A stretch of 64,000 nucleotides of DNA from an uncultured Hormoscilla sp. (GTDB lineage Bacteria > Cyanobacteriota > Cyanobacteriia > Cyanobacteriales > Desertifilaceae). The stretch is from assembly GCA_963921275.4 (NCBI GenBank), contig OZ001293.3, forward strand, positions 1,792,001 through 1,856,000. The letters are read 5' to 3'. Below the pieces are notes generated by a model. The model was not told the DNA's origin. It searched no databases and saw only the letters and a program-made list of their open reading frames with translations. The stretch's first letter is position 1; the number at the start of each line of letters is the position of its first letter. The position numbers and the translations under genes are program-made. Of the stretch, positions 1 through 64,000 are shown piece by piece.

Positions 1-1239
1 TGCCGCCGCATTCAATGTCGCCTCATTCACTCTAAAATTATGTGCGTTCTTAGAGCGGTCAAAAGAGCGTAGCACCATTGCCGTCGTCAGTAGCACCACC
101 ACCAATGACACCATTGTCATTGTCGGCAATACAAAGCCTCTCGTTGCCTGGCCCCGCCTACCTCTCCTTTTCAGTGGATGGGGTCGAGCCGGGAATCGCT
201 TCCCGACCCTCCCTTGAGGAACCGGACTTGCGATTTTCACCGCATCCGGCTACTGGGTACTAGGCCCTTTTCATAGGTAGACTTAATAGGAATTACTTCC
301 GTTAGCCCTTGCCGCCTGTCTTTTCTTCCTTTCCTGGTTTAGCAAGTGGTTGTTCTGATAACCGTTAGTATCACCATTTTCAAGTCAGTTTTACCAGTTA
401 TCCATACCTTATCCTCCACTTGCGTTTCGGATTAGTTCCGTGGCTTTTTAGGATTACTCATTCCAGCAGCTTCCTAGTATCACCGACCCACGTCAGCGCT
501 GGCTACCCAGCATCATCTACATTACTGTAGATGTTATCCCAGGAATTACCCCGGGCATTCGCTTCTTGGGCCATCCCTCCCCCCGTGGCTTGCGCTTAAC
601 ATCTAACTTGTCCTGATGGACAGCACACGAGAGGTTACTTCGTTCCCTAACAACATTTCGCGATACCTTTAGGTCCACACTATACCCCGGGAGCTATTTG
701 AGTACTATATTAGCCAGAGTCTAAAACTAATACTAGCTACCATTTCCTTTTTAGGCCAGCGCATATAGCCTTATTTCGCTGGTTCCTTATAACGAGGCTT
801 GCACATGTTTGCCTGCTCTAACCTTGGATATCTTTCCTAGCGGCGTCACCGGCTTAGGCTGCCAGTTATCCTACATTTGAGTCCTCGCTTAGCACCACGA
901 TGATGTCGCTTCGTAGCACCGAGGACCGGTGTCACCCCCGTACCTGGGGGGAGGGGAATTTAACCCCTATGCGGTCAGAGTTCCCGGCTAATGAAACCGG
1001 GCTAGCGTTCCGTGTTTGACCACGTTAGGCTAGAACGAATCGCACAGACTCCGCCGCAGGTTACCCGCCAACTTTTTGGTCATTTTTTTAGTCAACCTAC
1101 TCAACCGCCGCCACAGCCGAGACAATATGACTTGGACTTTCCCGATTTTTCCGGAACGGTGCATCTTGCCCATGTACCTAGTAGCTTTCCCGAGCGCGTA
1201 GCGTGCGCGCAGCGCAATCTTCCGCTGGATATATGCCAT
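1..1239 (-). CDS. hpsA: Hormogonium polysaccharide biosynthesis protein HpsA, N-terminal part, split by a group II intron (exon 1 1239-1046, exon 2 175 to beyond base 1)
   Basis: Joining 1046 to 175 gives ...KKLAGNLRRSL-LKRRGRRGQATRGFVLPTMTMVSLVVVLLTTAMVLRSFDRSKNAHNFRVNEATLNAAA. The GFVLPT..VSLVVVLL..RSF.R.KNA...RVNE..LNAA pilin-like N-terminus is what I recognise as HpsA. Runs off the window. Confidence 0.75.
176..1045 (-). mobile_element. ORF-less group IIB intron (870 nt) in hpsA
   Basis: Minus strand starts GTGCGATTCGTTC at 1045. Domain V is GTAGCCGGATGCGGTGAAAATCGCAAGTCCGGTTC; the domain VI hairpin ends CTCGACCCCATCC. EBS1 AGACTC (722-717) is fully complementary to the exon end GAGTCT. 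No RT ORF. Confidence 0.93.
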
Positions 1240-1491
1240 AATTCCTTATCCTTGCCACTGCCGCAATTATGATTCCCTAAGAAAAGACATAAGCCGCTTG
1301 TCGGTAGATTTTTCCCATCTTTCTACCGGCCAATGTACCACTCCCCTGCTGTATCAACAAGGTTCTGTCTCTTCTATTTTACCCTGGGAGGGCGGAAAAC
1401 CGATTGTCAGCCCATCGATTTTCCCGATTTTTCCGGAACGGTGTTCGCACCACGCAGGTCTCTTTCCACGAGGCAAGCCCTGCCCGAGAGC

Positions 1492-1728
1492 TTAATATTG
1501 ATTCAGATTAATTCCTGCTTCGGAAGCCATCGCCTGCAAGCCTTTGCGTTCCAAGGTTTTAATTGTCTTAGTAGAAAGCCGCAGCCTCACCCAGCGATTT
1601 CCTTCGGGCCACCAAACCCGCTTCCATTGCAAATTAGGCTGCTGTCGCTTTTTTGTGCGCTGGTGAGAGTGGGAAATAGCATAGGCATTATTTGCCTTCT
1701 TACCCGTCAGCTGACATCTGCGCGACAT
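1492..1728 (-). CDS. rpmB: 50S ribosomal protein L28
   Basis: [43 protein letters not shown] at 1728 preceded by GGAGG. Confidence 0.97.
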
Positions 1729-1847
1729 AAAACACCTCCAGTAGGCTGATACCACCTGTAATAATTTTACTAACCTCCATTATAGACCAATTTTTTTCAT
1801 GGGTCTGTTCTGCTGATAACCGATTTTTCCGGAACGGTTCGCTGATA

Positions 1848-1939
1848 CTAGAGCATCGGTCAAGTAGAAGCTAGAAACCGGGTTTCTGCTGTAGTTATCA
1901 ATGACTGCGAGAAACCCGGTTTCTTGACCGACGTTCTAG
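1848..1939. repeat. Palindromic MITE/REP-like element (TCGGTCAAG...CTTGACCGA with internal AGAAACCGGGTTTCT / AGAAACCCGGTTTCT)
   Basis: Nested inverted repeats just downstream of the htpG stop. Related copy at 37647-37749; core motif also at 22921-22953. Confidence 0.7.
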
Positions 1940-1943
1940 GAGC

Positions 1944-3941
1944 TTATTTAGTCGCTTGCTCTGTCAAGCGCGTCAGCACTTGATTCGATCGTTCCACGAA
2001 AGCCTTCATCCCATCAGCGTCGAAGCCTTTTTGGGCCATCAGGGCCAGGTCATAGACATGATGGCAAATTAAATTAGCCAGTTCCGCAGAGGGAGATGTG
2101 CCTTCGCCGCCAATGATGCTACCTTGAGATAGAGTGGCCAAATTCTGGATCAGGGGATGAGCTGTATTTACCAGTAAGGTATGGTCTTCGGGGAATTTAG
2201 CAGTTTGTTGCTGCATCAAGGCATTCATCTCCTGCATCCGCCGCAGAAACTCGGGCAAGAGTACCATTGCTGGGGGAGAATCTTGGGGGTTGTCCGATTT
2301 CAGCGCTTCGGTGCGGATGGTGAGTTTCGACTTATTCAGGGCTTTTTTGAACAGTTCTTGGATCTGTTCGCTGCGGGTTTGATTGGTTTTCGGATCGACT
2401 ATTTCCGAAGCCTTCTCTTTGTCCAGCAGGTTTTCGTCGATCTCGGCGTCTACCCGGGAGAACTTCACGTCTGTGTGTTCCCGTTCTAGGAAGCTGATAA
2501 AGTGGGAGTCGATGAAGGAGTCCATATACAGGACTTCCAAGCCCTGATTCTTATGCAGTTGGATGTAGGTCGTCTGGGTAATTTCGTCGGTGCAGTAGAA
2601 GACGCGGTTCTCGTGATGTTCTTTGTTGCGCTCCAGGTATTCCTTCAGGGTAGTGTAAGTATTACCCTTGTCATCGGTGTTGGCCGGACCGACTTCTTGC
2701 CAAGCATCTCCCTCTTCTGCTTGCACTTGCACTTCAGTTGGTGGCTGTTGCACCGTTCCGGAAAAATCGGCTTTGCCATCCCAGGTGGTACGATAGATGA
2801 CGATCTCTTCCACTTGCTGTTTGAACTTCTCGTCGTTCAGGCAGCCAAACTTGACAAAGGTACCCAAGTCCTTCCAGCTTTTGATGTATTCAGCACGCTT
2901 GTCCCGGTATTGCTCTTTCAGGCGATCGCCCACTTTTTTAGCAATGAAGTCAGAGATGCGGCGGACGGTGCGGTCCATCTGCAAGGCGCTGCGGGAGACA
3001 TTCAGGGGGATATCCGGGCTATCGATCGCTCCGCGCATGGGTAGCAGGAATTTAGGAATCACCTCCTCGCAATGTTCCGTGACGAACACCTGATTGCAGA
3101 ATAGCTTAATCTGTCCCTTGGTGACATCCACATCTGGTCGCAGCTTAGGAAAATAAAGAATCCCATTCAGCAGGAAAGGATAGTCTGTATTCAGATGGAT
3201 CCACAGCAGGGGTTCTTCGGTGAAGGGGTACAGATAGCGGTAAAATTCCAGATATTCTTCATCTTTCAGGTCCCTGGGGGACGTCCGCCACAGGGCCTGT
3301 TGCTTGTTAACCTGCTCGCCATCCATCATAATCTGCACGGGCATAAAATCGCAGTAGGTCTTAACTAACTGCTTGATGCGTGCCAGTTCCAGATATTCTT
3401 TTTCTTCCTCGGGAAGAGTGAGGGTAACGGTGGTGCCGCGAGTGGTGCGGGATGACTCTTCTAGCTTAAACTCTGGCGAACCATCACAGCTCCAGTGGAC
3501 CGCCTGGGCCCCTTCTTGGTAAGATAGGGTATCAATTTCCACCTGTTTGGCTACCATGAAAGAGGAGTAAAAGCCCAGTCCAAAGTGACCGATAATGGCA
3601 TCATCGGCATTGCCCTGGTATTTCTCGATGAACTCTTCAGCGCTAGAGAAGGCAACTTGGTTGATGTATTTTTTCACCTCCTCTGCTGTCATGCCAATGC
3701 CATTATCGGAGATGGAGAGGGTCTTGTTGTCCTTATCAATGCTAATCTGGATTTCGGGAGTCCCAATATCGCCAGTGAAGTCATCGCTATGGGAGACCAT
3801 TTTCAGCTTGGCGATCGCATCTACTCCGTTGGAAATCAGTTCTCTGAGGAATATTTCATGATCCGAGTAAAGAGACTTCTTGATGATCGGGAATATATTC
3901 TCGGTGTGAATGCTGATTGTGCCTTGTTCTAGTACCGTCAT
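1944..3941 (-). CDS. htpG: Molecular chaperone HtpG (Hsp90)
   Basis: 665 aa; LYSDHEIFLRELISNGVDA, DNGIGM and IGHFGLGFYSSFMVA motifs. Confidence 0.97.
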   Translation of the reverse strand: MTVLEQGTISIHTENIFPIIKKSLYSDHEIFLRELISNGVDAIAKLKMVSHSDDFTGDIGTPEIQISIDKDNKTLSISDNGIGMTAEEVKKYINQVAFSSAEEFIEKYQGNADDAIIGHFGLGFYSSFMVAKQVEIDTLSYQEGAQAVHWSCDGSPEFKLEESSRTTRGTTVTLTLPEEEKEYLELARIKQLVKTYCDFMPVQIMMDGEQVNKQQALWRTSPRDLKDEEYLEFYRYLYPFTEEPLLWIHLNTDYPFLLNGILYFPKLRPDVDVTKGQIKLFCNQVFVTEHCEEVIPKFLLPMRGAIDSPDIPLNVSRSALQMDRTVRRISDFIAKKVGDRLKEQYRDKRAEYIKSWKDLGTFVKFGCLNDEKFKQQVEEIVIYRTTWDGKADFSGTVQQPPTEVQVQAEEGDAWQEVGPANTDDKGNTYTTLKEYLERNKEHHENRVFYCTDEITQTTYIQLHKNQGLEVLYMDSFIDSHFISFLEREHTDVKFSRVDAEIDENLLDKEKASEIVDPKTNQTRSEQIQELFKKALNKSKLTIRTEALKSDNPQDSPPAMVLLPEFLRRMQEMNALMQQQTAKFPEDHTLLVNTAHPLIQNLATLSQGSIIGGEGTSPSAELANLICHHVYDLALMAQKGFDADGMKAFVERSNQVLTRLTEQATK

Positions 3942-4186
3942 AGGTCTGTGTTATTTTTTTGGAGCTTCAAAGAGCGATTGTGAAATATGGACTGCCTTTT
4001 GGCATCAGGGATTGCCGTCTGAGCTGTATTCGGCTTTCCCCACTTCTCTGTATCTGTTATCTGCGAGTGGTCCCCTGATGCTACCTTCTTTGATTTCGTT
4101 AGATAATGGCTCCATGCTATTATATCAGGTTAGGTGGCTTGTGTTGTGGGAGTGGGTCGTGTCCAGAGACACCACCCATTGCATCT

Positions 4187-6865
4187 TCATTCTTTTGATG
4201 CAATGGGGTGGTGCTCTCGGACAACACGACGGTGCGCCTCGTGTCGAGATTCTAAAACCTTGACTGGCTGTTTTTTACTGAAGCTCAAAGAGTTATCTAC
4301 AGAATCTATGATAATCCGATCGCCCTCGACAAAGGTATTTTCCAGTATCAAGGCGGCGATCGCATTTTCCAGTTCCCGCTGAATTGCCCGTTTCAGGGGG
4401 CGGGCCCCATATACTGGATCGTAACCCGCCTCTACCAAATGGTCAATAGCAGCATCGGTCAGTTCCAGAGTTATTTTTTGTTCTGCTAGCAGCCTTTCCA
4501 GCCGCCTGATTTGTATGCCCACGATTTGCCGTAACTCAGCTTTATCCAGGGCATGGAAGAGAATTATATCATCAACGCGGTTGAGAAACTCTGGGCGGAA
4601 CTGCTTGCGCAGGGCCTGTAACACCCGTTTGCGCATCTCCTCGTATTGGGTGTCGTCCCCCGCCACATCCAGTATGTGGTCGCTGCCGATATTACTGGTC
4701 ATGACTATCACTGTATTCCGGAAATCTACCGTGCGTCCTTGGGAATCGGTAATCCGTCCGTCATCCAACACTTGCAGCAAGATATTGAACACATCTGGGT
4801 GGGCTTTTTCCACCTCATCCAGCAGCACTACGGCATAGGGTCGCCTGCGCACCGTCTCGCTTAGCTGTCCTCCCTCTTCATAACCTACATATCCTGGAGG
4901 CGCACCCACCAGCCGCGCCACGGAATGCTTCTCCATATACTCGGACATGTCGATCCGTACTATAGCATCATCGCTATCAAACAAGCATTCTGCTAAGGTC
5001 TGGGCCAGTTCCGTTTTCCCTACTCCCGTCGGTCCCATAAACAAAAATGAACCGATCGGGCGTTGGGGGTCTTTCATCCCAGCCCGGGCCCGACGAATTG
5101 CTGCTGATACCGCTGCTACTGCTTCATTTTGCCCTACCACCCGCTTGTGCAGATAGGTTTCCAACTGCAACAACTTTTGCCGTTCTGATTCTAGCAGCCT
5201 GTTGACCGGTATCCCCGTCCATTTCGCCACCAATTCTGCCACATCTGCTTCCGTCACCTGTTCCCGCAGTAGGGCCGAACCGCCGGACTGCATGTCCAAT
5301 AATTGGGCTTCCTTCGCCTCCCGATCGCCCTCTATCTTTTGCAGGCGTCCGTACTTCAACTGGGCCGCCTTATTCAGATCGTAGGCCCGTTCTGCCTGTT
5401 CTATTTGCACCCGCAGCTTATCTTCCTCTTCCTTGAGGGTCTTGATCGCCTCCAACAGTTGCTTCTCTCCTTGCCACTGGTCGTTCAACTGTTGCTGGCG
5501 GGACTGCAAACTGCTAATTTCTTGCTCGATCCGGCGCGATCGTTCCTGGGCCTCCCGCTGCACTTCTGCTTCCAGGGACAACTTTTCCATTTCCAACTGC
5601 ATGATCCGGCGATCGATGGTTTCCAGTTCCTCTGGTTTGGAAGTGATCTCCATCTTCAGCTTCGCCGCTGCTTCATCTACCAGGTCGATCGCCTTATCGG
5701 GCAAAAATCTGTCTGTGATGTAACGACTGGACAGCATCGCTGCCGCTACCAGGGCTGAGTCAGTAATTTTCACCCCGTGATGGACTTCATAGCGTTCCTT
5801 CAGTCCCCGCAAGATAGAAATAGTATCCTCTACCCCGGGCTGATTGACAAACACCTGTTGAAACCGGCGTTCCAGGGCCGCATCTTTTTCGATATATTTG
5901 CGGTACTCGTCCAGGGTTGTGGCCCCGATGCAGCGCAGTTCCCCCCGTGCCAGCATCGGTTTCAGCAGGTTACTGGCGTCCATGGCACTGGACTGTCCCG
6001 CACCGGTTCCTACCACCGTATGCAGTTCGTCGATAAACAGCACGATCTGACCGTCCGAGTGGGTGACTTCCCGCAATACTGCTTTCAGCCTGTCTTCAAA
6101 CTCTCCCCGGTATTTAGCACCAGCAATTAGAGACCCCATATCTAGGCCAATTAACTGGCGGTTTTTCAGAGATTCCGGTACTTCGTTATTAATTATCCGC
6201 TGGGCCAGGGCTTCCGCGATCGCCGTTTTGCCCACCCCCGGTTCTCCGATCAGGACCGGGTTATTTTTCGATCGGCGGGACAATACCTGAATCAGGCGGC
6301 GAATTTCTTCATCTCGGCCAATCACCGGATCCAGCTTACCGGTGCGAGCCTGTTCTGTCAAGTCCCGTCCGTACTTTTCCAGGGCGGCATAGCGATTTTC
6401 TGGACTTTGGTCCGTTACCTTCTGACTGCCCCGCAGGTCCTTGATCGCCCCTTCCAACTGGGTGCGGGTACACTGAAAACCTCTGATTAACCGGCGACCT
6501 ACGCGCTCATCTTCAGCAAAGGCTAGCAGCAGGTGTTCGACCGAAATATACTCGTCTTGCCATGACATCCGCGCCTTTTCTGCCTGGTCCAGCATCACGT
6601 CCAAGCCCCGTCCCAGGTATAATTGCTCTACATCTGGGGATTTTTTTTGCCGGGAGTCAAACAGTTCTAGCTGTTGAAATAGCTTCACTGGGTCTACGCC
6701 AGCTTTGGACAGGATCGTCTTGGCAATGCCGTCCTGTTCTAACATGGCGATCGCCACATGTTCCACCTCCAACTGCTGATGTTTTCCGCGACGGGCCACA
6801 TCCTGGGAGTTGACGATCGCTTCCCAAGCTTTATCTGTAAATTTACTGGAGTCTGTCGGCTGCAT
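4187..6865 (-). CDS. clpB: ATP-dependent chaperone ClpB (cyanobacterial ClpB2-type, MQPTD start)
   Basis: 892 aa; two Walker A motifs ([16 protein letters not shown]) and a long coiled-coil middle domain. Confidence 0.96.
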
Positions 6866-6922
6866 GGCTGGAACTGTGATGCTATTAGCTATATCTTATG
6901 CTTCCCAGGGAAGGGGGGTACT

Positions 6923-7354
6923 TCAGCTAGAAGCCATTGCTGGAGTTGCTTGCTGCTGAGATGAACCTTGAGTACCCAACTGAATGAGTTCGATCTTATA
7001 TCCATTCGGGTCTTGGACGAAAGCAATCACCGTCGAACCATGCTTCATGGGACCCGGTTCCCGTACCACCTTACCACCACGAGCTTTAATCGTCTCGCAA
7101 GTGCCATAAATATCATCCACGCCAATGGCGATATGACCGTAACCATCCCCCAGGTCATACTTATCAGTATCCCAGTTATAGGTTAGCTCCAGCACCGTAT
7201 GGTCGGACTCGTCGCCATAACCAAGAAAGGCCAGAGTAAACTTGCCACCGGGATAGTCCTTCTGGCGTAGCAGCTTCATCCCCAGCACCTCGCAGTAGAA
7301 CTTGAGAGACTCTTCCAAGTTGCCCACCCGCAGCATCGTATGTAATAGTCGCAT
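6923..7354 (-). CDS. gloA: Lactoylglutathione lyase (glyoxalase I)
   Basis: [20 protein letters not shown]...LELTYNW...[11 protein letters not shown]...[10 protein letters not shown]. True start is 7354; the longer track ORF is antisense to eno. Confidence 0.96.
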
Positions 7355-7445
7355 GCTCAATCCCAAATAAATTCCAAACATCAGCCAAGAGTTGTCCTGA
7401 TGACGTATTCTAACAAGCGACGGTCGGTCTGATGAGATAAGATAA

Positions 7446-9634
<2,189 letters not shown>

Positions 9635-9719
9635 TAATTGTAGGGTGGGCATTGCCCACCTTCTGCGACCAGTAGTTGGCATTAACTTGAATTCACAGTA
9701 CAATAGTATTGTATTGATT

Positions 9720-10363
9720 ATGAGCAACTTCCCCGATCCCAATTTAATTAGCGCCATGTCACTGGACTTGCACCTGATAAAGGCGACTTAACGAAAGCTG
9801 GACGGGCTTTTGAGAAACACGCACAACGCGCTTCTCAAATTTGGGGCAGTTTGCAGGGAGATGTTCAGATGAAAAATCAAACAGGTCAGGGTATTCTTGA
9901 GGAAATTATTAACTCACCAGATACTGAGTGGTCTCAGAGGCATCACGCTATGTTGAAGAAAAAAATCATTGAAGGCAAGCTGCCAGATGGACGAGGGGCT
10001 AGATGGTCAGCAAACGGGAATAAATTTATCGGTTTTCTCTCACCAGAAATTTATAGGAGTAATAGGAAAATGCTGAGTGATATCCAATTAGCTGTGAATG
10101 ATAAAGCAGCTAGTAAACATAAGGAAACTAGATTAGAGTTTGTGGTAACAAATGACCCAGAACTAGATTTCGATCTTGTTCAAGAAGTATGGCTTGCCGA
10201 TCGGCTAATTGCTGTTCTTCGGCAAGTGGAGGGAGATTGGCAAGTCACGTTTATTCCCGATGGTGATTTTTGTCAACTTTATTGGCAAGATTTGATGGAA
10301 ATAAGACAAGCTTTCTCAATATTTATCAGCGAAAGTAAGCAGGCGGGGGTTTTTACCCCATAA
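9720..10363 (+). pseudogene. Polymorphic-toxin-like RNase domain (Ntox28-like; frameshift near 9750) fused in frame to a putative immunity protein starting at ATG 10070
   Basis: Frame reads PDKGDLTKAGRAFEKH...GQGILEEIIN...LPDGRGARWSANGNKFIGFL, then continues without a stop into MLSDIQ...NDPELDFDLVQEVWLADRLIAVL. AGGAG lies upstream of ATG 10070. Confidence 0.5.
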
Positions 10364-10433
10364 TTTCATCATTGAGATGAGGAGTTAGAAGTTCATTTGC
10401 ACCCAGACAAGGCACTATTGCAAAAGTTTCCCC

Positions 10434-10523
10434 CTATTGTCTCTTGGTCAGTCCTACTATAAATGTCAATATCCGTTTGCTCGCATTATAAATATCGACT
10501 AATGATGCATTATTCCTGTTCAT
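10434..10523 (-). pseudogene. Truncated HepT/DUF86 (HEPN) toxin remnant
   Basis: MNRNNASLVDIYNASKRILTF... stops after 29 codons and overlaps the MNT stop codon, as in MNT-HEPN pairs. Confidence 0.6.
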
Positions 10524-10848
10524 ATATAGTTTGAGCTGTTAATAATATTTCCCGCCGTCGGATCCAATTTTCACTAGCTTCGATAGAATCTTTAAGTGCA
10601 ATATCAATAGGGCGATTTAGCAGTGATTCTAGTTCGTGCTTGATTTTAGCAAAGGTTAATAAACCCTGCCGCACATTGGGGGCGAAGGTAATCAAGAAAT
10701 CAATATCACTATCTATCCGAAAATCAGATCGTAAAACTGACCCAAACAATGCCATATAAGTAATTCCCCACCGCTGGCAAAAAGTGGAAAAATAATTGAT
10801 GTCTATTCCCAGACGTTCTGGGATTTCGGGGTCTACCTTGGTCAACAT
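10510..10848 (-). CDS. Minimal nucleotidyltransferase (MntA-type antitoxin)
   Basis: FCQRWGITYMALFGSVLRSDFRIDSDIDFLITF contains the GS..R.D...SDID motif. Confidence 0.88.
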   Translation of the reverse strand: MLTKVDPEIPERLGIDINYFSTFCQRWGITYMALFGSVLRSDFRIDSDIDFLITFAPNVRQGLLTFAKIKHELESLLNRPIDIALKDSIEASENWIRRREILLTAQTIYEQE

Positions 10849-10956
10849 GGTGAATTGGAAATAATTTTTGCACCGGTGGGCGGTGCCCACCCTACCGATG
10901 ATAACATTCCCTTAGATGTACCGGTGGGAGGTGCCCACCCGACACAAGTTAGAAGA

Positions 10957-11958
10957 TTAGAACTGCTGCAGGAAACGCAAGTCGCTGCTGTAAAAGCGGC
11001 GAATATCATCGATCTGATGCAGGATCATGGCGAAACGTTCGATGCCAAAGCCAGCAGCAAAGCCGGTGTAAACTTCCGGGTCGTATCCGACAGCTTTCAA
11101 GACATTGGGGTCAACCATGCCACAGCCCAGCACCTCCAACCAACGACCTTTCCATTCTACGTCTACTTCGGCACTGGGTTCGGTGAAGGGAAAGTAACTG
11201 GCACGGAAACGAATCTTGACTTCGCCAAACATCTGGTGAATAAATTCTGCGATCGTCCCTTTCAGGTCAGTAAAAGTCAGCCCTTCATCCACGGCCAACA
11301 GTTCCATTTGATGGAAGACCGCCGCATGGGTAGCGTCTACGGTATCTCGACGGTAGCAGCGACCGGGGGCCACGATCCGCACCGGTGGTTCGTTATCTTC
11401 CATGTAGCGAATTTGCACCGAGGAGGTATGGGTGCGCAGGAGATTCCCATCCGGTAGATAGAAGGTATCCTGCATGTCCCGGGCTGGGTGGTCCGGTGGG
11501 GTATTCAGGGCTTCAAAATTGTAGTAGTCCGTTTCCATTTCTGGTCCCACGGCGACGGTGTAACCCAACCCCACGAAGATATCGATCACTTGGTTGAAGG
11601 TGCTGTTGAGGGGGTGAATTCGACCTTGCCGGTGATATACTCCTGGCATAGTTACATCCAGAGTTTCCGCTTCCAACTGGGCTTGGATCTGTGCTTGTTG
11701 CAGGGCTTCCCGCTTACTGTCCAGTTGGCTTTGCAGGGCGGTTTTGACCTCGTTGGCCGCAGCACCAAGGCGGGGGCGATCGGCTGGGTCAAGTTTGCCC
11801 ATGCCACCCAGGATTTTCGATATCTGACCCTTTTTGCCCAGATAGCTGACTCTCAGTTCTTCTAGGCCCTCTAGGCTGTCAACAGAGGCGATCGCATCCG
11901 TTGCTGCTTGTCGGAGGCTTGCCAATTTTGTCTCAATCTCGCTCAGCTCAGTAGTCAT
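10957..11958 (-). CDS. pheS: Phenylalanine--tRNA ligase alpha subunit
   Basis: [50 protein letters not shown]. Confidence 0.98.
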
Positions 11959-12093
11959 GCTGGGGGTGGAATAAGCTACGTTATGATTTATGCTGAGTTT
12001 AGCGCGATTTGCTCACCTTAGGGCCGATCGCCTATCCGATAGAATGAGAATGGTTGCCCAGCCCAATAGCTTTCCCATCGCTATAATCTGACC

Positions 12094-12498
12094 ATGACTA
12101 TAATTTCATCGCCAGAAATTGCCCGATATCGGTCTGCCTTGGCAGAATATCCCGAAGCCCTGGTAGCACTTGACGCGATCGAGGACTGTGAAGGACACTT
12201 AGAAGACGCAGTTATCTCCCTGGGAATTCAAGCCGAACTTCAACCAGACAGACTTGATTGGTTAGACGGGTTAGCCAAGAGATATCGCGTTACAATTTGT
12301 CAAGAGGAGGTGAAAGCAGATTTGTTAAATGGGAGGTTAGCCCAGGCAGTAGGACATTTAATCGAGACAGAAGTTTGTCCAGTCCTTTTGGCGACTCCTG
12401 TCCTGATCTATGTAGTGCAAACAGTTGACTTTTGTGCGCCTTTAGATTTGAAGCTATCAAGATTTAGCCCCACTCTCTGGAGCGGCAATCGTCGCTGA
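12094..12498 (+). CDS. Conserved cyanobacterial hypothetical protein
   Basis: 134-aa ORF with ALDAIEDCEGHLEDA; the C-terminus may be frameshifted because it overlaps the convergent ORF. Confidence 0.6.
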   Translation: MTIISSPEIARYRSALAEYPEALVALDAIEDCEGHLEDAVISLGIQAELQPDRLDWLDGLAKRYRVTICQEEVKADLLNGRLAQAVGHLIETEVCPVLLATPVLIYVVQTVDFCAPLDLKLSRFSPTLWSGNRR

Positions 12499-12711
12499 TG
12501 GTGTTAACATTTTTTTATGTGGCATATTCAGCTGACCCATTGCCCTTGACAACCTGTAACGGTATAGAGGTTGTTTGCGAATATCTGCCTCTAATTCAGC
12601 AATTATGTAGTCAGCCACTACAATTAGAGCATCCCAGCGTTGGTTTATTTCGTCCATTTTGGCTGCTCTTTGCTTAACTTTTTCTAAGCTAGGTGGTGGT
12701 TGATGAGTCAT
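12457..12711 (-). CDS. Hypothetical protein
   Basis: MTHQPPPSLEKVKQRAAKMDE...; the ATG overlaps the upstream ORF stop (ATGA coupling). Confidence 0.5.
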   Translation of the reverse strand: MTHQPPPSLEKVKQRAAKMDEINQRWDALIVVADYIIAELEADIRKQPLYRYRLSRAMGQLNMPHKKMLTPSATIAAPESGAKS

Positions 12712-13067
12712 GATAGAGTCCAATCTCTTTTAGCTTCTTCGATAGTAGCAACTGAAGCAGGAACAACAGCTTGTGCTTCTACTATAGATTGTTCTAGTAA
12801 TTCTAGCATGGCAGGTGAAGCACTGGGATAGGATTCGGCAATCCGTAGTAGGAGTCTCGAAAAACGAGAGTAATAAGTTTGGGCCCGATCTCTAGTATTC
12901 TGGAGGAGATCGAAGTCAGTAATTGCCTCAGGGGTCTCACCATACTGTTCGAGTATAGTATATCCAGTCGAATTGGCTTCATTGATAATTGCCAGCAGCA
13001 GCGGCTGCAAGCTTCAAAAACCTGTGGTGATTTCTACCGTTCCGGAAAAATCGGGTAGCTGGGCTAT
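12708..13067 (-). pseudogene. Hypothetical protein with a damaged 5' end
   Basis: Open from 13010 (QPLLLAIINEA...YGETPEA...). The upstream part has ATA in place of a start codon, a 19-bp dispersed repeat and an in-frame stop. Confidence 0.45.
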
Positions 13068-13260
13068 TTAAGCTGATTTGTCGGAAATGAACATATAAGA
13101 GCTTATAACTGTAGCTGGGAGCGATCGCTCATCAAGTCGATATCGCCAGTTATGGTAGAGCCTGGAAGGCCGGGCAGGGATATTCTAGAACAGGCACGCT
13201 GCCAGTCCGAAGCTACGGACAACTAACCACTGACAATGGATAACTGACAACGGACAGTAG

Positions 13261-14124
13261 ATGAAACTGTTAATTAGTAATGATGATGGTATATTGGCAC
13301 TAGGGGTGCGCAGTCTGGCTAATACACTGGTAGCAGCCGGTTATGAGGTGACTGTGGTTTGCCCCGATCGGGAAAGATCGGGGACTGGTCACAGTCTGAC
13401 ACTAGACCAACCCATACGCGCGGAACGAGTAGATGATATTTTTCACCCCGCAATCGTTGCTTGGGCTTGTACGGGCACTCCCTGTGATAGCGTTAAACTA
13501 GGACTAGAAGTATTGATTTCGGAACCGCCGGATTATGTGATCGCAGGAATTAACCAGGGAGCAAATTTAGGCACAGATATATTGTACTCCGGTACGGTAT
13601 CAGCGGCAATGGAGGGCAGTCTTTTGGGGATAGACAGCATCGCCTTGAGTCTGACAAGTTTCTCCTCGGCAGATTTTGCACCCGCAGCCAGTTTTGCCTC
13701 GGGAATGCTAGGTATATTAGAGCAGCAAGGTAAAAAATCAAAAATGCTGCTGAATGTAAATGTGCCAGCAGTTAGGTCTTCAGAAATAGCAGGGGTGGCA
13801 ATTACTCGTCAAGGGATACGTCGCTATGATGAGGTGTTTAAAAAACGAGTGGACCCTAGGGGGAAAACATATTATTGGTTAGCAGGTGAATTATTGTCCG
13901 ATTCGCTTCCAGATAGTATAGAATCAGAGGAACTCCCAACAGATGTACAGGCAATTAGTGCAAATTACATCAGCGTGACTCCTTTGCAGTATAATCTAAC
14001 TAGCTTTGGGGACATCGAGTGCTTGGAATTTATGGCAGCATTGTTTGAGGCAGGCGAGCCAAGGGTGAAAAATCAGGGATGGATCGCTGGTGATCGCCAG
14101 GGGGAGACGAGCAAGGGTGGGTAA
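13261..14124 (+). CDS. surE: 5'/3'-nucleotidase SurE
   Basis: [35 protein letters not shown]. Confidence 0.96.
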
Positions 14125-14300
14125 GGGGGTGGCGCGATGCTACGGTTAAGATGTTAAAAAAATATAAAGAGAGGCCCCTGAAGTAGCATTTGGTGGGAGA
14201 ACCATTGCCAAAAGCGAACAGCTCAGGTTAGGCTAGAAAAACAATAGGCAGTTCGCCTCGTTCACTGGGTAGAGTTAGTGAAATCCGGGAAAAAACACCC

Positions 14301-15212
14301 ATGTCTGACACGCCAAACGAATTCACAGTACAGTTTTGGGGCGTTCGAGGAAGTATCGCCTGTCCGGGCTCGGAAACAGTCCGCTATGGCGGAAATACTT
14401 CCTGTGTAGAAATGCGCGTGGGAGGCGATCGCCTAATATTCGATGGCGGTACGGGCCTGCGAGTTTTGGGACAAACCCTGTTGTCGCAAATGCCAGTAGA
14501 AGCCTATCTGTTTTTTACCCACTCCCACTGGGACCATATCCAGGGCTTCCCGTTCTTTGTCCCGGCCTTCATTCCGGGAAACCGCTTCCATATATACGGC
14601 TCAGTGGCTCCCAATGGCTCGACGCTCAAGCAACGGCTGAACGACCAAATGCTCCACCCTAATTTTCCGGTGCCCTTGCAGGTCATGGGCGCGGACCTGA
14701 AATTTTACAATCTCAAGATAGGGAAACCGGTGAAAATTGGAGAGATAAAGGTGGAAAATGCTCTGCTGAACCATCCAGGGGAAGCAGTGGGCTATCGGGT
14801 AAACTGGCGAGGTCATGCAGCTGCCTATATCACTGATACAGAACATTTCCCAGACCGGATGGATGAAAATGTATTGTGGCTGGCTCGGAATGCGGATGTG
14901 ATGATCTATGATGCCACTTACGCGGATGAAGAATACTACTCGCCAACATCGAGCAAGGTGGGCTGGGGACACTCGACTTGGAAAGAAGCTGTGAAGGTGG
15001 CAAAGGCAGCCAAGGTGAAAAAACTGGTCATATTCCACCACGATCCCCTGCATAATGATGATTTTCTAGATCGGGTTGGGGAACAAGTGGCTCAAGAGTT
15101 TCCTGGCAGTATAATGGCCAGAGAAGGGCTATCAATACCTCTGATGACACAGTCTGCACCCAGTCCAGAACCCATAGAAACAGAAAAAATTTCCACAAAA
15201 GAAAGGTTATAG
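14301..15212 (+). CDS. MBL-fold metallo-hydrolase
   Basis: FWGVRGSI, YGGNTSC, THSHWDHIQG, WGHS and FHHDP motifs. Confidence 0.93.
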   Translation: MSDTPNEFTVQFWGVRGSIACPGSETVRYGGNTSCVEMRVGGDRLIFDGGTGLRVLGQTLLSQMPVEAYLFFTHSHWDHIQGFPFFVPAFIPGNRFHIYGSVAPNGSTLKQRLNDQMLHPNFPVPLQVMGADLKFYNLKIGKPVKIGEIKVENALLNHPGEAVGYRVNWRGHAAAYITDTEHFPDRMDENVLWLARNADVMIYDATYADEEYYSPTSSKVGWGHSTWKEAVKVAKAAKVKKLVIFHHDPLHNDDFLDRVGEQVAQEFPGSIMAREGLSIPLMTQSAPSPEPIETEKISTKERL

Positions 15213-15261
15213 TTGCTAGTTAGGTGGTAAGTGCCAGTTTGCGTAAGAATAACGTAAGCGT

Positions 15262-16170
15262 GTGTGGTTGACAAAATCGCTAAAGAATGCTCTTAAGCCA
15301 ACGGCGATCGCCCTGGGAAATTTTGATGGCGTCCATAGAGGGCATCGGCAGGTAATTAACCCTATTTTTCAGGTGGCAGACTCGGTATGGGCAACGGTGG
15401 TCACCTTCAATCCTCATCCTCAAGAGTTCTTTACGGGCCAACCCCGTCTGTTGCTGACTCCCACTCTGGAAAAGGTGCAGCAGCTAGAAGCCCTCGGGGT
15501 GGCACAGGTGGTACTGTTGCCTTTCGATCGCGATCTGGCCCAGTTGAGTGCCTCGGAGTTCGTGGCCAAAATTCTGGTGCAGCAGCTGCAAGCAAAGCTG
15601 GTGACGGTGGGGGCAGATTTTCGCTTTGGCTCTCAGCGTGGAGGAACGGCAGGTGATTTGCTCTCGATCGCCTCTGGTTTTGGCGTCCGGGTGGCGATCG
15701 CGCCTTTACAAACCTGTGTGGAAGGTAGGATCAGTTCCTCACTGATCCGCAAGGCATTAGAGTATGGGGAACTCCAGCAAGCAAACAGACTTTTGGGACG
15801 CCCCTATAGTCTGGTGGGAGTTGTCCAGAAAGGGAAACAGCTAGGCAGAACGATCGGGTTTCCTACGGCTAACCTGCAGTTACCTCCCGAAAAGTTTTTG
15901 CCCAGACAAGGTGTTTACAGGGTACGGGTTGACTGTGAGGCGATCGCCAGTCCGGTCTTAGGCGTGATGAATCTGGGAAAACGCCCCACGGTAGATGGCA
16001 CCCGTCAAACTGTAGAGGTACATCTGTTAGATTGGTCCGGGGATTTGTACGGACAGACTTTGACGGTGAGTCTGGAAGCATATATTCGACCGGAACAAAA
16101 ATTTGCTTCTCTGGAGGATCTCAAGGCTCAGATTCTCGCAGACTGCGAGGCGGCGAGAAAATCTAAGTAA
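15262..16170 (+). CDS. ribF: Bifunctional riboflavin kinase/FAD synthetase
   Basis: ALGNFDGVHRGH, ISSSLIR, GRTIGFPTAN, VEVHLLD. Confidence 0.96.
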   Translation: MWLTKSLKNALKPTAIALGNFDGVHRGHRQVINPIFQVADSVWATVVTFNPHPQEFFTGQPRLLLTPTLEKVQQLEALGVAQVVLLPFDRDLAQLSASEFVAKILVQQLQAKLVTVGADFRFGSQRGGTAGDLLSIASGFGVRVAIAPLQTCVEGRISSSLIRKALEYGELQQANRLLGRPYSLVGVVQKGKQLGRTIGFPTANLQLPPEKFLPRQGVYRVRVDCEAIASPVLGVMNLGKRPTVDGTRQTVEVHLLDWSGDLYGQTLTVSLEAYIRPEQKFASLEDLKAQILADCEAARKSK

Positions 16171-16315
16171 CTGGCATATATTTATAAGGTAAAATCACCC
16201 TCACCCAATCATGAATGTTTTAAGTTACTCCCATCCCAAAATTGAGAATGCAGTCACGATTGTTATAACTGAAGTGATTGGAGATCATCTCTCGATCTGA
16301 TCCAGTTTCCACAAC

Positions 16316-16829
16316 TCATTTTTCGCTGATTCTCGCAGGGGAAGAATAATTAGTCTGCTGGAGATTTACTTCTGGGGGAATTTCCTCGATCCAGTAAGGG
16401 GCGACAAACTGGAACCCGTTAGAGAATATCTGAGGTTTATCGCTGATCCGGAACACGGACTTGAAACCTATACCTTTTTCCCCAATATACCCGATCGCGT
16501 GACTTTTGGTGCTATTGCCCACATCACAGATTGCTCTAACATTGGCTTGAGTAAAACCGCTCTCATTATTTACCACTATAATCTTTTCTGGTGCTATGGT
16601 AATGGTTAGGGTCACTCCCGATCGATAATGATTATCGTCTGCATTTTGGATCAGTTCGAGAATGAAATGGGTTTCCTTAGAGTAAAGGTCTACAGAGAGT
16701 CGTTCCAGGGCGCTATTGAGACTTTTCTTCAAGCTATCAATCACGCTTTTAGCTGCTGCATCAGTTGACAAGCCAATTCCGTAAGTATTCTTTCTGATAT
16801 CTTCGATAATCTCTCGTGGTGAAGCCATT
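16316..16829 (-). pseudogene. Truncated sacsin/NO VEIN-like GHKL ATPase N-terminal fragment
   Basis: LYSKETHFILELIQNADD, NNESGF, IGEKGIGFKSVF; ends after about 170 aa, whereas such proteins are normally far longer. Confidence 0.7.
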
Positions 16830-16841
16830 TTATTTTTCCCC

Positions 16842-16960
16842 GTTTGTAGTAAACACTTTAGTGTTTCCGCGCAAGCAAGCACTTTAGTGCTTACTACGAA
16901 CGAAGTGCTTACTGTTTGTAGTAAACACTTTAGTGTTTCCCTGAAGTGCTTGCTACGAAC
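16842..16960. repeat. Cluster of GTAGT(A/G)A..ACTTTAGT..TTACTACGAAC palindromic REP-like repeats
   Basis: GTTTGTAGTAAACACTTTAGTGTT twice plus GTGCTTACTACGAAC; same family at 21950-22226 and 45210-45436. Confidence 0.65.
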
Positions 16961-16990
16961 GCTGTCTTTGATTCTCTTGACTTTTTATAG

Positions 16991-17270
16991 GTGCGATTCG
17001 TTCTGGCGTAACTGGGCACCACGTCCAGGATAGTCAGGTGGGGTTTTACCCACAACTCAGGCGTTATGAGGATTAGATTTCCGTGCGATTCGTTCCGACG
17101 TAACTGAGTAATCAGGATAGTCGGGTGGGGTCCAAACCCACAACTCAGACGTTATGGGGGTCAAATTCCCCCCCCATGTACAGGGGTGACACCGGTGCTC
17201 TCCTCTCCGCGTGCGCTGAAGCGCGTACGCTCCGGGATGCGCTTCGGTGCTGTGGAGCATCATCGATGCA
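16991..17270 (+). mobile_element. Two nested 5' fragments of group II introns (twintron remnant)
   Basis: GTGCGATTCGTTCTGG at 16991 and GTGCGATTCGTTCCGA at 17083, both followed by similar domain I sequence. The inner one continues GGGGGTCAAATTCCCC...GGGGTGACACCGGT and then stops; no domain V/VI nearby. Confidence 0.8.
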
Positions 17271-17507
17271 CCCGGCTATCAACTATTTGTGACCGCACCC
17301 TTCTGAGGGCCCAAAACGTCACCGGTTACTACTTATCACCTGTGGCGAGCTTGCTGTTCCCAATGAGGAACCAAAAAATGAAGTCTAATTCCTTCCCTAA
17401 CAAAGCAGGAAATGCTACTATAGATAGCTAAAAGCTAGCTTCCCTCAAGGTCGCCAGTGACCAACCTGTTGGACCAACCTCTAAAAAAGTTCATCTCAGG
17501 AGATATT

Positions 17508-18112
17508 ATGGCTGTATTTAACGTCGCACACCAGAACAACTATCCCAAGCCATTACCACTTCCAGTGATAACGGTGAGGCAGATACCATTAACATCACGG
17601 GAGATATTACCCTGGCAGGGTTGCTACCCCTTATTGAAATTCAAGAAGACTTCGAACTCACGATAGATGGGAACAACAACACCATTAATGGCAACAACCA
17701 ATACCGGCTGTTCTTTGTCAGAAGCGGTACAGTCAATTTCGATAACCTGACCTTTAGCAACTGCCGGGCCCAGGGAGGCAATGGCGGCGGCGGGGCGGCA
17801 GGCATGGGCGGTGCCCTGTTTGTCTTTGACGGGACGGTCACGGTGACCGATAGCACTTTCCAGAATAATAGCGCCATTGGTGGCAATGGCGGCGGCCGTG
17901 CAGCGGGTGGTAATGCTAATTTCACTCCTTTTCCTCGTAATAACGGCAGCAACGGCAGCTTCGGCGGCGACGGCGGCTTCGGCGGCAACGGCGGCTTCGG
18001 CGGCGACGGCGGCTTCGGCGGCGGCGGCTTCGGCGGCGACGGCGAAAGCGGAAGCCGCGCTATGTGCAAATATTTTTGTCCGCCTACTTATCCGGCATTG
18101 CTCTCAATTTGA
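17508..18112 (+). pseudogene. Fragment of a glycine-rich secreted/surface protein
   Basis: LTIDGNNNTINGNNQYRLFFVRSGTV...AQGGNGGGGAAGMGGALF plus GGFGG repeats; frameshifted start and truncated end. Confidence 0.6.
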
Positions 18113-18151
18113 GCTAGAATATAAGGTAAGTGAAAGTAATGTTTAATTTCC

Positions 18152-19570
18152 ATGAGCATTCGCCAGTCAACGAATGAAAAAGAACAACAGGATTTATCCT
18201 CTGATGTAAATGCCTCTGATGAAAGAGTTCAGAGGATGGATCCATTTTTAAAAAATAGAGGGAACTGGTGGGCGATCGCAGCAGCAGTAACGGCTTTAAC
18301 AGTTATGACTGCTGCGGTCACAAGCTTGGCTATTCTCTACAGTTTCGGAATGTCTCGCACGGAAGAAAATCTCCCATCAGACAGGCCATCAGACAGGCGA
18401 GACGCCCATTCCACGGCTGGTACAGATCCAGTGGTTGAGGCGGTAGCGGCTTCGGATTACATCGAACCAGAAGGAGAAGTAATTAGTATATCAGCACCGG
18501 CATTTGTGGAAGGGGCGCGAGTCGAGCAATTGTTAGTTAAAAGAGGAGATAAAGTAGAAATTGGAGACCTGGTGGCAATTCTCGATAGCCGCGATCGCCT
18601 GGAAGCGGCCCTGAAACTGGCCCAAGAGCAAGTGAAAGTTGCCGAAGCGAGTTTAGCGAGGGTAAAAGCGGGAGCCAAACAAGGTGCGATCGAGGCACAG
18701 GAGGCGACTATTGAAAGATTAAAAGCCGAACTCCAAGGGCAAAAGGTGGCTCGAGAGGCCACAGTGGCAAGTTTAGAGTCCCGTTTGCAAGGAGAAAAGG
18801 AAGCACAAGCAGCAACGATTGAGCGTTTGAGAGCCCAGTTAAAAAATGCGGCAACGGAATGTCGGCGCTATCAGAACCTCTATGAAGGGGGTGCGGTATC
18901 GGCCTATCTATATGAAAGTACCTGTTTAGAAGAGGAAACTATTAGAGAACAACTTCAAGAGGCGTCCGCAATTTTATTCAGAATTGTCAATACTCTCCCC
19001 AAGGATATTAACGAGGCGAAAGCAAATTTAAGCCGCACGGTGACCACCCTGGAAAAGCAGATCCTGGAAGCAGAAGCAAGGTTAGCGGAAATTGCCGAAG
19101 TGAGAACCGTAGATGTAGCCCTGGCAGAAGCAGAACTGTCTCGGGCGATCGCGGCTGTCTCCCAGGCCCAGGCCAACCTCGATTTAGCTTACGTGAAAAC
19201 CCCCCGATCGGGTCAAATTCTGAAGATTCACAGTTGGCCAGGAGAACTGGTGGGCGATCTGGGAATAGTGGAACTAGGTCAAACGGACCAGATGTATGCG
19301 GTAGCGGAGGTGTATGAAACAGATATAGGTAAAATTCGTTTGGGTAATCAAGCTATTGTCACTAGCGATGGATTTAGCGGTCAAATCAAAGGCACAGTTG
19401 AAGAAATTGCCCTGCAAATCGGCAAAAAAGACGTTCTGGGAACCGATCCAGTGGCTGATGCCGATGCTAGAGTAGTAGAAGTAAAAATTCGCCTGGAAGA
19501 TAGCGAGAAAGTGGCAGGTTTAACTAACTTGCAAATTAACGCCATCATTGATGTATCGAGTACAAAATAA
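18152..19570 (+). CDS. devB: DevB-family ABC exporter membrane fusion protein
   Basis: 472 aa; N-terminal TM, IEPEGEVI, coiled coil, AVAEVYETDI, DARVVEVKIRL. Paralogue identity uncertain. Confidence 0.88.
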   Translation: MSIRQSTNEKEQQDLSSDVNASDERVQRMDPFLKNRGNWWAIAAAVTALTVMTAAVTSLAILYSFGMSRTEENLPSDRPSDRRDAHSTAGTDPVVEAVAASDYIEPEGEVISISAPAFVEGARVEQLLVKRGDKVEIGDLVAILDSRDRLEAALKLAQEQVKVAEASLARVKAGAKQGAIEAQEATIERLKAELQGQKVAREATVASLESRLQGEKEAQAATIERLRAQLKNAATECRRYQNLYEGGAVSAYLYESTCLEEETIREQLQEASAILFRIVNTLPKDINEAKANLSRTVTTLEKQILEAEARLAEIAEVRTVDVALAEAELSRAIAAVSQAQANLDLAYVKTPRSGQILKIHSWPGELVGDLGIVELGQTDQMYAVAEVYETDIGKIRLGNQAIVTSDGFSGQIKGTVEEIALQIGKKDVLGTDPVADADARVVEVKIRLEDSEKVAGLTNLQINAIIDVSSTK

Positions 19571-20742
19571 TGATTCTTAAAATCCTCACAGCTTGGTTAC
19601 AACTGAAACATGACTATAGCCGGACAATAGTAGCCCTATCGGGAATTGTATTTGCTGTAGTGATGATCTTCATGCAAATAGGTTTCCGCGAAGCCTTATT
19701 TGATAGCGCAGTCCATCTGCATAAAAGTTTGGAGGGGGACGTTTTTTTGATCAGTCCCAGATCCACTTCTCTAACGGGGATGGAAAATTTTTCGGAAAGA
19801 CGCTTAGAACAAACTTTAGCTTTTAAGGAAGTTGAATTCGTTACGCCTATATATTTAGGGTTTGGTCAGTGGAAAAATCCGGAAACTAAAAATTCTTGGC
19901 GTCCCATATATGTTATTGGATTTGAAATTAGAGAAGGAGTCTTTAACTTGCCAGGAGTTCGGGAAAATCTAGAGAAACTGAAAATGCCAGATGTAGTATT
20001 ATTTGACGAGGCTTCTCGGTCTGAGTTTGGTCCGGTAGTTGCGGAATTAAAGCAGGGAGTCACGGTGACGACAGAGGTGGGAAACCGAGGACGGGGAAAT
20101 CGCCGAGTTCAGGTAGTCGGATTATTTAAGTTAGGAACATCATTTGGAGCGGATGGTAATTTAATTACCAGCCATTTGAACTTTCTGCGGATTTTCAGTC
20201 AACGGCCAAAAGGATTGATTGAGGTAGGATTAATTAAGTTAAAACCGGGAACCAATATCAATAGTTTAGTTGCCAAGATTAAGCAATTATTACCTGAAGA
20301 TGTGAAAGTGCTATCTAAGAAAGAATTTATTCAATTCGATCAAGCATATTGGCAAAGCAGTACGGAGATCGGGTTTGTCTTCAACTTGAGTGTAGGGATG
20401 GCAATTATTGTAGGTATTGTGGTAGTGTATCAAATACTTTATACCAACGTGACAGACTATCTGCCAGAATACGCAACCCTAAAAGCGATGGGTTACACTC
20501 AAAATTATCTGCTATCCTTAGTTTTCCAAGAGGCGATTATCTTAGCAGTTTTAGGTTACGTCCAGGGATTGATTATGGCTTTGTTTGCATATAAAATGTC
20601 TCGGGATGCGACATCTTTGCCAATAGAAATGAATTATATTCGAGCTATAACTGTCCTGGTCTTGACAGGATTGATGTGTTGCATTGCGGGCGCGATCGCG
20701 GTACGTAAACTCCGAGATGCAGACCCAGCAGATATTTTTTAA
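19570..20742 (+). CDS. devC: DevC-family ABC transporter permease
   Basis: AWLQL, FMQIGF, GTSFGADGNLI, YQILY, EYATLKAMGY, ADPADIF. Confidence 0.92.
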   Translation: MILKILTAWLQLKHDYSRTIVALSGIVFAVVMIFMQIGFREALFDSAVHLHKSLEGDVFLISPRSTSLTGMENFSERRLEQTLAFKEVEFVTPIYLGFGQWKNPETKNSWRPIYVIGFEIREGVFNLPGVRENLEKLKMPDVVLFDEASRSEFGPVVAELKQGVTVTTEVGNRGRGNRRVQVVGLFKLGTSFGADGNLITSHLNFLRIFSQRPKGLIEVGLIKLKPGTNINSLVAKIKQLLPEDVKVLSKKEFIQFDQAYWQSSTEIGFVFNLSVGMAIIVGIVVVYQILYTNVTDYLPEYATLKAMGYTQNYLLSLVFQEAIILAVLGYVQGLIMALFAYKMSRDATSLPIEMNYIRAITVLVLTGLMCCIAGAIAVRKLRDADPADIF

Positions 20743-21143
20743 TGGAGAATGGAAAATTGACTGTAGGTTGGGTTGAGGCACGAAACCCAACGGGAGCAAA
20801 CTAGATCGACTGTTTAGTAATTAACAATTAAAAATAAAAAATTAGCAATTATACGAATTGTAAAATTTCTGTGATATTGTCAAATCGCTCCAACCCTTAT
20901 GGTGTTTGCAATTTCCCGTATCACATCTATCTGATATCGTATCACATCTATCTGAGAAACGCTATATACCATTTTATTAAACATATTACAGACTTGACTC
21001 TGCATGGATGCATAGATAGGATAGGAGGCGGGAGCCTCAGAAGATCGTTCCCAGGTAGAACCTGGGAACGAGAGACGAGAGAGTAGCAGTTTTTTCTCTA
21101 TCACAACTTTAGACGGTTTCCAGGTAATTAACAATTAACAATT

Positions 21144-21893
21144 ATGGAATCGATAGTTGAAATTCGGAACCTCAATCACTATTATGGCAGAAAATTACTC
21201 CGCAAACAGGTTTTATTTAATATAGATTTAACCATCAATCGAGGAGAGATTGTGATTCTCACTGGTCCATCAGGATCGGGAAAAACGACCTTGTTATCCT
21301 TGATCGGAGGTTTGCGTTCAGTGCAAGGAGGAAGTCTGATAGCATTAGGAAAAGAATTAAATGGGGCTTCTGAGCAGCAACTGGTCCGGGTACGTCGGCA
21401 GATTGGCTATATTTTTCAAGGTCATAATTTATTACCATTTATGACAGCCAGACAAAATGTCCAAATGTCAGTGGAATTACATGAAAAGATTTCTGACCGT
21501 CAAGCTCGTGCTAAATCTGATGCTATACTCAAGGCAGTTGGTCTCGGCCAGTACGCGAACTACTATCCTCAGAACCTCTCAGGGGGACAAAAACAGCGGG
21601 TGGCGATCGCCCGTGCCTTGGTAAGTTATCCCCAATTAATATTAGCAGACGAACCCACAGCGGCCTTAGACAGTAAAACAGGTCGAGAGGTAGTGGATCT
21701 GATGCATAATTTAGCCAAAGAAGAGGGGGCGGCGATCTTGATGGTAACCCACGACCATCGGATATTGGATCTGGCCGATCGGATCCTGAAGATGGAGGAT
21801 GGTAGCTTGCTGGGAGAAGAAGAAATAGCCATAGAAAAATCACAACAAATAAATGCCTACCTACAAAACATTGCCAATTATCCGCGAACATAA
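21144..21893 (+). CDS. devA: DevA-family ABC transporter ATP-binding protein
   Basis: GPSGSGKTT, LSGGQKQRVAIARAL, LADEPTAALD. Confidence 0.92.
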   Translation: MESIVEIRNLNHYYGRKLLRKQVLFNIDLTINRGEIVILTGPSGSGKTTLLSLIGGLRSVQGGSLIALGKELNGASEQQLVRVRRQIGYIFQGHNLLPFMTARQNVQMSVELHEKISDRQARAKSDAILKAVGLGQYANYYPQNLSGGQKQRVAIARALVSYPQLILADEPTAALDSKTGREVVDLMHNLAKEEGAAILMVTHDHRILDLADRILKMEDGSLLGEEEIAIEKSQQINAYLQNIANYPRT

Positions 21894-22016
21894 CCCTCCA
21901 CTCTCAACTTTAGAAGAAATTGCCAAAACATTGCGCGATCACACTCCTTCGTAGTGAGGACTAAAGTCCTCCGTCGCCGTTTGTAGTGAGGACTAAAGTC
22001 CTCCGTCGCCAACGCG

Positions 22017-22226
22017 CTGTTGAAGACTAAAGTCTTCACTACGAACCTGTTGAAGACTAAAGTCTTCACTACAAACCTGTTGAAGACTAAAGTCTTCACT
22101 ACAAACCTGTTGAAGACTAAAGTCTTCACTACAAACCTGTTGAAGACTAAAGTCTTCACTACAAACCTGTTGAAGACTAAAGTCTTCACTACAAACCTGT
22201 TGAAGACTAAAGTCTTCACTACAAAC
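22017..22226. repeat. Seven tandem copies of the 30-bp palindromic unit CTGTTGAAGACTAAAGTCTTCACTACAAAC
   Basis: Exact 30-bp period with one substitution; internal hairpin TGAAGACT-AA-AGTCTTCA; two related half-copies at 21950-22006. Confidence 0.95.
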
Positions 22227-22890
22227 CTGGCCCGATCGCGTGCAACTCTGCTTCCAGGCTTTGAGCGCGTCGTTCTGCGGCCTGTAGCAGTTCTTCTGGA
22301 GTCAGAAATCTTTTTCCTTGTTCGTCATACCAGTAAATCCATTCCCGAGTTATTCCTTGATAGGTTCCCATTTCGCTACCAATGCCCAAACCAATTTCTG
22401 GCAACCAAACAGGATTTGTCAACTGTCGCTGATACCTGCCATCCACCAAGCGATAAACTTCCAGAGGTGGTTTGCCGCGACGCATCGTATTATAAATTAC
22501 GTAGTACAGCACTTCCAATTCAGTATAGATGTCCTTCCTAAAGAAATATTCTCCTCCACCTTCACGGCAAATCACCTCTAGGGTCAAAATCGGCGGGATC
22601 TGCTTTTCTTCCCACATGACATAACTCAAGCGGAGTTCTTCTTCCAAAACTCGATCAACTCCCAAACTCAGAAACCCATCTGGGACGATCGCGGTTTCAT
22701 CGGGGTGATAATAAATCCCCAATGCAGCACCAAAAAACCAATCCCACCGTTCTCCCCAGATTATCGCCAGAGTCGCCTCCAGCAAACTGGGCATCAAATG
22801 TTGTAGTTGATTTTGATTATTCGCCGCCTGTTTGTCAGTGTCCCGTAACTCTTCAGCATCAGGTACATTGCGATCGGAATACTCGAACAT
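22219..22890 (-). CDS. Uma2-family (DUF820) endonuclease-like protein
   Basis: IVPDGFLSLGV, SYVMWEE, LTLEVI, YYVIYN; somewhat degenerate, and its stop codon lies inside the 30-bp array. Confidence 0.8.
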   Translation of the reverse strand: MFEYSDRNVPDAEELRDTDKQAANNQNQLQHLMPSLLEATLAIIWGERWDWFFGAALGIYYHPDETAIVPDGFLSLGVDRVLEEELRLSYVMWEEKQIPPILTLEVICREGGGEYFFRKDIYTELEVLYYVIYNTMRRGKPPLEVYRLVDGRYQRQLTNPVWLPEIGLGIGSEMGTYQGITREWIYWYDEQGKRFLTPEELLQAAERRAQSLEAELHAIGPGL

Positions 22891-22997
22891 AGTTTTTCTC
22901 TATCTCATCATTTGTAACCCAGAAACCCGGTTTTTTGTCAAAACCGGGTTTCTTAATTATAGCAGATCGAGACCACCCGATCGCCCGTCACCTCTTT

Positions 22998-23699
22998 TCA
23001 ATTAAGAGAGTCTGGATCTATGCCGAGCGATCGCAACTGTTCCGCCAGATATAAAGCGCGTTGTTCAGCTGCTTGGCGGAGTTGTCGCTCTTGCTGGGTC
23101 AATTCTTCGGGAGTCAGAAATCGTTCTCCTCGCTCATTATACCAGTAAAGCCATTCCCGCGTTATCCCCTGATATGTGCCTTTCTCTGTACCAATTCCCA
23201 AATCTATCTCTGGTAACCAAACCGGATTTCCTTCCTGCAACTGGTACGTTCCCTTCACCAATTTATAAACTTCTAGACGTTGTTTACGGCGGCGAAATGG
23301 ATTGTAAATTACATAATACAATATTCCCATTTCTGCATAGATATCCTTCTTTGATTTATATTCCCCACCCCTGTTCTTTGAAACCACCTCTATGGTCAAA
23401 ATCGGCATCACATTATTTTCTTCCCAGAGGACGTAGCTTAAGCGGAGTCCCTCATCAACCACTCGATCGACTCCCAAGCTGAGAAATCCATCCGGGCTGA
23501 TCGCCGGTTCTTCTGGGTGATGATAAATCCCCATGTCAACCCCGAAAAACCAGTCCCACCGTTCTGCCCAGATCGTCGCCAGTATTGCCTCCAGCATACC
23601 GGGAATTAAATGTTGTAATTGATTGTCCACAGGTTTTTCGTCAGAGTCAGGTAGATCTTCAGCCCCAGGTAAGCAGTCTAACAGATTGTACTTTAACAT
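22998..23699 (-). CDS. Uma2-family (DUF820) endonuclease-like protein
   Basis: LPDSDEKPVDNQLQ, PDGFLSLGV, IEVVS, GIDPDSL C-terminus. Confidence 0.9.
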   Translation of the reverse strand: MLKYNLLDCLPGAEDLPDSDEKPVDNQLQHLIPGMLEAILATIWAERWDWFFGVDMGIYHHPEEPAISPDGFLSLGVDRVVDEGLRLSYVLWEENNVMPILTIEVVSKNRGGEYKSKKDIYAEMGILYYVIYNPFRRRKQRLEVYKLVKGTYQLQEGNPVWLPEIDLGIGTEKGTYQGITREWLYWYNERGERFLTPEELTQQERQLRQAAEQRALYLAEQLRSLGIDPDSLN

Positions 23700-23941
23700 A
23701 AGCAGCTTCACCAGAACGATAATATAATTATACTCTATCTGCCAATTTTAAAACAACAGCATGATAATATATGAAATCAGTCAAGCGATCAGTTAAGTGT
23801 GGGAATAATGGACGCTACCATCGGACTGTAGCGAAAAAAAATTACACCCAAGGGCTTTTGCTGAATGCCGATCGCAGGGCAATATTGCTATACTAAAGAG
23901 ACGATTCTGCTTTAACAATGCCTTGCGGAGCAACTATCCTG

Positions 23942-24586
23942 ATGAGAGAGCGTATTCAGCAGCTAATTGAGAACCTAAACCGCACCATTGTGGGTAAAAA
24001 TGATGCCATCCGTTTAGTGCTGGTGTCTATACAAACTCAGTCGGAAATATCAGAAGAAGATCGGACTGAAGAAGATGAGACTGAGTCTTACGAAAAAGCG
24101 AAAGCACGTCAAGCTCAGTTACAACTCGAACTTTGGCACCTGACTGTCGCTCATGCTGTGCAAGGTATTTTGGATTTTGTCAAGATGGCCAAGGTCGCAG
24201 CTGAGGGTCAAGGAATTCCTACAGGAGTGGTATTTTTTCCCTCTGCTAACAAAATGATCGGTCAGGGGTTTGACTCTCGCTTGCAGCCTTGGGATCGGTT
24301 CCCTAGCTCGATGGAATGGCATCCTATGTCTTACGGTGTCTGCGGTAATGCTAGCTGCATTCTATCTGAGGTAAAGCGGGTACTAACTTTGGCTCCCGAT
24401 AACGCCCAGATCCAACCGGTCTTAGCAGGAACTTGGGGGCGATCGCGCAGCAATCGTCCTTCCCTAGAAGCACAAATGCAAAGGATTCGTCAAGTGGCTC
24501 CCCACATCCGCACTGTCAGCCATTTGGCCTATTCTTGGCAAGAACCAGAAATTGACCGCGATCGCATGCTTTGCCAATCGAGGTAA
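23942..24586 (+). pseudogene. Chimera: MoxR ATPase N-terminus joined to the C-terminus of a GH10-like cyanobacterial protein
   Basis: MRERIQQLIENLNRTIVGKNDAIRLVLVS (MoxR start, no Walker A follows), then LWHLTVAHAVQG...FDSRLQPWDRFP...WHPMSYGVCG...SHLAYSWQEP. Confidence 0.6.
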
Positions 24587-24848
24587 TGACCAATTGCTGC
24601 GGGATGCTGATGTAGGTTGGGTTTCGTGCCTCAACCCAAAATCAACAGAGTGCTTACGGTGGGTTAGAATAAGCTAACCCACCCGACAATTAGTAATCTT
24701 ATCTTTCTATGACCAATACCCAACTTCGCCAACAACTCAACGAGGAAATCGATCGACTCTCTCCCGGAGACCTCACTCAACTCCTCGAACTCGCCCGCCA
24801 ACTCCGCCAAACTAGGGAACTCAAACCCGATATAGAGTACGCTATGGC

Positions 24849-25082
24849 TTGGTCGCAGGGGAACATTATCAGGTGATTCGGACAGGTTGGCACAAGGATC
24901 GGCGGATTTATGGATGTTCGATTCATATCGATCTCAAGGGTGACAAGATTTGGATTCAATATGATGGCACTGAGATTGGCATTGCTAATGAGTTGCTCGA
25001 TTGCAATATATCCAAACAGGATATTGTGCTAGCATTTCACGAGCCTTTTGCACGTCAGTTTACAGAGTTTGCTGTAGGCTGA
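24849..25082 (+). pseudogene. xisI: XisI protein, 5'-truncated
   Basis: HYQVIRTGW...RIYGCSIHIDLKGDKIWIQYDGTEIGIANELL...DIVLAFH...FAVG; about 40 N-terminal residues and xisH are absent. Confidence 0.8.
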
Positions 25083-25166
25083 TACTATTTTTATTTAAAG
25101 ATCAATTATTCCAAAAACTGGACGATCCCAATTCGCGGGCGATCGCCTGCGAATTGGGATCGGTAA

Positions 25167-25957
25167 TTTTAATCGATGTCGTCCGGGTTAATTCCCATTT
25201 CGAGTAAACGCTGGACTAATTGTTCAGCCCGTTGGCGTTCATTTTCAGCCCGTTGGCATTCATTTTCAGCCCGTGTTCCGTTTGGGCCTGTTTTTCCAGG
25301 GTTTTGATTTTGGTTTGTTCTTCTTTAATTAATTCCTCCACTAACGGCGGATCGAGCAGTTCTTTTACTGATAAAAATAGCTGCTCAAACTGACCGGAAA
25401 CAATTGACGTATCTTCTGGAAAATCATCAAAACTATATCCTTCTTCCTTGCGAAGATTAGCACAGACTCGAACAACTTTATTTTTCGGGTCTACTATCCA
25501 ATATTCGGGAATTTTCTTCGTATTTATTGCGTTTAATCACATAATATTCCTGGCGATTGCTGCTGACAATTTCTACCAGCATAATTGGCTTTTCATCAAA
25601 ATCAAAAACCCCAGCCCCTGAGCGATCGCTGATTTGCTCCCAAAGACTTTGATGGCAAACGATCGCATCAGGAATTCGGGATGAATTTTCCTCGGTTCTA
25701 ACTCCTACAGTGGTTTTGGCCACCAAAGATAAATTTTGGGCAGCAAAGTAGCGCTGTAACTTGTAGACTAAAAATTCACATATTTTTGTGTGTTCTAGAG
25801 TTGGTGTGGACATCGGTATTAGTTTACCCCTGACTAATTCATAGATAACATCCGGTTCTCCTTCATAGGAGAGATATTCTTGGAAGGTTAACAGATGTTC
25901 CTTTTCTTGAGGTTCATTGATGGCCACCTCCGTTGCTGGGGCGACAGCTTGTGTCAT
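25167..25957 (-). pseudogene. Uma2-family endonuclease, frameshifted tandem duplicate
   Basis: 5' half nearly identical to 26194-27078; frameshift near 25515 after RNKYE and further indels in the 3' repeat region. Confidence 0.85.
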
Positions 25958-26193
25958 ATTCGACCTCCCTTGCGCTCGCGTTCATTGACTATCTTATCTT
26001 AGCTTATTGGACCTCTTGACCGTCAGCACAGTTGGGACGACCAGGTACAGACCTCATTTGCTGCAACACCCTCAACTACCTACAGTTGCGAGGGGTAGTG
26101 CTCCTGATGTAATGATAGCAAATCCACTAACCGTTGTTTCAGTGGGATATAATCATTACTTGTGGAGCGCTACCCTTTGGGAGGAAGGTAATT

Positions 26194-27078
26194 TTAATCG
26201 ATGTCGTCCGGGTTTACTCCCATTTTTAGTAACCGCTGGACTAATTGTTCAGCCCGTTGGCGTTCATTTTCAGCCCGTTGGCGTTCATTTTCAGCCCGTT
26301 GGCGTTCATTTTCAGCCCGTTGGCGTTCATTTTCAGCCCGTTGGCGTTCATTTTCAGCCCGTTGGTGTTCGGTGTCCGCCCGTTGGCGTTCTGAAAGAGC
26401 TTGTTCTTTCAGGGTTTTGATTGTGCTTTGTTCTTCTTTAATTAATTTATCCACCAAGGGCGGTGCGAGCAGTTCTTTCACAGATAAAATTAGCTGCTCA
26501 AACTGACGGGAAACAATTGACTGTTCTGAGGTAAAATCGGCAAGAAAACGATATCCTTCTTCATTGCTAGGATTAGCACAGACCCGAACGAGTTTATTTT
26601 TCGGGTCTACTATCCAATACTCGGCAATTCCAGCCGATTCGTATTCGTTGCGCTTAATCACATAATCTTCCCGGCGATTGCTGCTGACAATTTCCACCAC
26701 CAGAATCGGCTTTTCATCAAAATCAAAAACTCCTGCCCCTGGACGATCGCTTATTTGCTCCCAAAGACTTTGATGGCAAACGATCGCATCAGGAATTCGG
26801 GATGAATTTTCCTCGGTTCTAACTCCTACAGTGGTTTTGGCCACCAAAGATAAATTTTGGGCAGCAAAGTAGCGCTGTAACTTGTAGACTAAAAATTCAC
26901 ATATTTTTGTGTGTTCTAGAGTTGGTGCGGACATCGGTATTAGTTGACCCCTGACTAATTCATAGATAACATCCGGTTCTCCTTCATAGAAGAGATATTC
27001 TTGGAAGGTTAACAGATGTTCCTTTTCTTGAGGTTCATTGATGGCCACCTCCGTTGCTGGGGCGACAGCTTGTGTCAT
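26194..27078 (-). CDS. Uma2-family endonuclease with a C-terminal AENERQR repeat coiled coil
   Basis: SRIPDAIV, VVEIVS, GIAEYWIVDP; 21-bp tandem repeats at about 26245-26390. Confidence 0.92.
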   Translation of the reverse strand: MTQAVAPATEVAINEPQEKEHLLTFQEYLFYEGEPDVIYELVRGQLIPMSAPTLEHTKICEFLVYKLQRYFAAQNLSLVAKTTVGVRTEENSSRIPDAIVCHQSLWEQISDRPGAGVFDFDEKPILVVEIVSSNRREDYVIKRNEYESAGIAEYWIVDPKNKLVRVCANPSNEEGYRFLADFTSEQSIVSRQFEQLILSVKELLAPPLVDKLIKEEQSTIKTLKEQALSERQRADTEHQRAENERQRAENERQRAENERQRAENERQRAENERQRAEQLVQRLLKMGVNPDDID

Positions 27079-28622
27079 ATTCGACCTCCCTTGCGCTCGC
27101 GTTCATTGACTATTATATCTTATCTTAGCTTATTGGACATTTTTCCAGGAAGCCCCAAATACTGTAAACTTCGATCGATGATTTAGGATTGCTAGATGAG
27201 CGGTATTGTCGGTATTCTCAACGGCGACGGTCAACCCATTGACCCCGCCCTGTTACAGCAAATGATGGAGTTGATGGCATTTCGCGGCCCCGATGGCTGG
27301 GATACCTGGAATGACGGTTATGTCGGTTTCGGTCACGCCCTCTTGCGGACTACCTGGGAATCAGCAAAAGAACGGCAACCTCACAGTCTCGATGGGAAAG
27401 TTTGGATTACTGGGGATATCCGCCTGGACTGGCGCGAAGATTTGATTGACCAATTGCGTGCGTCCCGACGGAATCTAGAGAAGGACGTGACGGATGTTGA
27501 CCTGGTTTTGCACGCCTACTAGCTTTGGAAAGATGCTTGTTTGGAACGACTGAGTGGAGATTTTGCCTTTGCTATTTGGGATGGCCCCCAGCAGCGATTG
27601 TTCTGCGCCCGGGACCAGTTTGGGGTCGTACCTTTTTTCTATGCAACAATCGGAAAAAGCCTGATTTTTAGCAATACTCTCAACTGTCTGCGCCTGCACC
27701 CAGAGGTATCGGATAGACTTAATGAAGGGGCGATCGCCGATTTCCTGCTATTTAGCATGAATATGGATATGGCCACGACCACCTTCTTTGCCGATATCCA
27801 AAAGTTGCCCCCCGCCCACACCCTGATTTGGTCAGAGGGCGAGGTGCGCGTCCGGCGTTACTGGCAGTTGCCCGAAGCAGTAGAATACCTGCGTTACCAG
27901 CGCCCAGAAGAATATGTCGAGCAGTTTCGGGAGTTGTTCGAGCGCTCAGTTGCTTCCAGACTGCGAACCAACAGTGCGGGCACTATTTAAGCGGGGGAAT
28001 GGACTCCACCAGTATCGCTGCCACTGCCTATAAATTAATGACAGCAACGGGTTCCCCTGTTGATTTTCGGGCCTACGCGAGTTTCTATAAACAAGTCATT
28101 GCTGACGAGGAAGGGGACTACGCCGCACTGGTCGCTGAGGCGGCGGGTTTTCCTATTGAGTACCTAGTTGTGGAAGACTATTGGCAGCAGCCACCGATCG
28201 AACAACCGGAGTACATCGAATCAGAACCGCTGCTGATTCGCAACCAAAGCGTTGAGATGGAATTGAATCGGCGAGTCGCTGGGCACAGTCGGGTGCTGCT
28301 AGCTGGGTTTGGTGGCGATCCGGCACTTTATCCAGCGCCGTATTCCCAGAATAAGTCGCTTATGCTCAATCCTTTGGGTTACATTCGCTCTCTTCGTGCC
28401 AGGGTGAGGTTACGTACCCGGTTGCGCCAGTGGCTGCGCATAGAGCAGCAAGGGCGGTTCGGCTCCGCTCACCGCGAGCAACAAAAGATTTATTTTCCTG
28501 ACTGGTTTAACCAGATTTCGCAGAACGAGCGAACTTGAAAGCGCGACTGCAAGAAATATTGACTGCGCCACCGCAAAAAGACCGCTACGGAATGGCGACT
28601 GCTCCCTTGTGGTCCAATATTA

Positions 28623-29634
28623 ACTCAAGTTGCGACCTATAAAAATTGGATACAAAAAGCTATGATAAAGAGAATTATTTTCAACTCTAATCCCTTAGAT
28701 GTAACAGCATGAATTGACTTGGGAAACAAATTGGTGATTCGACTAAAACAGGTTTCAACTTGTTTTCTTGTTACTTTTTGTATATATTCAAAACAAGAAT
28801 ATTCTTTTCTTTTTGAGTTCTTTTTTCGCAAAGGTTTTAACATTATACTTGACGACTCTTTTAGTAAATCCTCTAATTGATAATCATTATAAGCTTTATC
28901 TCCATAAACTATTGAATTTGATGGTAAGTCAAAGCCAAAAGATTGCAAAACTTTAAAATCATTATAACTACCAGGATCTAGATAAAATTCTATTGGCTTT
29001 CCATTTTTGTTTACCAACATATGAACTCTTAATCCATAAAAATAACGTTTTTTACTGGCAATATACCCTCGATATTCTTCCTTGTTATAAATTTGGCATC
29101 TATCAATCCTAATATTATCACATACTGGCACCGGGAAACTATCAAGAATATATTCTTGACCCGGATTGAGCTCTTTAAATGTTTGAGCTATAACTTGGAA
29201 GAAAAACATCCAAATTGGTTCCTCAATATTGTGTAATCGACGATTGAACCTACTTTTACTTAACAGATTTTTTATATACTTGTGTTGGACCATAAATTGA
29301 CAAGAGCGATCGTGATGTCCTCCGAAAAAATATGCAGCAACTAATCCGACTGTCATCACTTCGGCATTGTTCATTTTTACTTGTGGATCTTCTTTTATAT
29401 TTAACGCTTTTAGTAGCTCGTCACAAAGAACAAAAATTGTTGTAATCATATCTTCCATCATCTACATCCCCCAGCAATTAACTATTATTTTAGTACATTA
29501 TAACCTATAAACAGCCAACCCGCCGTCTAGCACAAAAAAAATATAATTTTGTATCAAAAGCTACGAAATATCCCAAATATCTGTAAAGTATAAGTGGGTA
29601 ATTCATATTTTTTTTAATAGGTCGCAACTTAGGT
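28623..29634 (-). mobile_element. IS982-family insertion sequence
   Basis: TIRs ACTCAAGTTGCGACCTAT / ATAGGTCGCAACTTAGGT; 7-bp target duplication AATATTA (28616-28622, 29635-29641). Removal restores WSNI-IFAGSDPG. Confidence 0.92.
28637..29461 (-). CDS. IS982-family transposase (apparently intact, 274 aa)
   Basis: SKSRFNRR, ILDSFPVPVC, YFYGLRVH, YGDKAY, RKQVETCFS. Confidence 0.9.
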   Translation of the reverse strand: MMEDMITTIFVLCDELLKALNIKEDPQVKMNNAEVMTVGLVAAYFFGGHHDRSCQFMVQHKYIKNLLSKSRFNRRLHNIEEPIWMFFFQVIAQTFKELNPGQEYILDSFPVPVCDNIRIDRCQIYNKEEYRGYIASKKRYFYGLRVHMLVNKNGKPIEFYLDPGSYNDFKVLQSFGFDLPSNSIVYGDKAYNDYQLEDLLKESSSIMLKPLRKKNSKRKEYSCFEYIQKVTRKQVETCFSRITNLFPKSIHAVTSKGLELKIILFIIAFCIQFL

Positions 29635-30102
29635 AATATTATATTTGCTGGGTCCGATCCGGGCTTCAGTGGCTTTCCTCTTAAAGTTCGCTTTCCGTTT
29701 TTTGATTTGCGTTTGGTGTTATACTTATTGTCAGTGCCGCCAGAACCTTGGTTTGAAAGTAAATTCTTGCTCCGGGAAGCCATGAAAGGCACATTGCCGG
29801 AGTCGGTGCGACGGCGACCCAAAACACCGCTCAGGGGCCGTCCCCGTTATGAATTTGCCAGGCAGCGAGGGGTCGTGCCATGGATGGTAGAACTGGCAAC
29901 TACACCCGCGCTGAGTTATTATGTCAACAGCGATCGCCTGTTGCAAAAAATCAACGCAGTAGAGGAACTCACCCCCGCGAGCTACGATCGAGCGTCATTT
30001 GCTCTGACACTGGCTTACTGGCTGCGCCACCAACGCCGCCCGAAGACCAAGACCAGACCGGTTTGATCGCAAATTTGAAATCAAAAGTAAGGAGAATAAC
30101 CC

Positions 30103-31186
30103 ATGTCTAGAGTAACTAACAACCAAGAGCGTCCATCTAACCAAAAAGATTATCACAGCCCTAAATTGCGGAGTTTCGGCAAGGTTAGCGATCTGACCTT
30201 AACGAATAATCCTGGAGGTGGTTGTGCGATTCGTTCCGGCGTAAACCAGTAATGGTGAAAGTCGGGTCTGGTTCCATTAGCCAGATAACTCTGGTCATCA
30301 TGGGGGTTAAATTCCCCTTCCCCAGGTGCGGGGGTGACACCGGTCCTTAGTGCTGCGGAGCCACATCGCCGTGGTGTGGAGCAAGGACTTAAATGAAGGA
30401 TAAGGTCTCAGCCCAGGGACCGACGCCGCATGGCTGCGCCACGCTGCGCGATCGGAAAGAGGTTCATGGTTAGAACAAGCAAATCCCTGTAAGCATCGTC
30501 ACCACGAACAAGCGAAAAGAGGCTGACACGCTTGGCACAAAATGTGCATGTAGTCCGCGTATCAGTGCTAATCAATCACTGATATCGTACCCGAAACGAC
30601 TGCCGGTGTAGAGGTGAGACCTAAAAGCCTCGTGAAATGATACCAGGGAACGAAGTAACCCCGTGGTGCTGTCCTACCGACGGACAAGTTAGATGTCAAG
30701 CGCAAGCCCACGTGGGAGGGATGTCCTAAGAAGCCAAAGCCTGGGGTAATGCCTAGGATATGCAGACGTAGGACGGATATGGTAAGAAGTTCTGGGAGAT
30801 AGTAGCCCTTAAATGTACTAAACCAGGAGCAATCCTAGGGAGTAATGGTGGATTAAATCCTAACCGGGTAAAAATTCAGAGCCCCAAATATAAGGGACAT
30901 GTAAGTAAAGAGCGGATTTAGTGGTTTACTGGTTTACCCCCGCAAACCTTCCGGAGTTAGGTAGCTAACGGCTCCACGACTGACCATAAGGGGCAAAATT
31001 TCATAGGACAAGGGACAATGGGAGTAATCCAAAAGTTACCTGCCTATGACAAGGGCTTATCAACCAGTAGCCGTGTGCGGTTCCAGTCGCTCTTCAGGTT
31101 TCGCTCTTGGAGGGTTGGTACGTGAGTACCAGTTCGACCCCGACCCCTCTGATGATGGTTTGGGGATCGCGATTTACAATTCCTAA
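30103..31186 (+). CDS. Lasso peptide precursor (53 aa after intron removal; exon 1 30103-30223, exon 2 31146-31186)
   Basis: AAGGAG RBS, directly downstream of the cyclase. MSRVTNNQERPSNQKDYHSPKLRSFGKVSDLTLTNNPGGG-SSDDGLGIAIYNS contains the YxxPxLxxxGxxxxxT leader motif. Confidence 0.8.
30224..31145 (+). mobile_element. ORF-less group IIB intron (922 nt) in the lasso precursor; domain V degenerate
   Basis: Starts GTGCGATTCGTTCC; first ~150 nt nearly identical to the eno intron. EBS1 AATCAA (30570-30575) pairs 5/6 with GTGGTT. Domain V reads TAGCCGTGTGCGGTTCCAGTCGCTCTTCAGGTTT; ends TTCGACCCCGACC. Confidence 0.92.
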
Positions 31187-31199
31187 CAGCAAAATCTGA

Positions 31200-34100
31200 A
31201 TGCCTTATCAACCAAAAGTCAGCAAGCCCATGCCCAGAAGGATTCTGTTGGCGAATTAGCTGGGGAGCTAACAGCTAGCATCGGTTAGGTTTTGGCAGCA
31301 TGCAATAGAGCCCCAAGCGCAGTTAATTCTGCCAGCAGCTGACGGTACAGGAACCCAAGTCACCCCCAAAGGCAATCAATTAAACATTCACGGAGGTCAG
31401 CTATCCAGAGATGAAGCAAATCTGTTCCACATGAGAAATTTAACCTCAGTGAAGGATAGATAGCCAACTTTCTGGCGAACCCCAATATCCGCAATATTTT
31501 GGGGCGAGTTACAGGGGGCGAAGCATCCATTATTAATGGCTTAATCCAAGTTACAGGCGGTAACTCCAACCTATTTTTACTCAACCCAGCAGGGATTATC
31601 TTCGGTCCCAATGCCAGTCTGAACGTGCCAGCTGCCTTCATCCCCACCACAGCTACAGGAATTCGCTTTGGCAGACAGAACTGGTTCAATGCCGAAGGGG
31701 ACAAGAATTGGTCTGAGTTAGTGGGAAACCCCGACTTCTTGAGGTTTAACAGTAGGAGTATAGAAAGTTTTCTCCAACAAGGGATTCTGAGAGTTAGGCA
31801 AGGAGAGGCTTTAATCGTAGAAACGCCAAGAGGGGCGATCGAATTACAAAAAGTTCCTGGTGAAAACTTAGTCCGCATCACAGCTAAAGGAAGCAGACTG
31901 AGTTTAGAGATTCCACTATCAGACTTTTATGACTCTCAGCTTTCCATAGGACGACCTCAGCAGTCTCTCCCGAAATTGCTGACTGGCGGCAGAGTTAACC
32001 GTCATGCTGACAAGGTAAGAGTTAATGAAAATGGACAAATAGCATTAACTGGTTCTGGTATTTCAGGAAGACAAGAACCCTTTGCTGTGAGGGAAGTAGA
32101 ATCGCGAAGAGTACCAGTCATCATGTCGGAGTTCCCGAAAAACATGGCTGACGATCCCGTTATGGATACAGAACTCCGCTCAGGTGGGAGGCGTTCTGAG
32201 ATGACCAAACCATCTTCGGCAGAAATGAGTTCGCGCCCAAATAACATTAATAATCTAGACCGTAGCGCCCGTACAATTGATAGAGAACCTATTCTATTTA
32301 TCCCAGACATGAGGGATTCAGATTACTTATTGAGGCAGGACAGAAGTATTAGCGATCGCATCCGTCCGAGGCAGCAGCATGAGAGAGGAGATCGACATCG
32401 ACAAGGTGCTGGTTTGGGGATAACCAGACTACCAGAAATTATCGACGGCCAGATTAATATTCCTAAATTAGACCGTCACCCCCGTCAAATAAATAAACAA
32501 CCTATCCCATTTTATGCGGAATCACTGCCATTTGAGGCAGTTGGTGACTTCATTAACCGCAATGCTAACGATGGAACAGTAGAATTAACGGCAATTCTCA
32601 TAATCTTACCTAAATTATATTTCTTGGTCGAGGCGAACGAGATTGGTAATGTCGGCGAAATATTCAATCAATCTAATAGAGAAACTGTCCCATTTACTGC
32701 CGATCGAGCGATATCATTGCCAAGACTTAACTTGAGCAACAGTCAGGTTAACAACGAGACAGTTTCTCTTCAATGATAATCAGGATTGACGGTTTCTAGG
32801 ATACCCGAAATACTTGAATATGGAAGTGAAAATATTGTATTTTATAATGGCAGCAAAGTGACAAGCGTTGATAATCTAGACAATAGTTACCGTCAATTTA
32901 ATGGAGAATTTGTCCCCTTTATCGTCAGAGGCTACCCCGCCACAGAAGCAACTGATCGGGCGTCTCTTAGGAATTCGGGCAAGCTGGCATCCAAAATTGA
33001 AGTGCGAGTGAGTGCTACAGAAATAAGCAATAGACTGAACCTCAGCAATCCTGAGATGGGAATAATGGAAATAGAAGGACTCTGGAGTAACCAATTCATG
33101 AATTACTTTGGAGAAAAGATTCCGGAAATAAAAACATATACCAGTATTAAAGAGATGCTGGGTAAAATAGAAAAGCAAACAGGACAAAAGCCAGCAATTG
33201 TTTATGCGATAGCCTCACCATAACAATTAACAATGATGGCAGTTTTTCCAGGCAAAACTATAGTCAAAAGCGTCCCAGTCAGAAAGAACTGCTCAGAACA
33301 GCAAGAGAATTTCGCACCTTGGTTAGCAATCCTCGGATCGAATTCTACAAGCAATCAGCCCATAAACTCTATAATTGGCTAATAAAACCCATAGAAAACC
33401 AGCTGCAAGCCGAAGGAATCAACACCCTAGTGTTCTCCCTAGATGCAGGATTACGCTCATTACCCTTAGCAGCTTTACATGATGGGCAAAAGTTTCTAGT
33501 AGAAAAATATAGCATCTCCCTGATACCATCAGTGAGTTTAACCGATGCTAGCTATAGCGGACTAGAAAATACCCAACTATTGGCAATGGGAGCATCAGAA
33601 TTTACCAACCAACAAACCCTGCCAGCAGTGCCAGTAAAATTAGCAGCGATCGCCTCCATCTGGCAAGAAGACAAAACCTATTTCCTCAACCAAGAATTCA
33701 CTCTCCCTAATCTTAAGGCTCAGCGCCGCCAACATCAGATCGTACATTTAGCAACCCATGCCGACTTTCGCGATCGGGACTATTCCTTCATCCAGTTGTG
33801 GGACACCAAGCTAAAATTAGAGCAACTCAGGGAATTAAAATGGCACGAAAGCTCAACAGTAGAACTATTAGTATTAAGTGTTTGCCGTACAGCAATTGGA
33901 GATGAAGAGACAGAATTAGGCTTTGCCGGGTTAGCAGTACAAGCAGGAGTAAAATCAGTGCTAGCCAGTTTATGGCTAGTCAGCGATGCAGGCACCCTAG
34001 GTTAATGACAGAATTTTACCAGCATCTGCGTTCCACACTCATCAAAGCCACCGCCCTACAGCAGGCGCAAATAGCCATGATCGGAGGAGAAGTGAAGCCT

Positions 34101-34217
34101 GGGTTCCAAAAAGACACCTTGCCACCAGAACTGGCAAGGCGTCTCGGGAATGAAAACATAGATTTATCCCATCCATCTTACTGGGCAGAATTTACGCTGA
34201 TTGGCAGCCCTTGGTGA
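31200..34217 (+). pseudogene. Filamentous-haemagglutinin N-terminal / CHAT-domain protein, fragmented
   Basis: GRVTGGEASIINGLIQVTGGNSNLFLLNPAGIIFGPNASLNVP; later LRSLPLAALHDG, VHLATHADF, LLVLSVCRTA, ASLWLVSD, HPSYWAEFTLIGSPW. Multiple stops and frameshifts. Confidence 0.85.
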
Positions 34218-34328
34218 CGGGATCCTGTCCAGATAAGTAACGGATGGGTATTTTTGCTCTCAAGCATAATCACCTGCTATAGCCGATGGTACTGACAACT
34301 CACAACTGACCACTAACAATTAACACCA

Positions 34329-37300
34329 TTAACTATTATACAGGTAGTCATCATCGAGGTAGTCATCATCTAGGTCCTCATCATCTAGATCCTCATCATC
34401 TAGGTCCTCATCATCTAGATCCTCATCATCTAGGTCCTCATCATCTAGGTCCTCATCATCTAGGTCCTCATCATCCTGGCGAGCAGTCACAAAATTAACC
34501 AGATTCCGTCCCGGCACCACAATCACCTTTTCCACAGACCGATCGGCGATATAATGCTGAGCAATTTCCGAGTCGCGGGCTAATTGTCCCAGAGATTCTT
34601 GATCGGAGTCAGCGGGAACCTGAATAGTGCCCCGGGTTTTGCCATCAATTTGAATCACCAGGGTAATTTCTTCAGCCACTAGAGCAGCTGGATCCAGAAC
34701 AGGCCATCTTTGTTGATGTACCGAGCCAGTGTATCCGATCGCCTGCCACAAATCCTCAACGATATGGGGAGCAAAAGGAGCCAAAAGCAAAATCAAAGTT
34801 TTAATCCCTTCCGCATAAGAAGGAGATAATTTACACTTAGCGTCCGCCAGAGCATTAGACAGCTTCATCAGTTCAGAGATCGCAGTATTAAATTGGTAGC
34901 CACCCTGTAAATCTTTTGTGACCTCATCAATTGTCTTATGAACTGTCCGTCGCAAAACCTTAGCCTCAGGCACCACATCATCTAGCCAAACCAACACCCT
35001 TTTGAGCTGTTCGCGATTATTTGGGTGAGTTCCTGGCAGAGATAATTTTGCTTCCATTGCTGCCTTCACTTGAGGCACAGAATAGACCTTCACCCCACCT
35101 TTAAGAATAGAAGTTGGCAGTTTCCGCACCATCTCCTTAATCAAAGCCTCAGATAACCCCAAAGACCTCAATTGAGGTTGAGTCACCCGCTCAGTAGATT
35201 TTAGTTCTCCCTTCCGCTTCTGGACTTCATGAACCAAAGACTCCAGCAAATAGTCAGGAAAACCAAGAGTTTTCAAATGACTTCGGATCCATTCTTCCGT
35301 TTCCTCCTGGGACTCAGACAGTTCAGATCTCTCCCGATCGCGCAACTCCTTCAATTCTGCCACCAAACGCCAGACGCGATTCAGAAAGCGGAATTGACCT
35401 TCTACATCTGCATCATCCCACTCTAAATCTTTTTCCGGCGGAGCCTTAAAGAGGATAAACATGCGGGTAGTATCTGCACCATACTTATTAACCACCACCT
35501 CCGGTTCCACACCGTTATACTTGGACTTGGACATAGTCTTGTAGGAAAGTTCCAGGGGTTCTCCCGTATCCGCATCCTTAGGACGATCGGGATCTGAAGC
35601 ATCTACCTGATCGACAGGAATCCACTTTCCCGTTCTCGGGTTCTGGTAACTTAAACCCTGAACCATTCCCTGAGTTAACAGACGAGAGAATGGTTCGTCG
35701 AAATTGAGTAATCCCCGATCGCGCAGCACCTTAGTAAAGAACCGCGAGTAAAGCAAATGCAAAATCGCGTGTTCAATCCCGCCTACATACTGATCGACAG
35801 GCATCCAATCATTATTTTTGGTAGAGTCAAACACCTGCTCGTCATTTTTAGCATCAGGAAAGCGCAAGAAATACCACGACGAATCAACAAATGTATCCAT
35901 CGTATCTGTTTCCCGCTTTGCTGGAGAACCACAAGTAGGACAATCTACATTTACCCACTCTTGAAGTAGAGATAAAGGAGAACCGCCCTTACCCGTCAAC
36001 TGGATATCGATCGGCAATCTCACTGGCAAATCTGATTCTGGCACGGGCACTACACCACAGTTGGGGCAATGAATTGCCGGAATAGGCACGCCCCAGTAAC
36101 GTTGGCGAGAAATTAACCAATCCCTGAGCCGATAATTTACTTGCGCCTTACCAATCCCCCGTTTTTCCGCCAATTCAATCACTGCCTGTTTCCCAGCGGC
36201 AGAAGCCATCCCATTGAACTGACCAGAATTGACCATAAAACCCGGGTCCGTGAAAGCCGCCGACAACGGTTGAGGTTGCATGTCTCGTTCCGGCATGATT
36301 ACCACCTCGATCGGCAAATTATTTTCCGAGGCGAATTTAAAATCTCGGGTATCATGGGCTGGCACGCCCATCACCGCACCGGTCCCATACTCATATAACA
36401 CGTAATCAGCAATCCAGATGGGGATTTCCTCACCGCTAAAGGGATTAATCGCCTTGCCCCCGGTGGGGATACCCCGTTTCGGCTTATCCGTTGCCGTGCG
36501 ATCGATTTCTCCCAAGGAGGCCATTTCTGTCACGAAAGCTTCCACGGCCTCCAACTGGTCAGGACTGGTCACCGCCTGGGTGAGAGGATGTTCCGGCGCC
36601 AGGACAAGGTAAGTAGCCCCGTAAATCGTATCCGGACGAGTGGTGAACACCGTAACTTTCTGATTGGACCCCACCACTTCAAAAGACAGGGTTACCCCCA
36701 CCGATTTACCAATCCAGTTAGCCTGCATCAGCTTCACCCGCTCTGGCCAATCGGTCAATTTCTCCAAATCCTTGAGCAGTTGTTCGGCATAGTCAGTAAT
36801 TTTGAGGAACCACTGCCGCAACATTTTGCGCTCCACCTTAGCGCCAGAACGCCAGGATCGCCCCTCGCTATCCACCTGCTCGTTTGCCAACACTGTCCGA
36901 TCGATCGGATCCCAATTAACCGCCGCCTCCTTCTGGTAAGCCAGGCCCGCGTCTAAAAATTGCAAGAAAATCCACTGAGTCCACTTGTAATATTCCGGCG
37001 AACAGGTAGAAAGTTCGCAATTCCAATCGTAAGAAAGCCCTAAGCGCTGTAACTCCGACTTCATCTGAGCGATATTGGAATCAGTCCACTGGGCAGGATG
37101 GATGCCACGGGCGATCGCCGCATTTTCAGCCGGTAGCCCAAAGGCATCCCAACCCATTGGATGCAGTACCCGATCGCCTTGCATGCGACGCATCCTGGCA
37201 ATCACATCCGTAATCGTGTAGTTACGGACATGTCCCATGTGCAGATTCCCCGATGGATAGGGGAACATAGATAGGGCATAGAATTTGGGTATCTTGGTAT

Positions 37301-37385
37301 CCGTGTCCGTTTGGTATAAACCTTGTTGTAGCCAAGTTTTTTGCCACTTTTCCTCTATAGATGCTGGATTGTATTGAGATTCCAC
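34329..37385 (-). CDS. leuS: Leucine--tRNA ligase with an internal insertion and an acidic repeat tail
   Basis: [49 protein letters not shown]; 1018 aa. Confidence 0.97.
34341..34475 (-). repeat. 15-bp tandem repeat encoding (DDEDL)7(DDDYL)2
   Basis: GATGATGAGGA(C/T)CTA units at the leuS 3' end. Confidence 0.93.
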
Positions 37386-38039
37386 TCTTCAAACTCCTAC
37401 GCGATCGTCTGGTGTTTCCATATTTTGACCTACTCGCAGCCAGTTGAGTTTGAGTATACCAGACCTCAAACTAGATGCACCGCTGGTGGTGTCCCTTGAT
37501 GGGATTATGAAATCTAAATCATAGCATCAAGTTACACCGCCTGCTGCCACTGCGGACTGTTTGCTGATTTTAACCGCTCACACCACATATGCCAACTTGG
37601 GACCACAGTCATGCTGTGGCCTCCAGAAGAGCCGCACAGTTCGGACGAACCTCGGTCAAGAAACCGGGTTTCTGTAGCCAGAGCATTGATATCTCTAACA
37701 TAACTACAGTAGAAACCCGGTTTCTGAGAATACTTGACCGATGCCCTAGTGGTCAGAGCCTAATTATCATAGAATACAGATTACCGGTTAGCCAACATGA
37801 TCGAGGGAAATCCGACTACCGGATGAGCGCGAGCATCAGATCTCTGGGATCCTACTAGCTACCGATGATTACCTTTGTATCTTCTTATATTACACTTAAT
37901 ATACTGGTCATTTTCTTCATCCCAGTGGTGAAAACCATCCGAAATATATTCTTGACTAAATAATTTCTCAATTGTTTAATCAACATCACACATCTTCTTG
38001 GGTTTTCGCTTCCGGAATTGGGGGATCCTGCGATGTTGA

Positions 38040-38474
38040 ATGATTCCGGAATTGGGGGATCCCGCGATGTTGAATGATTTAAGATTTTTTGTCTACGGCA
38101 CTCTGAAATCGGGGGAAGTCAACTACGAGCGCTATTGTGCAGGCAAGGTAGTAGCATCTCAAAGGGCGATCGCGATGGGCCTTCTATTTGCCTTACCGAG
38201 GGGCTATCCTGCCATGACCCCTGGAAATCAACATGTCCATGGCTTTTTACTCACCTTTAGGGATCCAACTATTTTAGCTACCCTCGACCAGCTGGAAGGT
38301 TATCACGGTAGCGATCGCCCCGATCGAGTTAATCTATATAACCGACACAAAATCCCAGTTTTCCAATCGGACGGCCTATCTTTAGGGTTAGCCTGGGCCT
38401 ACTTAATGACCCCAGAACAAGTGCAACAGTTCGGAGGTGATCTGCTGCTGGACGGGTGTTGGACCAGTATTTGA
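38040..38474 (+). CDS. Gamma-glutamylcyclotransferase (AIG2-like) family protein
   Basis: FFVYGTLK, GYPAM, LDQLEGY; the start lies in a 34-bp tandem duplication (about 38010-38077), so the true start may be 38067. Confidence 0.85.
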   Translation: MIPELGDPAMLNDLRFFVYGTLKSGEVNYERYCAGKVVASQRAIAMGLLFALPRGYPAMTPGNQHVHGFLLTFRDPTILATLDQLEGYHGSDRPDRVNLYNRHKIPVFQSDGLSLGLAWAYLMTPEQVQQFGGDLLLDGCWTSI

Positions 38475-38481
38475 TCTCTGT

Positions 38482-39018
38482 TTAGGGAGCTGTTACTGGT
38501 TTTTTGGGGATTTTCACCACCGGTTGATCCAGGGCCATTCTGATCGGGGCTACAGCTGCCTGTTGGGGAGAGCTGATTGGAGATATTTTATGTTGGGGAG
38601 CTTGCACCAATTTTGGTACCAAGTTGTCACCACCTGATAATACGCTGGATATCGCGGCAATGAACATAGCGGCGGTCGCACCTGCGCCACTCCATATCAA
38701 AATCAGCCGCCTCGAATGCTTTTCTTTCTTGTCCAACCGCGAGAATACTGCATCTATCGTCTGTTCCACTGACACTGTTGCCGGTGTTACTGGCATCAGG
38801 TCGAATCCTTGGTGGAGTTTCAACAACCGTTCATACAGAGCTTGCACTTCTGGCTCATTATCTAGCCATGCTTCTACTTGCCTGCGCTCGTCAGCGGTCA
38901 CCTCACCATCTAGGTAAGCGCTGATTAACTCAAAGCGATCGCGCTTTATCATTAGAGGATCTAAGTTAGGATTCATTTTCTGGTCACCACCTTCTTTACA
39001 AATAGGGAGCACACCCAC
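38482..39018 (-). CDS. Anti-sigma factor associated with SigG
   Basis: RDRFELISAYLDGEVTADERRQVEAWL plus one TM segment; directly downstream of the ECF sigma gene. Confidence 0.88.
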   Translation of the reverse strand: MGVLPICKEGGDQKMNPNLDPLMIKRDRFELISAYLDGEVTADERRQVEAWLDNEPEVQALYERLLKLHQGFDLMPVTPATVSVEQTIDAVFSRLDKKEKHSRRLILIWSGAGATAAMFIAAISSVLSGGDNLVPKLVQAPQHKISPISSPQQAAVAPIRMALDQPVVKIPKKPVTAP

Positions 39019-39149
39019 TCTAACTTAACAACTGTAGTTATTTTACCCTAATAGCCACATATCATACAACAGCTATGAGGGGAGTTCGGTGAATTTCGAT
39101 TTTTCGCGTAGCGTTCGTAACTGATGATCTCGGATTTAGCCCTAAGAGA

Positions 39150-39809
39150 TCACTTGCTGTCCAGATAATTTTGCAATTGCAGTTGCAAGCGCTGACGAGC
39201 TCTGGCAATGCGCGATTTCACCGTTCCCAGAGACACCCCTGTGATTTCGGCAATTTCCTCATAGCTGCGACCATCGATTTCTCTAAGCACGATCGTGGTT
39301 CTAAAAGCCTCTGGCAAATCGGCGATCGCCGCATGCAGTTGTTCGTAGAACTCAGCTGTGGTCAGATTTTCTTCCGGTCCTGGATCCGGGCTAGCTATTT
39401 CCCAGTCCATCTCGCCATCATCTAATAATCGGGGAGCATCCAGGGATAGGGGCGGTCGCATCCGCTTGCGTTTACGCAATTCATCGTAAAACAGGTTAGT
39501 AGCGATCCGACTCAGCCAGCTGCGGAACTTGACTGGATCTTGCAATCGCTTAATATGGCCATAAACTCTAATCCACACTTCTTGAGCCAAGTCTGCCCGA
39601 TCGGTCCAATCGGGAGCCAAGTGATACAATACCCTGTCTATATGGGACTGATACCGCCGCACTAATTCAGCGAAGGCCGATCTATCGGGCCTTAGACTGG
39701 CCTGGCATTTTAAGATCAAGTCGTAGTTTGAAAGTTTTTCGGGTTGCACGGGTGTTTCTTGGACTGCTGCCCCCACCGTTGACCAGGATATAGTAAGTGA
39801 TTGATTTAT
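39150..39809 (-). CDS. sigG: ECF RNA polymerase sigma factor SigG
   Basis: DLAQEVWIRVY, WLSRIATNLFYDELRKR, SYEEIAEITGVSLGTVKSRIARAR. The homologous start position 39809 reads ATA; next candidate start is GTG 39776. Confidence 0.88.
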   Translation of the reverse strand: MNQSLTISWSTVGAAVQETPVQPEKLSNYDLILKCQASLRPDRSAFAELVRRYQSHIDRVLYHLAPDWTDRADLAQEVWIRVYGHIKRLQDPVKFRSWLSRIATNLFYDELRKRKRMRPPLSLDAPRLLDDGEMDWEIASPDPGPEENLTTAEFYEQLHAAIADLPEAFRTTIVLREIDGRSYEEIAEITGVSLGTVKSRIARARQRLQLQLQNYLDSK

Positions 39810-39975
39810 GAAATTAATGGGCTTGTGTACTTCAATAATGGTGACCCCGCTTAAATGAAGCAGGTTCCCTGCCCATGATTCACGATTTCAATCAGTTTAG
39901 CGCAAATTTTCCCTACATCCCCAAGCCAAAGTGGGCTAGTGGCCATACCTTGGCCAAATCGGAGAGTCAACCGAT

Positions 39976-40668
39976 CTATTTTTGCTCATACTTCTTGGCG
40001 TTGCTTTTGAGCAAGGAGTTAACTTGTGAGAGGACTTCATCGCTCGAACTTTTACCGAATATTTGGCGTTCGGGAAAGAATTCCGGTCTATCCAGGTAAC
40101 GGGCGATCGCCTCACCTACTTGCTGGGAAATCAAACTTATGAGTTCGGACTTGGCACGCTGGCGCTGGTAGCTAGCACCTTCTTCAGTTGTAGCATATAG
40201 GGGAGGCAGCCGGTTAAGAGCATAGGCAGCAATATCTCCCAGGTCCAGGGTGCAGTCGCTGGTCGCCTCAATTTCCGCTACTCGTGATATTGCTTCTGTC
40301 AGCACCAATTCTTCCATGACGTTAATGAACTGTTTGCGTGGGACTGCCACCACTTCACCAGTCAGAAGTGCCTCCATTAACCTGTCCAACGCCATATAAG
40401 TACATAGGCAAAACTATTTTGATATTTTTTCCAGCCGTCAATTTCCGGGAAGTTAAATCCCTGAAAGCCTTATGATATATGGCTTGAGCGCCCTAATCAC
40501 CCTGCCGGTTAGCGCTTTTCCACAAATATAAAAATAATTTTGCACAACTACTTACTCTTCGATCGACAGTTCCGAGGCCGTGTCACAAATCCGTCCCACC
40601 TCTGCTTCCATTGCTGGCGTCAGATAACCGTCCTGTACTGCCTGTTCGACAATTTTTTGGATACTCAT
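39976..40668 (-). pseudogene. cdgR: ComFB-family protein (CdgR-like c-di-GMP receptor) interrupted by a MITE
   Basis: MSIQKIVEQAVQDGYLTPAMEAEVGRICDTASELSIEEY|MALDRLMEALL...AYALNRLPPLYATT; lies between an M23 peptidase and sigG. The gene symbol is from recalled Anabaena synteny. Confidence 0.75.
40399..40552. mobile_element. MITE with TA target duplication (IS630/Tc1-like ends)
   Basis: TA|AGTACATAGGCAAAACTATTT...AAATAATTTTGCACAACTACT|TA; removal restores GAG TAT ATG. Confidence 0.85.
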
Positions 40669-40741
40669 TACCCCTGTTTTACTCTCCACGGCCTCATTTT
40701 ATTATCGAGCGTCAGCTAATTCATCAACTACATATCAATCC

Positions 40742-41665
40742 CTATTCCAAGCCTTGATATCGCCAAGGTACTGGATCCACTGACTTCCCGTGGACATACA
40801 GACCCCAGTGCAGATGAGGACCCGTTGACGCTCCTGTTGCACCCACTCCCCCGATTACTTGACCTGCTTGTACCATGTCTCCCTCTTTCACGTCAACCCT
40901 ATTTAAGTGCATAAATATACTCAATACTCCTTGACCATGATCGATGCCCACCGTATTGCCGTGGATCTCAAATCCATTTGATTCTAGTCCCACCAAGGCC
41001 ACTCTTCCAGCTGCTGGTGCCAATACTGGCGACCCCGTCTCACCGGCGTAATCTACCCCGCGATGGTAATAGTTGAAGGCAAATTCCCCGTTGTAGTACC
41101 GGCGGACTCCGAAAACCGTTGTCACTGGGCCCTGATGAGGTCGTCCGAAGGGACCGTTCCAGAATTTTTGCGGGGTGACCAGTTCCTTGAAGGCAGCTAC
41201 CCGATCGAATTCATAATCGGTGCCTTCCAGAGAGTCTTTGTCTGGAGGAAGCCAGATGCTTTGGATGGGGAAAGTGCGATCGCTCATCCAAACGGCTATG
41301 TTACGCACCTCCCCTTCTCCAAACACCTGGAAAACCAAACGTCCGGGTCTGTCTAAGGGGGTTGAAGGCAGCAAAGCCCGAAAGCGATTCGGTCCTACCA
41401 TAAAGGTTGGGTAGGTATTCTGTCCCATTCTCACAGTGGGGCTGTCCCCAACTGCCGGATTATCTAACTCCACCACCACCGACAAGGTCTCCCCGATGCG
41501 GGGATTATCTGGTCTCACCCGCACCTGTAAAGCTTCCACCGGAGCGCTAAAGGCGGCCCAAGCCAAAAGACCCAGGGCCAAAGACTGAACTTTTGCCAAT
41601 GCCTGGCGGCGGCAGTTGGCACCAGTGGGCGATATAAATGGCTTAGTTGAAAACACAGTTGTCAT
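40742..41665 (-). CDS. M23 family metallopeptidase
   Basis: YHRGVDY, IDHGQG, TGPHLHWG; N-terminal signal peptide. Confidence 0.92.
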   Translation of the reverse strand: MTTVFSTKPFISPTGANCRRQALAKVQSLALGLLAWAAFSAPVEALQVRVRPDNPRIGETLSVVVELDNPAVGDSPTVRMGQNTYPTFMVGPNRFRALLPSTPLDRPGRLVFQVFGEGEVRNIAVWMSDRTFPIQSIWLPPDKDSLEGTDYEFDRVAAFKELVTPQKFWNGPFGRPHQGPVTTVFGVRRYYNGEFAFNYYHRGVDYAGETGSPVLAPAAGRVALVGLESNGFEIHGNTVGIDHGQGVLSIFMHLNRVDVKEGDMVQAGQVIGGVGATGASTGPHLHWGLYVHGKSVDPVPWRYQGLE

Positions 41666-41785
41666 TTTCGGTTTTGCTTCTGTTGCTACTGGCAGTTAGA
41701 CTAGACTCTGGAATCTGCTAGTTCCCTCTCTACCTTACCTCCCCATATTGCTAGTGTTAGCATATGAACCGGTGGTAAGAAGCGG

Positions 41786-41998
41786 TTAAGTTTTGGGTTT
41801 GAGGTAGACAACTGCCTGACGCCAAACGATGGTGGGCTGATCGTAATGATCTATCAAGCAGATACAATCTGGATCCTGCCAGCGAATTTTCCCGACTAGC
41901 AGATCGTCGGTGACCAGTTTAAGCTCGACCTCGTTTTTTTCTTGAATCAGATTTTGAATTTGACGAATGCTGGGCATCGTCGTATCGAATTCAGACAT
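41786..41998 (-). CDS. hfq: Cyanobacterial Hfq
   Basis: 70 aa, MSEFDTTMPSIRQIQNLI...GKIRWQD; divergent from dapF as in other cyanobacteria. Confidence 0.9.
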   Translation of the reverse strand: MSEFDTTMPSIRQIQNLIQEKNEVELKLVTDDLLVGKIRWQDPDCICLIDHYDQPTIVWRQAVVYLKPKT

Positions 41999-42113
41999 AA
42001 TTGTAGTGGGTACGTGCCGCTATAATTGTAAAGCTTTACCCATTTAATCATTAAGCATTGTACCTACCCACCCCACTATCATAACCCCCGAAGAGTAGGA
42101 GGATTGGCATTAA

Positions 42114-42950
42114 ATGACAATTGAGTTTACTAAGTATCACGGACTGGGCAATGACTTTATTCTGATTGACAATCGGGCCTCGTCGTCACCCTTGATTACG
42201 CCGTCGGTAGCAGTAACATTGTGCGATCGCCATTTTGGCATTGGGGCAGACGGGGTGATCTTTGCCCTGCCCGGACTTGCAGACACTGACTATAGCATGC
42301 GGATTTTTAACTCAGATGGTTCGGAACCAGAAATGTGCGGCAATGGGATTCGCTGTTTAGCCCGGTTTATTGCCGATTTAGAGCCAGACGGCCGCAGTCA
42401 ATACCGGATTCACACTCCCGCTGGGGTCATGATACCTCAACTGACAGCATCCGGTCAAGTAACTGTTGATATGGGCATGCCCAAGCTGCTGGCGTCCGAA
42501 ATTTCGACTACATTAGCTGCTGCTGACCAAAAGGCGATCGAAAAGACCATAGAAGTAGGGGGGCAATCTTGGCTCGTCACTTGTGTGAGCATGGGCAATT
42601 CTCACTGTGTTACCTTTGTAGAGGATGTGGCAGCGATCGACCTGGAAACCATTGGTCGGCAGTTTGAACATCATACTGCATTTCCCCAGCGTATAAATAC
42701 GGAATTTATCCAAGTAATCAATTCAAACTCAATGAAAATGCGGGTGTGGGAACGGGGAGCAGGTGCTACTCTGGCTTGTGGAACGGGTGCTTGTGCAGCA
42801 GTAGTAGCGGGGGTGCTGACCGGAAAGTGCGATCGGCGCACTCAAGTTGAACTGCCCGGCGGTTGCCTGGAAATAGAATGGGCAACAGCAGGCAGGGTTT
42901 ACATGACTGGCCCTGCTGAGCGAGTGTTCTCTGGCAGAATAGATTTATGA
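42114..42950 (+). CDS. dapF: Diaminopimelate epimerase
   Basis: [34 protein letters not shown]. Confidence 0.97.
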
Positions 42951-42982
42951 GCGTTGGTGGCAAAACACAAGAGGGATGCGTG

Positions 42983-45137
42983 ATGGGTGGAGGAATTTAT
43001 CTGATTCAGGATAACGACCAGCTAGTTGAAATGACAGAACAACCCTATGAATCGGAAGAAAGACTGCAAGAACTGCTGGAAAAATATCCTAACCTCTTGG
43101 CAGGAGACCAGATAGATAGAGCAACGCCGAGACGATGGTTGTTAATCTCACGAGAAGTAAAATTACCTCTGGAAGAGGATAGCAATGAACAATGGTCTCT
43201 GGATCATTTGTTTGTGGATCACGATGCAATTCCGACCCTGGTGGAAGTCAAGGGGAACAGCAATACTCGCATCCGGCGAGAAGCGATCGGTCAGATGCTC
43301 GACTACGCTGCAAATATGATCGTTTACTGGCCAGTTGAGTCAATAGTTAGCCAGTTTGAAGCAAATTGTAAGTCTCAGGATAAAGATCCCGAACAGGTAT
43401 TTGAGGAATTTCTCGGGGTTGATGCTGACGAAGAGAAGTTTTGGCAAAAGGTCAAAACTAATCTGCAAGCGGGAAAACTGCGTCTTGTCTTTGTCTCAGA
43501 TGAGATAGTGGCGGAACTGCGGCGTGTGGTGGAGTTTCTGAATGAAAAGATGGACCCGGTAGAAGTATTGGGAGTGGAGATTAAGCAATACGTGAGTGCG
43601 GAGGGTCTAAAAACGCTGGTTCCCAGAGTGATTGGTAAGACAACAGAAGCGCAGCAGAAAAAATCCAGTGCGACTCTGGAGAGAAGACGCTGGGACGAAG
43701 TCTCATTCTTTCAGGAATATCAAGTTAGACAAGGTCCAGATGAAGCTCAGATAGCTAGAAAGATATATGAATGGGCTAAGAGCCAAAAAACATTAGTGGA
43801 AGTTCAGTGGGGTACAGGAGACACCTATGGCGGGTTTGTTGTTTGGGTGTCGGAAGAACCCCGATCGGCTTCTGAGCTGTTCCAGGTGGGGATTAATGGC
43901 AGACTACAGGTATCCTCTAGCACCTATGCAGCCTTCCCACAATTTAATAGTAATGAAAAATGGATGGAACTGAGAAGTAAACTGAGTGTCATTGGTCTGT
44001 CCCTGCCGATATCTCCTACTGAAAGAAGATTGACAACTTTTCAGTTGTCTAATTGTTTGCAGGATGAATTTGCCCTGGGGCGGGTGAATTAGGGGTCGAG
44101 CTGGGAATCGCTTCCCAACCCTCCCTTTCGAACCGTGCATGCGGTTTTCATCGCACACGGCTACTGGTTAGTTGGACCTTGTCATTGGCAGGATTACTGG
44201 GGATTGCTCCCTTTGTCCCTCTTCTTATGCAGTTTTTCCCCTTTATGGTAGTCGATAGGACTGTTTCGTATCTAGCTCCGGAAGGTTCGCGGGGGGTATC
44301 CAGGAAACCACTTATACCGCTCTTTGCTAACATTGCCCCTGTCTCGTCATTAGGGGACTTTTCAAGTTTTACCCGGCTAGAGTTTTAGTCCATATTACAA
44401 TCTAGGATTTCTCCTGATTTTTGGTACGTATTAGGGATACTTCCACCCAAGATTTCCAACTATATCCGACCCACGTCTGCCGGTACATTCCTGCACCACT
44501 TATACAAGGAGTTACCCCTGTCCTTTGCTTCTTGGGCCATCTCTCTCCACATGGCTTACGCTTATCATCTAACTGGTCCCTATCTCCTGACCACCGGTCG
44601 ATAGTCGAGTAGTTATGGACAGCACACGTGGAGTTACTTCGTTCCCTGGTATCATTTCACGATGTTTTTAGGTCCCTGCTTTACCCCGGGAGCTACTTTG
44701 AGTGTGATGTTGGCCATATGCAACAGCCAACACTAGCTACCATTTCCTTTTTAGGCCAGCGTGTAAGCCTTCTTCCGCTGGTTACACATAACGAGGCTTT
44801 CACAGATTCGTTTTCCTAACCATGAGCATCTTTCCTAGCGGAGTTGCCGACTTTGGGCTGTCAGCTATCCTACATTTAAGTCCTTGCTCCGCACCACGGT
44901 GATGTCACTCCGCAGCACTAAGGACCGGTGTCACCCCCACACCTGGGGAGAGGGAATTTAATCCCCATGATGACCAGAGTTACCATATTGAGCCTGATTA
45001 TGATTAGTTTTGGTTCTAAACATTCAGTCCAATTTTGGCTCGGCTTTTCCGTGTTTGTACAGGTTAGGCCGAAACGAGTCGCACTACAAACTTTTGATTG
45101 GGTGGTTGAGCAAATCTTACCTTCATCAGAGGCGTAG
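42983..45137 (+). pseudogene. PD-(D/E)xK (NucS-like) nuclease-domain protein; last 18 codons cut off by an antisense intron
   Basis: ESEERLQELL, LDHLFVD...LVEVK, GQMLDYAA. The ORF now stops at 44092; removing 44088-45084 gives ...ALGRV-IQTFDWVVEQILPSSEA*. Confidence 0.7.
44088..45084 (-). mobile_element. ORF-less group IIB intron (997 nt), antisense to its host gene
   Basis: Minus strand starts GTGCGACTCGTTTC. Domain V GTAGCCGTGTGCGATGAAAACCGCATGCACGGTTC; ends CTCGACCCCTAAT. EBS1 TGCATA pairs 5/6 with TTTGTA. Confidence 0.94.
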
Positions 45138-45443
45138 TCCGGGCGTCTCGCCTGTCCGAGGTAACTGACCACTGGGAACTGACACTCATTACTAGGCGCT
45201 TTCGCGCCTGGGAAGCACTCTTCGTGCTTACTACGAACCACCGAAGCACTAAGGGAACTGCAAAAAATAAATTCTCCAATTTAAGGAGTTGACCTGCTTT
45301 TTTACTTCCCCTACTCCCTGCTCGGGTGCTCCCTGCTCGGGTGCTCCCTGCTCCGGGATTGGTGATTTTTTTATTTGGAAGTCCCTAAAGTGCTTACTAC
45401 GAACCACCGAAACACTCTTCGTGCTTACTACGAACGGGATGGA

Positions 45444-46680
45444 TTAATAGGGTTCGATGCGGGCCACAATACTGTAACTTTTGAGCTGTTGCACGAGTTG
45501 CTCCGCTTTCGACAGATTGATGAAGGCTCCAACTTGCATCACTCGGCGACCTCTGGAAAAACTCCGGAAGGCATCGGGAACGAGATCGCGCACCCGACTC
45601 TGTTCCCAGGGAGTGGCGGCCTCGACTACGACTCGATAGCGCAAACTTTGAGCTTAAGTGACCGGCGGTGGTGGTGCGGGAACTATGGGTGGCGGCAGGA
45701 CTGCTTGCCGATCGGGTCCTGGTAAGGGTGTTGCTGTAGCTTGGGAAGATGCAGGAGTTGGCACGGCGGAAACTAGCTGAGTGATTTCTTGAAAATCGAT
45801 CTTTCCACTGGTACGAGATGCGCTCAATTAATTGCCAAAAGCTGGGATATTATTGCTGGAATTGGCGCTAATGTCAAGTTCGCCATTGTTCTGAAAAATA
45901 TTGCCTCCCGCCTCATTCGCAGTTCCTAAGTTGGGATTGGCTGATCGCTACTAACCCATTATCGGCTATTCCCTACGATGGTATTGTTCCGCAAGACGGA
46001 TAAAGCATGAGCTTGAACGAGAATGCCGTCTTTATTGCCAGTGATGCGGTTGCCAATCAGCACTGGCGCAGCGGACTCAGCAATGTTGATGCCAAACCCG
46101 GTATTTTCAAAGTGGTTATCCCGCACCTCTGGTCCCGAAATGCCGTAGATTGTTATCCCATTGGCTCCATTTTGGACAAAGTAGTTGCCTGCGATCGCGC
46201 CTCCACTGTTGCCAGTCACGGAAATGCCATCATGGGTACTGCCAGTAAATGTATTGTCAGTTACCGTAACTGAGCTTGATTCAATCCACAAACCATATCC
46301 CCGTGGGTGGGGATTGGTGAGGGTCACACCAGCGATCGCGGCTTTGTTGGCTCCCAGAATCGTAATGTTTTGACGGGCAAAGGTGGGACTCAGGTAATAT
46401 CCGCCTCCCCGGATAATGATATCCTTGCCTTTGGTGGGCCGATCGCCCAAAATCGTCACTCCGGGTTTGAGGTGCAGGGGAAAAAATTCACCAGTCTCAG
46501 TGCTATAGATGCCTGAGGCCAATTGGATGACTGTGTCAGGCTGGGCTATTCTTAATGCTTGAGTAATGGTTTTCAATGGAGCAGTTGAGCTGCCATCGCC
46601 AGTGGCATCATTACCAGTAGCCGGATTGACAAATAACTGATTTCTCTCTGATTTGGTCTCAATATATGATTCACGTCGAT
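45444..46680 (-). pseudogene. DUF1565 beta-helix protein with SPOR-like C-terminus, fragmented
   Basis: LFVNPATGNDATGDGSSTAPLKTITQAL, ETGEFFPL, GGGYYLSPTFARQNITI; C-terminal RYRVVV...VMQVGAF. Stop at 45959 and frameshifts. Confidence 0.75.
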
Positions 46681-46846
46681 CCTCCTGACATAGGAGTTGT
46701 TGATTTTTTCATGAGGACTTCCTGGTTTCCTTCTAACCCTTGATTTCGGGCATGCTAAAACCTAAAATCTACTAGCGGTGAGCGGAGCCGAACCGCCATA
46801 AGGAAAAGTTAACTATGATAACGAGCAAATAAGTGAGGATGTTCCG

Positions 46847-47929
46847 ATGGGGGATAGACATGAGGGAAATAGATTCGCCCAGTCGGCTATTTACCGGATT
46901 TTGGATGCTAACTTAGACCGCGCCCGCGAAGGTTTGCGCATTGTAGAAGAATGGTGTCGCTTTGGTCTCAATAGCGAACAGATGACAGAAGAATGTAAGC
47001 AACTGCGGCACTCACTAGCCTTGTGGCATAGTCGGGAAATTCGCTCAGCGCGAGATACTCCCTCTGACCCGGGTACTGATTTGACCCATGCCCAAGAACA
47101 ACGGCGTTCTGATATTGGACAGCTATTGCAGGCAAACTTTTATCGGGTGGAAGAAGCGCTGCGGGTGTTGGAAGAGTATAGCAAGCTGGATAATCCGGAT
47201 ATGGCAGCGGCGTGTAAGCAGATGCGCTATCGAGTCTACAGTCTGGAAAGTAATTTGTTGGCTTATCGGCGTCGTCAGCAGTTGTGGGCATCGCAGCTGT
47301 ATCTGGTGACATCTGCTTCGGAAAAGCTGTTGACTATTGTAGAAGCAGCTCTGCAAGGGGGGTTAACTCTGGTACAGTACCGGGATAAAACAGAGGAAGA
47401 TATGGTCCGGTTCGAGCAAGCGGAAAAACTGCGGGAACTCTGCACTCGCTATGAGGCATTATTCATTATGAATGACCGGGTGGATTTGGCTGTGGCGGTG
47501 GATGCTGATGGTGTTCACTTGGGACAGCAGGATGTTCCTATTGCTTTGGCCCGCAAGTTGCTCGGTCCCCAACGACTGATCGGTCGCTCGACTACTAACC
47601 CAGAGGAAATGGAACGGGCGATCGCTCAAGGGGCTGATTACATTGGGGTAGGACCAGTTTATGAAACTCCTACTAAACCGGATAAACCTGCTGCTGGTCT
47701 CGATTATGTTCGCCATGCGGCCCAACATGCTAAGATTCCCTGGTTCGCGATCGGGGGCATTGATGTGAATAACTGCAATGAGGTGCTGTCTGCTGGCGCC
47801 CAGCGCATAGCTGTTGTCCGAGCGATCGTGCAGGCGGAGGAGCCAACTTTAGCCACTCAGTATTTCCTCTCTCAACTGAGGAGTATTGAAACTCTTAAAT
47901 ATGTCAACAAGACCGTCGTGTCTTCTTAA
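46847..47929 (+). CDS. thiE: Thiamine-phosphate synthase (cyanobacterial, with ThiD2 N-domain)
   Basis: RILDANLDRAREGLR, VQYRDK, MNDRVD, GVHLGQQD, GPVYETPTK, AIGGI. Confidence 0.96.
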   Translation: MGDRHEGNRFAQSAIYRILDANLDRAREGLRIVEEWCRFGLNSEQMTEECKQLRHSLALWHSREIRSARDTPSDPGTDLTHAQEQRRSDIGQLLQANFYRVEEALRVLEEYSKLDNPDMAAACKQMRYRVYSLESNLLAYRRRQQLWASQLYLVTSASEKLLTIVEAALQGGLTLVQYRDKTEEDMVRFEQAEKLRELCTRYEALFIMNDRVDLAVAVDADGVHLGQQDVPIALARKLLGPQRLIGRSTTNPEEMERAIAQGADYIGVGPVYETPTKPDKPAAGLDYVRHAAQHAKIPWFAIGGIDVNNCNEVLSAGAQRIAVVRAIVQAEEPTLATQYFLSQLRSIETLKYVNKTVVSS

Positions 47930-48536
47930 TGAAACAGTTAAGATCCCCCCAAACCCCCCTTAAGAAGGCTTACAGGGGTAGGTTTTTTGCTTAACTGTCA
48001 AATATTTTCAAATATTATGCAAGCACAGCATGATTGTAGTATAATGATGATGTCGGCAGGTCCAAGGCATCTTAGAACTAGTAGTCTGTCAAGATTGAGT
48101 TGACAGATGAAGAACGGTATAGCAGTCTGGAATTAAGTAATCCGGCTCTTCGGTACAAAGCAATGGTATAATGTCTAAAAAAATAAGGTTGTAAGCCTTG
48201 CTGCGCAAGGCGAGGGAGCCCCTTAGCATACATTCAGGAAGGGAAAATGGGTTAATCAATTCGCCCCTCGCCTTACACTGCAAGGCGAGGGGCGGTTTTT
48301 AACTATCAATTTAGCGCTCCCAAGTACCGAAGACCCAGTAATCCTTGTATCCGTTGCAGGGTAAGGGTCAGAATCAATAATGGGGAGAGATTCGAATCGG
48401 ATCTCGAGAAGATAATTATTAAGAATATCGGCTACCAACTTAAGCCGGGACAGTAAGTCTGGGTAAGGGATTCGACGGTTGTCTAAAAGATGACTGTCGT
48501 GGCAGAGGGAGTTCACCCATATGGTCTACCACCCAC

Positions 48537-49585
48537 TCAAATAAGTTGGGAAAAGAGTGTCCAAAGAGTCGGGTTCGCTGCCGTGGAGCCATCCGCTCGC
48601 CTGATGTCAAAATTGTGGATGACGGTGAGCACTGTTAACGTTTGAGCGGAAAAACCGCGCGAAGTATGATGGAGACGAGATAAATAACCATTGCGTCCTT
48701 CCACAGCTTTATAGGTACGTTGATATTTTGTACAGATCCAGTGTGCCCAGGACACCCACAGAAGAGCGAGCTATGGCTGCGCCACGCTGCGCGGTCGGTT
48801 TTTAGTTGTTGGGTAATAGGGTGGCTAATTAAGCGGTCATAGGCTTGCTCCGCAGCCCCCTGATAGGCAACTTTTCCTTCGCAATGTGTAGTTTGGTCTG
48901 CTTGTTGGTGCCAATAGGTCCAAGGTAGCAGGAGTTCGATAACCCACTGTTGTAAGGCCAGATCGTCGGTTTTGACCTTGAGCGCAAGGCTTTCCCTAAC
49001 ACCACCAAGCATGAATGCCTTGAGCAAAAGAGGGGATTTGTTGTTGGAAGCTATCAATGGCACTATTAGCTTTACTGGAGCCGTAGCGCCAAGCCAGGGA
49101 GCGCAACTGTTCGTTCTTGAGAATCAAGACTTAGCTCAAGCTTCTGCCACAATTGCCAGTTCCCGGTGGTGAGGTTGAATGGATGAATCCCTTGGGTTAT
49201 AGCATGGAGAGTCTGGTGATAGGTACTCTGGGCAGATTCATAGTCAAGCCGTTGCCGTGCGGCGCTGTTCGAGTTTTCCTTGAAGTTCGGCTCCAACCGT
49301 ATGGCTTTCAAGAATTCCTCCAGACTCTCGGCCCCTATTCCCTGTTTGATGCCGAAGTAATAGACTATCCCTAAGACCAACAGCTTTAACCAAGCTCCTC
49401 CCACCTGTGTCTCCCACCAAGATGATTCTGGATGCTTCCCTCGACGCGCTATCCCTTGTTGATGACGCTGGACACTGCTTTTGGATAGACCGGTGGCATT
49501 GGCAATCGCTAGTCAAGCTTTGGTCACCCTTTTCCTGGAGACCTTTGGCTACTAATGACCATCGTTCCCGTATAGTGAGACTCAT
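48537..49585 (-). pseudogene. Degraded putative transposase (DUF6399-like)
   Basis: Fragments MSLTIRER, YYFGIKQGIGAESL, YQRTYKAVEGRNGYLS, LTVIHNFDIRRADGSTAA across several frames. Confidence 0.55.
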
Positions 49586-49729
49586 CGTTCCCGATTTGAA
49601 TATTGACAAGGGATACGATACCAATCCCTGTGACCCATAGCAGGGATTTTCCCTCATGTGATTGTTTATACCCATACTGGGATGAATTTCTGTCCCGCTT
49701 TACGCTGATAGCCGTAATGGAGTTCCATT

Positions 49730-50697
49730 AGGAATAATAAATCAGCAGGTGTGGGCACGGGATATTTCTACTATTGACAAAAAGCATTCTCGGCATAAAA
49801 AAGAAACTAAAGATAAAGAAAGCCAGAGATGGTTGGATGTGCTGTTGGCAACTGAAGCGGTGATGCCATCGGATGTAACGATCGTAACAGTAGCTGACTG
49901 TGAGGCAGACATATATGACTTTTTAGCCATGAAGAGGCGAGAAAGGTCCGAGGTTTTAATTCGCGCTTATCAGAACCGTTCAGTTCATACAGTTGACTCT
50001 GATGAAGTCGAGAAATTGTCTTTAGCTATCCGCCAAATTGCTCCAGTCGGAAAACTTTCAATAGAACTATAAAAAACTCCTGAAAGAAAAGCACGGTCAG
50101 CTACCTTAATACTACATCTCTGTAGAGATTCAACCACCTAAAGAACATATTAACTATAAATCATTAAAGCAAATTAAAGTACAAGCAATTCTGGCAGAAG
50201 AAGAACAGCCACCAGCAGGACTCAGTTAGTTGGTTATTATTAACAACGGTTACGATAAGTAGCTTTGATGACGTGGATCAATGCCTACGTTGCTATAGTT
50301 ATCGTTGGTTAATTGAAGGTTACCATTATGTATTAAAAAGTGATTGTGGTTTAGAAAAACTACAACTATAAACAGCCGAAAGGATTGAGAAAGCTTTAGC
50401 AACTTATACAATTGTAGCATGGCGATTATTATGGCTGACTTATGAAGCACGTTATAACCCCACCAGCAGATCCGATCTTAGAAACCCATGAATGGCAAGC
50501 TCTTTACTGCACAATTAATAAAACTTCAACTCCACCATCCGCCAAAAATCAAAACTTGTGTTCATTGGATTGCGCTCATTGGGTGGTTTTTTAGGACGGA
50601 AAAGGGATGGTGAACCAGGAGTGAAAACTATTTGGCAAGGCTTGAGACGGTTACATGATATAGCTAATACTTGGATTCTGGCTTCCTCATCTCAATG
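49730..50697 (+). pseudogene. IS4-family (IS50/Tn5-like) transposase remnant
   Basis: KESQRWL, TVADCEADIY, YRWLIE.YHYVLKS, LGGFLGRKRDGEPGVKTIWQG; many stops. Confidence 0.8.
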
Positions 50698-51008
50698 AAA
50701 GAATTATAGCGGTTTTCACAAGGCGTGAGGCACATCCACGATCCCCCTAAATCCCCCCTTAAGAAGCTATGGCTTACTCACATCTTTCTTAACAATATGA
50801 AATCCTTACACCGTCTTGATTTGAGTACGAGTGCTTTAACAAAGTTAACAATATGCTTTAACAAAGTTAACAATATGCTTCAAAAAAGTTAACATAAAGA
50901 GCGCGACGATACGAAAGGCTTGTAGCGCCGCAGCGTCGGGACGTTCGCCCTTAGCCAAAAAGTAAAATCATGATTAAATTTTACGACTCTTGCTTGGGCG
51001 CGTTGCTA

Positions 51009-51881
51009 GGGCGTGTCATCAATTAAGCCATATTACAGCTGCCGCGAGGTAGATGGCACCCAAGAAATTGCGAGCCGTTTTATCGTAGCGTGTCGCCAGA
51101 GCCCTGTATTGCTTGAGTTTTTGGAATAGATTTTCAATTAGATGCCGCCACTTGTACATTTCTTCATCGTATTCTCTGTGTTCTGTGCGGTTACTTTTTG
51201 GAGGAATGACAGCCATCCAATCCGCCTCTTTCAGGCGCTCGAGCACACGTTGTTCCGCATCATAGGCTTTATCTGCAAGCAGCGCGCCAATCTCACCGAT
51301 TTTATCCAATAGCACGTCAGCGCCTTTCCCGTCGTGGGCTTGACCAGGGGTAAGATGAAATCCTGTGGGATTGCCTTGGGCAATCGCAAGTGGCATGAAT
51401 CTTTGTCGATAGTCCCCCTTTACTACGGCCTATGGCTTGGGTTTCGCACGTATCTGAGGGTGTTTTTTTTTGCACCCGCACGCTCGTTGATGGGCACGCA
51501 GGATGGTGGCATCAATCGCGGCGTATTCGTTATCGGCGTCTGAGGCCAAGACATCGAATACCTGCTTCCAAACTCCCTTTTCAGACCAACGGGTATGGCG
51601 GGTATGAACAACCCGAAAATCCCCAAAACACTCCGGTAAATCCCGCCAGGGAATGCCAGCACGATATCGATATAACACGGCAGAACACGAATAATCTATT
51701 GTTCTTGGCTGTAGCGCCTGGGTCACCCTCTTTACCAGGTAAAAGGTGTTCAATCCGTTCCCACTGGTCGTCTCGCAAGCCATAGCGTCTCATATCATGC
51801 CCTCTTGATTGTTATTGCTGGATAAGGACTCCATACCGTATCCATCTATTTCTGTCAAGCAATTTGATTGATGACACACCC
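51009..51881 (-). mobile_element. IS5-family (IS427-like) element with frameshifted transposase
   Basis: TIRs GGGCGTGTCATCAAT / ATTGATGACACACCC flanked by [52 protein letters not shown]. Confidence 0.88.
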
Positions 51882-52163
51882 TAATATTATATAGAGCAGG
51901 AGCTCTGAACAATTCGATATTGACAGAAAATTATGAAGCCATGGGCATCCGATAGCGCTGCGCTGGGGGCGCAGCCATAGAACTAAAATCTGCTGGGCGA
52001 TCGCCGTCGTAATAAAAGACTGGTGAAGCTCGGATCAGATGAACGCAGAACAACCCTTTTGAATGGCTGCGCCACGCTGCGCGAACGGATGGCGGCAATG
52101 TGTGTGTCTATGGCTGCGCCACGCTGCGCGATTGGCTACCACCGGTAGTTACCTTGTCTTAGA

Positions 52164-52519
52164 AGATATCTCTGCTCCTTGCTCTTGTCCCCGGGGCCGG
52201 GGACATGGACGGCACACAGGAGACATCTGGAGATATCTCTGCTCCTTGCTCTTGTCCCCGGGGCCGGGGACATGGACGGCACACAGGAGACATAGATGCT
52301 TACTTTGCCCCTGGGAGCTTGTAGCTTTTGTTCGGTGAAAACCAGTTACACCTATCGTGTAGCGTGGCGCAGCCATATCAGTCGCGTGAGGAGCGCTTGC
52401 CGTTGGGAAACACCCCTTACCACCTCCACCACTCAAGCTCCTTCGATATCTCTGCTCCTTGCTCTTGTCCCAGGGGACATGGCTGCGCTCCCGCAAGGGA
52501 TACGGCACACAGGAGACAT
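52164..52519. repeat. Three copies of a ~62-bp unit GATATCTCTGCTCCTTGCTCTTGTCCC...GGGACATGGACGGCACACAGGAGACAT
   Basis: Copies at 52164-52226, 52231-52293 and 52446-52519 (the third with an internal insertion). Confidence 0.8.
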
Positions 52520-52954
52520 CGACGTGGGAAACCACCCATATGAGGAAAGAGGATACAGTTAAGAAATCTCGAAGATGATACCTCTACCTTTATCAGTTCT
52601 ACAGTCAAACTATATGGAAAGCTAGTAACAGTAAGCTACCGCAAAGCGTGACTTACATTATCGAAGTCCCAAGCCGTCATAAATCAGGTTTGTATTAACT
52701 GTACCTACCTTGTAGTAAGCAACTGATTCTTCGATGTGCTCGAAGAGCGTGCGACTATCGCGTAGCAATATGGAGCGTTTTGTTATAAAAAACGCATTGG
52801 GCTATGGCAGCGCTATCGGCGGCCACGACGGGGTGCAAAGCCTTTGACAGAGAGGATTATCTGTTGATTTGAGCCAGCAGAATCTCAGCTATAACTTTTC
52901 ACTGTCCAGATGTCGAGAACCACATAATTTAATCAGCTATTCAACGAGATAATA

Positions 52955-55051
52955 TAGCGTTTCTCATAGTCATGAGGTACAGTAACAGCAGTGAGCAAAC
53001 CAATTGTGAATGTCTTGCTGACTTACCTGTAGAATAGCATCTGCAATTGCCTCGATTAAATCTTTATAGGTTCTTGCTTTAACTTTCCTTAAAAAAGCGG
53101 TTCTTCTCAATCTAGTATGCTAAAATAGGTCTTGAATAGGCGTTGATGCGCCCGCTCAACGGGAGATCCTGAAAGCCGGAAAACCTTTTATACCTTGACA
53201 TTCAGCTTATAGTTGTGGTATAATACGCTCTCTAGAAAAAACAGGGAGAATTTATAAGATGCCACGCTCGAAAAAATACTAACAACATTGTTAAACATTC
53301 CAGAGGTGAAAGTTGTCGGGTATACCGAGACTCATTTAACAGAAGTGATGATGACAATTGAGGGCAAGGTAATTATTTAGCTGTTTTAGCCGTGTCTCCT
53401 GGGAGCGCTATTCGCACTACCCAGGAGACACGGCGTGGACATTGAGAATAGCAAACTTCTGGAAATAGTTAAGTCTTGGCGACGATCTGCGTCTTGCTAT
53501 CATGGGATGTTGAATGCTATTGAAGAAGTGAGTATAGATATGTGGAAACCGTATCAAAGTTTAGTGGAAGAATTGATGCCTAATGCTGAAGTTATAGCTG
53601 ACCGTGTGACTAAGCAAGTAAATGAGGAATTAGATAATTGTCGAAAACAAATATGAAGCCCAAAAAATTAAGAAAAAGTCAGAAAAAGAAGAACTATTAT
53701 CTGGATTAAATAAAACTAAAAAATGAAGAAAAATTTAAAGAAGAACAAGAAATTAAGCTGAAAGAAATCCAAGAAAAAATTCCAAAATTGGGAAAAATGC
53801 ACCGTCTAAAGGAGCAGCTACGCATGATATATGAGAGATCCGGGAAAATCCCACCTTACAAATGATCGATTGGCTTCTAGATGCAAAAGAATATTTCCAC
53901 GTGTGAGGACAATTATTAGATGGTTCGGAGAAATTGTCGGTTATTTTGAATCGGGGACAATTCAAGAAACTGTGTCAGGAATAAATAACCGTCTCAAGTT
54001 AATTAAGCGTAGGGGATATGGGTTCAGAAATATGGAAAATTTTCGCTTGCGTAGTCTACTTTCCTGGTGCTTTTAGCATCAATCTAGCATACTAGATTGA
54101 GAAGAGCCAAAAAAGCTTTAACTTTAGACCAAAAGTTTTCAATTGGAGAAAAGGAGAATAAGGAGATAAATAAATTAATTTGGCGCCTACTTTTTCAATA
54201 GCTTCTCAAAGCATTTTACCTTGATGAATTTTAGCATTATCCATGACTACACAAGCATTTTCCCTGCGGTACTAAATCTATTACTATAAAAGCTTCAAAA
54301 GTTATCGCCGTAAAATTCTCTTATAGCTACTACTTTTTCTAATGACAAAGCACCAATTAATGAAACATTTTTTCCTCTTTTTTGAGGTTTACTCTCTCTG
54401 ACCCTTTTCCCTTTTAAACTTCTACCATACATCCAGTGCTAAATTTACATTCATCTACAAATAATAAGTCTTTAGGGTTAATGTCTGCTTTCCCAATATT
54501 TTACTCTTTTTTCAAATACATCGTTCTTTTTATGTGCAAAGGTTTTTTTTGTAGTTTAATTTTTGAGTAATTCTTCTCATTGTCTCCCACGTTTTTTCAT
54601 AAAGCAATTCACATAACTCTTCAAGCGTTGCATCATTATTAGTCTCCATAATTTCTACTAAACTAACTAATTGCTCACTATTCAACTTAGTCGGTGGACT
54701 ACAGACGTTTGGGTCTAATATCGCCTGTTTCTTTATATTGCTTAATCAAGTTTTGAATAAAACTCTTGGCCGAAAACCTTGAGCTAATTTACGAAGAGAT
54801 GTCTTTTCCTGTTCGTAAACTTCTATTAGTTTTTGTCTAAAGTCTATTGAATATGGTTTCATCGCTTTCCTAACACTCCTTTTTGAACTTACTTTTATTA
54901 TAGCGAGCCGGGCATCATTTGTGCAAATATCGCTCTCCCGAGCACCTGCGGCTCAAACCATTACCCTTGCAGGGTAATGGTTTGAGCAAAAATCGCTGCC
55001 CGACTCTTGCAAGGCTTACTATATTGTACCTCATAACTCTGAGAAATGCTA
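52955..55051 (-). mobile_element. IS630-family remnant interrupted by an ISL3 remnant
   Basis: TIRs TAGCGTTTCTCA..GT.ATGAGGTACA / TGTACCTCATAACTCTGAGAAATGCTA with TA flanks; MKPYSIDFRQKLIEVYEQ start at 54861; FSPIENFWSKVK. Confidence 0.82.
53099..54108 (+). mobile_element. ISL3-family remnant (internally deleted)
   Basis: 24-bp TIR GGTTCTTCTCAATCTAGTATGCTA / TAGCATACTAGATTGAGAAGAGCC; 8-bp TSD AAAAAAGC; VSIDMWKPY, GINNRLKLIKRRGYGFRN. Confidence 0.88.
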
Positions 55052-55375
55052 TATATTAAGACTGGCTACCATTGAGCAATATCAAACAACTTGTCAACGC
55101 GCGATTTCGAGAGCGTACTGCGATCGCCCTCCAGATGAAATTTTTTTCAGTGGAATTGAACCAATGCCCTCACATCCGGTATGGCGGAAGACGTTGGAGC
55201 TGATTCTTCACCATCTGGACAATACGACTACTGGCTCCGAAGCCAAAATATCAATTTGATTGACAAAGCGACTCATATTTGCCAATCATGACTGCTGTTA
55301 TAATTGTAAAGAAATATGTGAGTAAGGTATAGTTGGCAAGGGGGGGTTTGGGGGGGATCGGCAGCACAGAGGTGA

Positions 55376-55591
55376 ATGATGTCTAGTCAAATTACGCTGA
55401 CTGTAAATGGTGAATCTTGTACTTGCCCACCCCACACCCCCTTGCCTACTTTGTTAGAGCAACTGGGGTTAAATCCTCCCTTGGTGGCTGTTGAGTATAA
55501 TGGAGAAATTCTGCATCGGCAATTCTGGTCCCAGACCCAAGTCCAAGAGGGCGATCGTCTGGAAATTGTCACTATTGTCGGCGGGGGATGA
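55376..55591 (+). CDS. thiS: Sulfur carrier protein ThiS
   Basis: LTVNGE...VAVEYNGEILHR...GDRLEIVTIVGGG. Confidence 0.95.
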   Translation: MMSSQITLTVNGESCTCPPHTPLPTLLEQLGLNPPLVAVEYNGEILHRQFWSQTQVQEGDRLEIVTIVGGG

Positions 55592-55829
55592 GGTCGCGTC
55601 TGTGAGGGCATCGGCCCTGTTATTCCCATCCTCATCTAACATGGTCGATCGCGCTCTGTCCAGGTAGGCGATAATCGACGATCGGGAAAAACTCCTATAG
55701 TTTACCCAAGCCAAGGCCTTAGCGTAGCAGCGTTTCGCGTAGCGGCGCGTCAGCGCTAGCGTGCTTTAGCGCTAGCATTCGGGTAGCTAATCAAAAGAAA
55801 AAATCGATAAGTTATCTGCCCGAATGCTT

Positions 55830-56534
55830 CGCCCCTACAACCTGATTTTCTTCATTTTCATCCCATCTGAGGGGATTCTCTATGATATATCACCTGATGT
55901 AGTGATCTGCTCTCTCGTCGCTGTATTTCGTCATGGTAACCGCGCTGCCATAAGGTGCCCGAATTGTGAATTAGGCGATTTACCGGCGCGTTGCTATTAA
56001 TTTGAAGTTTTGAACTATTGCCCCCAATGAAGCTGATTTTGTGCCGCGAGAGAGTTTATGGCCATAAGATTCTCGATCAATAACAGAGGTGCTTTGCTTC
56101 CTTACAGATTCCCTAATCACAATAATTACATGTACATGATTGGGCATGACTACAAAAGCATCCAATTCTACAAAGGTAAAATGACGCGGCAATTTAAACC
56201 AAGCTGCCTCAACCGTTGATCCGATGAGATTCGGTTGCATGACTCCATTGATAATTTCACATAACAAACATTGCCTTTTGTGACAGCAGATAGTGAGGGA
56301 GCATCTCACTTTTGTATTTGTATTCGCGAATGGTACGGAGCTAATTGCGAATTGTGAATGTAACTGTTTTATATTTTTGTTTACTATTTTTGATTTCCCG
56401 TTTCAAATTTTAAATTGCTAAATTTGCAAAACTGAGATGCACCCGATAGTGACATAATATGCACCAGCATTTCGATAATCATATCCTTGTAGGCGAATTG
56501 AGCGACGATGGTGTTTTTCGGGATTATACTTCAT
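55830..56534 (-). pseudogene. REP-associated tyrosine transposase (RAYT, Y1 HUH) pseudogene
   Basis: MKYNPEKHHRRSIRLQGYDY..AGAYYVTIC, FVVMPNHVH, SLGAIVQNFK, LWQRGYH; interrupted by a MITE and stops. Confidence 0.82.
56297..56444. mobile_element. MITE with 8-bp target duplication
   Basis: TIRs GGGAGCATCTCACTTTTG / CAAAACTGAGATGCACCC; TSD GATAGTGA (56289-56296, 56445-56452). Confidence 0.85.
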
Positions 56535-56892
56535 ATCTGGACAGTGCGAAGTTCTTTGGGGAACTGCTCAAGCATGGAAGCGGGTTTGGGCCCGAGAGAC
56601 CTATATGCAACAATTCGCGGGCTCCTAAAGGCTGTAAGCCTTTCGTCCCAAGATGTTCAGCTTTTAGGATCGCTCCTATTTTCAGAGAACTTCCCACTCT
56701 TCAGAACGAGCGCAATCTTAAGGCTTATCGGAAACACTTCATACAACGGTTAGGGTTGTGGTTTTCGTTTGAGCGCTCTTCGTCGTTATGTTTAGCTTGG
56801 TGACGGGAGCTGCGATGAAAGTATTGATGGCACCATTCTACACTTGTGAACTAGCTCCTGCACGACAGACAAAAGTATACAACCAGGAGTAA

Positions 56893-57721
56893 GGTAGTGA
56901 TAAATATGTAGTGATAGAACATTCCATCCCTCTATTAATCCTTACTTTTCTTAGGAATGATATAACAGCTCTTTATCTTAGCCAAATTGATAGCAATGAT
57001 AAAATATTCTCATGTATAGCTCATCAGAAAAATGCTCTTATGTTATTAGTCAAAAGCGAGTATAGACTTATGAACACATCATCATCGTCGCGACCCAATT
57101 GCCCTTATTGTAATTGTGAGCGAACAGTAAAAAATGGTAGTACTCATAATAAAAAGCAAAAATATCTCAAAAATCTGCAATAAATTGAAAACCAGACAGC
57201 AGGTATCGTCCGAAAAGAAAAAGAATATAGATGAGCTATTACTTGAAAGAATAGCGTCGAGTAAAGGTTTCACAAACGTTAATAAAAAATCTGCCGTGAT
57301 ATAAAGGTTTCAGACAAGCCCAAAGGAAAATTGACATGTGATGAAATGTGGTCTTGGGAATAAAGAAAACAAACATTGGCACTTGATACAAAAACAAGAG
57401 AAATTGTAGGAGTTTGGCGATCGCAGTCTCAGCAAAAAAATTGTGGAAATTGTAAATATTTACTTCCTGTTTATCGAGGCAGTTTTTTACTTTTTTGGAA
57501 GCATATAACAATACGGAAAAAGCGTTACTATTACGGTAGGTAAAGAAACTGGAAAAACTAATCATATTGAAAGTTTAAACAACGAGGCAAAGAATTAGTC
57601 GCTTGGTTCGGAAAACATTATCATTCTCTAAGAAGAAAATCACGCGATTTGGTATTTTGTGCATGATTACAACAAATGCTTGTCGGGTTAGTTGTGCCAT
57701 CACTACATGTTTATCACTACC
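56893..57721 (+). mobile_element. IS1-family remnant
   Basis: TIRs GGTAGTGATAAATATGTAGTGAT / ATCACTACATGTTTATCACTACC; 9-bp TSD CAGGAG(T/C)AA; CPYCNCERTVKNGSTHNKKQKY, CDEMW, TGKTNHIE. Confidence 0.85.
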
Positions 57722-58006
57722 CAGGAGCAAAAGTGACTGCTCTCAAGGGTAAGAGGTTAGGTATTGGCGACCAGATTATTAGCCTCTACAAACCCAAAAA
57801 ACGTCCCAATCACATAAGTGCTCAAGATTCGATGATATCGAAATGAGGCAACGGCGTCAAGAGTTGAAAGCACAGTTACTCAAATGATGCAGGCTTAAGT
57901 CAGTGCCATTCAACCATAGTGCGGCAGTCGGTAACCATTGTTTAGTGAGATAACCCAACCGGAGGTACTTTGAAGACTCTAGCCCGCGCAGATCCTATGA
58001 AGAATG

Positions 58007-58953
58007 TCAAGGGGTGGCGAGCATTTTTTTTGCATAGTTGGGGTCAAACGGTTTTCCCGACTTCAAGACCCCATAAGCCAGACACAAGAGCTTGTGCATG
58101 GCCGCACAAATAATGGCTCGCGCCCGCTTTACCCCTTTCCAACAGGCGATCGCAAAATGCCGGGCGCACAGGGTTAAAACGTCGAGCTGACATGGCCGGC
58201 ATATACAATGTTTTACGAAGCTTAGCATTACCGGTCTTACACAGGCGTGTTTTGCCTCGTACCGAAGAGCCAGAAACCTGCTGCCTCGGTGTAACCCCAG
58301 CATAAGCAGATACGAGACTCGCACTATCGTAAGTGTCAATCTCTTCGGCTAGTAGTTTAGCAGCCGTCAGTTCACCCACTCCGGGAATCGACAGGAGTAA
58401 CTCCTGCTGATGCTTCAGGTTCTCATGAGTATCTATTAGCTCAGTAATGAGCTGTTTGATTTGCTCAATTTGTCCATCGAGAAAAGTAATGTGCTCTTCT
58501 AACAACTGTACAACACAATCCTGCTTAATCAAGGAGTTAAGCCGGTTGACTTCAGTCTGGCGTAGACTTTGCACTGATTCCAGTTGTCGAATCAATGCTT
58601 GTAGTTGCTGTATTTCTGGTGGAGATGGACTCCAAGCTGGAGGTTGATTTTGTTCGCAATACTGAGCAATTAGTTGACAATCCCCTTTGTCCGTCTTATT
58701 GCGAGACAACTTGCTTTGACCAAAAGCCTTAATGCAAGCAGGGTTAACAATACTGACAGTGTGTCCTTGCTCATACAACCATTCAGCGACAGCTTCGCCA
58801 TAACGACCGGTTGCCTCGCTCGCAAGCATGAACTTGACCTACCTTCTGCTTAGCCAACCACTCACCGAGTTGTTCCATTCCTTCTAATGTGTTAGAGAAG
58901 ATTTTGTGCTAAGACTTGCCCTCTAGCAACAAAGCTACATCGAAAAAATCTTT
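58007..58953 (-). pseudogene. IS110-family transposase pseudogene
   Basis: KDFFDVALL, EATGRY, KTDKGD, SIPGVG, AYAGVTP..SGSS, GNAKLRKTLYMPA; stop and frameshifts; 5' end lost. Confidence 0.85.
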
Positions 58954-59023
58954 ATTAGGGGTCGAGCTAGGAATCGCTTCGGTACCCTCCCGTTCGGAGC
59001 CGGACGTGCGACTTTCACCGCAC
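58954..59023 (-). mobile_element. 3' fragment (partial domain V and domain VI) of a group II intron inserted in the IS110 gene
   Basis: Minus strand GTGCGGTGAAAGTCGCACGTCCGGCTCCGAACGGGAGGG...CTCGACCCCTAAT directly followed by AAA GAT TTT TTC. Confidence 0.85.
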
Positions 59024-59024
59024 T

Positions 59025-60114
59025 TTCTATTGCTCCCAGTCAATAGCAAAACATGAAAGAGCAAATCCGGTTTTATTTCTCTCCTGCCAACTGGTGTCTG
59101 GAGGAACTTTCCCATATAAATCAACTTGATATTCTGTTTCAGAGCTGACTAGATTGTCAGCCTTTACATAAGCAGTATCGAGAAGATATGCACTTTGCAG
59201 TAGTTGCTTTTCTGCTAGGTGAGCGTGGATAATAGGAGTCATTTTTCCATCTGAGGTTGTTGCGCTTGTTGTCTCGACGTTCCTTATTATATGCGGACAA
59301 TTTTCCAGAGCAAGTTTCCCTTAGATCGACTTTATAGCCAGTCCAGTTTGTATCTCATGAGCTTGCAGTTGCGCGGGTCCCATAAGAGATTCAATCGACA
59401 GTTTGTTGGGAGGTACTCCGATCGCGCTGCGCTGGGGGCGCAGCCATGTGCTTTCCTTTTGTCGCCATACTAGGCTCTCTGCTACAAAAGCCTATTGCTG
59501 CACCCAAACTTGTCGCAGAATTTCTACCCTATCCAGCCCTTGTAACTTTTGAGTAGTTGCCCAGTTATAAATAGCCTCTAAAATTAAGTGTCCGTCTGCA
59601 CCAATGGCTAGGGCTAATTCCTCTTGTTCTTTTTTTTCTATGGCTGCGCCACGCTGCGCGATTGGGTAATAGATATTGTTCAAACCTTGTTCCATATCGG
59701 TCAAACCAATCTGGAGTCACTCTTCGTAAGAAGCCATTCCGGAGCATGAGTGGCTAGTTCCCTATCGAGCATGGCGCTCCCGTTTCTCCTACTAGCTCCA
59801 AGGGGTTAACACATCTAATAGCTGCTCTTATCATGGGTGGCGTCACTACCTTGTGTGCCTCGAGAACGGAGCCAAAATTGCTCTCTCAATTTTGTCAGCA
59901 TTAAATCTAGTAGTTGATTTTCTTGTTTTTTCGCTATCAGACCCTCGCGAAATTCCGTCAACACTGTATAGTCAAAACCCTCCTCAGTTAATTCTAGGCC
60001 TAAAGCATACTTCCAATCAATACACCGAACCCACGGCATCAGCGGCTTGTCTATCTGGAACGACCAACGGCTTCCTGCATAATTGTAATTAGCGCTAACT
60101 TGGCTCTGTGACAT
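59025..60114 (-). pseudogene. IS1182-family transposase remnant
   Basis: IDWKYALGLELTEEGFDYTVLTEFR, IGADGHLIL, LRQVWVQQ, NVETTSATTSDG, LDTAYV. Confidence 0.78.
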
Positions 60115-60543
60115 TGCCGATTGTCCACATCTGGGCTCAAGAGACTCAAAGTCGTTATCTGTTTATATTTCTCCTAATTGTTCGTGCATTGTCATGTATA
60201 TGTTCCCAAAGGGAAACGATGCTTTCGCCACTGCGACTGTTTCTGGGGGCACAATCCATTGTAGTGAGGGATGAAGGGTCATAAGTAATTGGGGCGGTAT
60301 GGGTTTGTATAGCTCACTCTCCCATGTTTCCGCGTGAGTTTTCCTATCTATCGTAACTCAACACCTGCTGATTGGCTCTCCTTGGGGTACAATGGGGGCG
60401 AAGCCCCCATTCGCCAACCGAATCCTTTAGGGTGAGGGCTTTAGGGTGAGGGTGCGTGGTAAGGCAAAAACGGGATGCACCTCCAATCGGGAATTAGCAA
60501 ATTAACTGCTAAAATAGAATCATCAAGAACCGAGAGGAAAAAT

Positions 60544-61638
60544 ATGGGAAATAGCTTCGGGCATTTGTTGAGAATTACCACATTTGGGGAATCCCACGGC
60601 GGCGGAGTCGGCGTCATAATAGATGGGTGTCCCCCCCGACTGGAAATAGATGCCTCCGAAATTCAGCGAGAATTAAACCGCAGGCGTCCGGGACAGAGTA
60701 AAATAACCACGCCCCGCCAAGAAGCAGACAGCTGCGAGATCCTCTCGGGGGTGTTCGAGGGCAAAAGCTTGGGCACCCCGATCGCCCTTTTAGTTCGGAA
60801 CAAGGACTCTCGCTCCCAAGATTACCAGGAAATGGCACAAAAATATCGCCCTTCCCATGCCGATGCTACCTATGATGCTAAATATGGTATCCGCAACTGG
60901 CAGGGGGGCGGACGGGCTTCGGCTCGGGAGACCATCGGCAGAGTCGCAGCAGGGGCGATCGCCAAAAAAATCCTTCGGGTAGCTACTAATGTAGAAATCA
61001 TCGGTTACGTCAAGCGGATCAAAGATCTCGAAGGGGTCGTAGATCCAGACACCGTGACTATGGAGCAAGTGGAAAGCAATATTGTCCGCTGTCCCGACTC
61101 CGAATGTGCCGATCGCATGATTGCCCTGATCGAGGAGGTCGGGCGTCAAGGGGACTCACTGGGGGGAGTCGTGGAATGCGTGGCCCGCAACGTGCCCGTA
61201 GGCTTAGGAATGCCAGTATTTGACAAGCTGGAAGCTGACCTGGCAAAATCGATCATGTCCTTACCCGCCAGCAAAGGGTTTGAAATTGGCTCGGGCTTCG
61301 CGGGAACCCTGCTAGCAGGCAGCGAGCACAACGATGAATTCTACAGGGACGACCAGGGAAAGATCCGCACCCGCACCAACCGTTCTGGGGGGATCCAGGG
61401 AGGGATTTCCAACGGCGAACCGATTATCTTAAGGGCAGCATTTAAGCCCACTGCTACCATCAGAAAAGAACAACCCACGGTGACCAGTGCAGGTACCCAA
61501 ACAGTGCTAGCAGCAAAAGGGCGTCATGACCCTTGCGTTTTACCAAGAGCCGTGCCTATGGTAGAAGCTATGGTCGCCCTAGTGCTATGCGATCACCTGC
61601 TGCGTCACCAGGGTCAATGCGGAACATTAAAGCCTTAA
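60544..61638 (+). CDS. aroC: Chorismate synthase
   Basis: [47 protein letters not shown]. Confidence 0.97.
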
Positions 61639-61645
61639 ATTACCA

Positions 61646-62515
61646 ATGAAAACCAGCAGTTCATCCGATTTTTCCCCAACGGTGTTTGCAGTTCAATTCT
61701 GGGGAGTGCGAGGCAGCATTCCCGCCCCTGGTGAAGAAACAGTCCGCTATGGAGGCAATACCTCCTGCATAGAAATGCGAGTGGGTGGTAAGCGCCTGAT
61801 TTTTGATGGCGGCACTGGTATTCAGATGCTGGCCCTGGATCTCAAATCCCACAGGCCTCTAGAGGCCCATCTGTTTTTTACTCACTACCATTGGGACCAC
61901 ATCCAAGGGATACCATTTTTTACTCCCATGTTTACCCCCGGCAATCGCATCCACATCCGGGGCAACACCCCACCACCAGAAAGTCAATCCCTGGAAGAGC
62001 ATTTCCTGAATCGGGTAATGCATGTCTATTCGCCAGTACCAACGCCGACATTGCAAGCTGACCTGAAGTTCTCTAAATTAGAACCGGGTGAGGTGATGAT
62101 GCTAGAGGATATTAGCATCGAAACAGGTCTGCTGAACCATCCCAATGGGGCGATGGGATATCGCGTTACCTGGGACGGACACTCAGTTGTTTACTGCACT
62201 GATACAGAACATTACTTTGATCGCCTGGATAAAGATGTGCTACACCTGGCCCGTAACGCCGATGTCTTGATTTATGATGCCATGTACACGGATGAGGAAT
62301 ATCATAACCCCAAAGCTCCCAAGGTGGGATGGGGACATTCCACTTGGCAGGAAGGGGTGAAAGTGGCCAAGACGGCGGGGGTGAAGGAACTGGTGATTTT
62401 CCATCATGAACCCAACCACAATGATGATATCCTCAATCGGATCGCTCTTACTGTCAAAGAGGCTTTTCCCCATGCTGTACTTGCCCGAGAAGGGATGATT
62501 CTGCCAGTAATTTGA
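61646..62515 (+). CDS. MBL-fold metallo-hydrolase (paralogue of 14301-15212)
   Basis: FWGVRGSI, THYHWDHIQG, WGHS, FHHEP. Confidence 0.92.
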   Translation: MKTSSSSDFSPTVFAVQFWGVRGSIPAPGEETVRYGGNTSCIEMRVGGKRLIFDGGTGIQMLALDLKSHRPLEAHLFFTHYHWDHIQGIPFFTPMFTPGNRIHIRGNTPPPESQSLEEHFLNRVMHVYSPVPTPTLQADLKFSKLEPGEVMMLEDISIETGLLNHPNGAMGYRVTWDGHSVVYCTDTEHYFDRLDKDVLHLARNADVLIYDAMYTDEEYHNPKAPKVGWGHSTWQEGVKVAKTAGVKELVIFHHEPNHNDDILNRIALTVKEAFPHAVLAREGMILPVI

Positions 62516-63032
62516 GAATTGAGAATTGAGAATTGTAAATTGAGAATTGGGCGTTGCACCTAAAGGGGATGATGGTTGCTCTGTCAGTTGTCGGTTGTCA
62601 GTTGTCAGTTGTCATTAGATATGATATCTGGTCGATATTTGCCCTTGTACGTCGTTGTGCAACACGGCTGCGCCTGTTTTTATTTTTGAGAATTGAGAAT
62701 TGAGAATTGTAAATTGAGAATTGGGCGTTGCACCTAAGGGGATGATGGTTGCTCTGTCAGTTGTCGGTTGTCAGTTGTCAGTTGTCATTAGATATGATAT
62801 CTGGTCGATATTTGCCCTTGTACGTCGTTGTGCAACACGGCTGCGCCTGTTTTTATTTTTGAGAATTGAGAATTGAGAATTGTAAATTGAGAATTGGGCG
62901 TTGCACCTAAAGGGGATGATGGTTGATCTGTCAGTTGTCGGTTGTCAGTTGTCAGTTGTCATTAGATATGATATCTGGTCGATATTTGCCCTTGTACGTC
63001 GTTGTGCAACACGGCTGCGCCTGTTTTTATTT
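62514..63032. repeat. Three near-identical tandem copies of a 173-174 bp unit
   Basis: Units start at 62514, 62688 and 62861; each has GAGAATT and CAGTTGT heptamer runs and a GTTGCAC...GTGCAAC inverted repeat. Confidence 0.93.
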
Positions 63033-63061
63033 AAGTTCCGCTAATCAAAGGAGGAAGACAG

Positions 63062-63540
63062 ATGAGCGAAAAACACCATCACCGAATTTGATGTCTGCAT
63101 CATTGGGGCTGGCTGGTCGGAGCTGCTGTCCTGTAAATATGCGCTCTCCGCATCAGCGAGCGTGTTGTTGTGCTGGAACAGCGCGACTGGCTGGGTGGAG
63201 TCTGGAATTACAGTGACGACCCGAATATTATCACGGTCATGGAATCCACGTCGATGCCTTCGGGTAGTGCGAATACGATGTCTCCTGGGTAGTGCGATTA
63301 GCGCGAGATGTCTCTTGGGTAGTGCGACTAGCGCTCCCAAGAGACACCTCACCAGGAGACATCGAGCTCCCGAGAGGCATCGAAACCTCAAGCACGGTTC
63401 CCGAAAAATCGGCTACGGTGACGGAAGCCGCTGACTTTCCGATGAAACCGGAACTGGGGAATTTTCTTCATAGAAAGGACATTCAGGCCTACTTGGAAGA
63501 GTTGGTTGCTAGTAGCGCTAAACTTAAGCAACTCTCATAA
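63062..63540 (+). pseudogene. Flavin-containing monooxygenase (FMO-like) N-terminal fragment
   Basis: FDVCIIGAGWS, VLEQRDWLGGVWNY, TVTEAADFPM; frameshifts, palindromic insertions, truncated. Confidence 0.7.
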
Positions 63541-63672
63541 AATCAGCTGTTTCCCGTAGTTTATGAACTGGCAGTAGTATAATTTAATTTTCTCATTTAA
63601 GTAATTCTCTACAGGATTTTGTTGAATTTTCGGCTCATAATGATATATAGAAGTTCAATGCCTCTTCATCCG

Positions 63673-64000
63673 TCAATTCGGCAAGTATTCACTATCCAGG
63701 GTCTCTGCTATCGAAAAAGGTGATTCATAGGGCAAAGCTTCTATGTCTAATCCTGTCTCCTCCGCCGCTAACTCCCTCGCATCTTGATAGCTTTCGTTAA
63801 AAACTTCATTAAAATAACCTTTCAAACTCGGACTCTCTTGAAAAGCTCTTTTTAATCTTTGTCTGTGCTCTCTGATCGTACTTCGCCAACTATTCGATTT
63901 CTCGCGCAGCGTTCGCCTTGAATGCTGCTCTCTGTACTTCAGCAAATGCATTAACAGAATCTTCAGGTTGCTGTACACCGCCCGTTTCTCCCTTCTACTC
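63673..64000 (-). CDS. DUF29 family protein (5' end outside the window)
   Basis: LLMHLLKY...SNSWRSTIREHR...SPSLK...AAEETGL...PF. Confidence 0.88.
   Translation of the reverse strand, partial: SRREKRAVYSNLKILLMHLLKYREQHSRRTLREKSNSWRSTIREHRQRLKRAFQESPSLKGYFNEVFNESYQDARELAAEETGLDIEALPYESPFSIAETLDSEYLPN

Follow-up and report, generated by a model that had tools for sequence, protein, structure and literature searches.

An ORF-less group II intron family of Hormoscilla with a probable 3′ splice site eight nucleotides past the domain VI adenosine and a likely CC end in hpsA

Group II introns as a rule end in AY, and the bulged adenosine of domain VI, 7-8 nucleotides from the 3′ end, serves as the branch point. 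In the 64,000-nucleotide stretch of Hormoscilla DNA analysed here (hereafter referred to as the window), a group II intron interrupts hpsA, and the original prediction placed its 3′ end not at the consensus-like AU but at the CC that follows, with the adenosine at position -9. Where does this intron end, and is such an end peculiar to it? We consider it highly probable that the hpsA intron ends in CC and that it belongs to a single ORF-less, IIB2-like lineage whose 3′ splice site is fixed eight nucleotides past the domain VI adenosine (A+8). The elements of the locus are as follows.

Positions 176..1045, minus strand (1045..176): I1, a group II intron of 870 nucleotides, ORF-less and IIB2-like, in hpsA; identified by the blastn family, its boundaries and Rfam RF00029.
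Positions 1046..1239, minus strand: hpsA exon 1, 64 codons plus CU; its product MAYIQRK...NLRRS aligns with the N-terminus of the orthologue P0001.
Positions 1..175, minus strand: hpsA exon 2, running past the window edge; its first base, A175, is IBS3; 52 HpsA-type proteins matched.
Positions 176..177, minus strand: 3′-terminal CC of I1, in which C176 is gamma′ and the penultimate C177 replaces the consensus A; placed by frame, orthologue, gamma-gamma′ and EBS3-IBS3.
Position 184, minus strand: presumed branch-point A of I1, in the domain VI internal loop at position -9, the intron end lying eight nucleotides further; from the domain VI fold.
Positions 181..213, minus strand: domain VI helix of I1 with a GCGA loop (RNAfold, RNAalifold).
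Positions 219..252, minus strand: domain V of I1 with the AGC triad and a GAAA loop (Rfam alignment; MFE -17.4).
Position 576, minus strand: gamma of I1, a G in J2/3 (..GAG[G]GAU..), pairing with C176, the final intron base.
Position 682, minus strand: EBS3 of I1, a domain I U located 3′ to the EBS1 hairpin and pairing with exon base A175.
Positions 717..722, minus strand: EBS1 of I1, AGACUC, with 6/6 pairing to IBS1.
Positions 840..845, minus strand: EBS2 of I1, CGCCGC, complementary to exon positions 1052..1057; read by eye.

I1 begins with GUGCGAUUC and ends with ACCCCAUCC; its GUGCG starts at 1045 and is preceded by ...CGGAGUCU. The minus strand of positions 168-190 reads ...GGCUCGACCCCAUCC|ACUGAAAA, in which the domain VI A is 184, the AU ends at 178, the CC takes up 177-176, and the exon resumes with the A at 175. 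The RF00029 match to I1 covers 254..178 with 44.4 bits (gathering score, 40 bits), and no ORF of at least 90 aa was found within the intron. In the predicted domain VI fold, which is identical in 10 of the 12 family copies described below, a 3-bp GGG/CCC basal helix borders a 1x2 internal loop (5′ A opposite 3′ GA), where the unpaired adenosine sits at -9, compared with -7 in the Rfam consensus. In this folding model, A184 is the putative branch point. IBS1 (GAGUCU, 1051..1046) and IBS2 (GCGGCG, 1057..1052) lie in hpsA exon 1, IBS2 being complementary to EBS2 at 6/6 positions by reading. Judged by these predicted pairings (EBS1 6/6, EBS2 6/6, EBS3 U-A and gamma G-C), the insertion site is fully cognate.

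The reading frame of hpsA behaved as the original prediction had stated for the two candidate ends. When I1 is ended at AU (178), the mRNA reads AGU CUC CAC UGA, with a stop two codons past the junction; when it is ended at CC (176), the frame is open over 64 codons upstream and 58 codons downstream, to the window edge. The junction obtained from the CC end, ...RRS-L-LKRRGRRGQATRGFVLP (...RRS-L-LKRR...), is collinear with the intron-less P0001, to which 123 aa align end to end (159 bits) with matching junction residues S-L-L. The LRSLL motif was found in many of the 52 HpsA orthologues, and the junction Leu is conserved. In this model, excision at the CC end would rebuild an HpsA N-terminus collinear with those of intron-less orthologues; the mRNA junction would be CGGAGUCU|ACUGAAAAGG (1046|175), and an intron-less hpsA allele would read ...AGU CUA CUG....

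It is very improbable that I1 ends instead at the canonical AU, with the CC exonic and hpsA frameshifted and dead. Rfam does align the terminal AU of its model to 179-178 without insertion, which puts the adenosine at the consensus position -7, and the gene might be decaying, as the ORF annotated in the source (P0006) is a fragment of only 408 aa, the orthologues having about 1500-2000 aa. Yet the AU end would leave a stop two codons past the junction, in spite of 58 downstream codons that are open and 90% identical to an orthologue. A second interruption of hpsA may lie outside the window.

Comparison of the proteins by themselves separates the CC end by a single residue (159 versus 156 bits) from an arrangement in which both ends are shifted, CUGUGCG...AU (1047..178), giving ...RRS-P-LKRR in frame and at the same length as the orthologue. 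The available part of PMC4424553 describes other introns with displaced 5′ splice sites. However, the 6/6 pairing of EBS1 with GAGUCU requires the exon to end at 1046, the orthologues keep Leu and not Pro at the junction, and the shifted register is unfit for gamma and EBS3, so that we find this arrangement scarcely credible. All 12 family introns, moreover, have GUGCG at +1, whatever exon base precedes it, and EBS1 and IBS1 pair at 68 of 72 positions across the family; together, these two features fix the 5′ ends.

The family set (n=12) consists of four window copies, I1 to I4, and eight copies among the matches listed from Hormoscilla genome assemblies, where the lineage of the window also appears to be abundant; it includes close relatives (L017, L023, L025 and L030; L009 and L013). 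Copies that end after about 195 nt (L024 and L029) or run off their contigs (L008 and L014) were left out of the counts. Nineteen of the 31 listed scan loci were GC-rich, non-cyanobacterial chance matches and were dropped: 17 were without upstream GUGCGA or without a D5-like motif, L004 matched only the D5-like regex and L005 only GUGYGA. A blastn search of the plasmid collection with the whole of I1 gave no match. The further copies and remnants in the window are as follows.

Positions 8238..9136, plus strand: I2, family intron in eno, with tail ACCCCUAAU; RF00029, 45.0 bits.
Positions 44088..45084, minus strand (45084..44088): I3, the 44-kb copy, family intron with tail ACCCCUAAU; RF00029, 42.1 bits.
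Positions 30224..31145, plus strand: I4, the lasso intron, a decayed member of the family, lying within a putative lasso-peptide precursor ORF, with tail ACCCCGACC; found by blastn.
Positions 58954..59022, minus strand (59022..58954): F5, a 3′ remnant comprising half of domain V and domain VI, with tail ACCCCUAAU; it precedes an IS110-family transposase ORF (58829..58044).
Positions 17083..17205, plus strand: F6, a 5′ remnant, from GUGCGAUUCGUUCC... through the conserved GGGGUGACACCGG box.

I1, I2 and I3 score above the RF00029 gathering score over domains V-VI and are thereby group II introns, whereas I4 was undetected by Rfam even at E<=1. The 54 window ORFs scanned matched no Pfam family of RTs or maturases; the maturase/reverse transcriptase is presumably supplied in trans.

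In all 12 introns, the supported end lies eight nucleotides past the domain VI A. The shifted 3′ end (adenosine at -9, non-AY terminus), originally proposed for a handful of copies, proved to characterise the family as a whole. By tail, nine of the 12 introns have NNCC, two have UAAU and one has GACU; by A+8 terminus, eight have CC, two AU, one AC (L025, tail ...UACC) and one CU; the penultimate base is C in nine and A in three. As only I2, I3 and L025 have AY, a 3′-terminal AY criterion is not general here.

Covariation was analysed by a script on the alignment of the 12 introns (696 ungapped columns), with slid registers and 20000 shuffles as controls. Only one of the 696 columns, gamma in J2/3, is Watson-Crick complementary to the A+8 base in 12/12 introns (nine G-C and three A-U), gamma being A in exactly the three introns that end in U. 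Likewise, only one column, EBS3 in domain I, pairs in 12/12 with the A+9 base (10 Watson-Crick and two GU pairs, with four base types). None of the 696 columns pairs 12/12 with A+6, A+7, A+10 or A+11. The EBS3 value was matched in none of the 20000 shuffles and the gamma value in 89. Sliding the register to A+7 reduced gamma pairing to 9/12 and EBS3 pairing to 5/12, and sliding it to A+6 reduced these, the register of the AU end of I1, to 2/12 and 3/12, respectively. For the penultimate base, no partner column reached 12/12, the best being 11/12. A 13th, nested copy (in L009) has a mismatch, its EBS3 U facing U at exon +1. The gamma G and the EBS3 U that had been named in advance for the hpsA intron were confirmed, at 576 and 682; they belong to these two columns, and each fits the 176 end. 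At the AU end, U would stand opposite the gamma G, and a mismatched C opposite the EBS3 U.

These two misfits, a G.U pair at best for gamma-gamma′ and U x C for EBS3-IBS3, also speak against the use of both 3′ sites, AU 178 and CC 176, whereby hpsA would yield a peptide of 14 aa from one site and full-length HpsA from the other, throttling expression, or whereby fidelity would be reduced by the CC run, as has been proposed for RmInt1. In the available parts of the respective papers, B.a.I2 uses two sites 4 nt apart (PMC4424553), and the CC end of RmInt1, in a run of four C's, is processed with lower fidelity in vitro (PMC4238363); the tail of I4 likewise lies in a C run. We regard dual use as improbable.

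The host genes of the other copies bear on the A+8 end as well. For eno, restoration of the frame at A+8 had been claimed, and only the 9136 end (A+8) joins the enolase frames of 264 and 165 aa; Pfam Enolase_N/C matched on both exons. For the 44-kb copy, the same claim held for the boundary but not for a host gene read in sense. The host is a conserved plus-strand gene (42947..44087 plus about 45085..45137), within which I3 lies antisense, so that I3 cannot be spliced from the host mRNA. Excision of exactly 44088..45084 restores ...ALGRVIQTFDWVVEQILPSSEA, the C-terminus (17 aa) of P0054, which is intron-less and 99% identical; if the boundary were shifted by +/-1, the junction residue would differ from that of the orthologue. 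Comparison with intron-less orthologues, which had been suggested as a check, was thus carried out for hpsA (P0001) and the 44-kb host (P0054), and both fit A+8.

The prediction for the lasso intron fared less uniformly. Ending I4 at AC (31144) does produce a stop (UCC CUC UGA), and the register agrees with that of the family; the restored frame, however, lends no support. Domain V of I4 is degenerate (MFE -6.9 versus -13.7 to -17.7 kcal/mol), the cyclase gene of the lasso cluster is broken by an IS, and a search for precursor homologues with the exon-1 peptide matched only the window's own 49-aa ORF (P0053), a source gene call that runs into I4. For these reasons, the end of I4 at 31145 was placed by register alone, and splicing of this copy has probably been lost. 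Its tail and the following bases, ACCCCGACC|CC, make a C run. The fragment near the IS110-family transposase has, as reported originally, the same tail as the eno and 44-kb copies.

Among the copies from genome assemblies, L007 (tail GACU) interrupts a pyrophosphatase gene. A stretch of 70 aa from exon 1 gave no PDB match at E<=0.01; when the search was repeated with its last 40 aa at E<=10, 10 of the 10 PDB chains matching both exons abutted at A+8 without gap or overlap. Positions 20|21 of Pfam PF00719 meet at the A+8 junction, an end at the AC (A+7) would break the frame, and the modelled junction would be ...GAUAUGCAA|GCCUUGAUC. Comparison of the filled and empty sites in DNA (L009 versus L013) delimits the nested copy as GUGCG...ACCCCGACC; in L009 itself, a frame running through the junction (74+112 aa) exists solely in the A+8 class, and its exons match no Pfam family. 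Ending L025 at A+8 connects exon 2 with the exon-1 frame that bears the conserved region, the only match of exon 1 being a weak one to LRR_10 (E 0.075). L023 runs counter to this: there the frame stays open in the A+7 class alone (143+338 aa), and an A+8 end would require that a 1-nt gap with respect to the paralogue L025, in a C run some 30 nt upstream, be due to an assembly error or a mutation. L030 is open in both classes (54 versus 37 aa downstream); its exon 1 encodes an inositol-monophosphatase-family protein, and its exon 2 in the A+8 frame had no PDB match at E<=10 and no Pfam match at E<=0.1. L003, L013 and L017 had no informative ORFs. In each sibling whose host gene permits a test, the end is at A+8, which is a further argument against the AU end of I1.

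Boundaries, covariations and host-gene continuity are shown at the level of sequence. Three independent lines, namely the host genes with the empty sites, the EBS3 column and the gamma column, agree on an intron end at A+8, and we infer that splicing in vivo takes place there. The site appears to be set by a fixed tail (the 3-bp basal helix plus 5 nt), by a gamma-gamma′ Watson-Crick pair between the first J2/3 base (G/A) and the last intron base (C/U), and by an EBS3-IBS3 pair with the first exon base.

Automated annotation misplaces this end, as had been foreseen. The RF00029 matches to 11 family introns end at A+8 in only two cases, at A+6 for hpsA, at A+7 in seven and at A+16 in one. Tools anchored on AY or on Rfam domains V-VI put the 3′ end 1-2 nt off, and intron-containing genes are consequently called fragments or frameshifts; this happened to hpsA and the lasso ORF, split as P0006 and P0053. 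The A+8 end stands as a genuine, lineage-wide variant, important mainly for annotation.

A wider reading, which we offer tentatively as plausible if not quite probable, is that an entire cyanobacterial lineage of IIB2-like introns gave up the penultimate A and its contact with G1, a contact that parallels the GU-AG of nuclear introns. The site would then be specified by the fixed 8-nt spacer from the branch adenosine, gamma-gamma′ and EBS3-IBS3, and non-AY ends (CC, CU) would have to allow efficient and accurate ligation in vivo in essential genes. On this reading, many genes that look frameshifted in intron-rich genomes of cyanobacteria would be intact. Work on the contact between the first and penultimate bases has so far relied mostly on mutagenesis and on RmInt1. 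The family offers a natural covariation series (last base with gamma, first exon base with EBS3, and a penultimate C or A) and a test bed for this contact in the second splicing step. Should A+8 with a non-AY end be general for IIB2, it would already be implicit in curated data; should it be confined to a clade, it would be a new trait of a sub-lineage.

Several features place the family near IIB2. The IIB2 5′ consensus GUGCGAUUC, as given in the available text of PMC4649490, is exact in 10 of 12 copies, I3 having GUGCGACUC and L003 GUGCGAUUU. RNAalifold predicts two hairpins directly after UUCGUUC, which corresponds to the IIB2 criterion in the accessible part of PMC8643678, and the first 3′-exon base is paired with the domain I EBS3 in 12/12 copies, a mark of subgroup IIB. 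Tr.e.I7 of Trichodesmium and the cyanobacterial-chloroplast IIB2 introns (CL2) have in common with the present family the 5′ end, additional stem-loops at the 5′ base of domain I, the use of EBS3 for the 3′ exon and a cyanobacterial host, as far as these are covered in the same portions of PMC4649490 and PMC8643678; CL2 is defined by its proteins, and the present family, without an intron-encoded protein, is not assigned to it. In the literature searched, we found no text stating how long the tail of IIB2 introns is or in which dinucleotide they end, no account of cyanobacterial IIB2 or ORF-less introns with CC/CU ends or with the adenosine at -9, and no paper joining 'Hormoscilla' and 'group II intron'.

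The TeI3/TeI4 derivatives of Thermosynechococcus elongatus are similar in comprising many ORF-less copies within a single genome, some degenerate, with a protein presumably acting in trans in their splicing and mobility, but they are IIB1 (CL1-type) introns, and the available text of PMC2882425 mentions no unusual 3′ end. In B.c.I4-type class B introns (domain VII) and in B.a.I2, the 3′ splice site also departs from the AY after domain VI. The part of PMC4424553 available to us describes a shift of about 50-70 nt through an extra domain for the former and two sites 4 nt apart for the latter, whereas the present family shifts by 1-2 nt from the consensus without extra structure.

A CC terminus is not unprecedented. 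According to the available portion of PMC4238363, CC replaces AY in RmInt1 and in the class D introns Sr.md.I1, Pr.ae.I3, Pr.vi.I1 and Zu.pr.I1, which thus have a penultimate pyrimidine where G1 normally contacts A; in RmInt1, the terminal C is paired with a G of J2/3, and the first exon base with the EBS3 of domain I. Class D was compared by description, the CC terminus being the only shared class feature noted. RmInt1 of Sinorhizobium meliloti is a class D, ORF-containing, proteobacterial intron inserted in an IS, whereas the present introns are IIB2-like, ORF-less and cyanobacterial, reside in housekeeping genes (eno and the pyrophosphatase gene), have a tail of 8 nt past the A and vary in terminus within the family. 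If CC and CU ends are indeed efficient in essential genes, they would differ from the CC end of RmInt1, which is read as a deliberate handicap.

Group II domain V-VI sequences scored above the Rfam gathering score at three places in the window (254..178, minus strand; 9058..9136, plus strand; 44165..44088, minus strand). A blastn search with the hpsA intron as the query added a fourth, weaker copy (about 30270..31141, plus strand) and two remnants of the family (59022..58958, minus strand; 17142..17200, plus strand). The four introns are 870-997 nt long each.

Introns in the window, with boundaries read from the sequence
I1 (hpsA): 5′ GUGCG from 1045, domain VI adenosine 184, minus strand, tail ACCCCAUCC
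I2 (eno): 5′ GUGCG from 8238, domain VI adenosine 9128, plus strand, tail ACCCCUAAU
I3 (near 44 kb): 5′ GUGCG from 45084, domain VI adenosine 44096, minus strand, tail ACCCCUAAU
I4 ('lasso' copy): 5′ GUGCG from 30224, domain VI adenosine 31137, plus strand, tail ACCCCGACC

No ORF of at least 90 aa was found inside I1, and none of the 54 window ORFs scanned matched a reverse transcriptase or maturase family of Pfam; the window introns are therefore ORF-less.

The original prediction placed the ends of these introns 8 nt past the domain VI adenosine (hereafter A+8, with A+9 as the first exon base), which in hpsA and the lasso intron means CC instead of AY. Exon 2 of hpsA (174..1, minus strand) matched 52 HpsA-type proteins, the closest intron-less of which, P0001 (90% identity to exon 2), reads ...KKLAGKRRRSLLKRGGRRGQATRGFVLP. 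Removal of 1045..176 gives a window protein, ...KKLAGNLRRS-L-LKRRGRRGQATRGFVLP, that is collinear with P0001 without a gap at the junction, the junction Leu lying within an LRSLL motif present in many orthologues; the CC end thus restores the hpsA frame as claimed. Ending the intron at the nearer AU (178) produced the anticipated immediate stop (...SLH-stop). The sole in-frame alternative, an intron of the form CUGUGCG...AU that would yield S-P-L, scored 156 bits versus 159 bits for the CC-end model, but it conflicts with EBS1, whose 6/6 pairing with GAGUCU needs the exon to end at 1046. EBS2 (CGCCGC) is complementary to GCGGCG, which adjoins the GAGUCU paired with EBS1. The source's own HpsA ORF (P0006) has 408 aa versus about 1500-2000 aa in orthologues, and hpsA may be interrupted once more beyond the window.

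An 18-nt repeat with the palindrome TTCCGGAA occurs in five exact copies in the window, versus 0.01 expected, and in two further near-copies.

Exact copies of the 18-nt repeat
1143-1160, 1425-1442 and 1821-1838: plus strand
2752-2769 and 13036-13053: minus strand

One copy lies within hpsA exon 1, at residues that are extra relative to P0001 (..MHRSGKIG..), and another within an HSP90-family ORF (1944..3941). Elsewhere, tandem repeats of 21 nt and 30 nt (22017-22229, 25223-25274, 26248-26391) lie among four consecutive Uma2-family (putative restriction endonuclease-like) ORFs (22219-27078, minus strand). Beside a metallo-beta-lactamase-fold ORF, 3.0 copies of a 173-nt unit follow one another with 99% identity (62511-63032).

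In eno, the two enolase frames (264 aa and 165 aa) are joined only by the 9136 end of I2, bearing out the A+8 end proposed for this gene. The host ORF of I3 (42947..44092, plus strand) encodes part of a conserved protein, about 381 aa long (7427 matches scored), whose best match, 99% identical, comes from a Hormoscilla assembly. Excision of exactly 44088..45084 makes the plus strand read ...ALGRVIQTFDWVVEQILPSSEA, the C-terminus of this orthologue, and the I3 boundaries are therefore exact. I3 lies antisense to the host gene and shortens it by 17 aa; the boundary claimed for the 44-kb gene stood, with gene and intron on opposite strands. Read by eye, the 3′ flank of I3 (44072-44087, minus strand; UCACCCGCCCCAGGGC) resembles eno exon 2 (9139-9154, plus strand; ccUCACUCGCCCCAGGAC) at 14/16 bases, shifted 2 nt relative to the splice site. 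This flank is complementary to codons of the host gene itself (..ALGRV), and the likeness may reflect target preference or coincidence.

In domain V of I4 (MFE -6.9 versus -13.7 to -17.7 in the other eleven family introns), the GAAA loop and the larger part of the lower helix are gone, and I4 gave no Rfam match even at E<=1. Its gamma (G; the J2/3 base that pairs with the last intron base) and its EBS3 (G) are compatible with an AC end as well as with a CC end, so that the 31145 end is set by register only; EBS3 was non-discriminating, as foreseen, and the support claimed from the reading frame fell away. I4 splits a 40-aa precursor-like exon at the end of a decayed lasso-peptide-like cluster (27541-30222), in which the asparagine-synthase-like (lasso cyclase type) gene is fragmented around a DDE transposase.

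Pieces of the decayed cluster
27541-27990, 27828-28538 and 29707-30066: asparagine-synthase-like pieces
28637-29461: minus strand, DDE transposase ORF splitting these pieces

A homologue search with the precursor-like ORF matched nothing but itself; by eye, it carries YxxPxLx3Gx5Tx, which we take to be the leader motif.

Genome contigs scanned for a conserved 17-nt box of domain I yielded at least 31 loci. Among the matches listed, 12 of 31 are true family members, all from Hormoscilla assemblies; the other 19 were discarded as GC-rich chance matches (17 with neither intron hallmark, L004 with a D5-like regex match only, L005 with a GUGYGA match only). Both ends are present in 8 of these 12 loci, the other four being truncated or running off contigs. 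The eight complete tails read ACCCC followed by GUCC (1), GACU (1), AGCC (2), GACC (3) or UACC (1). Two truncated copies, L024 and L029, have their 5′ exon in common, as well as the initial ~195 nt of the family intron, before unrelated sequence; further downstream, L029 carries D5-D6 of another intron type with a canonical end, ...UUUAAU.

The L007 intron, whose tail ends in ...GACU, interrupts an inorganic pyrophosphatase gene. When exon 1 and exon 2 (from A+9) were used in separate PDB searches, they abutted with no residue missing or doubled in 10/10 chains found by both (for instance, 2prd_A 37|38 and 3i98_A 38|39), and Pfam PF00719 placed them at positions 20|21; the AC one base before the A+8 end is out of frame. 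Upstream of this gene (L007:1200-1490), two tandem family D5-D6 units lie behind a divergent intron body, with the tails ACCCCAACU and then ACCCCAUCC, the latter being that of the hpsA intron. For L009, the A+8 class alone was open (74+112 aa), the A+8 end of L025 connects with the exon-1 frame bearing the region conserved with its paralogue, and L030 was open in both the A+7 and A+8 classes; L003, L013 and L017 had no informative ORFs in this frame test. The sole result against A+8 came from L023, where the A+7 class alone stays open (143+338 aa). Relative to L025, L023 lacks one nucleotide of a C run ~30 nt upstream, and its conserved N-terminal region is shifted to another frame; with the missing base restored, A+8 fits. 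L009 equals L013 plus a 925-nt family copy nested on the opposite strand inside the EBS1 hairpin (L009:3287-4211), a twintron-like arrangement beside a near-identical locus without the insert. The filled and empty sites bound the nested copy as GUGCGAUUCG...ACCCCGACC, with 1-nt ambiguity.

Domain VI folds identically in 10/12 copies, I4 and L003 departing from this form: a basal helix of 3 bp (GGG/CCC), an A on the 5′ side facing GA on the 3′ side, a 10-bp helix and a four-base loop (GCGA in eight copies). Five bases (C + NNNN) follow the helix, and the Rfam consensus has six bases past the adenosine. The cmscan alignment reached the AU of I2 and I3 only with a 2-nt insertion and stopped at 178 for I1; RF00029 matches to 11 family introns ended at A+8 in two, A+6 in one, A+7 in seven and A+16 in one.

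We then considered covariation in an alignment of 12 introns (696 ungapped columns, 20000 shuffles), for which RNAalifold gave the order domain I to ...GGGAACGAA, domain II hairpin, J2/3 (..AG[R]GAU..) and domain III. Nine introns end in C and have G as gamma, the bracketed R; in I2, I3 and L007, which end in U, gamma is A. Gamma is the sole column of 696 that is Watson-Crick with the A+8 base in 12/12 (89/20000 shuffles reach this value). EBS3, in domain I just 3′ of the EBS1 hairpin, reads U G A G A C G G U U U U against A+9 bases A C U C U G C U A A A G, and is the only column of 696 pairing 12/12 with A+9 (0/20000 shuffles). Since several introns of the set are closely related, the 12/12 counts stand for fewer than 12 independent events; they include the pairings proposed for hpsA (gamma G with terminal C, EBS3 U with +1 A). 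I2 and L007, near-identical around EBS3, differ in step (EBS3 G versus C, first exon base C versus G). With the 3′ partners slid to A+7, gamma fitted in 9/12 and EBS3 in 5/12; at A+6, these counts fell to 2/12 and 3/12. In the nested L009 copy, gamma fits (G-C) and EBS3 U stands opposite U.

Host frames together with gamma and EBS3 pairing uphold the variant 3′ geometry (adenosine at -9, non-AY terminus), which proved broader than originally claimed. Judged from sequence, a non-AY terminus and the A+8 register mark out a lineage, in which the 3′ site mechanism is predicted to be the standard gamma-gamma′ and EBS3-IBS3 contacts. Our literature search found nothing on how long the tail is, or on which bases it ends in, for cyanobacterial introns of the IIB2 or ORF-less kind; such ends may already have been curated earlier. 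PMC3669008 gives three 3′ junction contacts (penultimate base-G1, gamma-gamma′ and EBS3-IBS3), and the altered 3′ sites listed in PMC4424553 are B.a.I2, C.te.I1 and the 3′ extension of class B, with no others. The window family shows the IIB2 hallmarks described in PMC4649490 and PMC8643678. According to PMC4238363, RmInt1 ends in CC, its penultimate pyrimidine separates it from other group II introns, every penultimate substitution impairs its second step, and a small number of further class D introns have comparable runs of C. Class D thus offers a precedent for the CC terminus of the window intron family.

Follow-up and report, generated by a model that had tools for sequence, protein, structure and literature searches.

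The window (the whole 64,000-nucleotide stretch of DNA that was analyzed) derives from a cyanobacterium of the Hormoscilla lineage, with DNA ∼92% identical to that of the sponge symbiont Hormoscilla sp. GUM202. Intron DNA accounts for 6.2% of its length. Four group II introns reported in an earlier note on this sequence were confirmed at the coordinates given there: all start with GTGCGA, end with CGACCCCnnnn and align over their full length, and the three intron fragments that it counted were located as well. The features are:

176..1045, − strand: intron 1, 870 nt, ORF-less group IIB (alignment; Rfam RF00029, 44.4 bits); parts, mapped from alignment columns, EBS2 785-789, EBS1 717-722, EBS3 682, gamma 576, domain V 220-251, domain VI 181-213, bulged A 184
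1046..1058, − strand: 5' exon target of intron 1; IBS1 1046-1051, IBS2 1054-1058; IBS3 is base 175
7446..8237, + strand: enolase exon 1 (Pfam Enolase_N, Enolase_C; in-frame junction); IBS2 8225-8229, IBS1 8232-8237
8238..9136, + strand: intron 2, 899 nt, ORF-less group IIB, in enolase, sense, phase 0 (RF00029, 45 bits); EBS2 8492-8496, EBS1 8557-8562, EBS3 8599, gamma 8706, domain V 9061-9092, domain VI 9099-9131, bulged A 9128
8733..8786, strand not applicable: near-perfect 54-nt palindrome inserted in domain III of intron 2 (alignment gap, self reverse-complement match)
9137..9634, + strand: enolase exon 2 (Pfam Enolase_C); IBS3 is base 9137
16991..17080, + strand: weak 5' fragment, model positions 1-93, beginning GTGCGATTCGTT (nhmmer, E 2.9e-4)
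17083..17200, + strand: 5' fragment, model positions 1-127 (blastn and nhmmer)
30211..30223, + strand: 5' exon target of intron 3; IBS2 30211-30215, IBS1 30218-30223; IBS3 is base 31146
30224..31145, + strand: intron 3, 922 nt, full length; EBS2 30502-30506, EBS1 30570-30575, EBS3 30611, gamma 30719, degenerate domain V 31069-31100
42947..44092, + strand: ORF of 381 aa, no Pfam family, with intron 4 antisense at its 3' end
44088..45084, − strand: intron 4, 997 nt, ORF-less group IIB (RF00029, 42.1 bits); EBS2 44784-44788, EBS1 44717-44722, EBS3 44681, gamma 44542, domain V 44131-44162, domain VI 44093-44125, bulged A 44096
45085..45097, − strand: 5' exon target of intron 4; IBS1 45085-45090, IBS2 45093-45097; IBS3 is base 44087
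58954..59023, − strand: 5'-truncated 3' fragment (3' half of domain V, domain VI and 3' end)

The claim that each intron is matched to a different gene held for intron 2 only, the sole window intron that interrupts a gene in the sense direction; neither intron 1 nor intron 3 is inserted in an intact ORF, and intron 4 is antisense. Intron 1 is found ∼900 nt downstream of htpG (identified by Pfam) on the same strand, between flanks with stops in every frame, while intron 3 is bordered by a piece of an asparagine-synthase pseudogene on one side and a TPS-domain gene on the other. When intron 4 was removed in silico, the frame of the 381-aa ORF extended by 17 codons. The two 5' fragments stand in tandem, and degenerate domain I sequence may continue past the second to ∼17275; the 3' fragment directly follows the end of an ORF, ∼115 nt upstream of an IS110-family transposase gene (Pfam). 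A dispersed repeat of 22-26 nt was also noted inside intron 3 (∼30430-30455).

The enolase gene is essential. In silico removal of intron 2 yields a 430-aa enolase; nine of the ten other enolase clusters at ≥96% identity are uninterrupted (429-435 aa), and the junction is read straight across in all five relatives' enolase sequences that were examined. Judging from the integrity of the gene, intron 2 is presumably spliced out of the enolase transcript. None of the other 13 aligned copies has the palindrome seen in domain III of intron 2; copies of this palindrome (91%) were found at loci L013 and L016.

A structural alignment was built from 14 copies, the four of the window and 10 from Hormoscilla genomes. 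Pairwise identity among the window introns was 63.6-73.8%, with copies across the whole family 61-100% identical. The alignment has the six-domain group II structure with 180 consensus pairs, in which 97.2% of alignment cells are paired (versus 40-49% with slid partners) and 74 of the 180 pairs show compensatory changes on both sides (versus 10-22 in slid controls); none of 500 shuffles reached any observed fold measure. Domain IV is alignable family-wide, with covariation in its stems (helices 24-29), and the 9-bp stem that closes the 9-nt EBS1 loop (helix 18) has compensatory changes in seven of nine pairs. Intron 4 has additional insertions in domain I and the domain II loop. In the Rfam check proposed earlier, three of the four window introns passed the gathering score of Intron_gpII (RF00029, domains V/VI), and intron 3 was unmatched even at E≤1. 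Its domain V folds at −7.4 kcal/mol versus −12.5 to −18.2 in the other 13 copies and carries a UUCCA loop rather than GAAA; all four introns are complete in length as described, but the domain V of intron 3 is degenerate and this copy is probably catalytically dead. Overall, the data support an ORF-less group IIB family built on a shared scaffold, which fits the IIB criteria as quoted in PMC4649490.

Exon recognition was assessed with an assumption-free scan in which each column of the alignment was compared with each exon position. EBS1 (6 nt in the 9-nt hairpin loop) pairs with exon positions −1 to −6, EBS2 (5 nt, stem-less) with −9 to −13, and EBS3, a single nucleotide of the coordination loop, with +1. 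The scan ranked EBS1 first at all six of its positions (8-10 of 10 copies paired), EBS2 first at −9 to −12 (8-9 of 10) and EBS3 first at +1 (9/10 Watson-Crick); for exon position −13 the pairing partner is column 344 (9/10). The columns selected for EBS3 and gamma were those the earlier note had picked (682, 8599, 30611 and 44681; 576, 8706, 30719 and 44542), its EBS1 pairings of 6/6, 5/6, 5/6 and 5/6 for introns 1 to 4 were reproduced, and the scan recovered the EBS2 that it had lacked (2/5, 5/5, 4/5 and 3/5 paired, respectively). EBS3 is paired in all four window introns; L017 and L007b have no EBS3 pair. The J2/3 gamma base pairs with the last intron base in 10/10 copies, but shows only two states and ties with column 92, so that gamma covariation is weak evidence when taken alone.

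Cognate intron-exon scores were 9-12 of 12 across 10 non-redundant copies, above the maximum of 8 (mean 4.79) among 90 non-cognate pairs, and the summed cognate score of the four window introns was 36 of 44 versus 13-20 for nine derangements. Beyond the paired positions, no exon position was conserved in ≥9 of 12 sites, which fits recognition mainly by RNA pairing. The proposal of a non-autonomous family with diversified specificities is upheld in that EBS1, EBS2 and EBS3 all vary, each complementary to its own flanks.

As had been reported, the introns lack an RT ORF: none of the four encloses a complete ORF of ≥100 aa, and neither RVT_1 nor GIIM domains were detected by Pfam in the 69 window ORFs. 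Ten RT/maturase/HNH (IEP) clusters share with window ORF P0001 the same longest-contig value (6,879,066 bp), and on this basis only they very probably come from the same genome as the window; three of them are 588-596 aa in length, with YADD and an intact N-terminus. In a sister genome, locus L012 encodes RVT_1, GIIM and HNH. The L012 intron, the only IEP-bearing one whose RNA was read, and that at its 3' end alone, has a different domain VI, placing it in another RNA lineage.

Taken together, we consider it likely that the window introns are members of a diversified, non-autonomous (ORF-less) group IIB family whose copies carry their own addresses and have recently moved; by analogy with Thermosynechococcus TeI3/TeI4 and Trichodesmium, we infer that an RT mobilises the family in trans. 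The earlier interpretation is partly supported. By the mechanism envisaged, again by analogy, intron RNA would be spliced and then reverse-spliced into DNA sites fitting its EBS, and the inserted RNA would be copied by a reverse transcriptase/maturase/HNH protein supplied in trans from other loci of that genome, where group II introns with an ORF would encode it. Further sites would become available as the EBS loops change. In genes that the cell needs (enolase; ppa in relatives), sense insertions would persist because they splice, intergenic or antisense insertions would be tolerated or destroy genes, and some insertions, such as intron 3 and the three fragments, would later decay.

Three other explanations were weighed. 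One is that the EBS matches are post-hoc chance and the true sites lie elsewhere: every window match is short on its own, and the score of intron 1's own site is equalled at 1102 of 127,948 window positions (11-point score) and that of intron 4's at 395. However, the same columns rank first at 11 exon positions, in register, cognate scores do not overlap the non-cognate maximum, and the loops are located where IIB introns carry EBS1, EBS2 and EBS3; the scan and the score comparison rule against chance, to which we give almost no credence. Alternatively, the introns could be immobile relics, vertically inherited and spliced by themselves or with host factors, with EBS-IBS pairing kept for splicing alone. 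EBS-IBS pairing is required for splicing and mobility alike, the window is without an RT, intron 3 and the fragments are decaying, and the low identity among window copies gives, apart from the enolase gain, no direct sign within the window of very recent copying. Yet only one of the four window copies lies in a sense-read gene, and splicing selection therefore cannot keep the matches of the other three. Moreover, intron 2 is missing from relatives whose enolases are 96-98% identical; L011a and L017 (100% identical) and L020 (99.9%) occupy three unrelated GUM202 sites; ppa has two introns in GUM202 and only the first in its sister species SP12CHS1, where the empty second site is an exact exon join; and antisense insertions of family introns disrupt genes. 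We regard immobile relics as very improbable.

Independent loss of the RT ORF from autonomous introns, copy by copy and with no long ORF-less lineage, appears very improbable. Such a deletion derivative does exist at L016, an IEP-lineage intron keeping just N- and C-terminal ORF remnants, and the ORF-less introns of Thermosynechococcus elongatus arose by ORF deletion, but once, in the account of PMC2882425. Against this stand the family-wide alignment of domain IV with its covarying stems, the lack of tblastn matches to the L012 IEP in the 14 aligned copies and the window, and the finding that none of 13 Hormoscilla loci with the family's 18-mer has an ORF inside the intron. 

The sequence comparisons support a family that is mobile, or was so very recently. 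Insertion was precise, with the GT2 reading frame restored by removal of L008 and that of enolase by removal of intron 2. Retargeting is suggested by intron 1 and L008, which are 91.6% identical overall yet differ at all six EBS1 bases, at EBS3 and in their sites, and by L020 and L012, at an orthologous site in two species, where a single exon base differs and a single EBS1 base has changed to match it.

ORF-less IIB families of this type are already known from a few other cyanobacteria, as with Thermosynechococcus TeI3 and the Trichodesmium ORF-less introns. The T. elongatus family, TeI3 introns with TeI4 driver IEPs, is likewise cyanobacterial, group IIB and ORF-less as described by Mohr, Ghanem and Lambowitz 2010 (PMC2882425), and both systems have lineages with different EBS1/2/3 matching their own sites, fragments and introns within introns (here at L007, in a sister genome), and RTs that come from other introns in their own genome (here very probably). 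The same account gives T. elongatus copies as 85-100% identical, versus 61-100% here, and as 28 in number, making up 1.3% of the genome, versus 6.2% of our window. It describes TeI3 ORF remnants from a single deletion, whereas tblastn detected none in the Hormoscilla family, and introns rarely in genes, whereas enolase is interrupted in sense here and relatives have sense insertions in ppa, in a gene of the inositol-monophosphatase family and in an LRR gene. TeI introns are described as IIB1, while the Hormoscilla family has the 5' consensus taken in PMC4649490 for IIB2, and trans-mobilisation, demonstrated by assay in T. elongatus (PMC2882425), is proposed here by analogy.

Trichodesmium erythraeum, as described by Pfreundt and Hess 2015 (PMC4649490; the likeness is drawn from those descriptions), is also a filamentous cyanobacterium with ORF-less introns in protein-coding genes, at times several per gene, whose splicing is thought to depend on maturases encoded elsewhere. 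In vivo splicing is documented there for 17 introns, ten of them ORF-less, whereas in Hormoscilla it is predicted from sequence. Arthrospira platensis (Miura et al. 2022, PMC8919778) is, like Hormoscilla, oscillatorian with many CL-type group II introns; among the representative genomes covered in that source, the maximum was 101 introns per genome. The IEPs of Hormoscilla share 55% identity with a Limnospira RT/maturase across the 442-aa query.

All four complete introns that the earlier note had placed in the window, and the three fragments it counted beside them, were recovered: the complete copies align end to end, and the fragments were found with blastn and with nhmmer using family profiles. 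Together they account for 3,966 of the 64,000 window bases (6.2%; four full copies and three fragments).

176–1045, minus strand: complete intron W_I1
8238–9136, plus strand: complete intron W_I2
16991–17080: weaker 5′ fragment, just before the next piece
17083–17200: 5′ fragment of a family intron
30224–31145, plus strand: complete intron W_I3
44088–45084, minus strand: complete intron W_I4
58954–59023: 3′ fragment, 5′-truncated

The four complete introns are 63.6–73.8% identical in pairwise comparison. Each starts with GTGCGA, a start common to all 14 copies aligned in this study, and finishes with CGACCCC followed by four bases. The last two intron bases are AT in W_I2 and W_I4 and CC in W_I1 and W_I3, the 3′ AY consensus being kept in only two of the four window copies. 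The introns are also without an RT ORF, as had been proposed: no ORF of at least 100 aa lies wholly inside any of the four, and neither RVT_1 nor GIIM was found by Pfam in the 69 window ORFs. Neither an intron-encoded RT/maturase/HNH protein (IEP) nor an IEP remnant was found in the family copies, and no ORF was found inside a family copy in 13 loci from other Hormoscilla genomes.

These loci come from a scan with a domain I 18-mer, run on a single genome of each species, which gave at least 21 loci. Among the matches listed, 13 loci fall in three Hormoscilla MAGs (GUM202, SP12CHS1 and GM7CHS1pb), and only these 13 resemble the window introns beyond the 18-mer. Eight listed loci from non-cyanobacterial genomes share nothing else above 60 bits and were treated as chance matches. 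Ten full-length copies from the Hormoscilla loci and the four window copies make up the alignment used below (A2). A blastn search of PLSDB plasmids with W_I2 returned only 33–47 nt of domain V in four records, and no related ORF-containing intron. The window holds 41 copies of the HIP1 octamer and over clpB is about 92% identical to GUM202, which marks it as DNA of a cyanobacterium from that lineage.

Folding of the 14 copies with RNAalifold produced the canonical six domains, at the following A2 columns.

7–494: domain I
499–589: domain II
590–595: joiner J2/3 (6 nt)
596–768: domain III
769–1094: domain IV, directly abutting domain III with no linker
1098–1129: domain V
1148–1180: domain VI, with an unpaired A 8 nt from the 3′ end

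Among the consensus pairs, 97.2% of cells are paired, against 40–49% with partners slid by one to three columns; on this measure the fold has an advantage, having been predicted from that very alignment. Stronger evidence for it comes from the compensatory counts: both-sided changes occur in 74 of 180 pairs, compared with 10–22 when the partners are slid. The observed values of these measures were reached in none of 500 shuffles, and the copies share a six-domain group II structure with covariation support. The AGC triad of domain V, a motif to which a role is attached, is seen in the alignment. Domain V of a group II intron is expected to form a helix of ∼34 nt that has the AGC triad, a 2-nt bulge and a loop of GNRA type; W_I1, W_I2 and W_I4 conform to this (folds of −14.4 to −18.2 kcal/mol), and the same three exceed the gathering score of the Rfam domain V/VI model RF00029 (44.4, 45.0 and 42.1 bits, respectively). 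W_I3 lacks such a domain V and had no Rfam match even at E≤1; UUCCA replaces its GAAA loop, and its domain V folds at −7.4 kcal/mol, versus −12.5 to −18.2 kcal/mol in the other 13 copies. Judging from this modelled fold, W_I3 is probably inactive.

Target-recognition bases were located by a scan that presupposed none of the earlier assignments, in which every A2 column was compared with every exon position from −16 to +4 across 10 non-redundant copies. Columns 409–414 ranked top for exon positions −1 to −6 in strict register, paired in 10, 10, 9, 10, 9 and 8 of the 10 copies, and were assigned to EBS1; they lie in a 9-nt loop on a 9-bp stem, seven of whose nine pairs show compensatory changes. 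For EBS2, columns 340–343 ranked top for positions −9 to −12 (8–9 of 10 paired) and column 344 pairs with −13 in 9 of 10, while positions −7 and −8 are unpaired. EBS3 is column 451, which ranked top for +1 and forms a Watson-Crick pair in nine of the 10 copies; helices 14 and 15 of domain I are separated by an internal loop, and the column lies on its 3′ strand. The gamma base in J2/3 (column 592) is Watson-Crick with the last intron base in 10/10, with two states only and a tie with column 92. When mapped to the window, these columns coincide exactly with the bases previously read as EBS1, EBS3 and gamma; EBS2 is an addition to that account.

Table. Bases of each window intron that pair with its own exons.
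Intron; EBS1; EBS2; EBS3
W_I1; 6/6; 2/5; 1/1
W_I2; 5/6; 5/5; 1/1
W_I3; 5/6; 4/5; 1/1
W_I4; 5/6; 3/5; 1/1

Across the 10 non-redundant copies, 9–12 of 12 positions pair with the cognate exons (mean 10.7), compared with a mean of 4.79 and a maximum of 8 in 90 non-cognate pairs. The misses among the 14 copies are two introns without an EBS3 pair (L017 and L007b, both from sister genomes) and W_I1, with its poor EBS2. A search for protein-recognised target bases among exon positions outside the paired ones found none common to at least 9 of 12 sites. The family displays at least 10 distinct target specificities on one scaffold. The interactions EBS1/EBS2, EBS3 (rather than the delta-delta′ pairing of IIA introns) and gamma are all those of group IIB, and this assignment is secure. 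Rfam class models for domains I–IV gave zero window matches at E≤1. The 5′ end GUGCGAUUC, a stem-less EBS2 and EBS3 are features of the family, and such features serve as criteria for IIB2 in a Trichodesmium study (PMC4649490); placement in this subclass is provisional.

The suggestion that each window intron is matched to a different gene held for W_I2 alone, which is the only one to interrupt a gene in sense orientation. It lies at a codon boundary of the enolase gene, which encodes 430 aa once the intron is removed. W_I1 and W_I3 are outside intact ORFs, the former about 900 nt downstream of htpG and the latter flanked by a TPS-domain gene and one piece of an asparagine synthase gene disrupted by an IS. 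The 3′ end of a 381-aa ORF is interrupted by W_I4 in antisense orientation; that ORF would be 17 codons longer without the intron.

Mobile elements and broken genes abound in the window. The asparagine synthase gene (27523–30063) is split into three or more pieces, between which lies a DDE transposase gene (28640–29461, minus strand); more transposase genes occur at 51022–51789 and 58047–58838, and four Uma2-family ORFs at 22222–27102. A dispersed repeat of 22–26 nt is present five times (∼30430–30455, 48773–48798, 52063–52089, 52110–52135 and 59640–59665), one of them inserted in W_I3, within domain I. The enolase intron is the only one with a 54-nt near-perfect palindrome (8733–8786) in its domain III; 91% copies of this palindrome, which looks like a small mobile hairpin element, occur elsewhere in a sister genome (L013:765–817 and L016:5202–5254). 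In a sister-genome locus (L007:2900–4698), a W_I1-like intron is broken by another family intron on the opposite strand (3213–4137), which is inserted in the outer intron at its EBS1 hairpin, in the antisense strand; an additional 3′ fragment lies just upstream (2647–2858). In a comparison of window 1–6900 with GUM202 locus L008, clpB is 92.7% identical between the two genomes, and is followed by htpG in the window and by a glycosyltransferase gene with an antisense intron in GUM202, a difference in neighbourhood that indicates rearrangement between them.

Several comparisons point to recent transposition, namely near-identical copies, presence and absence of an intron in ppa, and the enolases of relatives. 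Three GUM202 copies, L011a, L017 (100% identical to L011a) and L020 (99.9% identical to both), occupy unrelated sites at which IBS1, the exon partner of EBS1, is a variant of one hexamer. The ppa gene of GUM202 contains two family introns with a 52-nt exon between them (L019:2900–4560), while that of SP12CHS1 has the first intron only and an exact exon join at the second site (L021:991–1746); with the introns taken out, ppa is one continuous reading frame. Ten enolase clusters are 96–98% identical to window exon 1, nine of which, at 429–435 aa, are therefore uninterrupted. All five enolase sequences that were read (5/5) continue straight across the window's junction, which at the sequence level confirms the predicted splice join. 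Based on these uninterrupted relatives, W_I2 was either gained in the window's lineage or precisely lost in all the others.

Changes of target are also recorded between related copies. W_I1 and the L008 intron are 91.6% identical, yet all six EBS1 bases and EBS3 differ and the two lie at different sites, L008 being antisense in the glycosyltransferase gene, whose frame is restored on removal. At a site that is orthologous between two species and occupied by L020 and L012, one exon base has changed and the facing EBS1 base has changed too.

A further enolase, on a 4,993-bp jgi contig (P0003), is 98% identical to that of the window and normal past the window's intron site. It departs from enolase about 37 codons after that site and ends in a 12-residue tail that looks like read-through of the 5′ end of a family intron in another frame. 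The contig suggests a second, independent enolase intron site in another Hormoscilla-like genome.

A candidate source of splicing and mobility proteins was found beside a family copy in GM7CHS1pb, where locus L012 carries an ORF with RVT_1, GIIM and HNH domains. It belongs to another group II intron and ends 6 nt short of the intron's 3′ end. The domain VI of that intron differs from that of the family, which marks it as a second lineage. The ORF (L012:3–1337) runs through domains V and VI of its own intron, and the C-terminal peptide encoded by domain V is common to all related IEPs. In a tblastn search of the window and all loci, the only match of the L012 IEP apart from itself was a 33-aa remnant in L016, where the second lineage has a derivative with its ORF deleted; within the window, only short motifs shared with this lineage were found. 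In L016 (1560–3160), a 196-nt 5′ piece of an L011a-type intron is ended by ∼360 nt of AT-rich sequence, followed by the ORF-deleted intron, and the L016/L013 block with its AbrB-family neighbour is present twice in one 3.1-Mb contig. A protein search with the L012 IEP returned many RT/maturase clusters in Hormoscilla genomes, ten of them listed with a longest contig of 6,879,066 bp, the value also given for the window's own enolase ORF. If this equal length reflects one and the same contig, as we infer, the window's genome would encode at least 10 diverged IEPs; three of the ten have 588–596 aa, a YADD motif and intact ends.

To our knowledge, few bacteria have many group II introns, and fewer still have them in essential genes; we know of no other natural systems in which to follow how introns proliferate and retarget and how a common trans-acting splicing apparatus arises. 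Around the 13 seeded loci of the three sister genomes, about seven further intron pieces occur in ∼55 kb of flanks. We advance only tentatively, and think it rather doubtful, that the group II introns of Hormoscilla-type sponge symbionts number several hundred, most of them ORF-less, are now invading housekeeping genes and share few RT/maturases; the basis is two local densities, the one just given and the four full copies and three fragments in 64 kb here, both of which may be biased by clustering and window choice. If true, the group II load would be the heaviest known for a bacterium, exceeding the count of 101 in Arthrospira platensis, with enolase (two sites in different lineages) and ppa (two introns around a 52-nt mini-exon) as invaded genes and a handful of RT/maturases as the common splicing and mobility apparatus. 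A host-restricted symbiont in the course of intron invasion would also be a living model of the scenario usually invoked for early eukaryotes. The family provides a closely related pair with wholly different address loops and a compensatory exon/EBS1 change between orthologous copies, and in enolase and ppa it has dated gains, between genomes with enolases ∼2–4% diverged. Gene callers break enolase and other genes of these genomes into pieces.

Among open PMC and bioRxiv full texts, no paper was found that pairs Hormoscilla with introns. T. elongatus is the closest precedent, with 28 IIB copies, 17 of them ORF-less, that fall into six EBS families and are moved by the permissive IEPs of sister introns (PMC2882425). 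For Trichodesmium, protein genes with ORF-less introns are described, and these introns are presumed to rely on trans maturases (PMC4649490); in a survey of representative genomes the largest count, 101, was that of Arthrospira platensis (PMC8919778). Compared with these known systems, the Hormoscilla family is more diverged, has no ORF remnant, lies in essential genes and is locally dense (6.2%). It represents a kind of intron system that is already known, while the family itself is new.

Follow-up and report, generated by a model that had tools for sequence, protein, structure and literature searches.

The window analysed here is a 64,000-nt stretch of DNA from an uncultured Hormoscilla sp. 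(assembly GCA_963921275.4, contig OZ001293.3, forward-strand positions 1,792,001-1,856,000). It holds a lasso-type cyclase pseudogene that carries an insertion sequence and is followed by a short peptide-precursor gene, the start codon of which lies 36 nt past the cyclase stop. The precursor gene itself is divided into two exons by an ORF-less group II intron (Table 1).

The leader encoded by exon 1 contains YHSPKLRSFGKVSDLT, which reads as Y-x2-P-x-L-x3-G-x5-T on direct inspection, and continues into ...LTNNPGGG, the start of the core. Left unspliced, the reading frame enters the insert and stops at a TAA at 30250-30252, and the resulting 49-aa ORF exists as a called protein (P0001) in a large protein collection. 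Joining 30223 to 31146 in silico instead yields a TCC codon, 12 further codons and a TAA stop, which amounts to a precursor of 53 aa ending in ...IYNS. Specifically, exon 2 carries both candidate acceptor Asp residues together with the C-terminal Ser, the latter being encoded only once the intron is removed. Upstream of the cyclase, two paralogous Uma2-like endonuclease ORFs with identical N-terminal 28 residues occupy 25478-27078 on the reverse strand, and one of them has a C-terminal ENERQRA heptad repeat array.

Table 1 Features of the cyclase-precursor locus, in window coordinates
Feature	Position	Strand	Details and basis
Lasso-type cyclase (asparagine-synthetase-like) pseudogene	27196..30066	+	NF033535 pieces; tblastn with the L045 ortholog
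IS982-family insertion sequence	28626..29631	-	within the cyclase; transposase ORF 28637-29461
Shine-Dalgarno-like TAAGGAG	30088..30094	+	8 nt upstream of ATG 30103; direct reading
Precursor exon 1	30103..30223	+	40 codons and base 1 of codon 41; ends ...NNPGGG
ORF-less group II intron	30224..31145	+	922 nt; repeat copies, sharp ends, EBS/IBS, excision tests
EBS2 CCACG	30502..30506	+	pairs 4/5 with IBS2 CCTGG at 30211-30215 (-13..-9)
EBS1 loop TAATCAA	30569..30575	+	stem 30563-30568 / 30576-30581
Domain V	31069..31100	+	AGC triad, four basal pairs and distal helix present; middle helix unpaired
Linker and domain VI hairpin GGTAC / GTACC	31101..31145	+	3' tail ends ...CGACCCCGACC
Precursor exon 2	31146..31186	+	bases 2-3 of codon 41 (Ser), 12 codons SDDGLGIAIYNS, TAA 31184-31186

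Boundaries of the insert

The insert opens with GTGCG at 30224, where the DNA reads GTGCGATTCG, and contains no ORF above 55 aa. A BLAST search of 30224-31145 against its own genome (7.03 Mb in 7 contigs, 96.7% complete) returned 76 matches, including two full-length copies at 99% identity and some fifteen further full-length copies at 73-82%, with some copies nested within others. The ends of the element were fixed from 19 aligned copies, each taken with 45-nt flanks. All 19 start with GTGCGA and end in ...CGACCCCGACY, and their flanks are unrelated up to both ends. Across about 922 alignment columns, the window copy differs from its two twins at only 7 and 8, and the three copies sit at unrelated sites.

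Two kinds of evidence decide to which side of the 3' boundary the last pyrimidine belongs. When it is counted as intron, five of 18 copies (C1:71496, 848632, 1555490, 3237170 and 5897864) regain upon excision a frame that extends 45 aa or more to either side without a stop, as opposed to none of the 18 under the alternative. One of the twins (C1:6613968-6614890), furthermore, splits a CHAT-domain gene between ...KYAVGLI and PSFSLTD..., and an uninterrupted CHAT paralog within the window (33319-34005) reads KYSISLIPSVSLTD, matching the joined exons of the twin. Because both lines place the last pyrimidine within the intron, the element spans 30224-31145. Treating this base as a 3'-exon IBS3 would give a product ending ...GGGSL, with the homologous tail out of frame, and is ruled out by the same excision tests and paralog. 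As such, the coordinates, the 30223/31146 junction and the 53-aa reconstruction that had been proposed by an earlier, sequence-only reading of this DNA turn out to be correct.

Contigs from three of four sequencing runs (X1, X3 and X4) provide error-free pieces over 29650-30247 and 31116-31450, which contain the same exon-intron junctions. A direct 30223-to-31146 joint does not occur in the contigs of the four runs (their kind is unrecorded and they were read as DNA), which break inside the repeat and are uninformative on an intron-free allele or on splicing. Elsewhere in the genome, a family member with a canonical domain V (G000:C1:848632-849545) splits a very long ORF into parts of 112 and 1050 aa; by eye, this ORF resembles an intein-containing ribonucleotide reductase, in which case two kinds of intervening element would share one gene.

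Group II intron features and a variant domain V

The guide sequences of the intron and their targets change together. At -13..-9, where the window copy has the IBS2 listed in Table 1, the twins carry CGTGG (5/5 pairs) and TGTGG. The EBS1 loop pairs at 5/6 positions, one G-U pair included, with IBS1 GTGGTT (30218-30223), and at 6/6 positions with the IBS1 of one twin, TTGATT. A second subfamily has in the same alignment columns the EBS1 loop TTGCACG and the EBS2 TCTTA, and its eight targets read TAAGA at -13..-9 and end in GTGCA, GGGCA or GCGCA at -5..-1. The EBS guides therefore co-vary with the sites into which the copies are inserted.

The 3' end of the element is less regular. An alignment with canonical copies gives the middle helix of domain V, with 3' strand TCTTCA at 31091-31096, one of four pairs, and the window copy thus lacks the continuous helix with 2-nt bulge of a canonical domain V. 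RNAfold favours a competing hairpin in which this stretch pairs with the beginning of domain VI, and predicts the domain VI hairpin at 31115-31132. Alternative domain V pairings, in shifted registers or with the upstream AACCAGUAG strand, were not convincing. Rfam model RF00029 has no match in the window copy, either at the gathering score or at E <= 10, and a D1-D4 match at 30303-30406 is weak (E 0.09). Applied to eight loci of the family, RF00029 gives only two matches, both within other elements. A relative that is 74% identical over the last 135 nt does match RF00029, at 47.9 bits (L012:962-1039). Since a domain V/VI match is missing from the window copy itself, its identity as a group II intron rests on homology, EBS/IBS pairing and the excision tests. 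Together with the GTGCG start, these bear out the group II assignment of the sequence-only reading. The window has three further domain V/VI matches that exceed the Rfam gathering score, at 178-254 (reverse strand), 9058-9136 (forward) and 44088-44165 (reverse), which belong to other lineages.

The irregular domain V is not confined to the window. Among 206 domain V-like sites genome-wide, 155 form the complete set of four middle pairs, whereas 51 have the unpaired block, a TC-TTCA or TTTA stretch on the 3' side of the middle helix that occurs with varied 5' strands and loops and also in copies that have spread recently. The 164 motif-paired ORF-less copies divide into 111 with a canonical, 34 with a variant and 19 with an unmatched domain V. 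Carriers of the variant include the window copy and both twins, each with matching IBS1 and IBS2, and also a group of eight copies that are nearly identical to one another yet occupy eight different sites. A further variant copy interrupts a 393-codon response-regulator/PP2C gene that is otherwise intact. The genome also contains 116 matches to the group II reverse transcriptase/maturase model TIGR04416 at E <= 1e-10; 44 of these exceed the cut-off, 38 of them without an internal stop.

These data bear on the strongest rival explanation, in which the intron copy is catalytically dead and the precursor gene was disrupted by a fossil element and never read through. Such a reading would account for the non-complementary block in the middle helix, the missing RF00029 match and the predicted competing hairpin. 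It has to contend, however, with the presence of the same variant at a quarter of the domain V sites and in one otherwise intact host gene, and with its occurrence both in three 99%-alike copies at unrelated sites and in the group of eight. An intron can spread by reverse splicing only if its ribozyme is active, and the dispersal of variant copies to many sites thus speaks against a dead intron. We consider this rival a real contender, although somewhat less probable than its opposite. The breadth of the variant across sites, the twins, the eight-copy set and the intact host gene make it more likely that the variant domain V is active than dead, and it may represent an active variant, one that is rescued in trans or an off-state.

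A precedent for small introns that depend on others comes from Thermosynechococcus elongatus, in which maturases of related introns, such as the TeI4 'driver', both mobilise ORF-less TeI3 introns and splice them (Mohr, Ghanem and Lambowitz 2010, PMC2882425). As far as the consulted part of that report goes, the elements described here are likewise small ORF-less introns derived from ORF-bearing ones. They differ from TeI3 in their far higher copy number, in the large share of domain V sites with an unpaired middle helix and in the location of the window copy inside a peptide-precursor gene.

Precursor relatives and the ring register

The leader places the split gene among lasso-peptide precursors. 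Of 401 genomes sampled across the phylum, 13 encode a cyclase over the cut-off of NF033535 ('lass_lactam_cya'), and 12 of these 13 cyclases are directly followed, on the same strand, by small ORFs with the leader motif, one to three per locus; the remaining locus, L022, has no leader-motif ORF downstream. Across all fetched loci the motif is common to 92 ORFs adjoining lasso-type cyclases. The precursors of G318 and G344 are 46-53% identical to exon 1 over 35-36 residues, and a homology search of the protein collection with exon 1 as query retrieved nothing beyond the 49-aa ORF of the window itself.

Closer relatives came from searches of public genomes. A piece of the cyclase retrieved L045, from a Prochloron sp. 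MAG (96% aa identity), L046, from a Nodularia MAG (82%), and L047 (78%), and the exon-1 peptide retrieved L125, whose genome belongs to the same family, and L126, a locus identical with L034. All five have the order cyclase, intronless precursor, HPr-kinase-like gene. Their precursors of 54-56 aa align with the ligated 53-aa product over its whole length, the leader also aligning with many distant precursors, and they end in ...GIYAS, ...QYAS, ...NVYAS, ...NNYAS and ...YVAAGS, compared with ...AIYNS in the window. Thus all five terminate in Ser, with Y-A-S in four of the five and Y-N-S in the window. The full-length alignment and the shared C-termini indicate that exon 2 is the genuine 3' part of the gene. 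Given the few columns that separate the window copy from its twins and the intronless state of the five closest relatives, the insertion is recent and lineage-specific.

The cluster around these precursors is most complete in L046, which encodes a B2 protein that exceeds the NF033537 cut-off of 33 bits (91.2 bits) and a PqqD-type B1 that stays below its own cut-off (E 1.9e-17), along with an NTP_transf_5 gene, an ABC exporter and a methyltransferase. The orthologous cyclases score 367-380 bits on NF033535, under its 525-bit cut-off, and these scores place them as a sister group of the curated family, not as members. They share with the NF033535 loci the fold family, the downstream same-strand precursors and the leader motif. 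Unlike the curated members, however, the cyclases of L045-L047, L125 and L126 match only the N-terminal ~375 model positions, and the precursors of the window lineage end in Y-A-S.

Two observations concern the relatives themselves. L045 (7497-8832) has an intact cyclase, a precursor with a 1-nt frameshift after ...LRKF and a kinase in the form of two overlapping ORFs, which would reflect either early decay there too or assembly errors. The relatives' clusters also contain a 114-aa ORF 3' of the kinase, of which this genome has three paralogs at 39-56% identity (window about 12714-13067 on the reverse strand, C1:4748047-4748388 and C1:6533799-6534137), one of them near ABC-transporter genes at 4.745-4.752 Mb.

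The gene content resembles that of the known phosphorylated lasso clusters, namely those of paeninodin (PadeK), ThcoK, SyanK and pseudomycoidin (PsmK/PsmN), in which an invariant C-terminal Ser is phosphorylated by the kinase on the precursor (PMC9266682). Compared with what the consulted part of that source describes, the window precursor shares the Thr-containing leader end and, with the intron removed, the C-terminal Ser, and the ortholog clusters share the HPr-kinase-like, nucleotidyltransferase-family, ABC exporter, split B1/B2 and asparagine-synthetase-like cyclase genes. Differences lie in the order of cyclase, precursor and kinase, in the methyltransferase and unknown genes that the relatives add, in a conserved Asp that is two residues farther from the aligned leader Thr, and in the fact that the present genome retains only a broken cyclase and an intron-split precursor.

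This last Asp raises the question of the ring register. Taking T(-2)L(-1) from DLT makes the core begin TNNPGGG..., with its Asp residues at 10/11, whereas a -2 assignment of the second Thr, two residues on, moves them to 8/9. In all six subfamily members, the Asp of the Asp-Gly(-Gly) motif lies at 10-11 in the leader-aligned register and at 8-9 in the shifted one, in which the second Thr or Ala is -2 and four of the six cores open with Pro. When the 92 leader-motif ORFs are read in the leader-aligned register and acceptors are counted from position 7 on, the first one is found at 9 in 62 ORFs, at 7-8 in eight and at 10-12 in 20, and two have no acceptor up to position 12. The range given for lasso ring acceptors is 7-9 (PMC9266682, in the part consulted). 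On the basis of the aligned precursors, the register would be compatible with either Asp 8/9 or Asp 10/11 and is best called ambiguous. Under both, the intron precedes the acceptor Asp and falls within the ring-coding part.

The position of the acceptor Asp at 10-11 in the leader-aligned register is one of the points that might suggest that the small ORF is no lasso precursor and serves instead as the substrate of another maturation system built on an asparagine-synthetase-like enzyme. The sub-threshold scores of the cyclase orthologs on NF033535 would fit such a scenario, as would the searched literature (titles and the beginnings of abstracts), in which no characterised product of this cyclase subfamily was found. 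We nevertheless regard it as very unlikely: the leader motif is the one shared by the 92 ORFs beside lasso-type cyclases, L046 encodes a B2 over its curated cut-off together with a PqqD-type B1, and the kinase and nucleotidyltransferase set is that reported for phosphorylated lasso peptides (PMC9266682, in the part consulted).

The identification as a lasso precursor, which the sequence-only reading had proposed, is thereby upheld by the ORFs downstream of the curated cyclases and by the five intronless relatives. Homologs with a different C-terminus, or a cyclase that groups with non-lasso enzymes, would have spoken against it, and neither was seen, the best NCBIfam match of the cyclase being the lasso cyclase model. 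Intronless counterparts, which it had suggested seeking in related cyanobacteria as intact alleles, occur at five loci, with B2 and a PqqD-type B1 in L046, and the placement of the intron inside the ring-coding region holds in either register.

Decay of the cluster and its meaning

The cyclase is recognisable only in pieces. These match NF033535 at E 1.4e-30, 1.9e-44 and 5.7e-8 (106.5, 152.3 and 31.8 bits, all below the curated cut-off of 525 bits), ahead of the asparagine synthase models. Measured by tblastn against the intact 607-aa ortholog of L045, the gene has four lesions: a TAG at about 27523-27525, frameshifts near 27966-27996 and 28511, and the IS982 element. The latter has terminal inverted repeats of ~20 nt at 28626 and 29631 and is absent from the L045 gene, and its transposase matches NF033520 (transpos_IS982) over the cut-off (E 3.1e-58, 197 bits).

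No second copy takes the place of this gene, as the window cyclase is the sole such locus in the genome. The B2 model has no match anywhere in the 96.7%-complete assembly, and neither NTP_transf_5 nor the kinase (one query, the kinase of a relative) has a match in the genome. A tblastn search with six cluster proteins (two L045 kinase pieces and the L046 kinase, B1, B2 and nucleotidyltransferase) likewise returned nothing from the genome at E <= 1e-3. Downstream of the precursor stop lies an unrelated, frameshifted TPS-domain gene. The missing genes and the unrelated downstream DNA therefore indicate that the cluster is truncated and decayed. The downstream region itself (31290-34005) consists of the frameshifted TPS (two-partner secretion) domain gene followed by a CHAT-domain fragment. 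Judged by its gene content the locus is dead, with the reservation that at 96.7% completeness a missing gene is not absolutely excludable. The sequence-only reading had called the locus probably dead on the strength of the window, and the lesions in the cyclase and the searches for B1, B2, kinase and nucleotidyltransferase extend this verdict to the whole genome.

That the locus is still in use, with the intron spliced and the 53-aa peptide either matured by unlinked or unrecognised enzymes or acting unmodified, is the least probable of the alternatives and can practically be set aside: the joined exons are stop-free and the ribosome-binding site is kept, although 53 codons tell little of selection, and against this stand a sole cyclase-like locus that is broken four times, B1, B2 and kinase genes that were not found in the genome, and neighbouring genes that are pseudogenes as well.

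The available data are most compatible with a model, to which we assign a probability of roughly 85%, in which the locus is the remnant of a kinase-associated (paeninodin-type) lasso cluster whose precursor was hit by one of the genome's ORF-less group II introns and which is now dead. According to this model, a precursor gene of 53 codons lay directly 3' of the cyclase, as is usual for this cyanobacterial lineage. The 922-nt intron would have retrohomed into it by reverse splicing from the large intron population of the genome, its EBS1 and EBS2 loops partly matching the Gly-rich stretch ...CCT GGA GGT GGT T. If spliced, presumably with the help of an intron-encoded maturase from elsewhere in the genome, the transcript would encode a complete precursor that has the Asp-Gly and the C-terminal Tyr-x-Ser typical of the family. 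Without splicing, translation would run through nine codons of intron before ending and would yield a product devoid of the acceptor Asp and the tail. In either case, no lasso peptide would be made today, because the cyclase is destroyed and genes for the leader-binding protein, peptidase, kinase and nucleotidyltransferase were not found.

A more far-reaching version of this model holds that a splicing-competent intron entered the precursor while the cluster still worked, such that the ring-forming part was encoded only after splicing. It would further imply that intron-rich cyanobacteria may hide live split precursors and that the rings of the Y-A-S subfamily may close on Asp 10/11 or start at Pro. 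We consider this combination improbable.

A search of the literature, covering titles and the beginnings of abstracts, found no report of a group II intron within a RiPP or lasso precursor gene. Novelty lies solely in the combination, with a group II intron interrupting the core of a peptide precursor. The case is a well-supported curiosity and not a working system, a rating that follows from the dead locus and from a genome saturated with such introns. Where well over a hundred of these elements are present, it is unsurprising that one has landed in a single 160-nt gene, and because the cluster is dead the practical consequence here is nil.

Beyond this locus, two by-products of the analysis may outweigh the main finding in worth: a large set of introns whose domain V is non-canonical and which have seemingly spread nonetheless, and a cyanobacterial lasso subfamily with a conserved Asp outside the textbook register. 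The split gene itself carries a lesson for the discovery of peptide natural products, where the short precursor genes are harder to detect than anything else in a cluster. It shows that where a bacterial genome is rich in introns, one such mobile element can conceal the functional half of a precursor gene, and since the gene caller gives only a truncated 49-aa ORF at this site, those who mine cyanobacterial genomes should look across group II introns.
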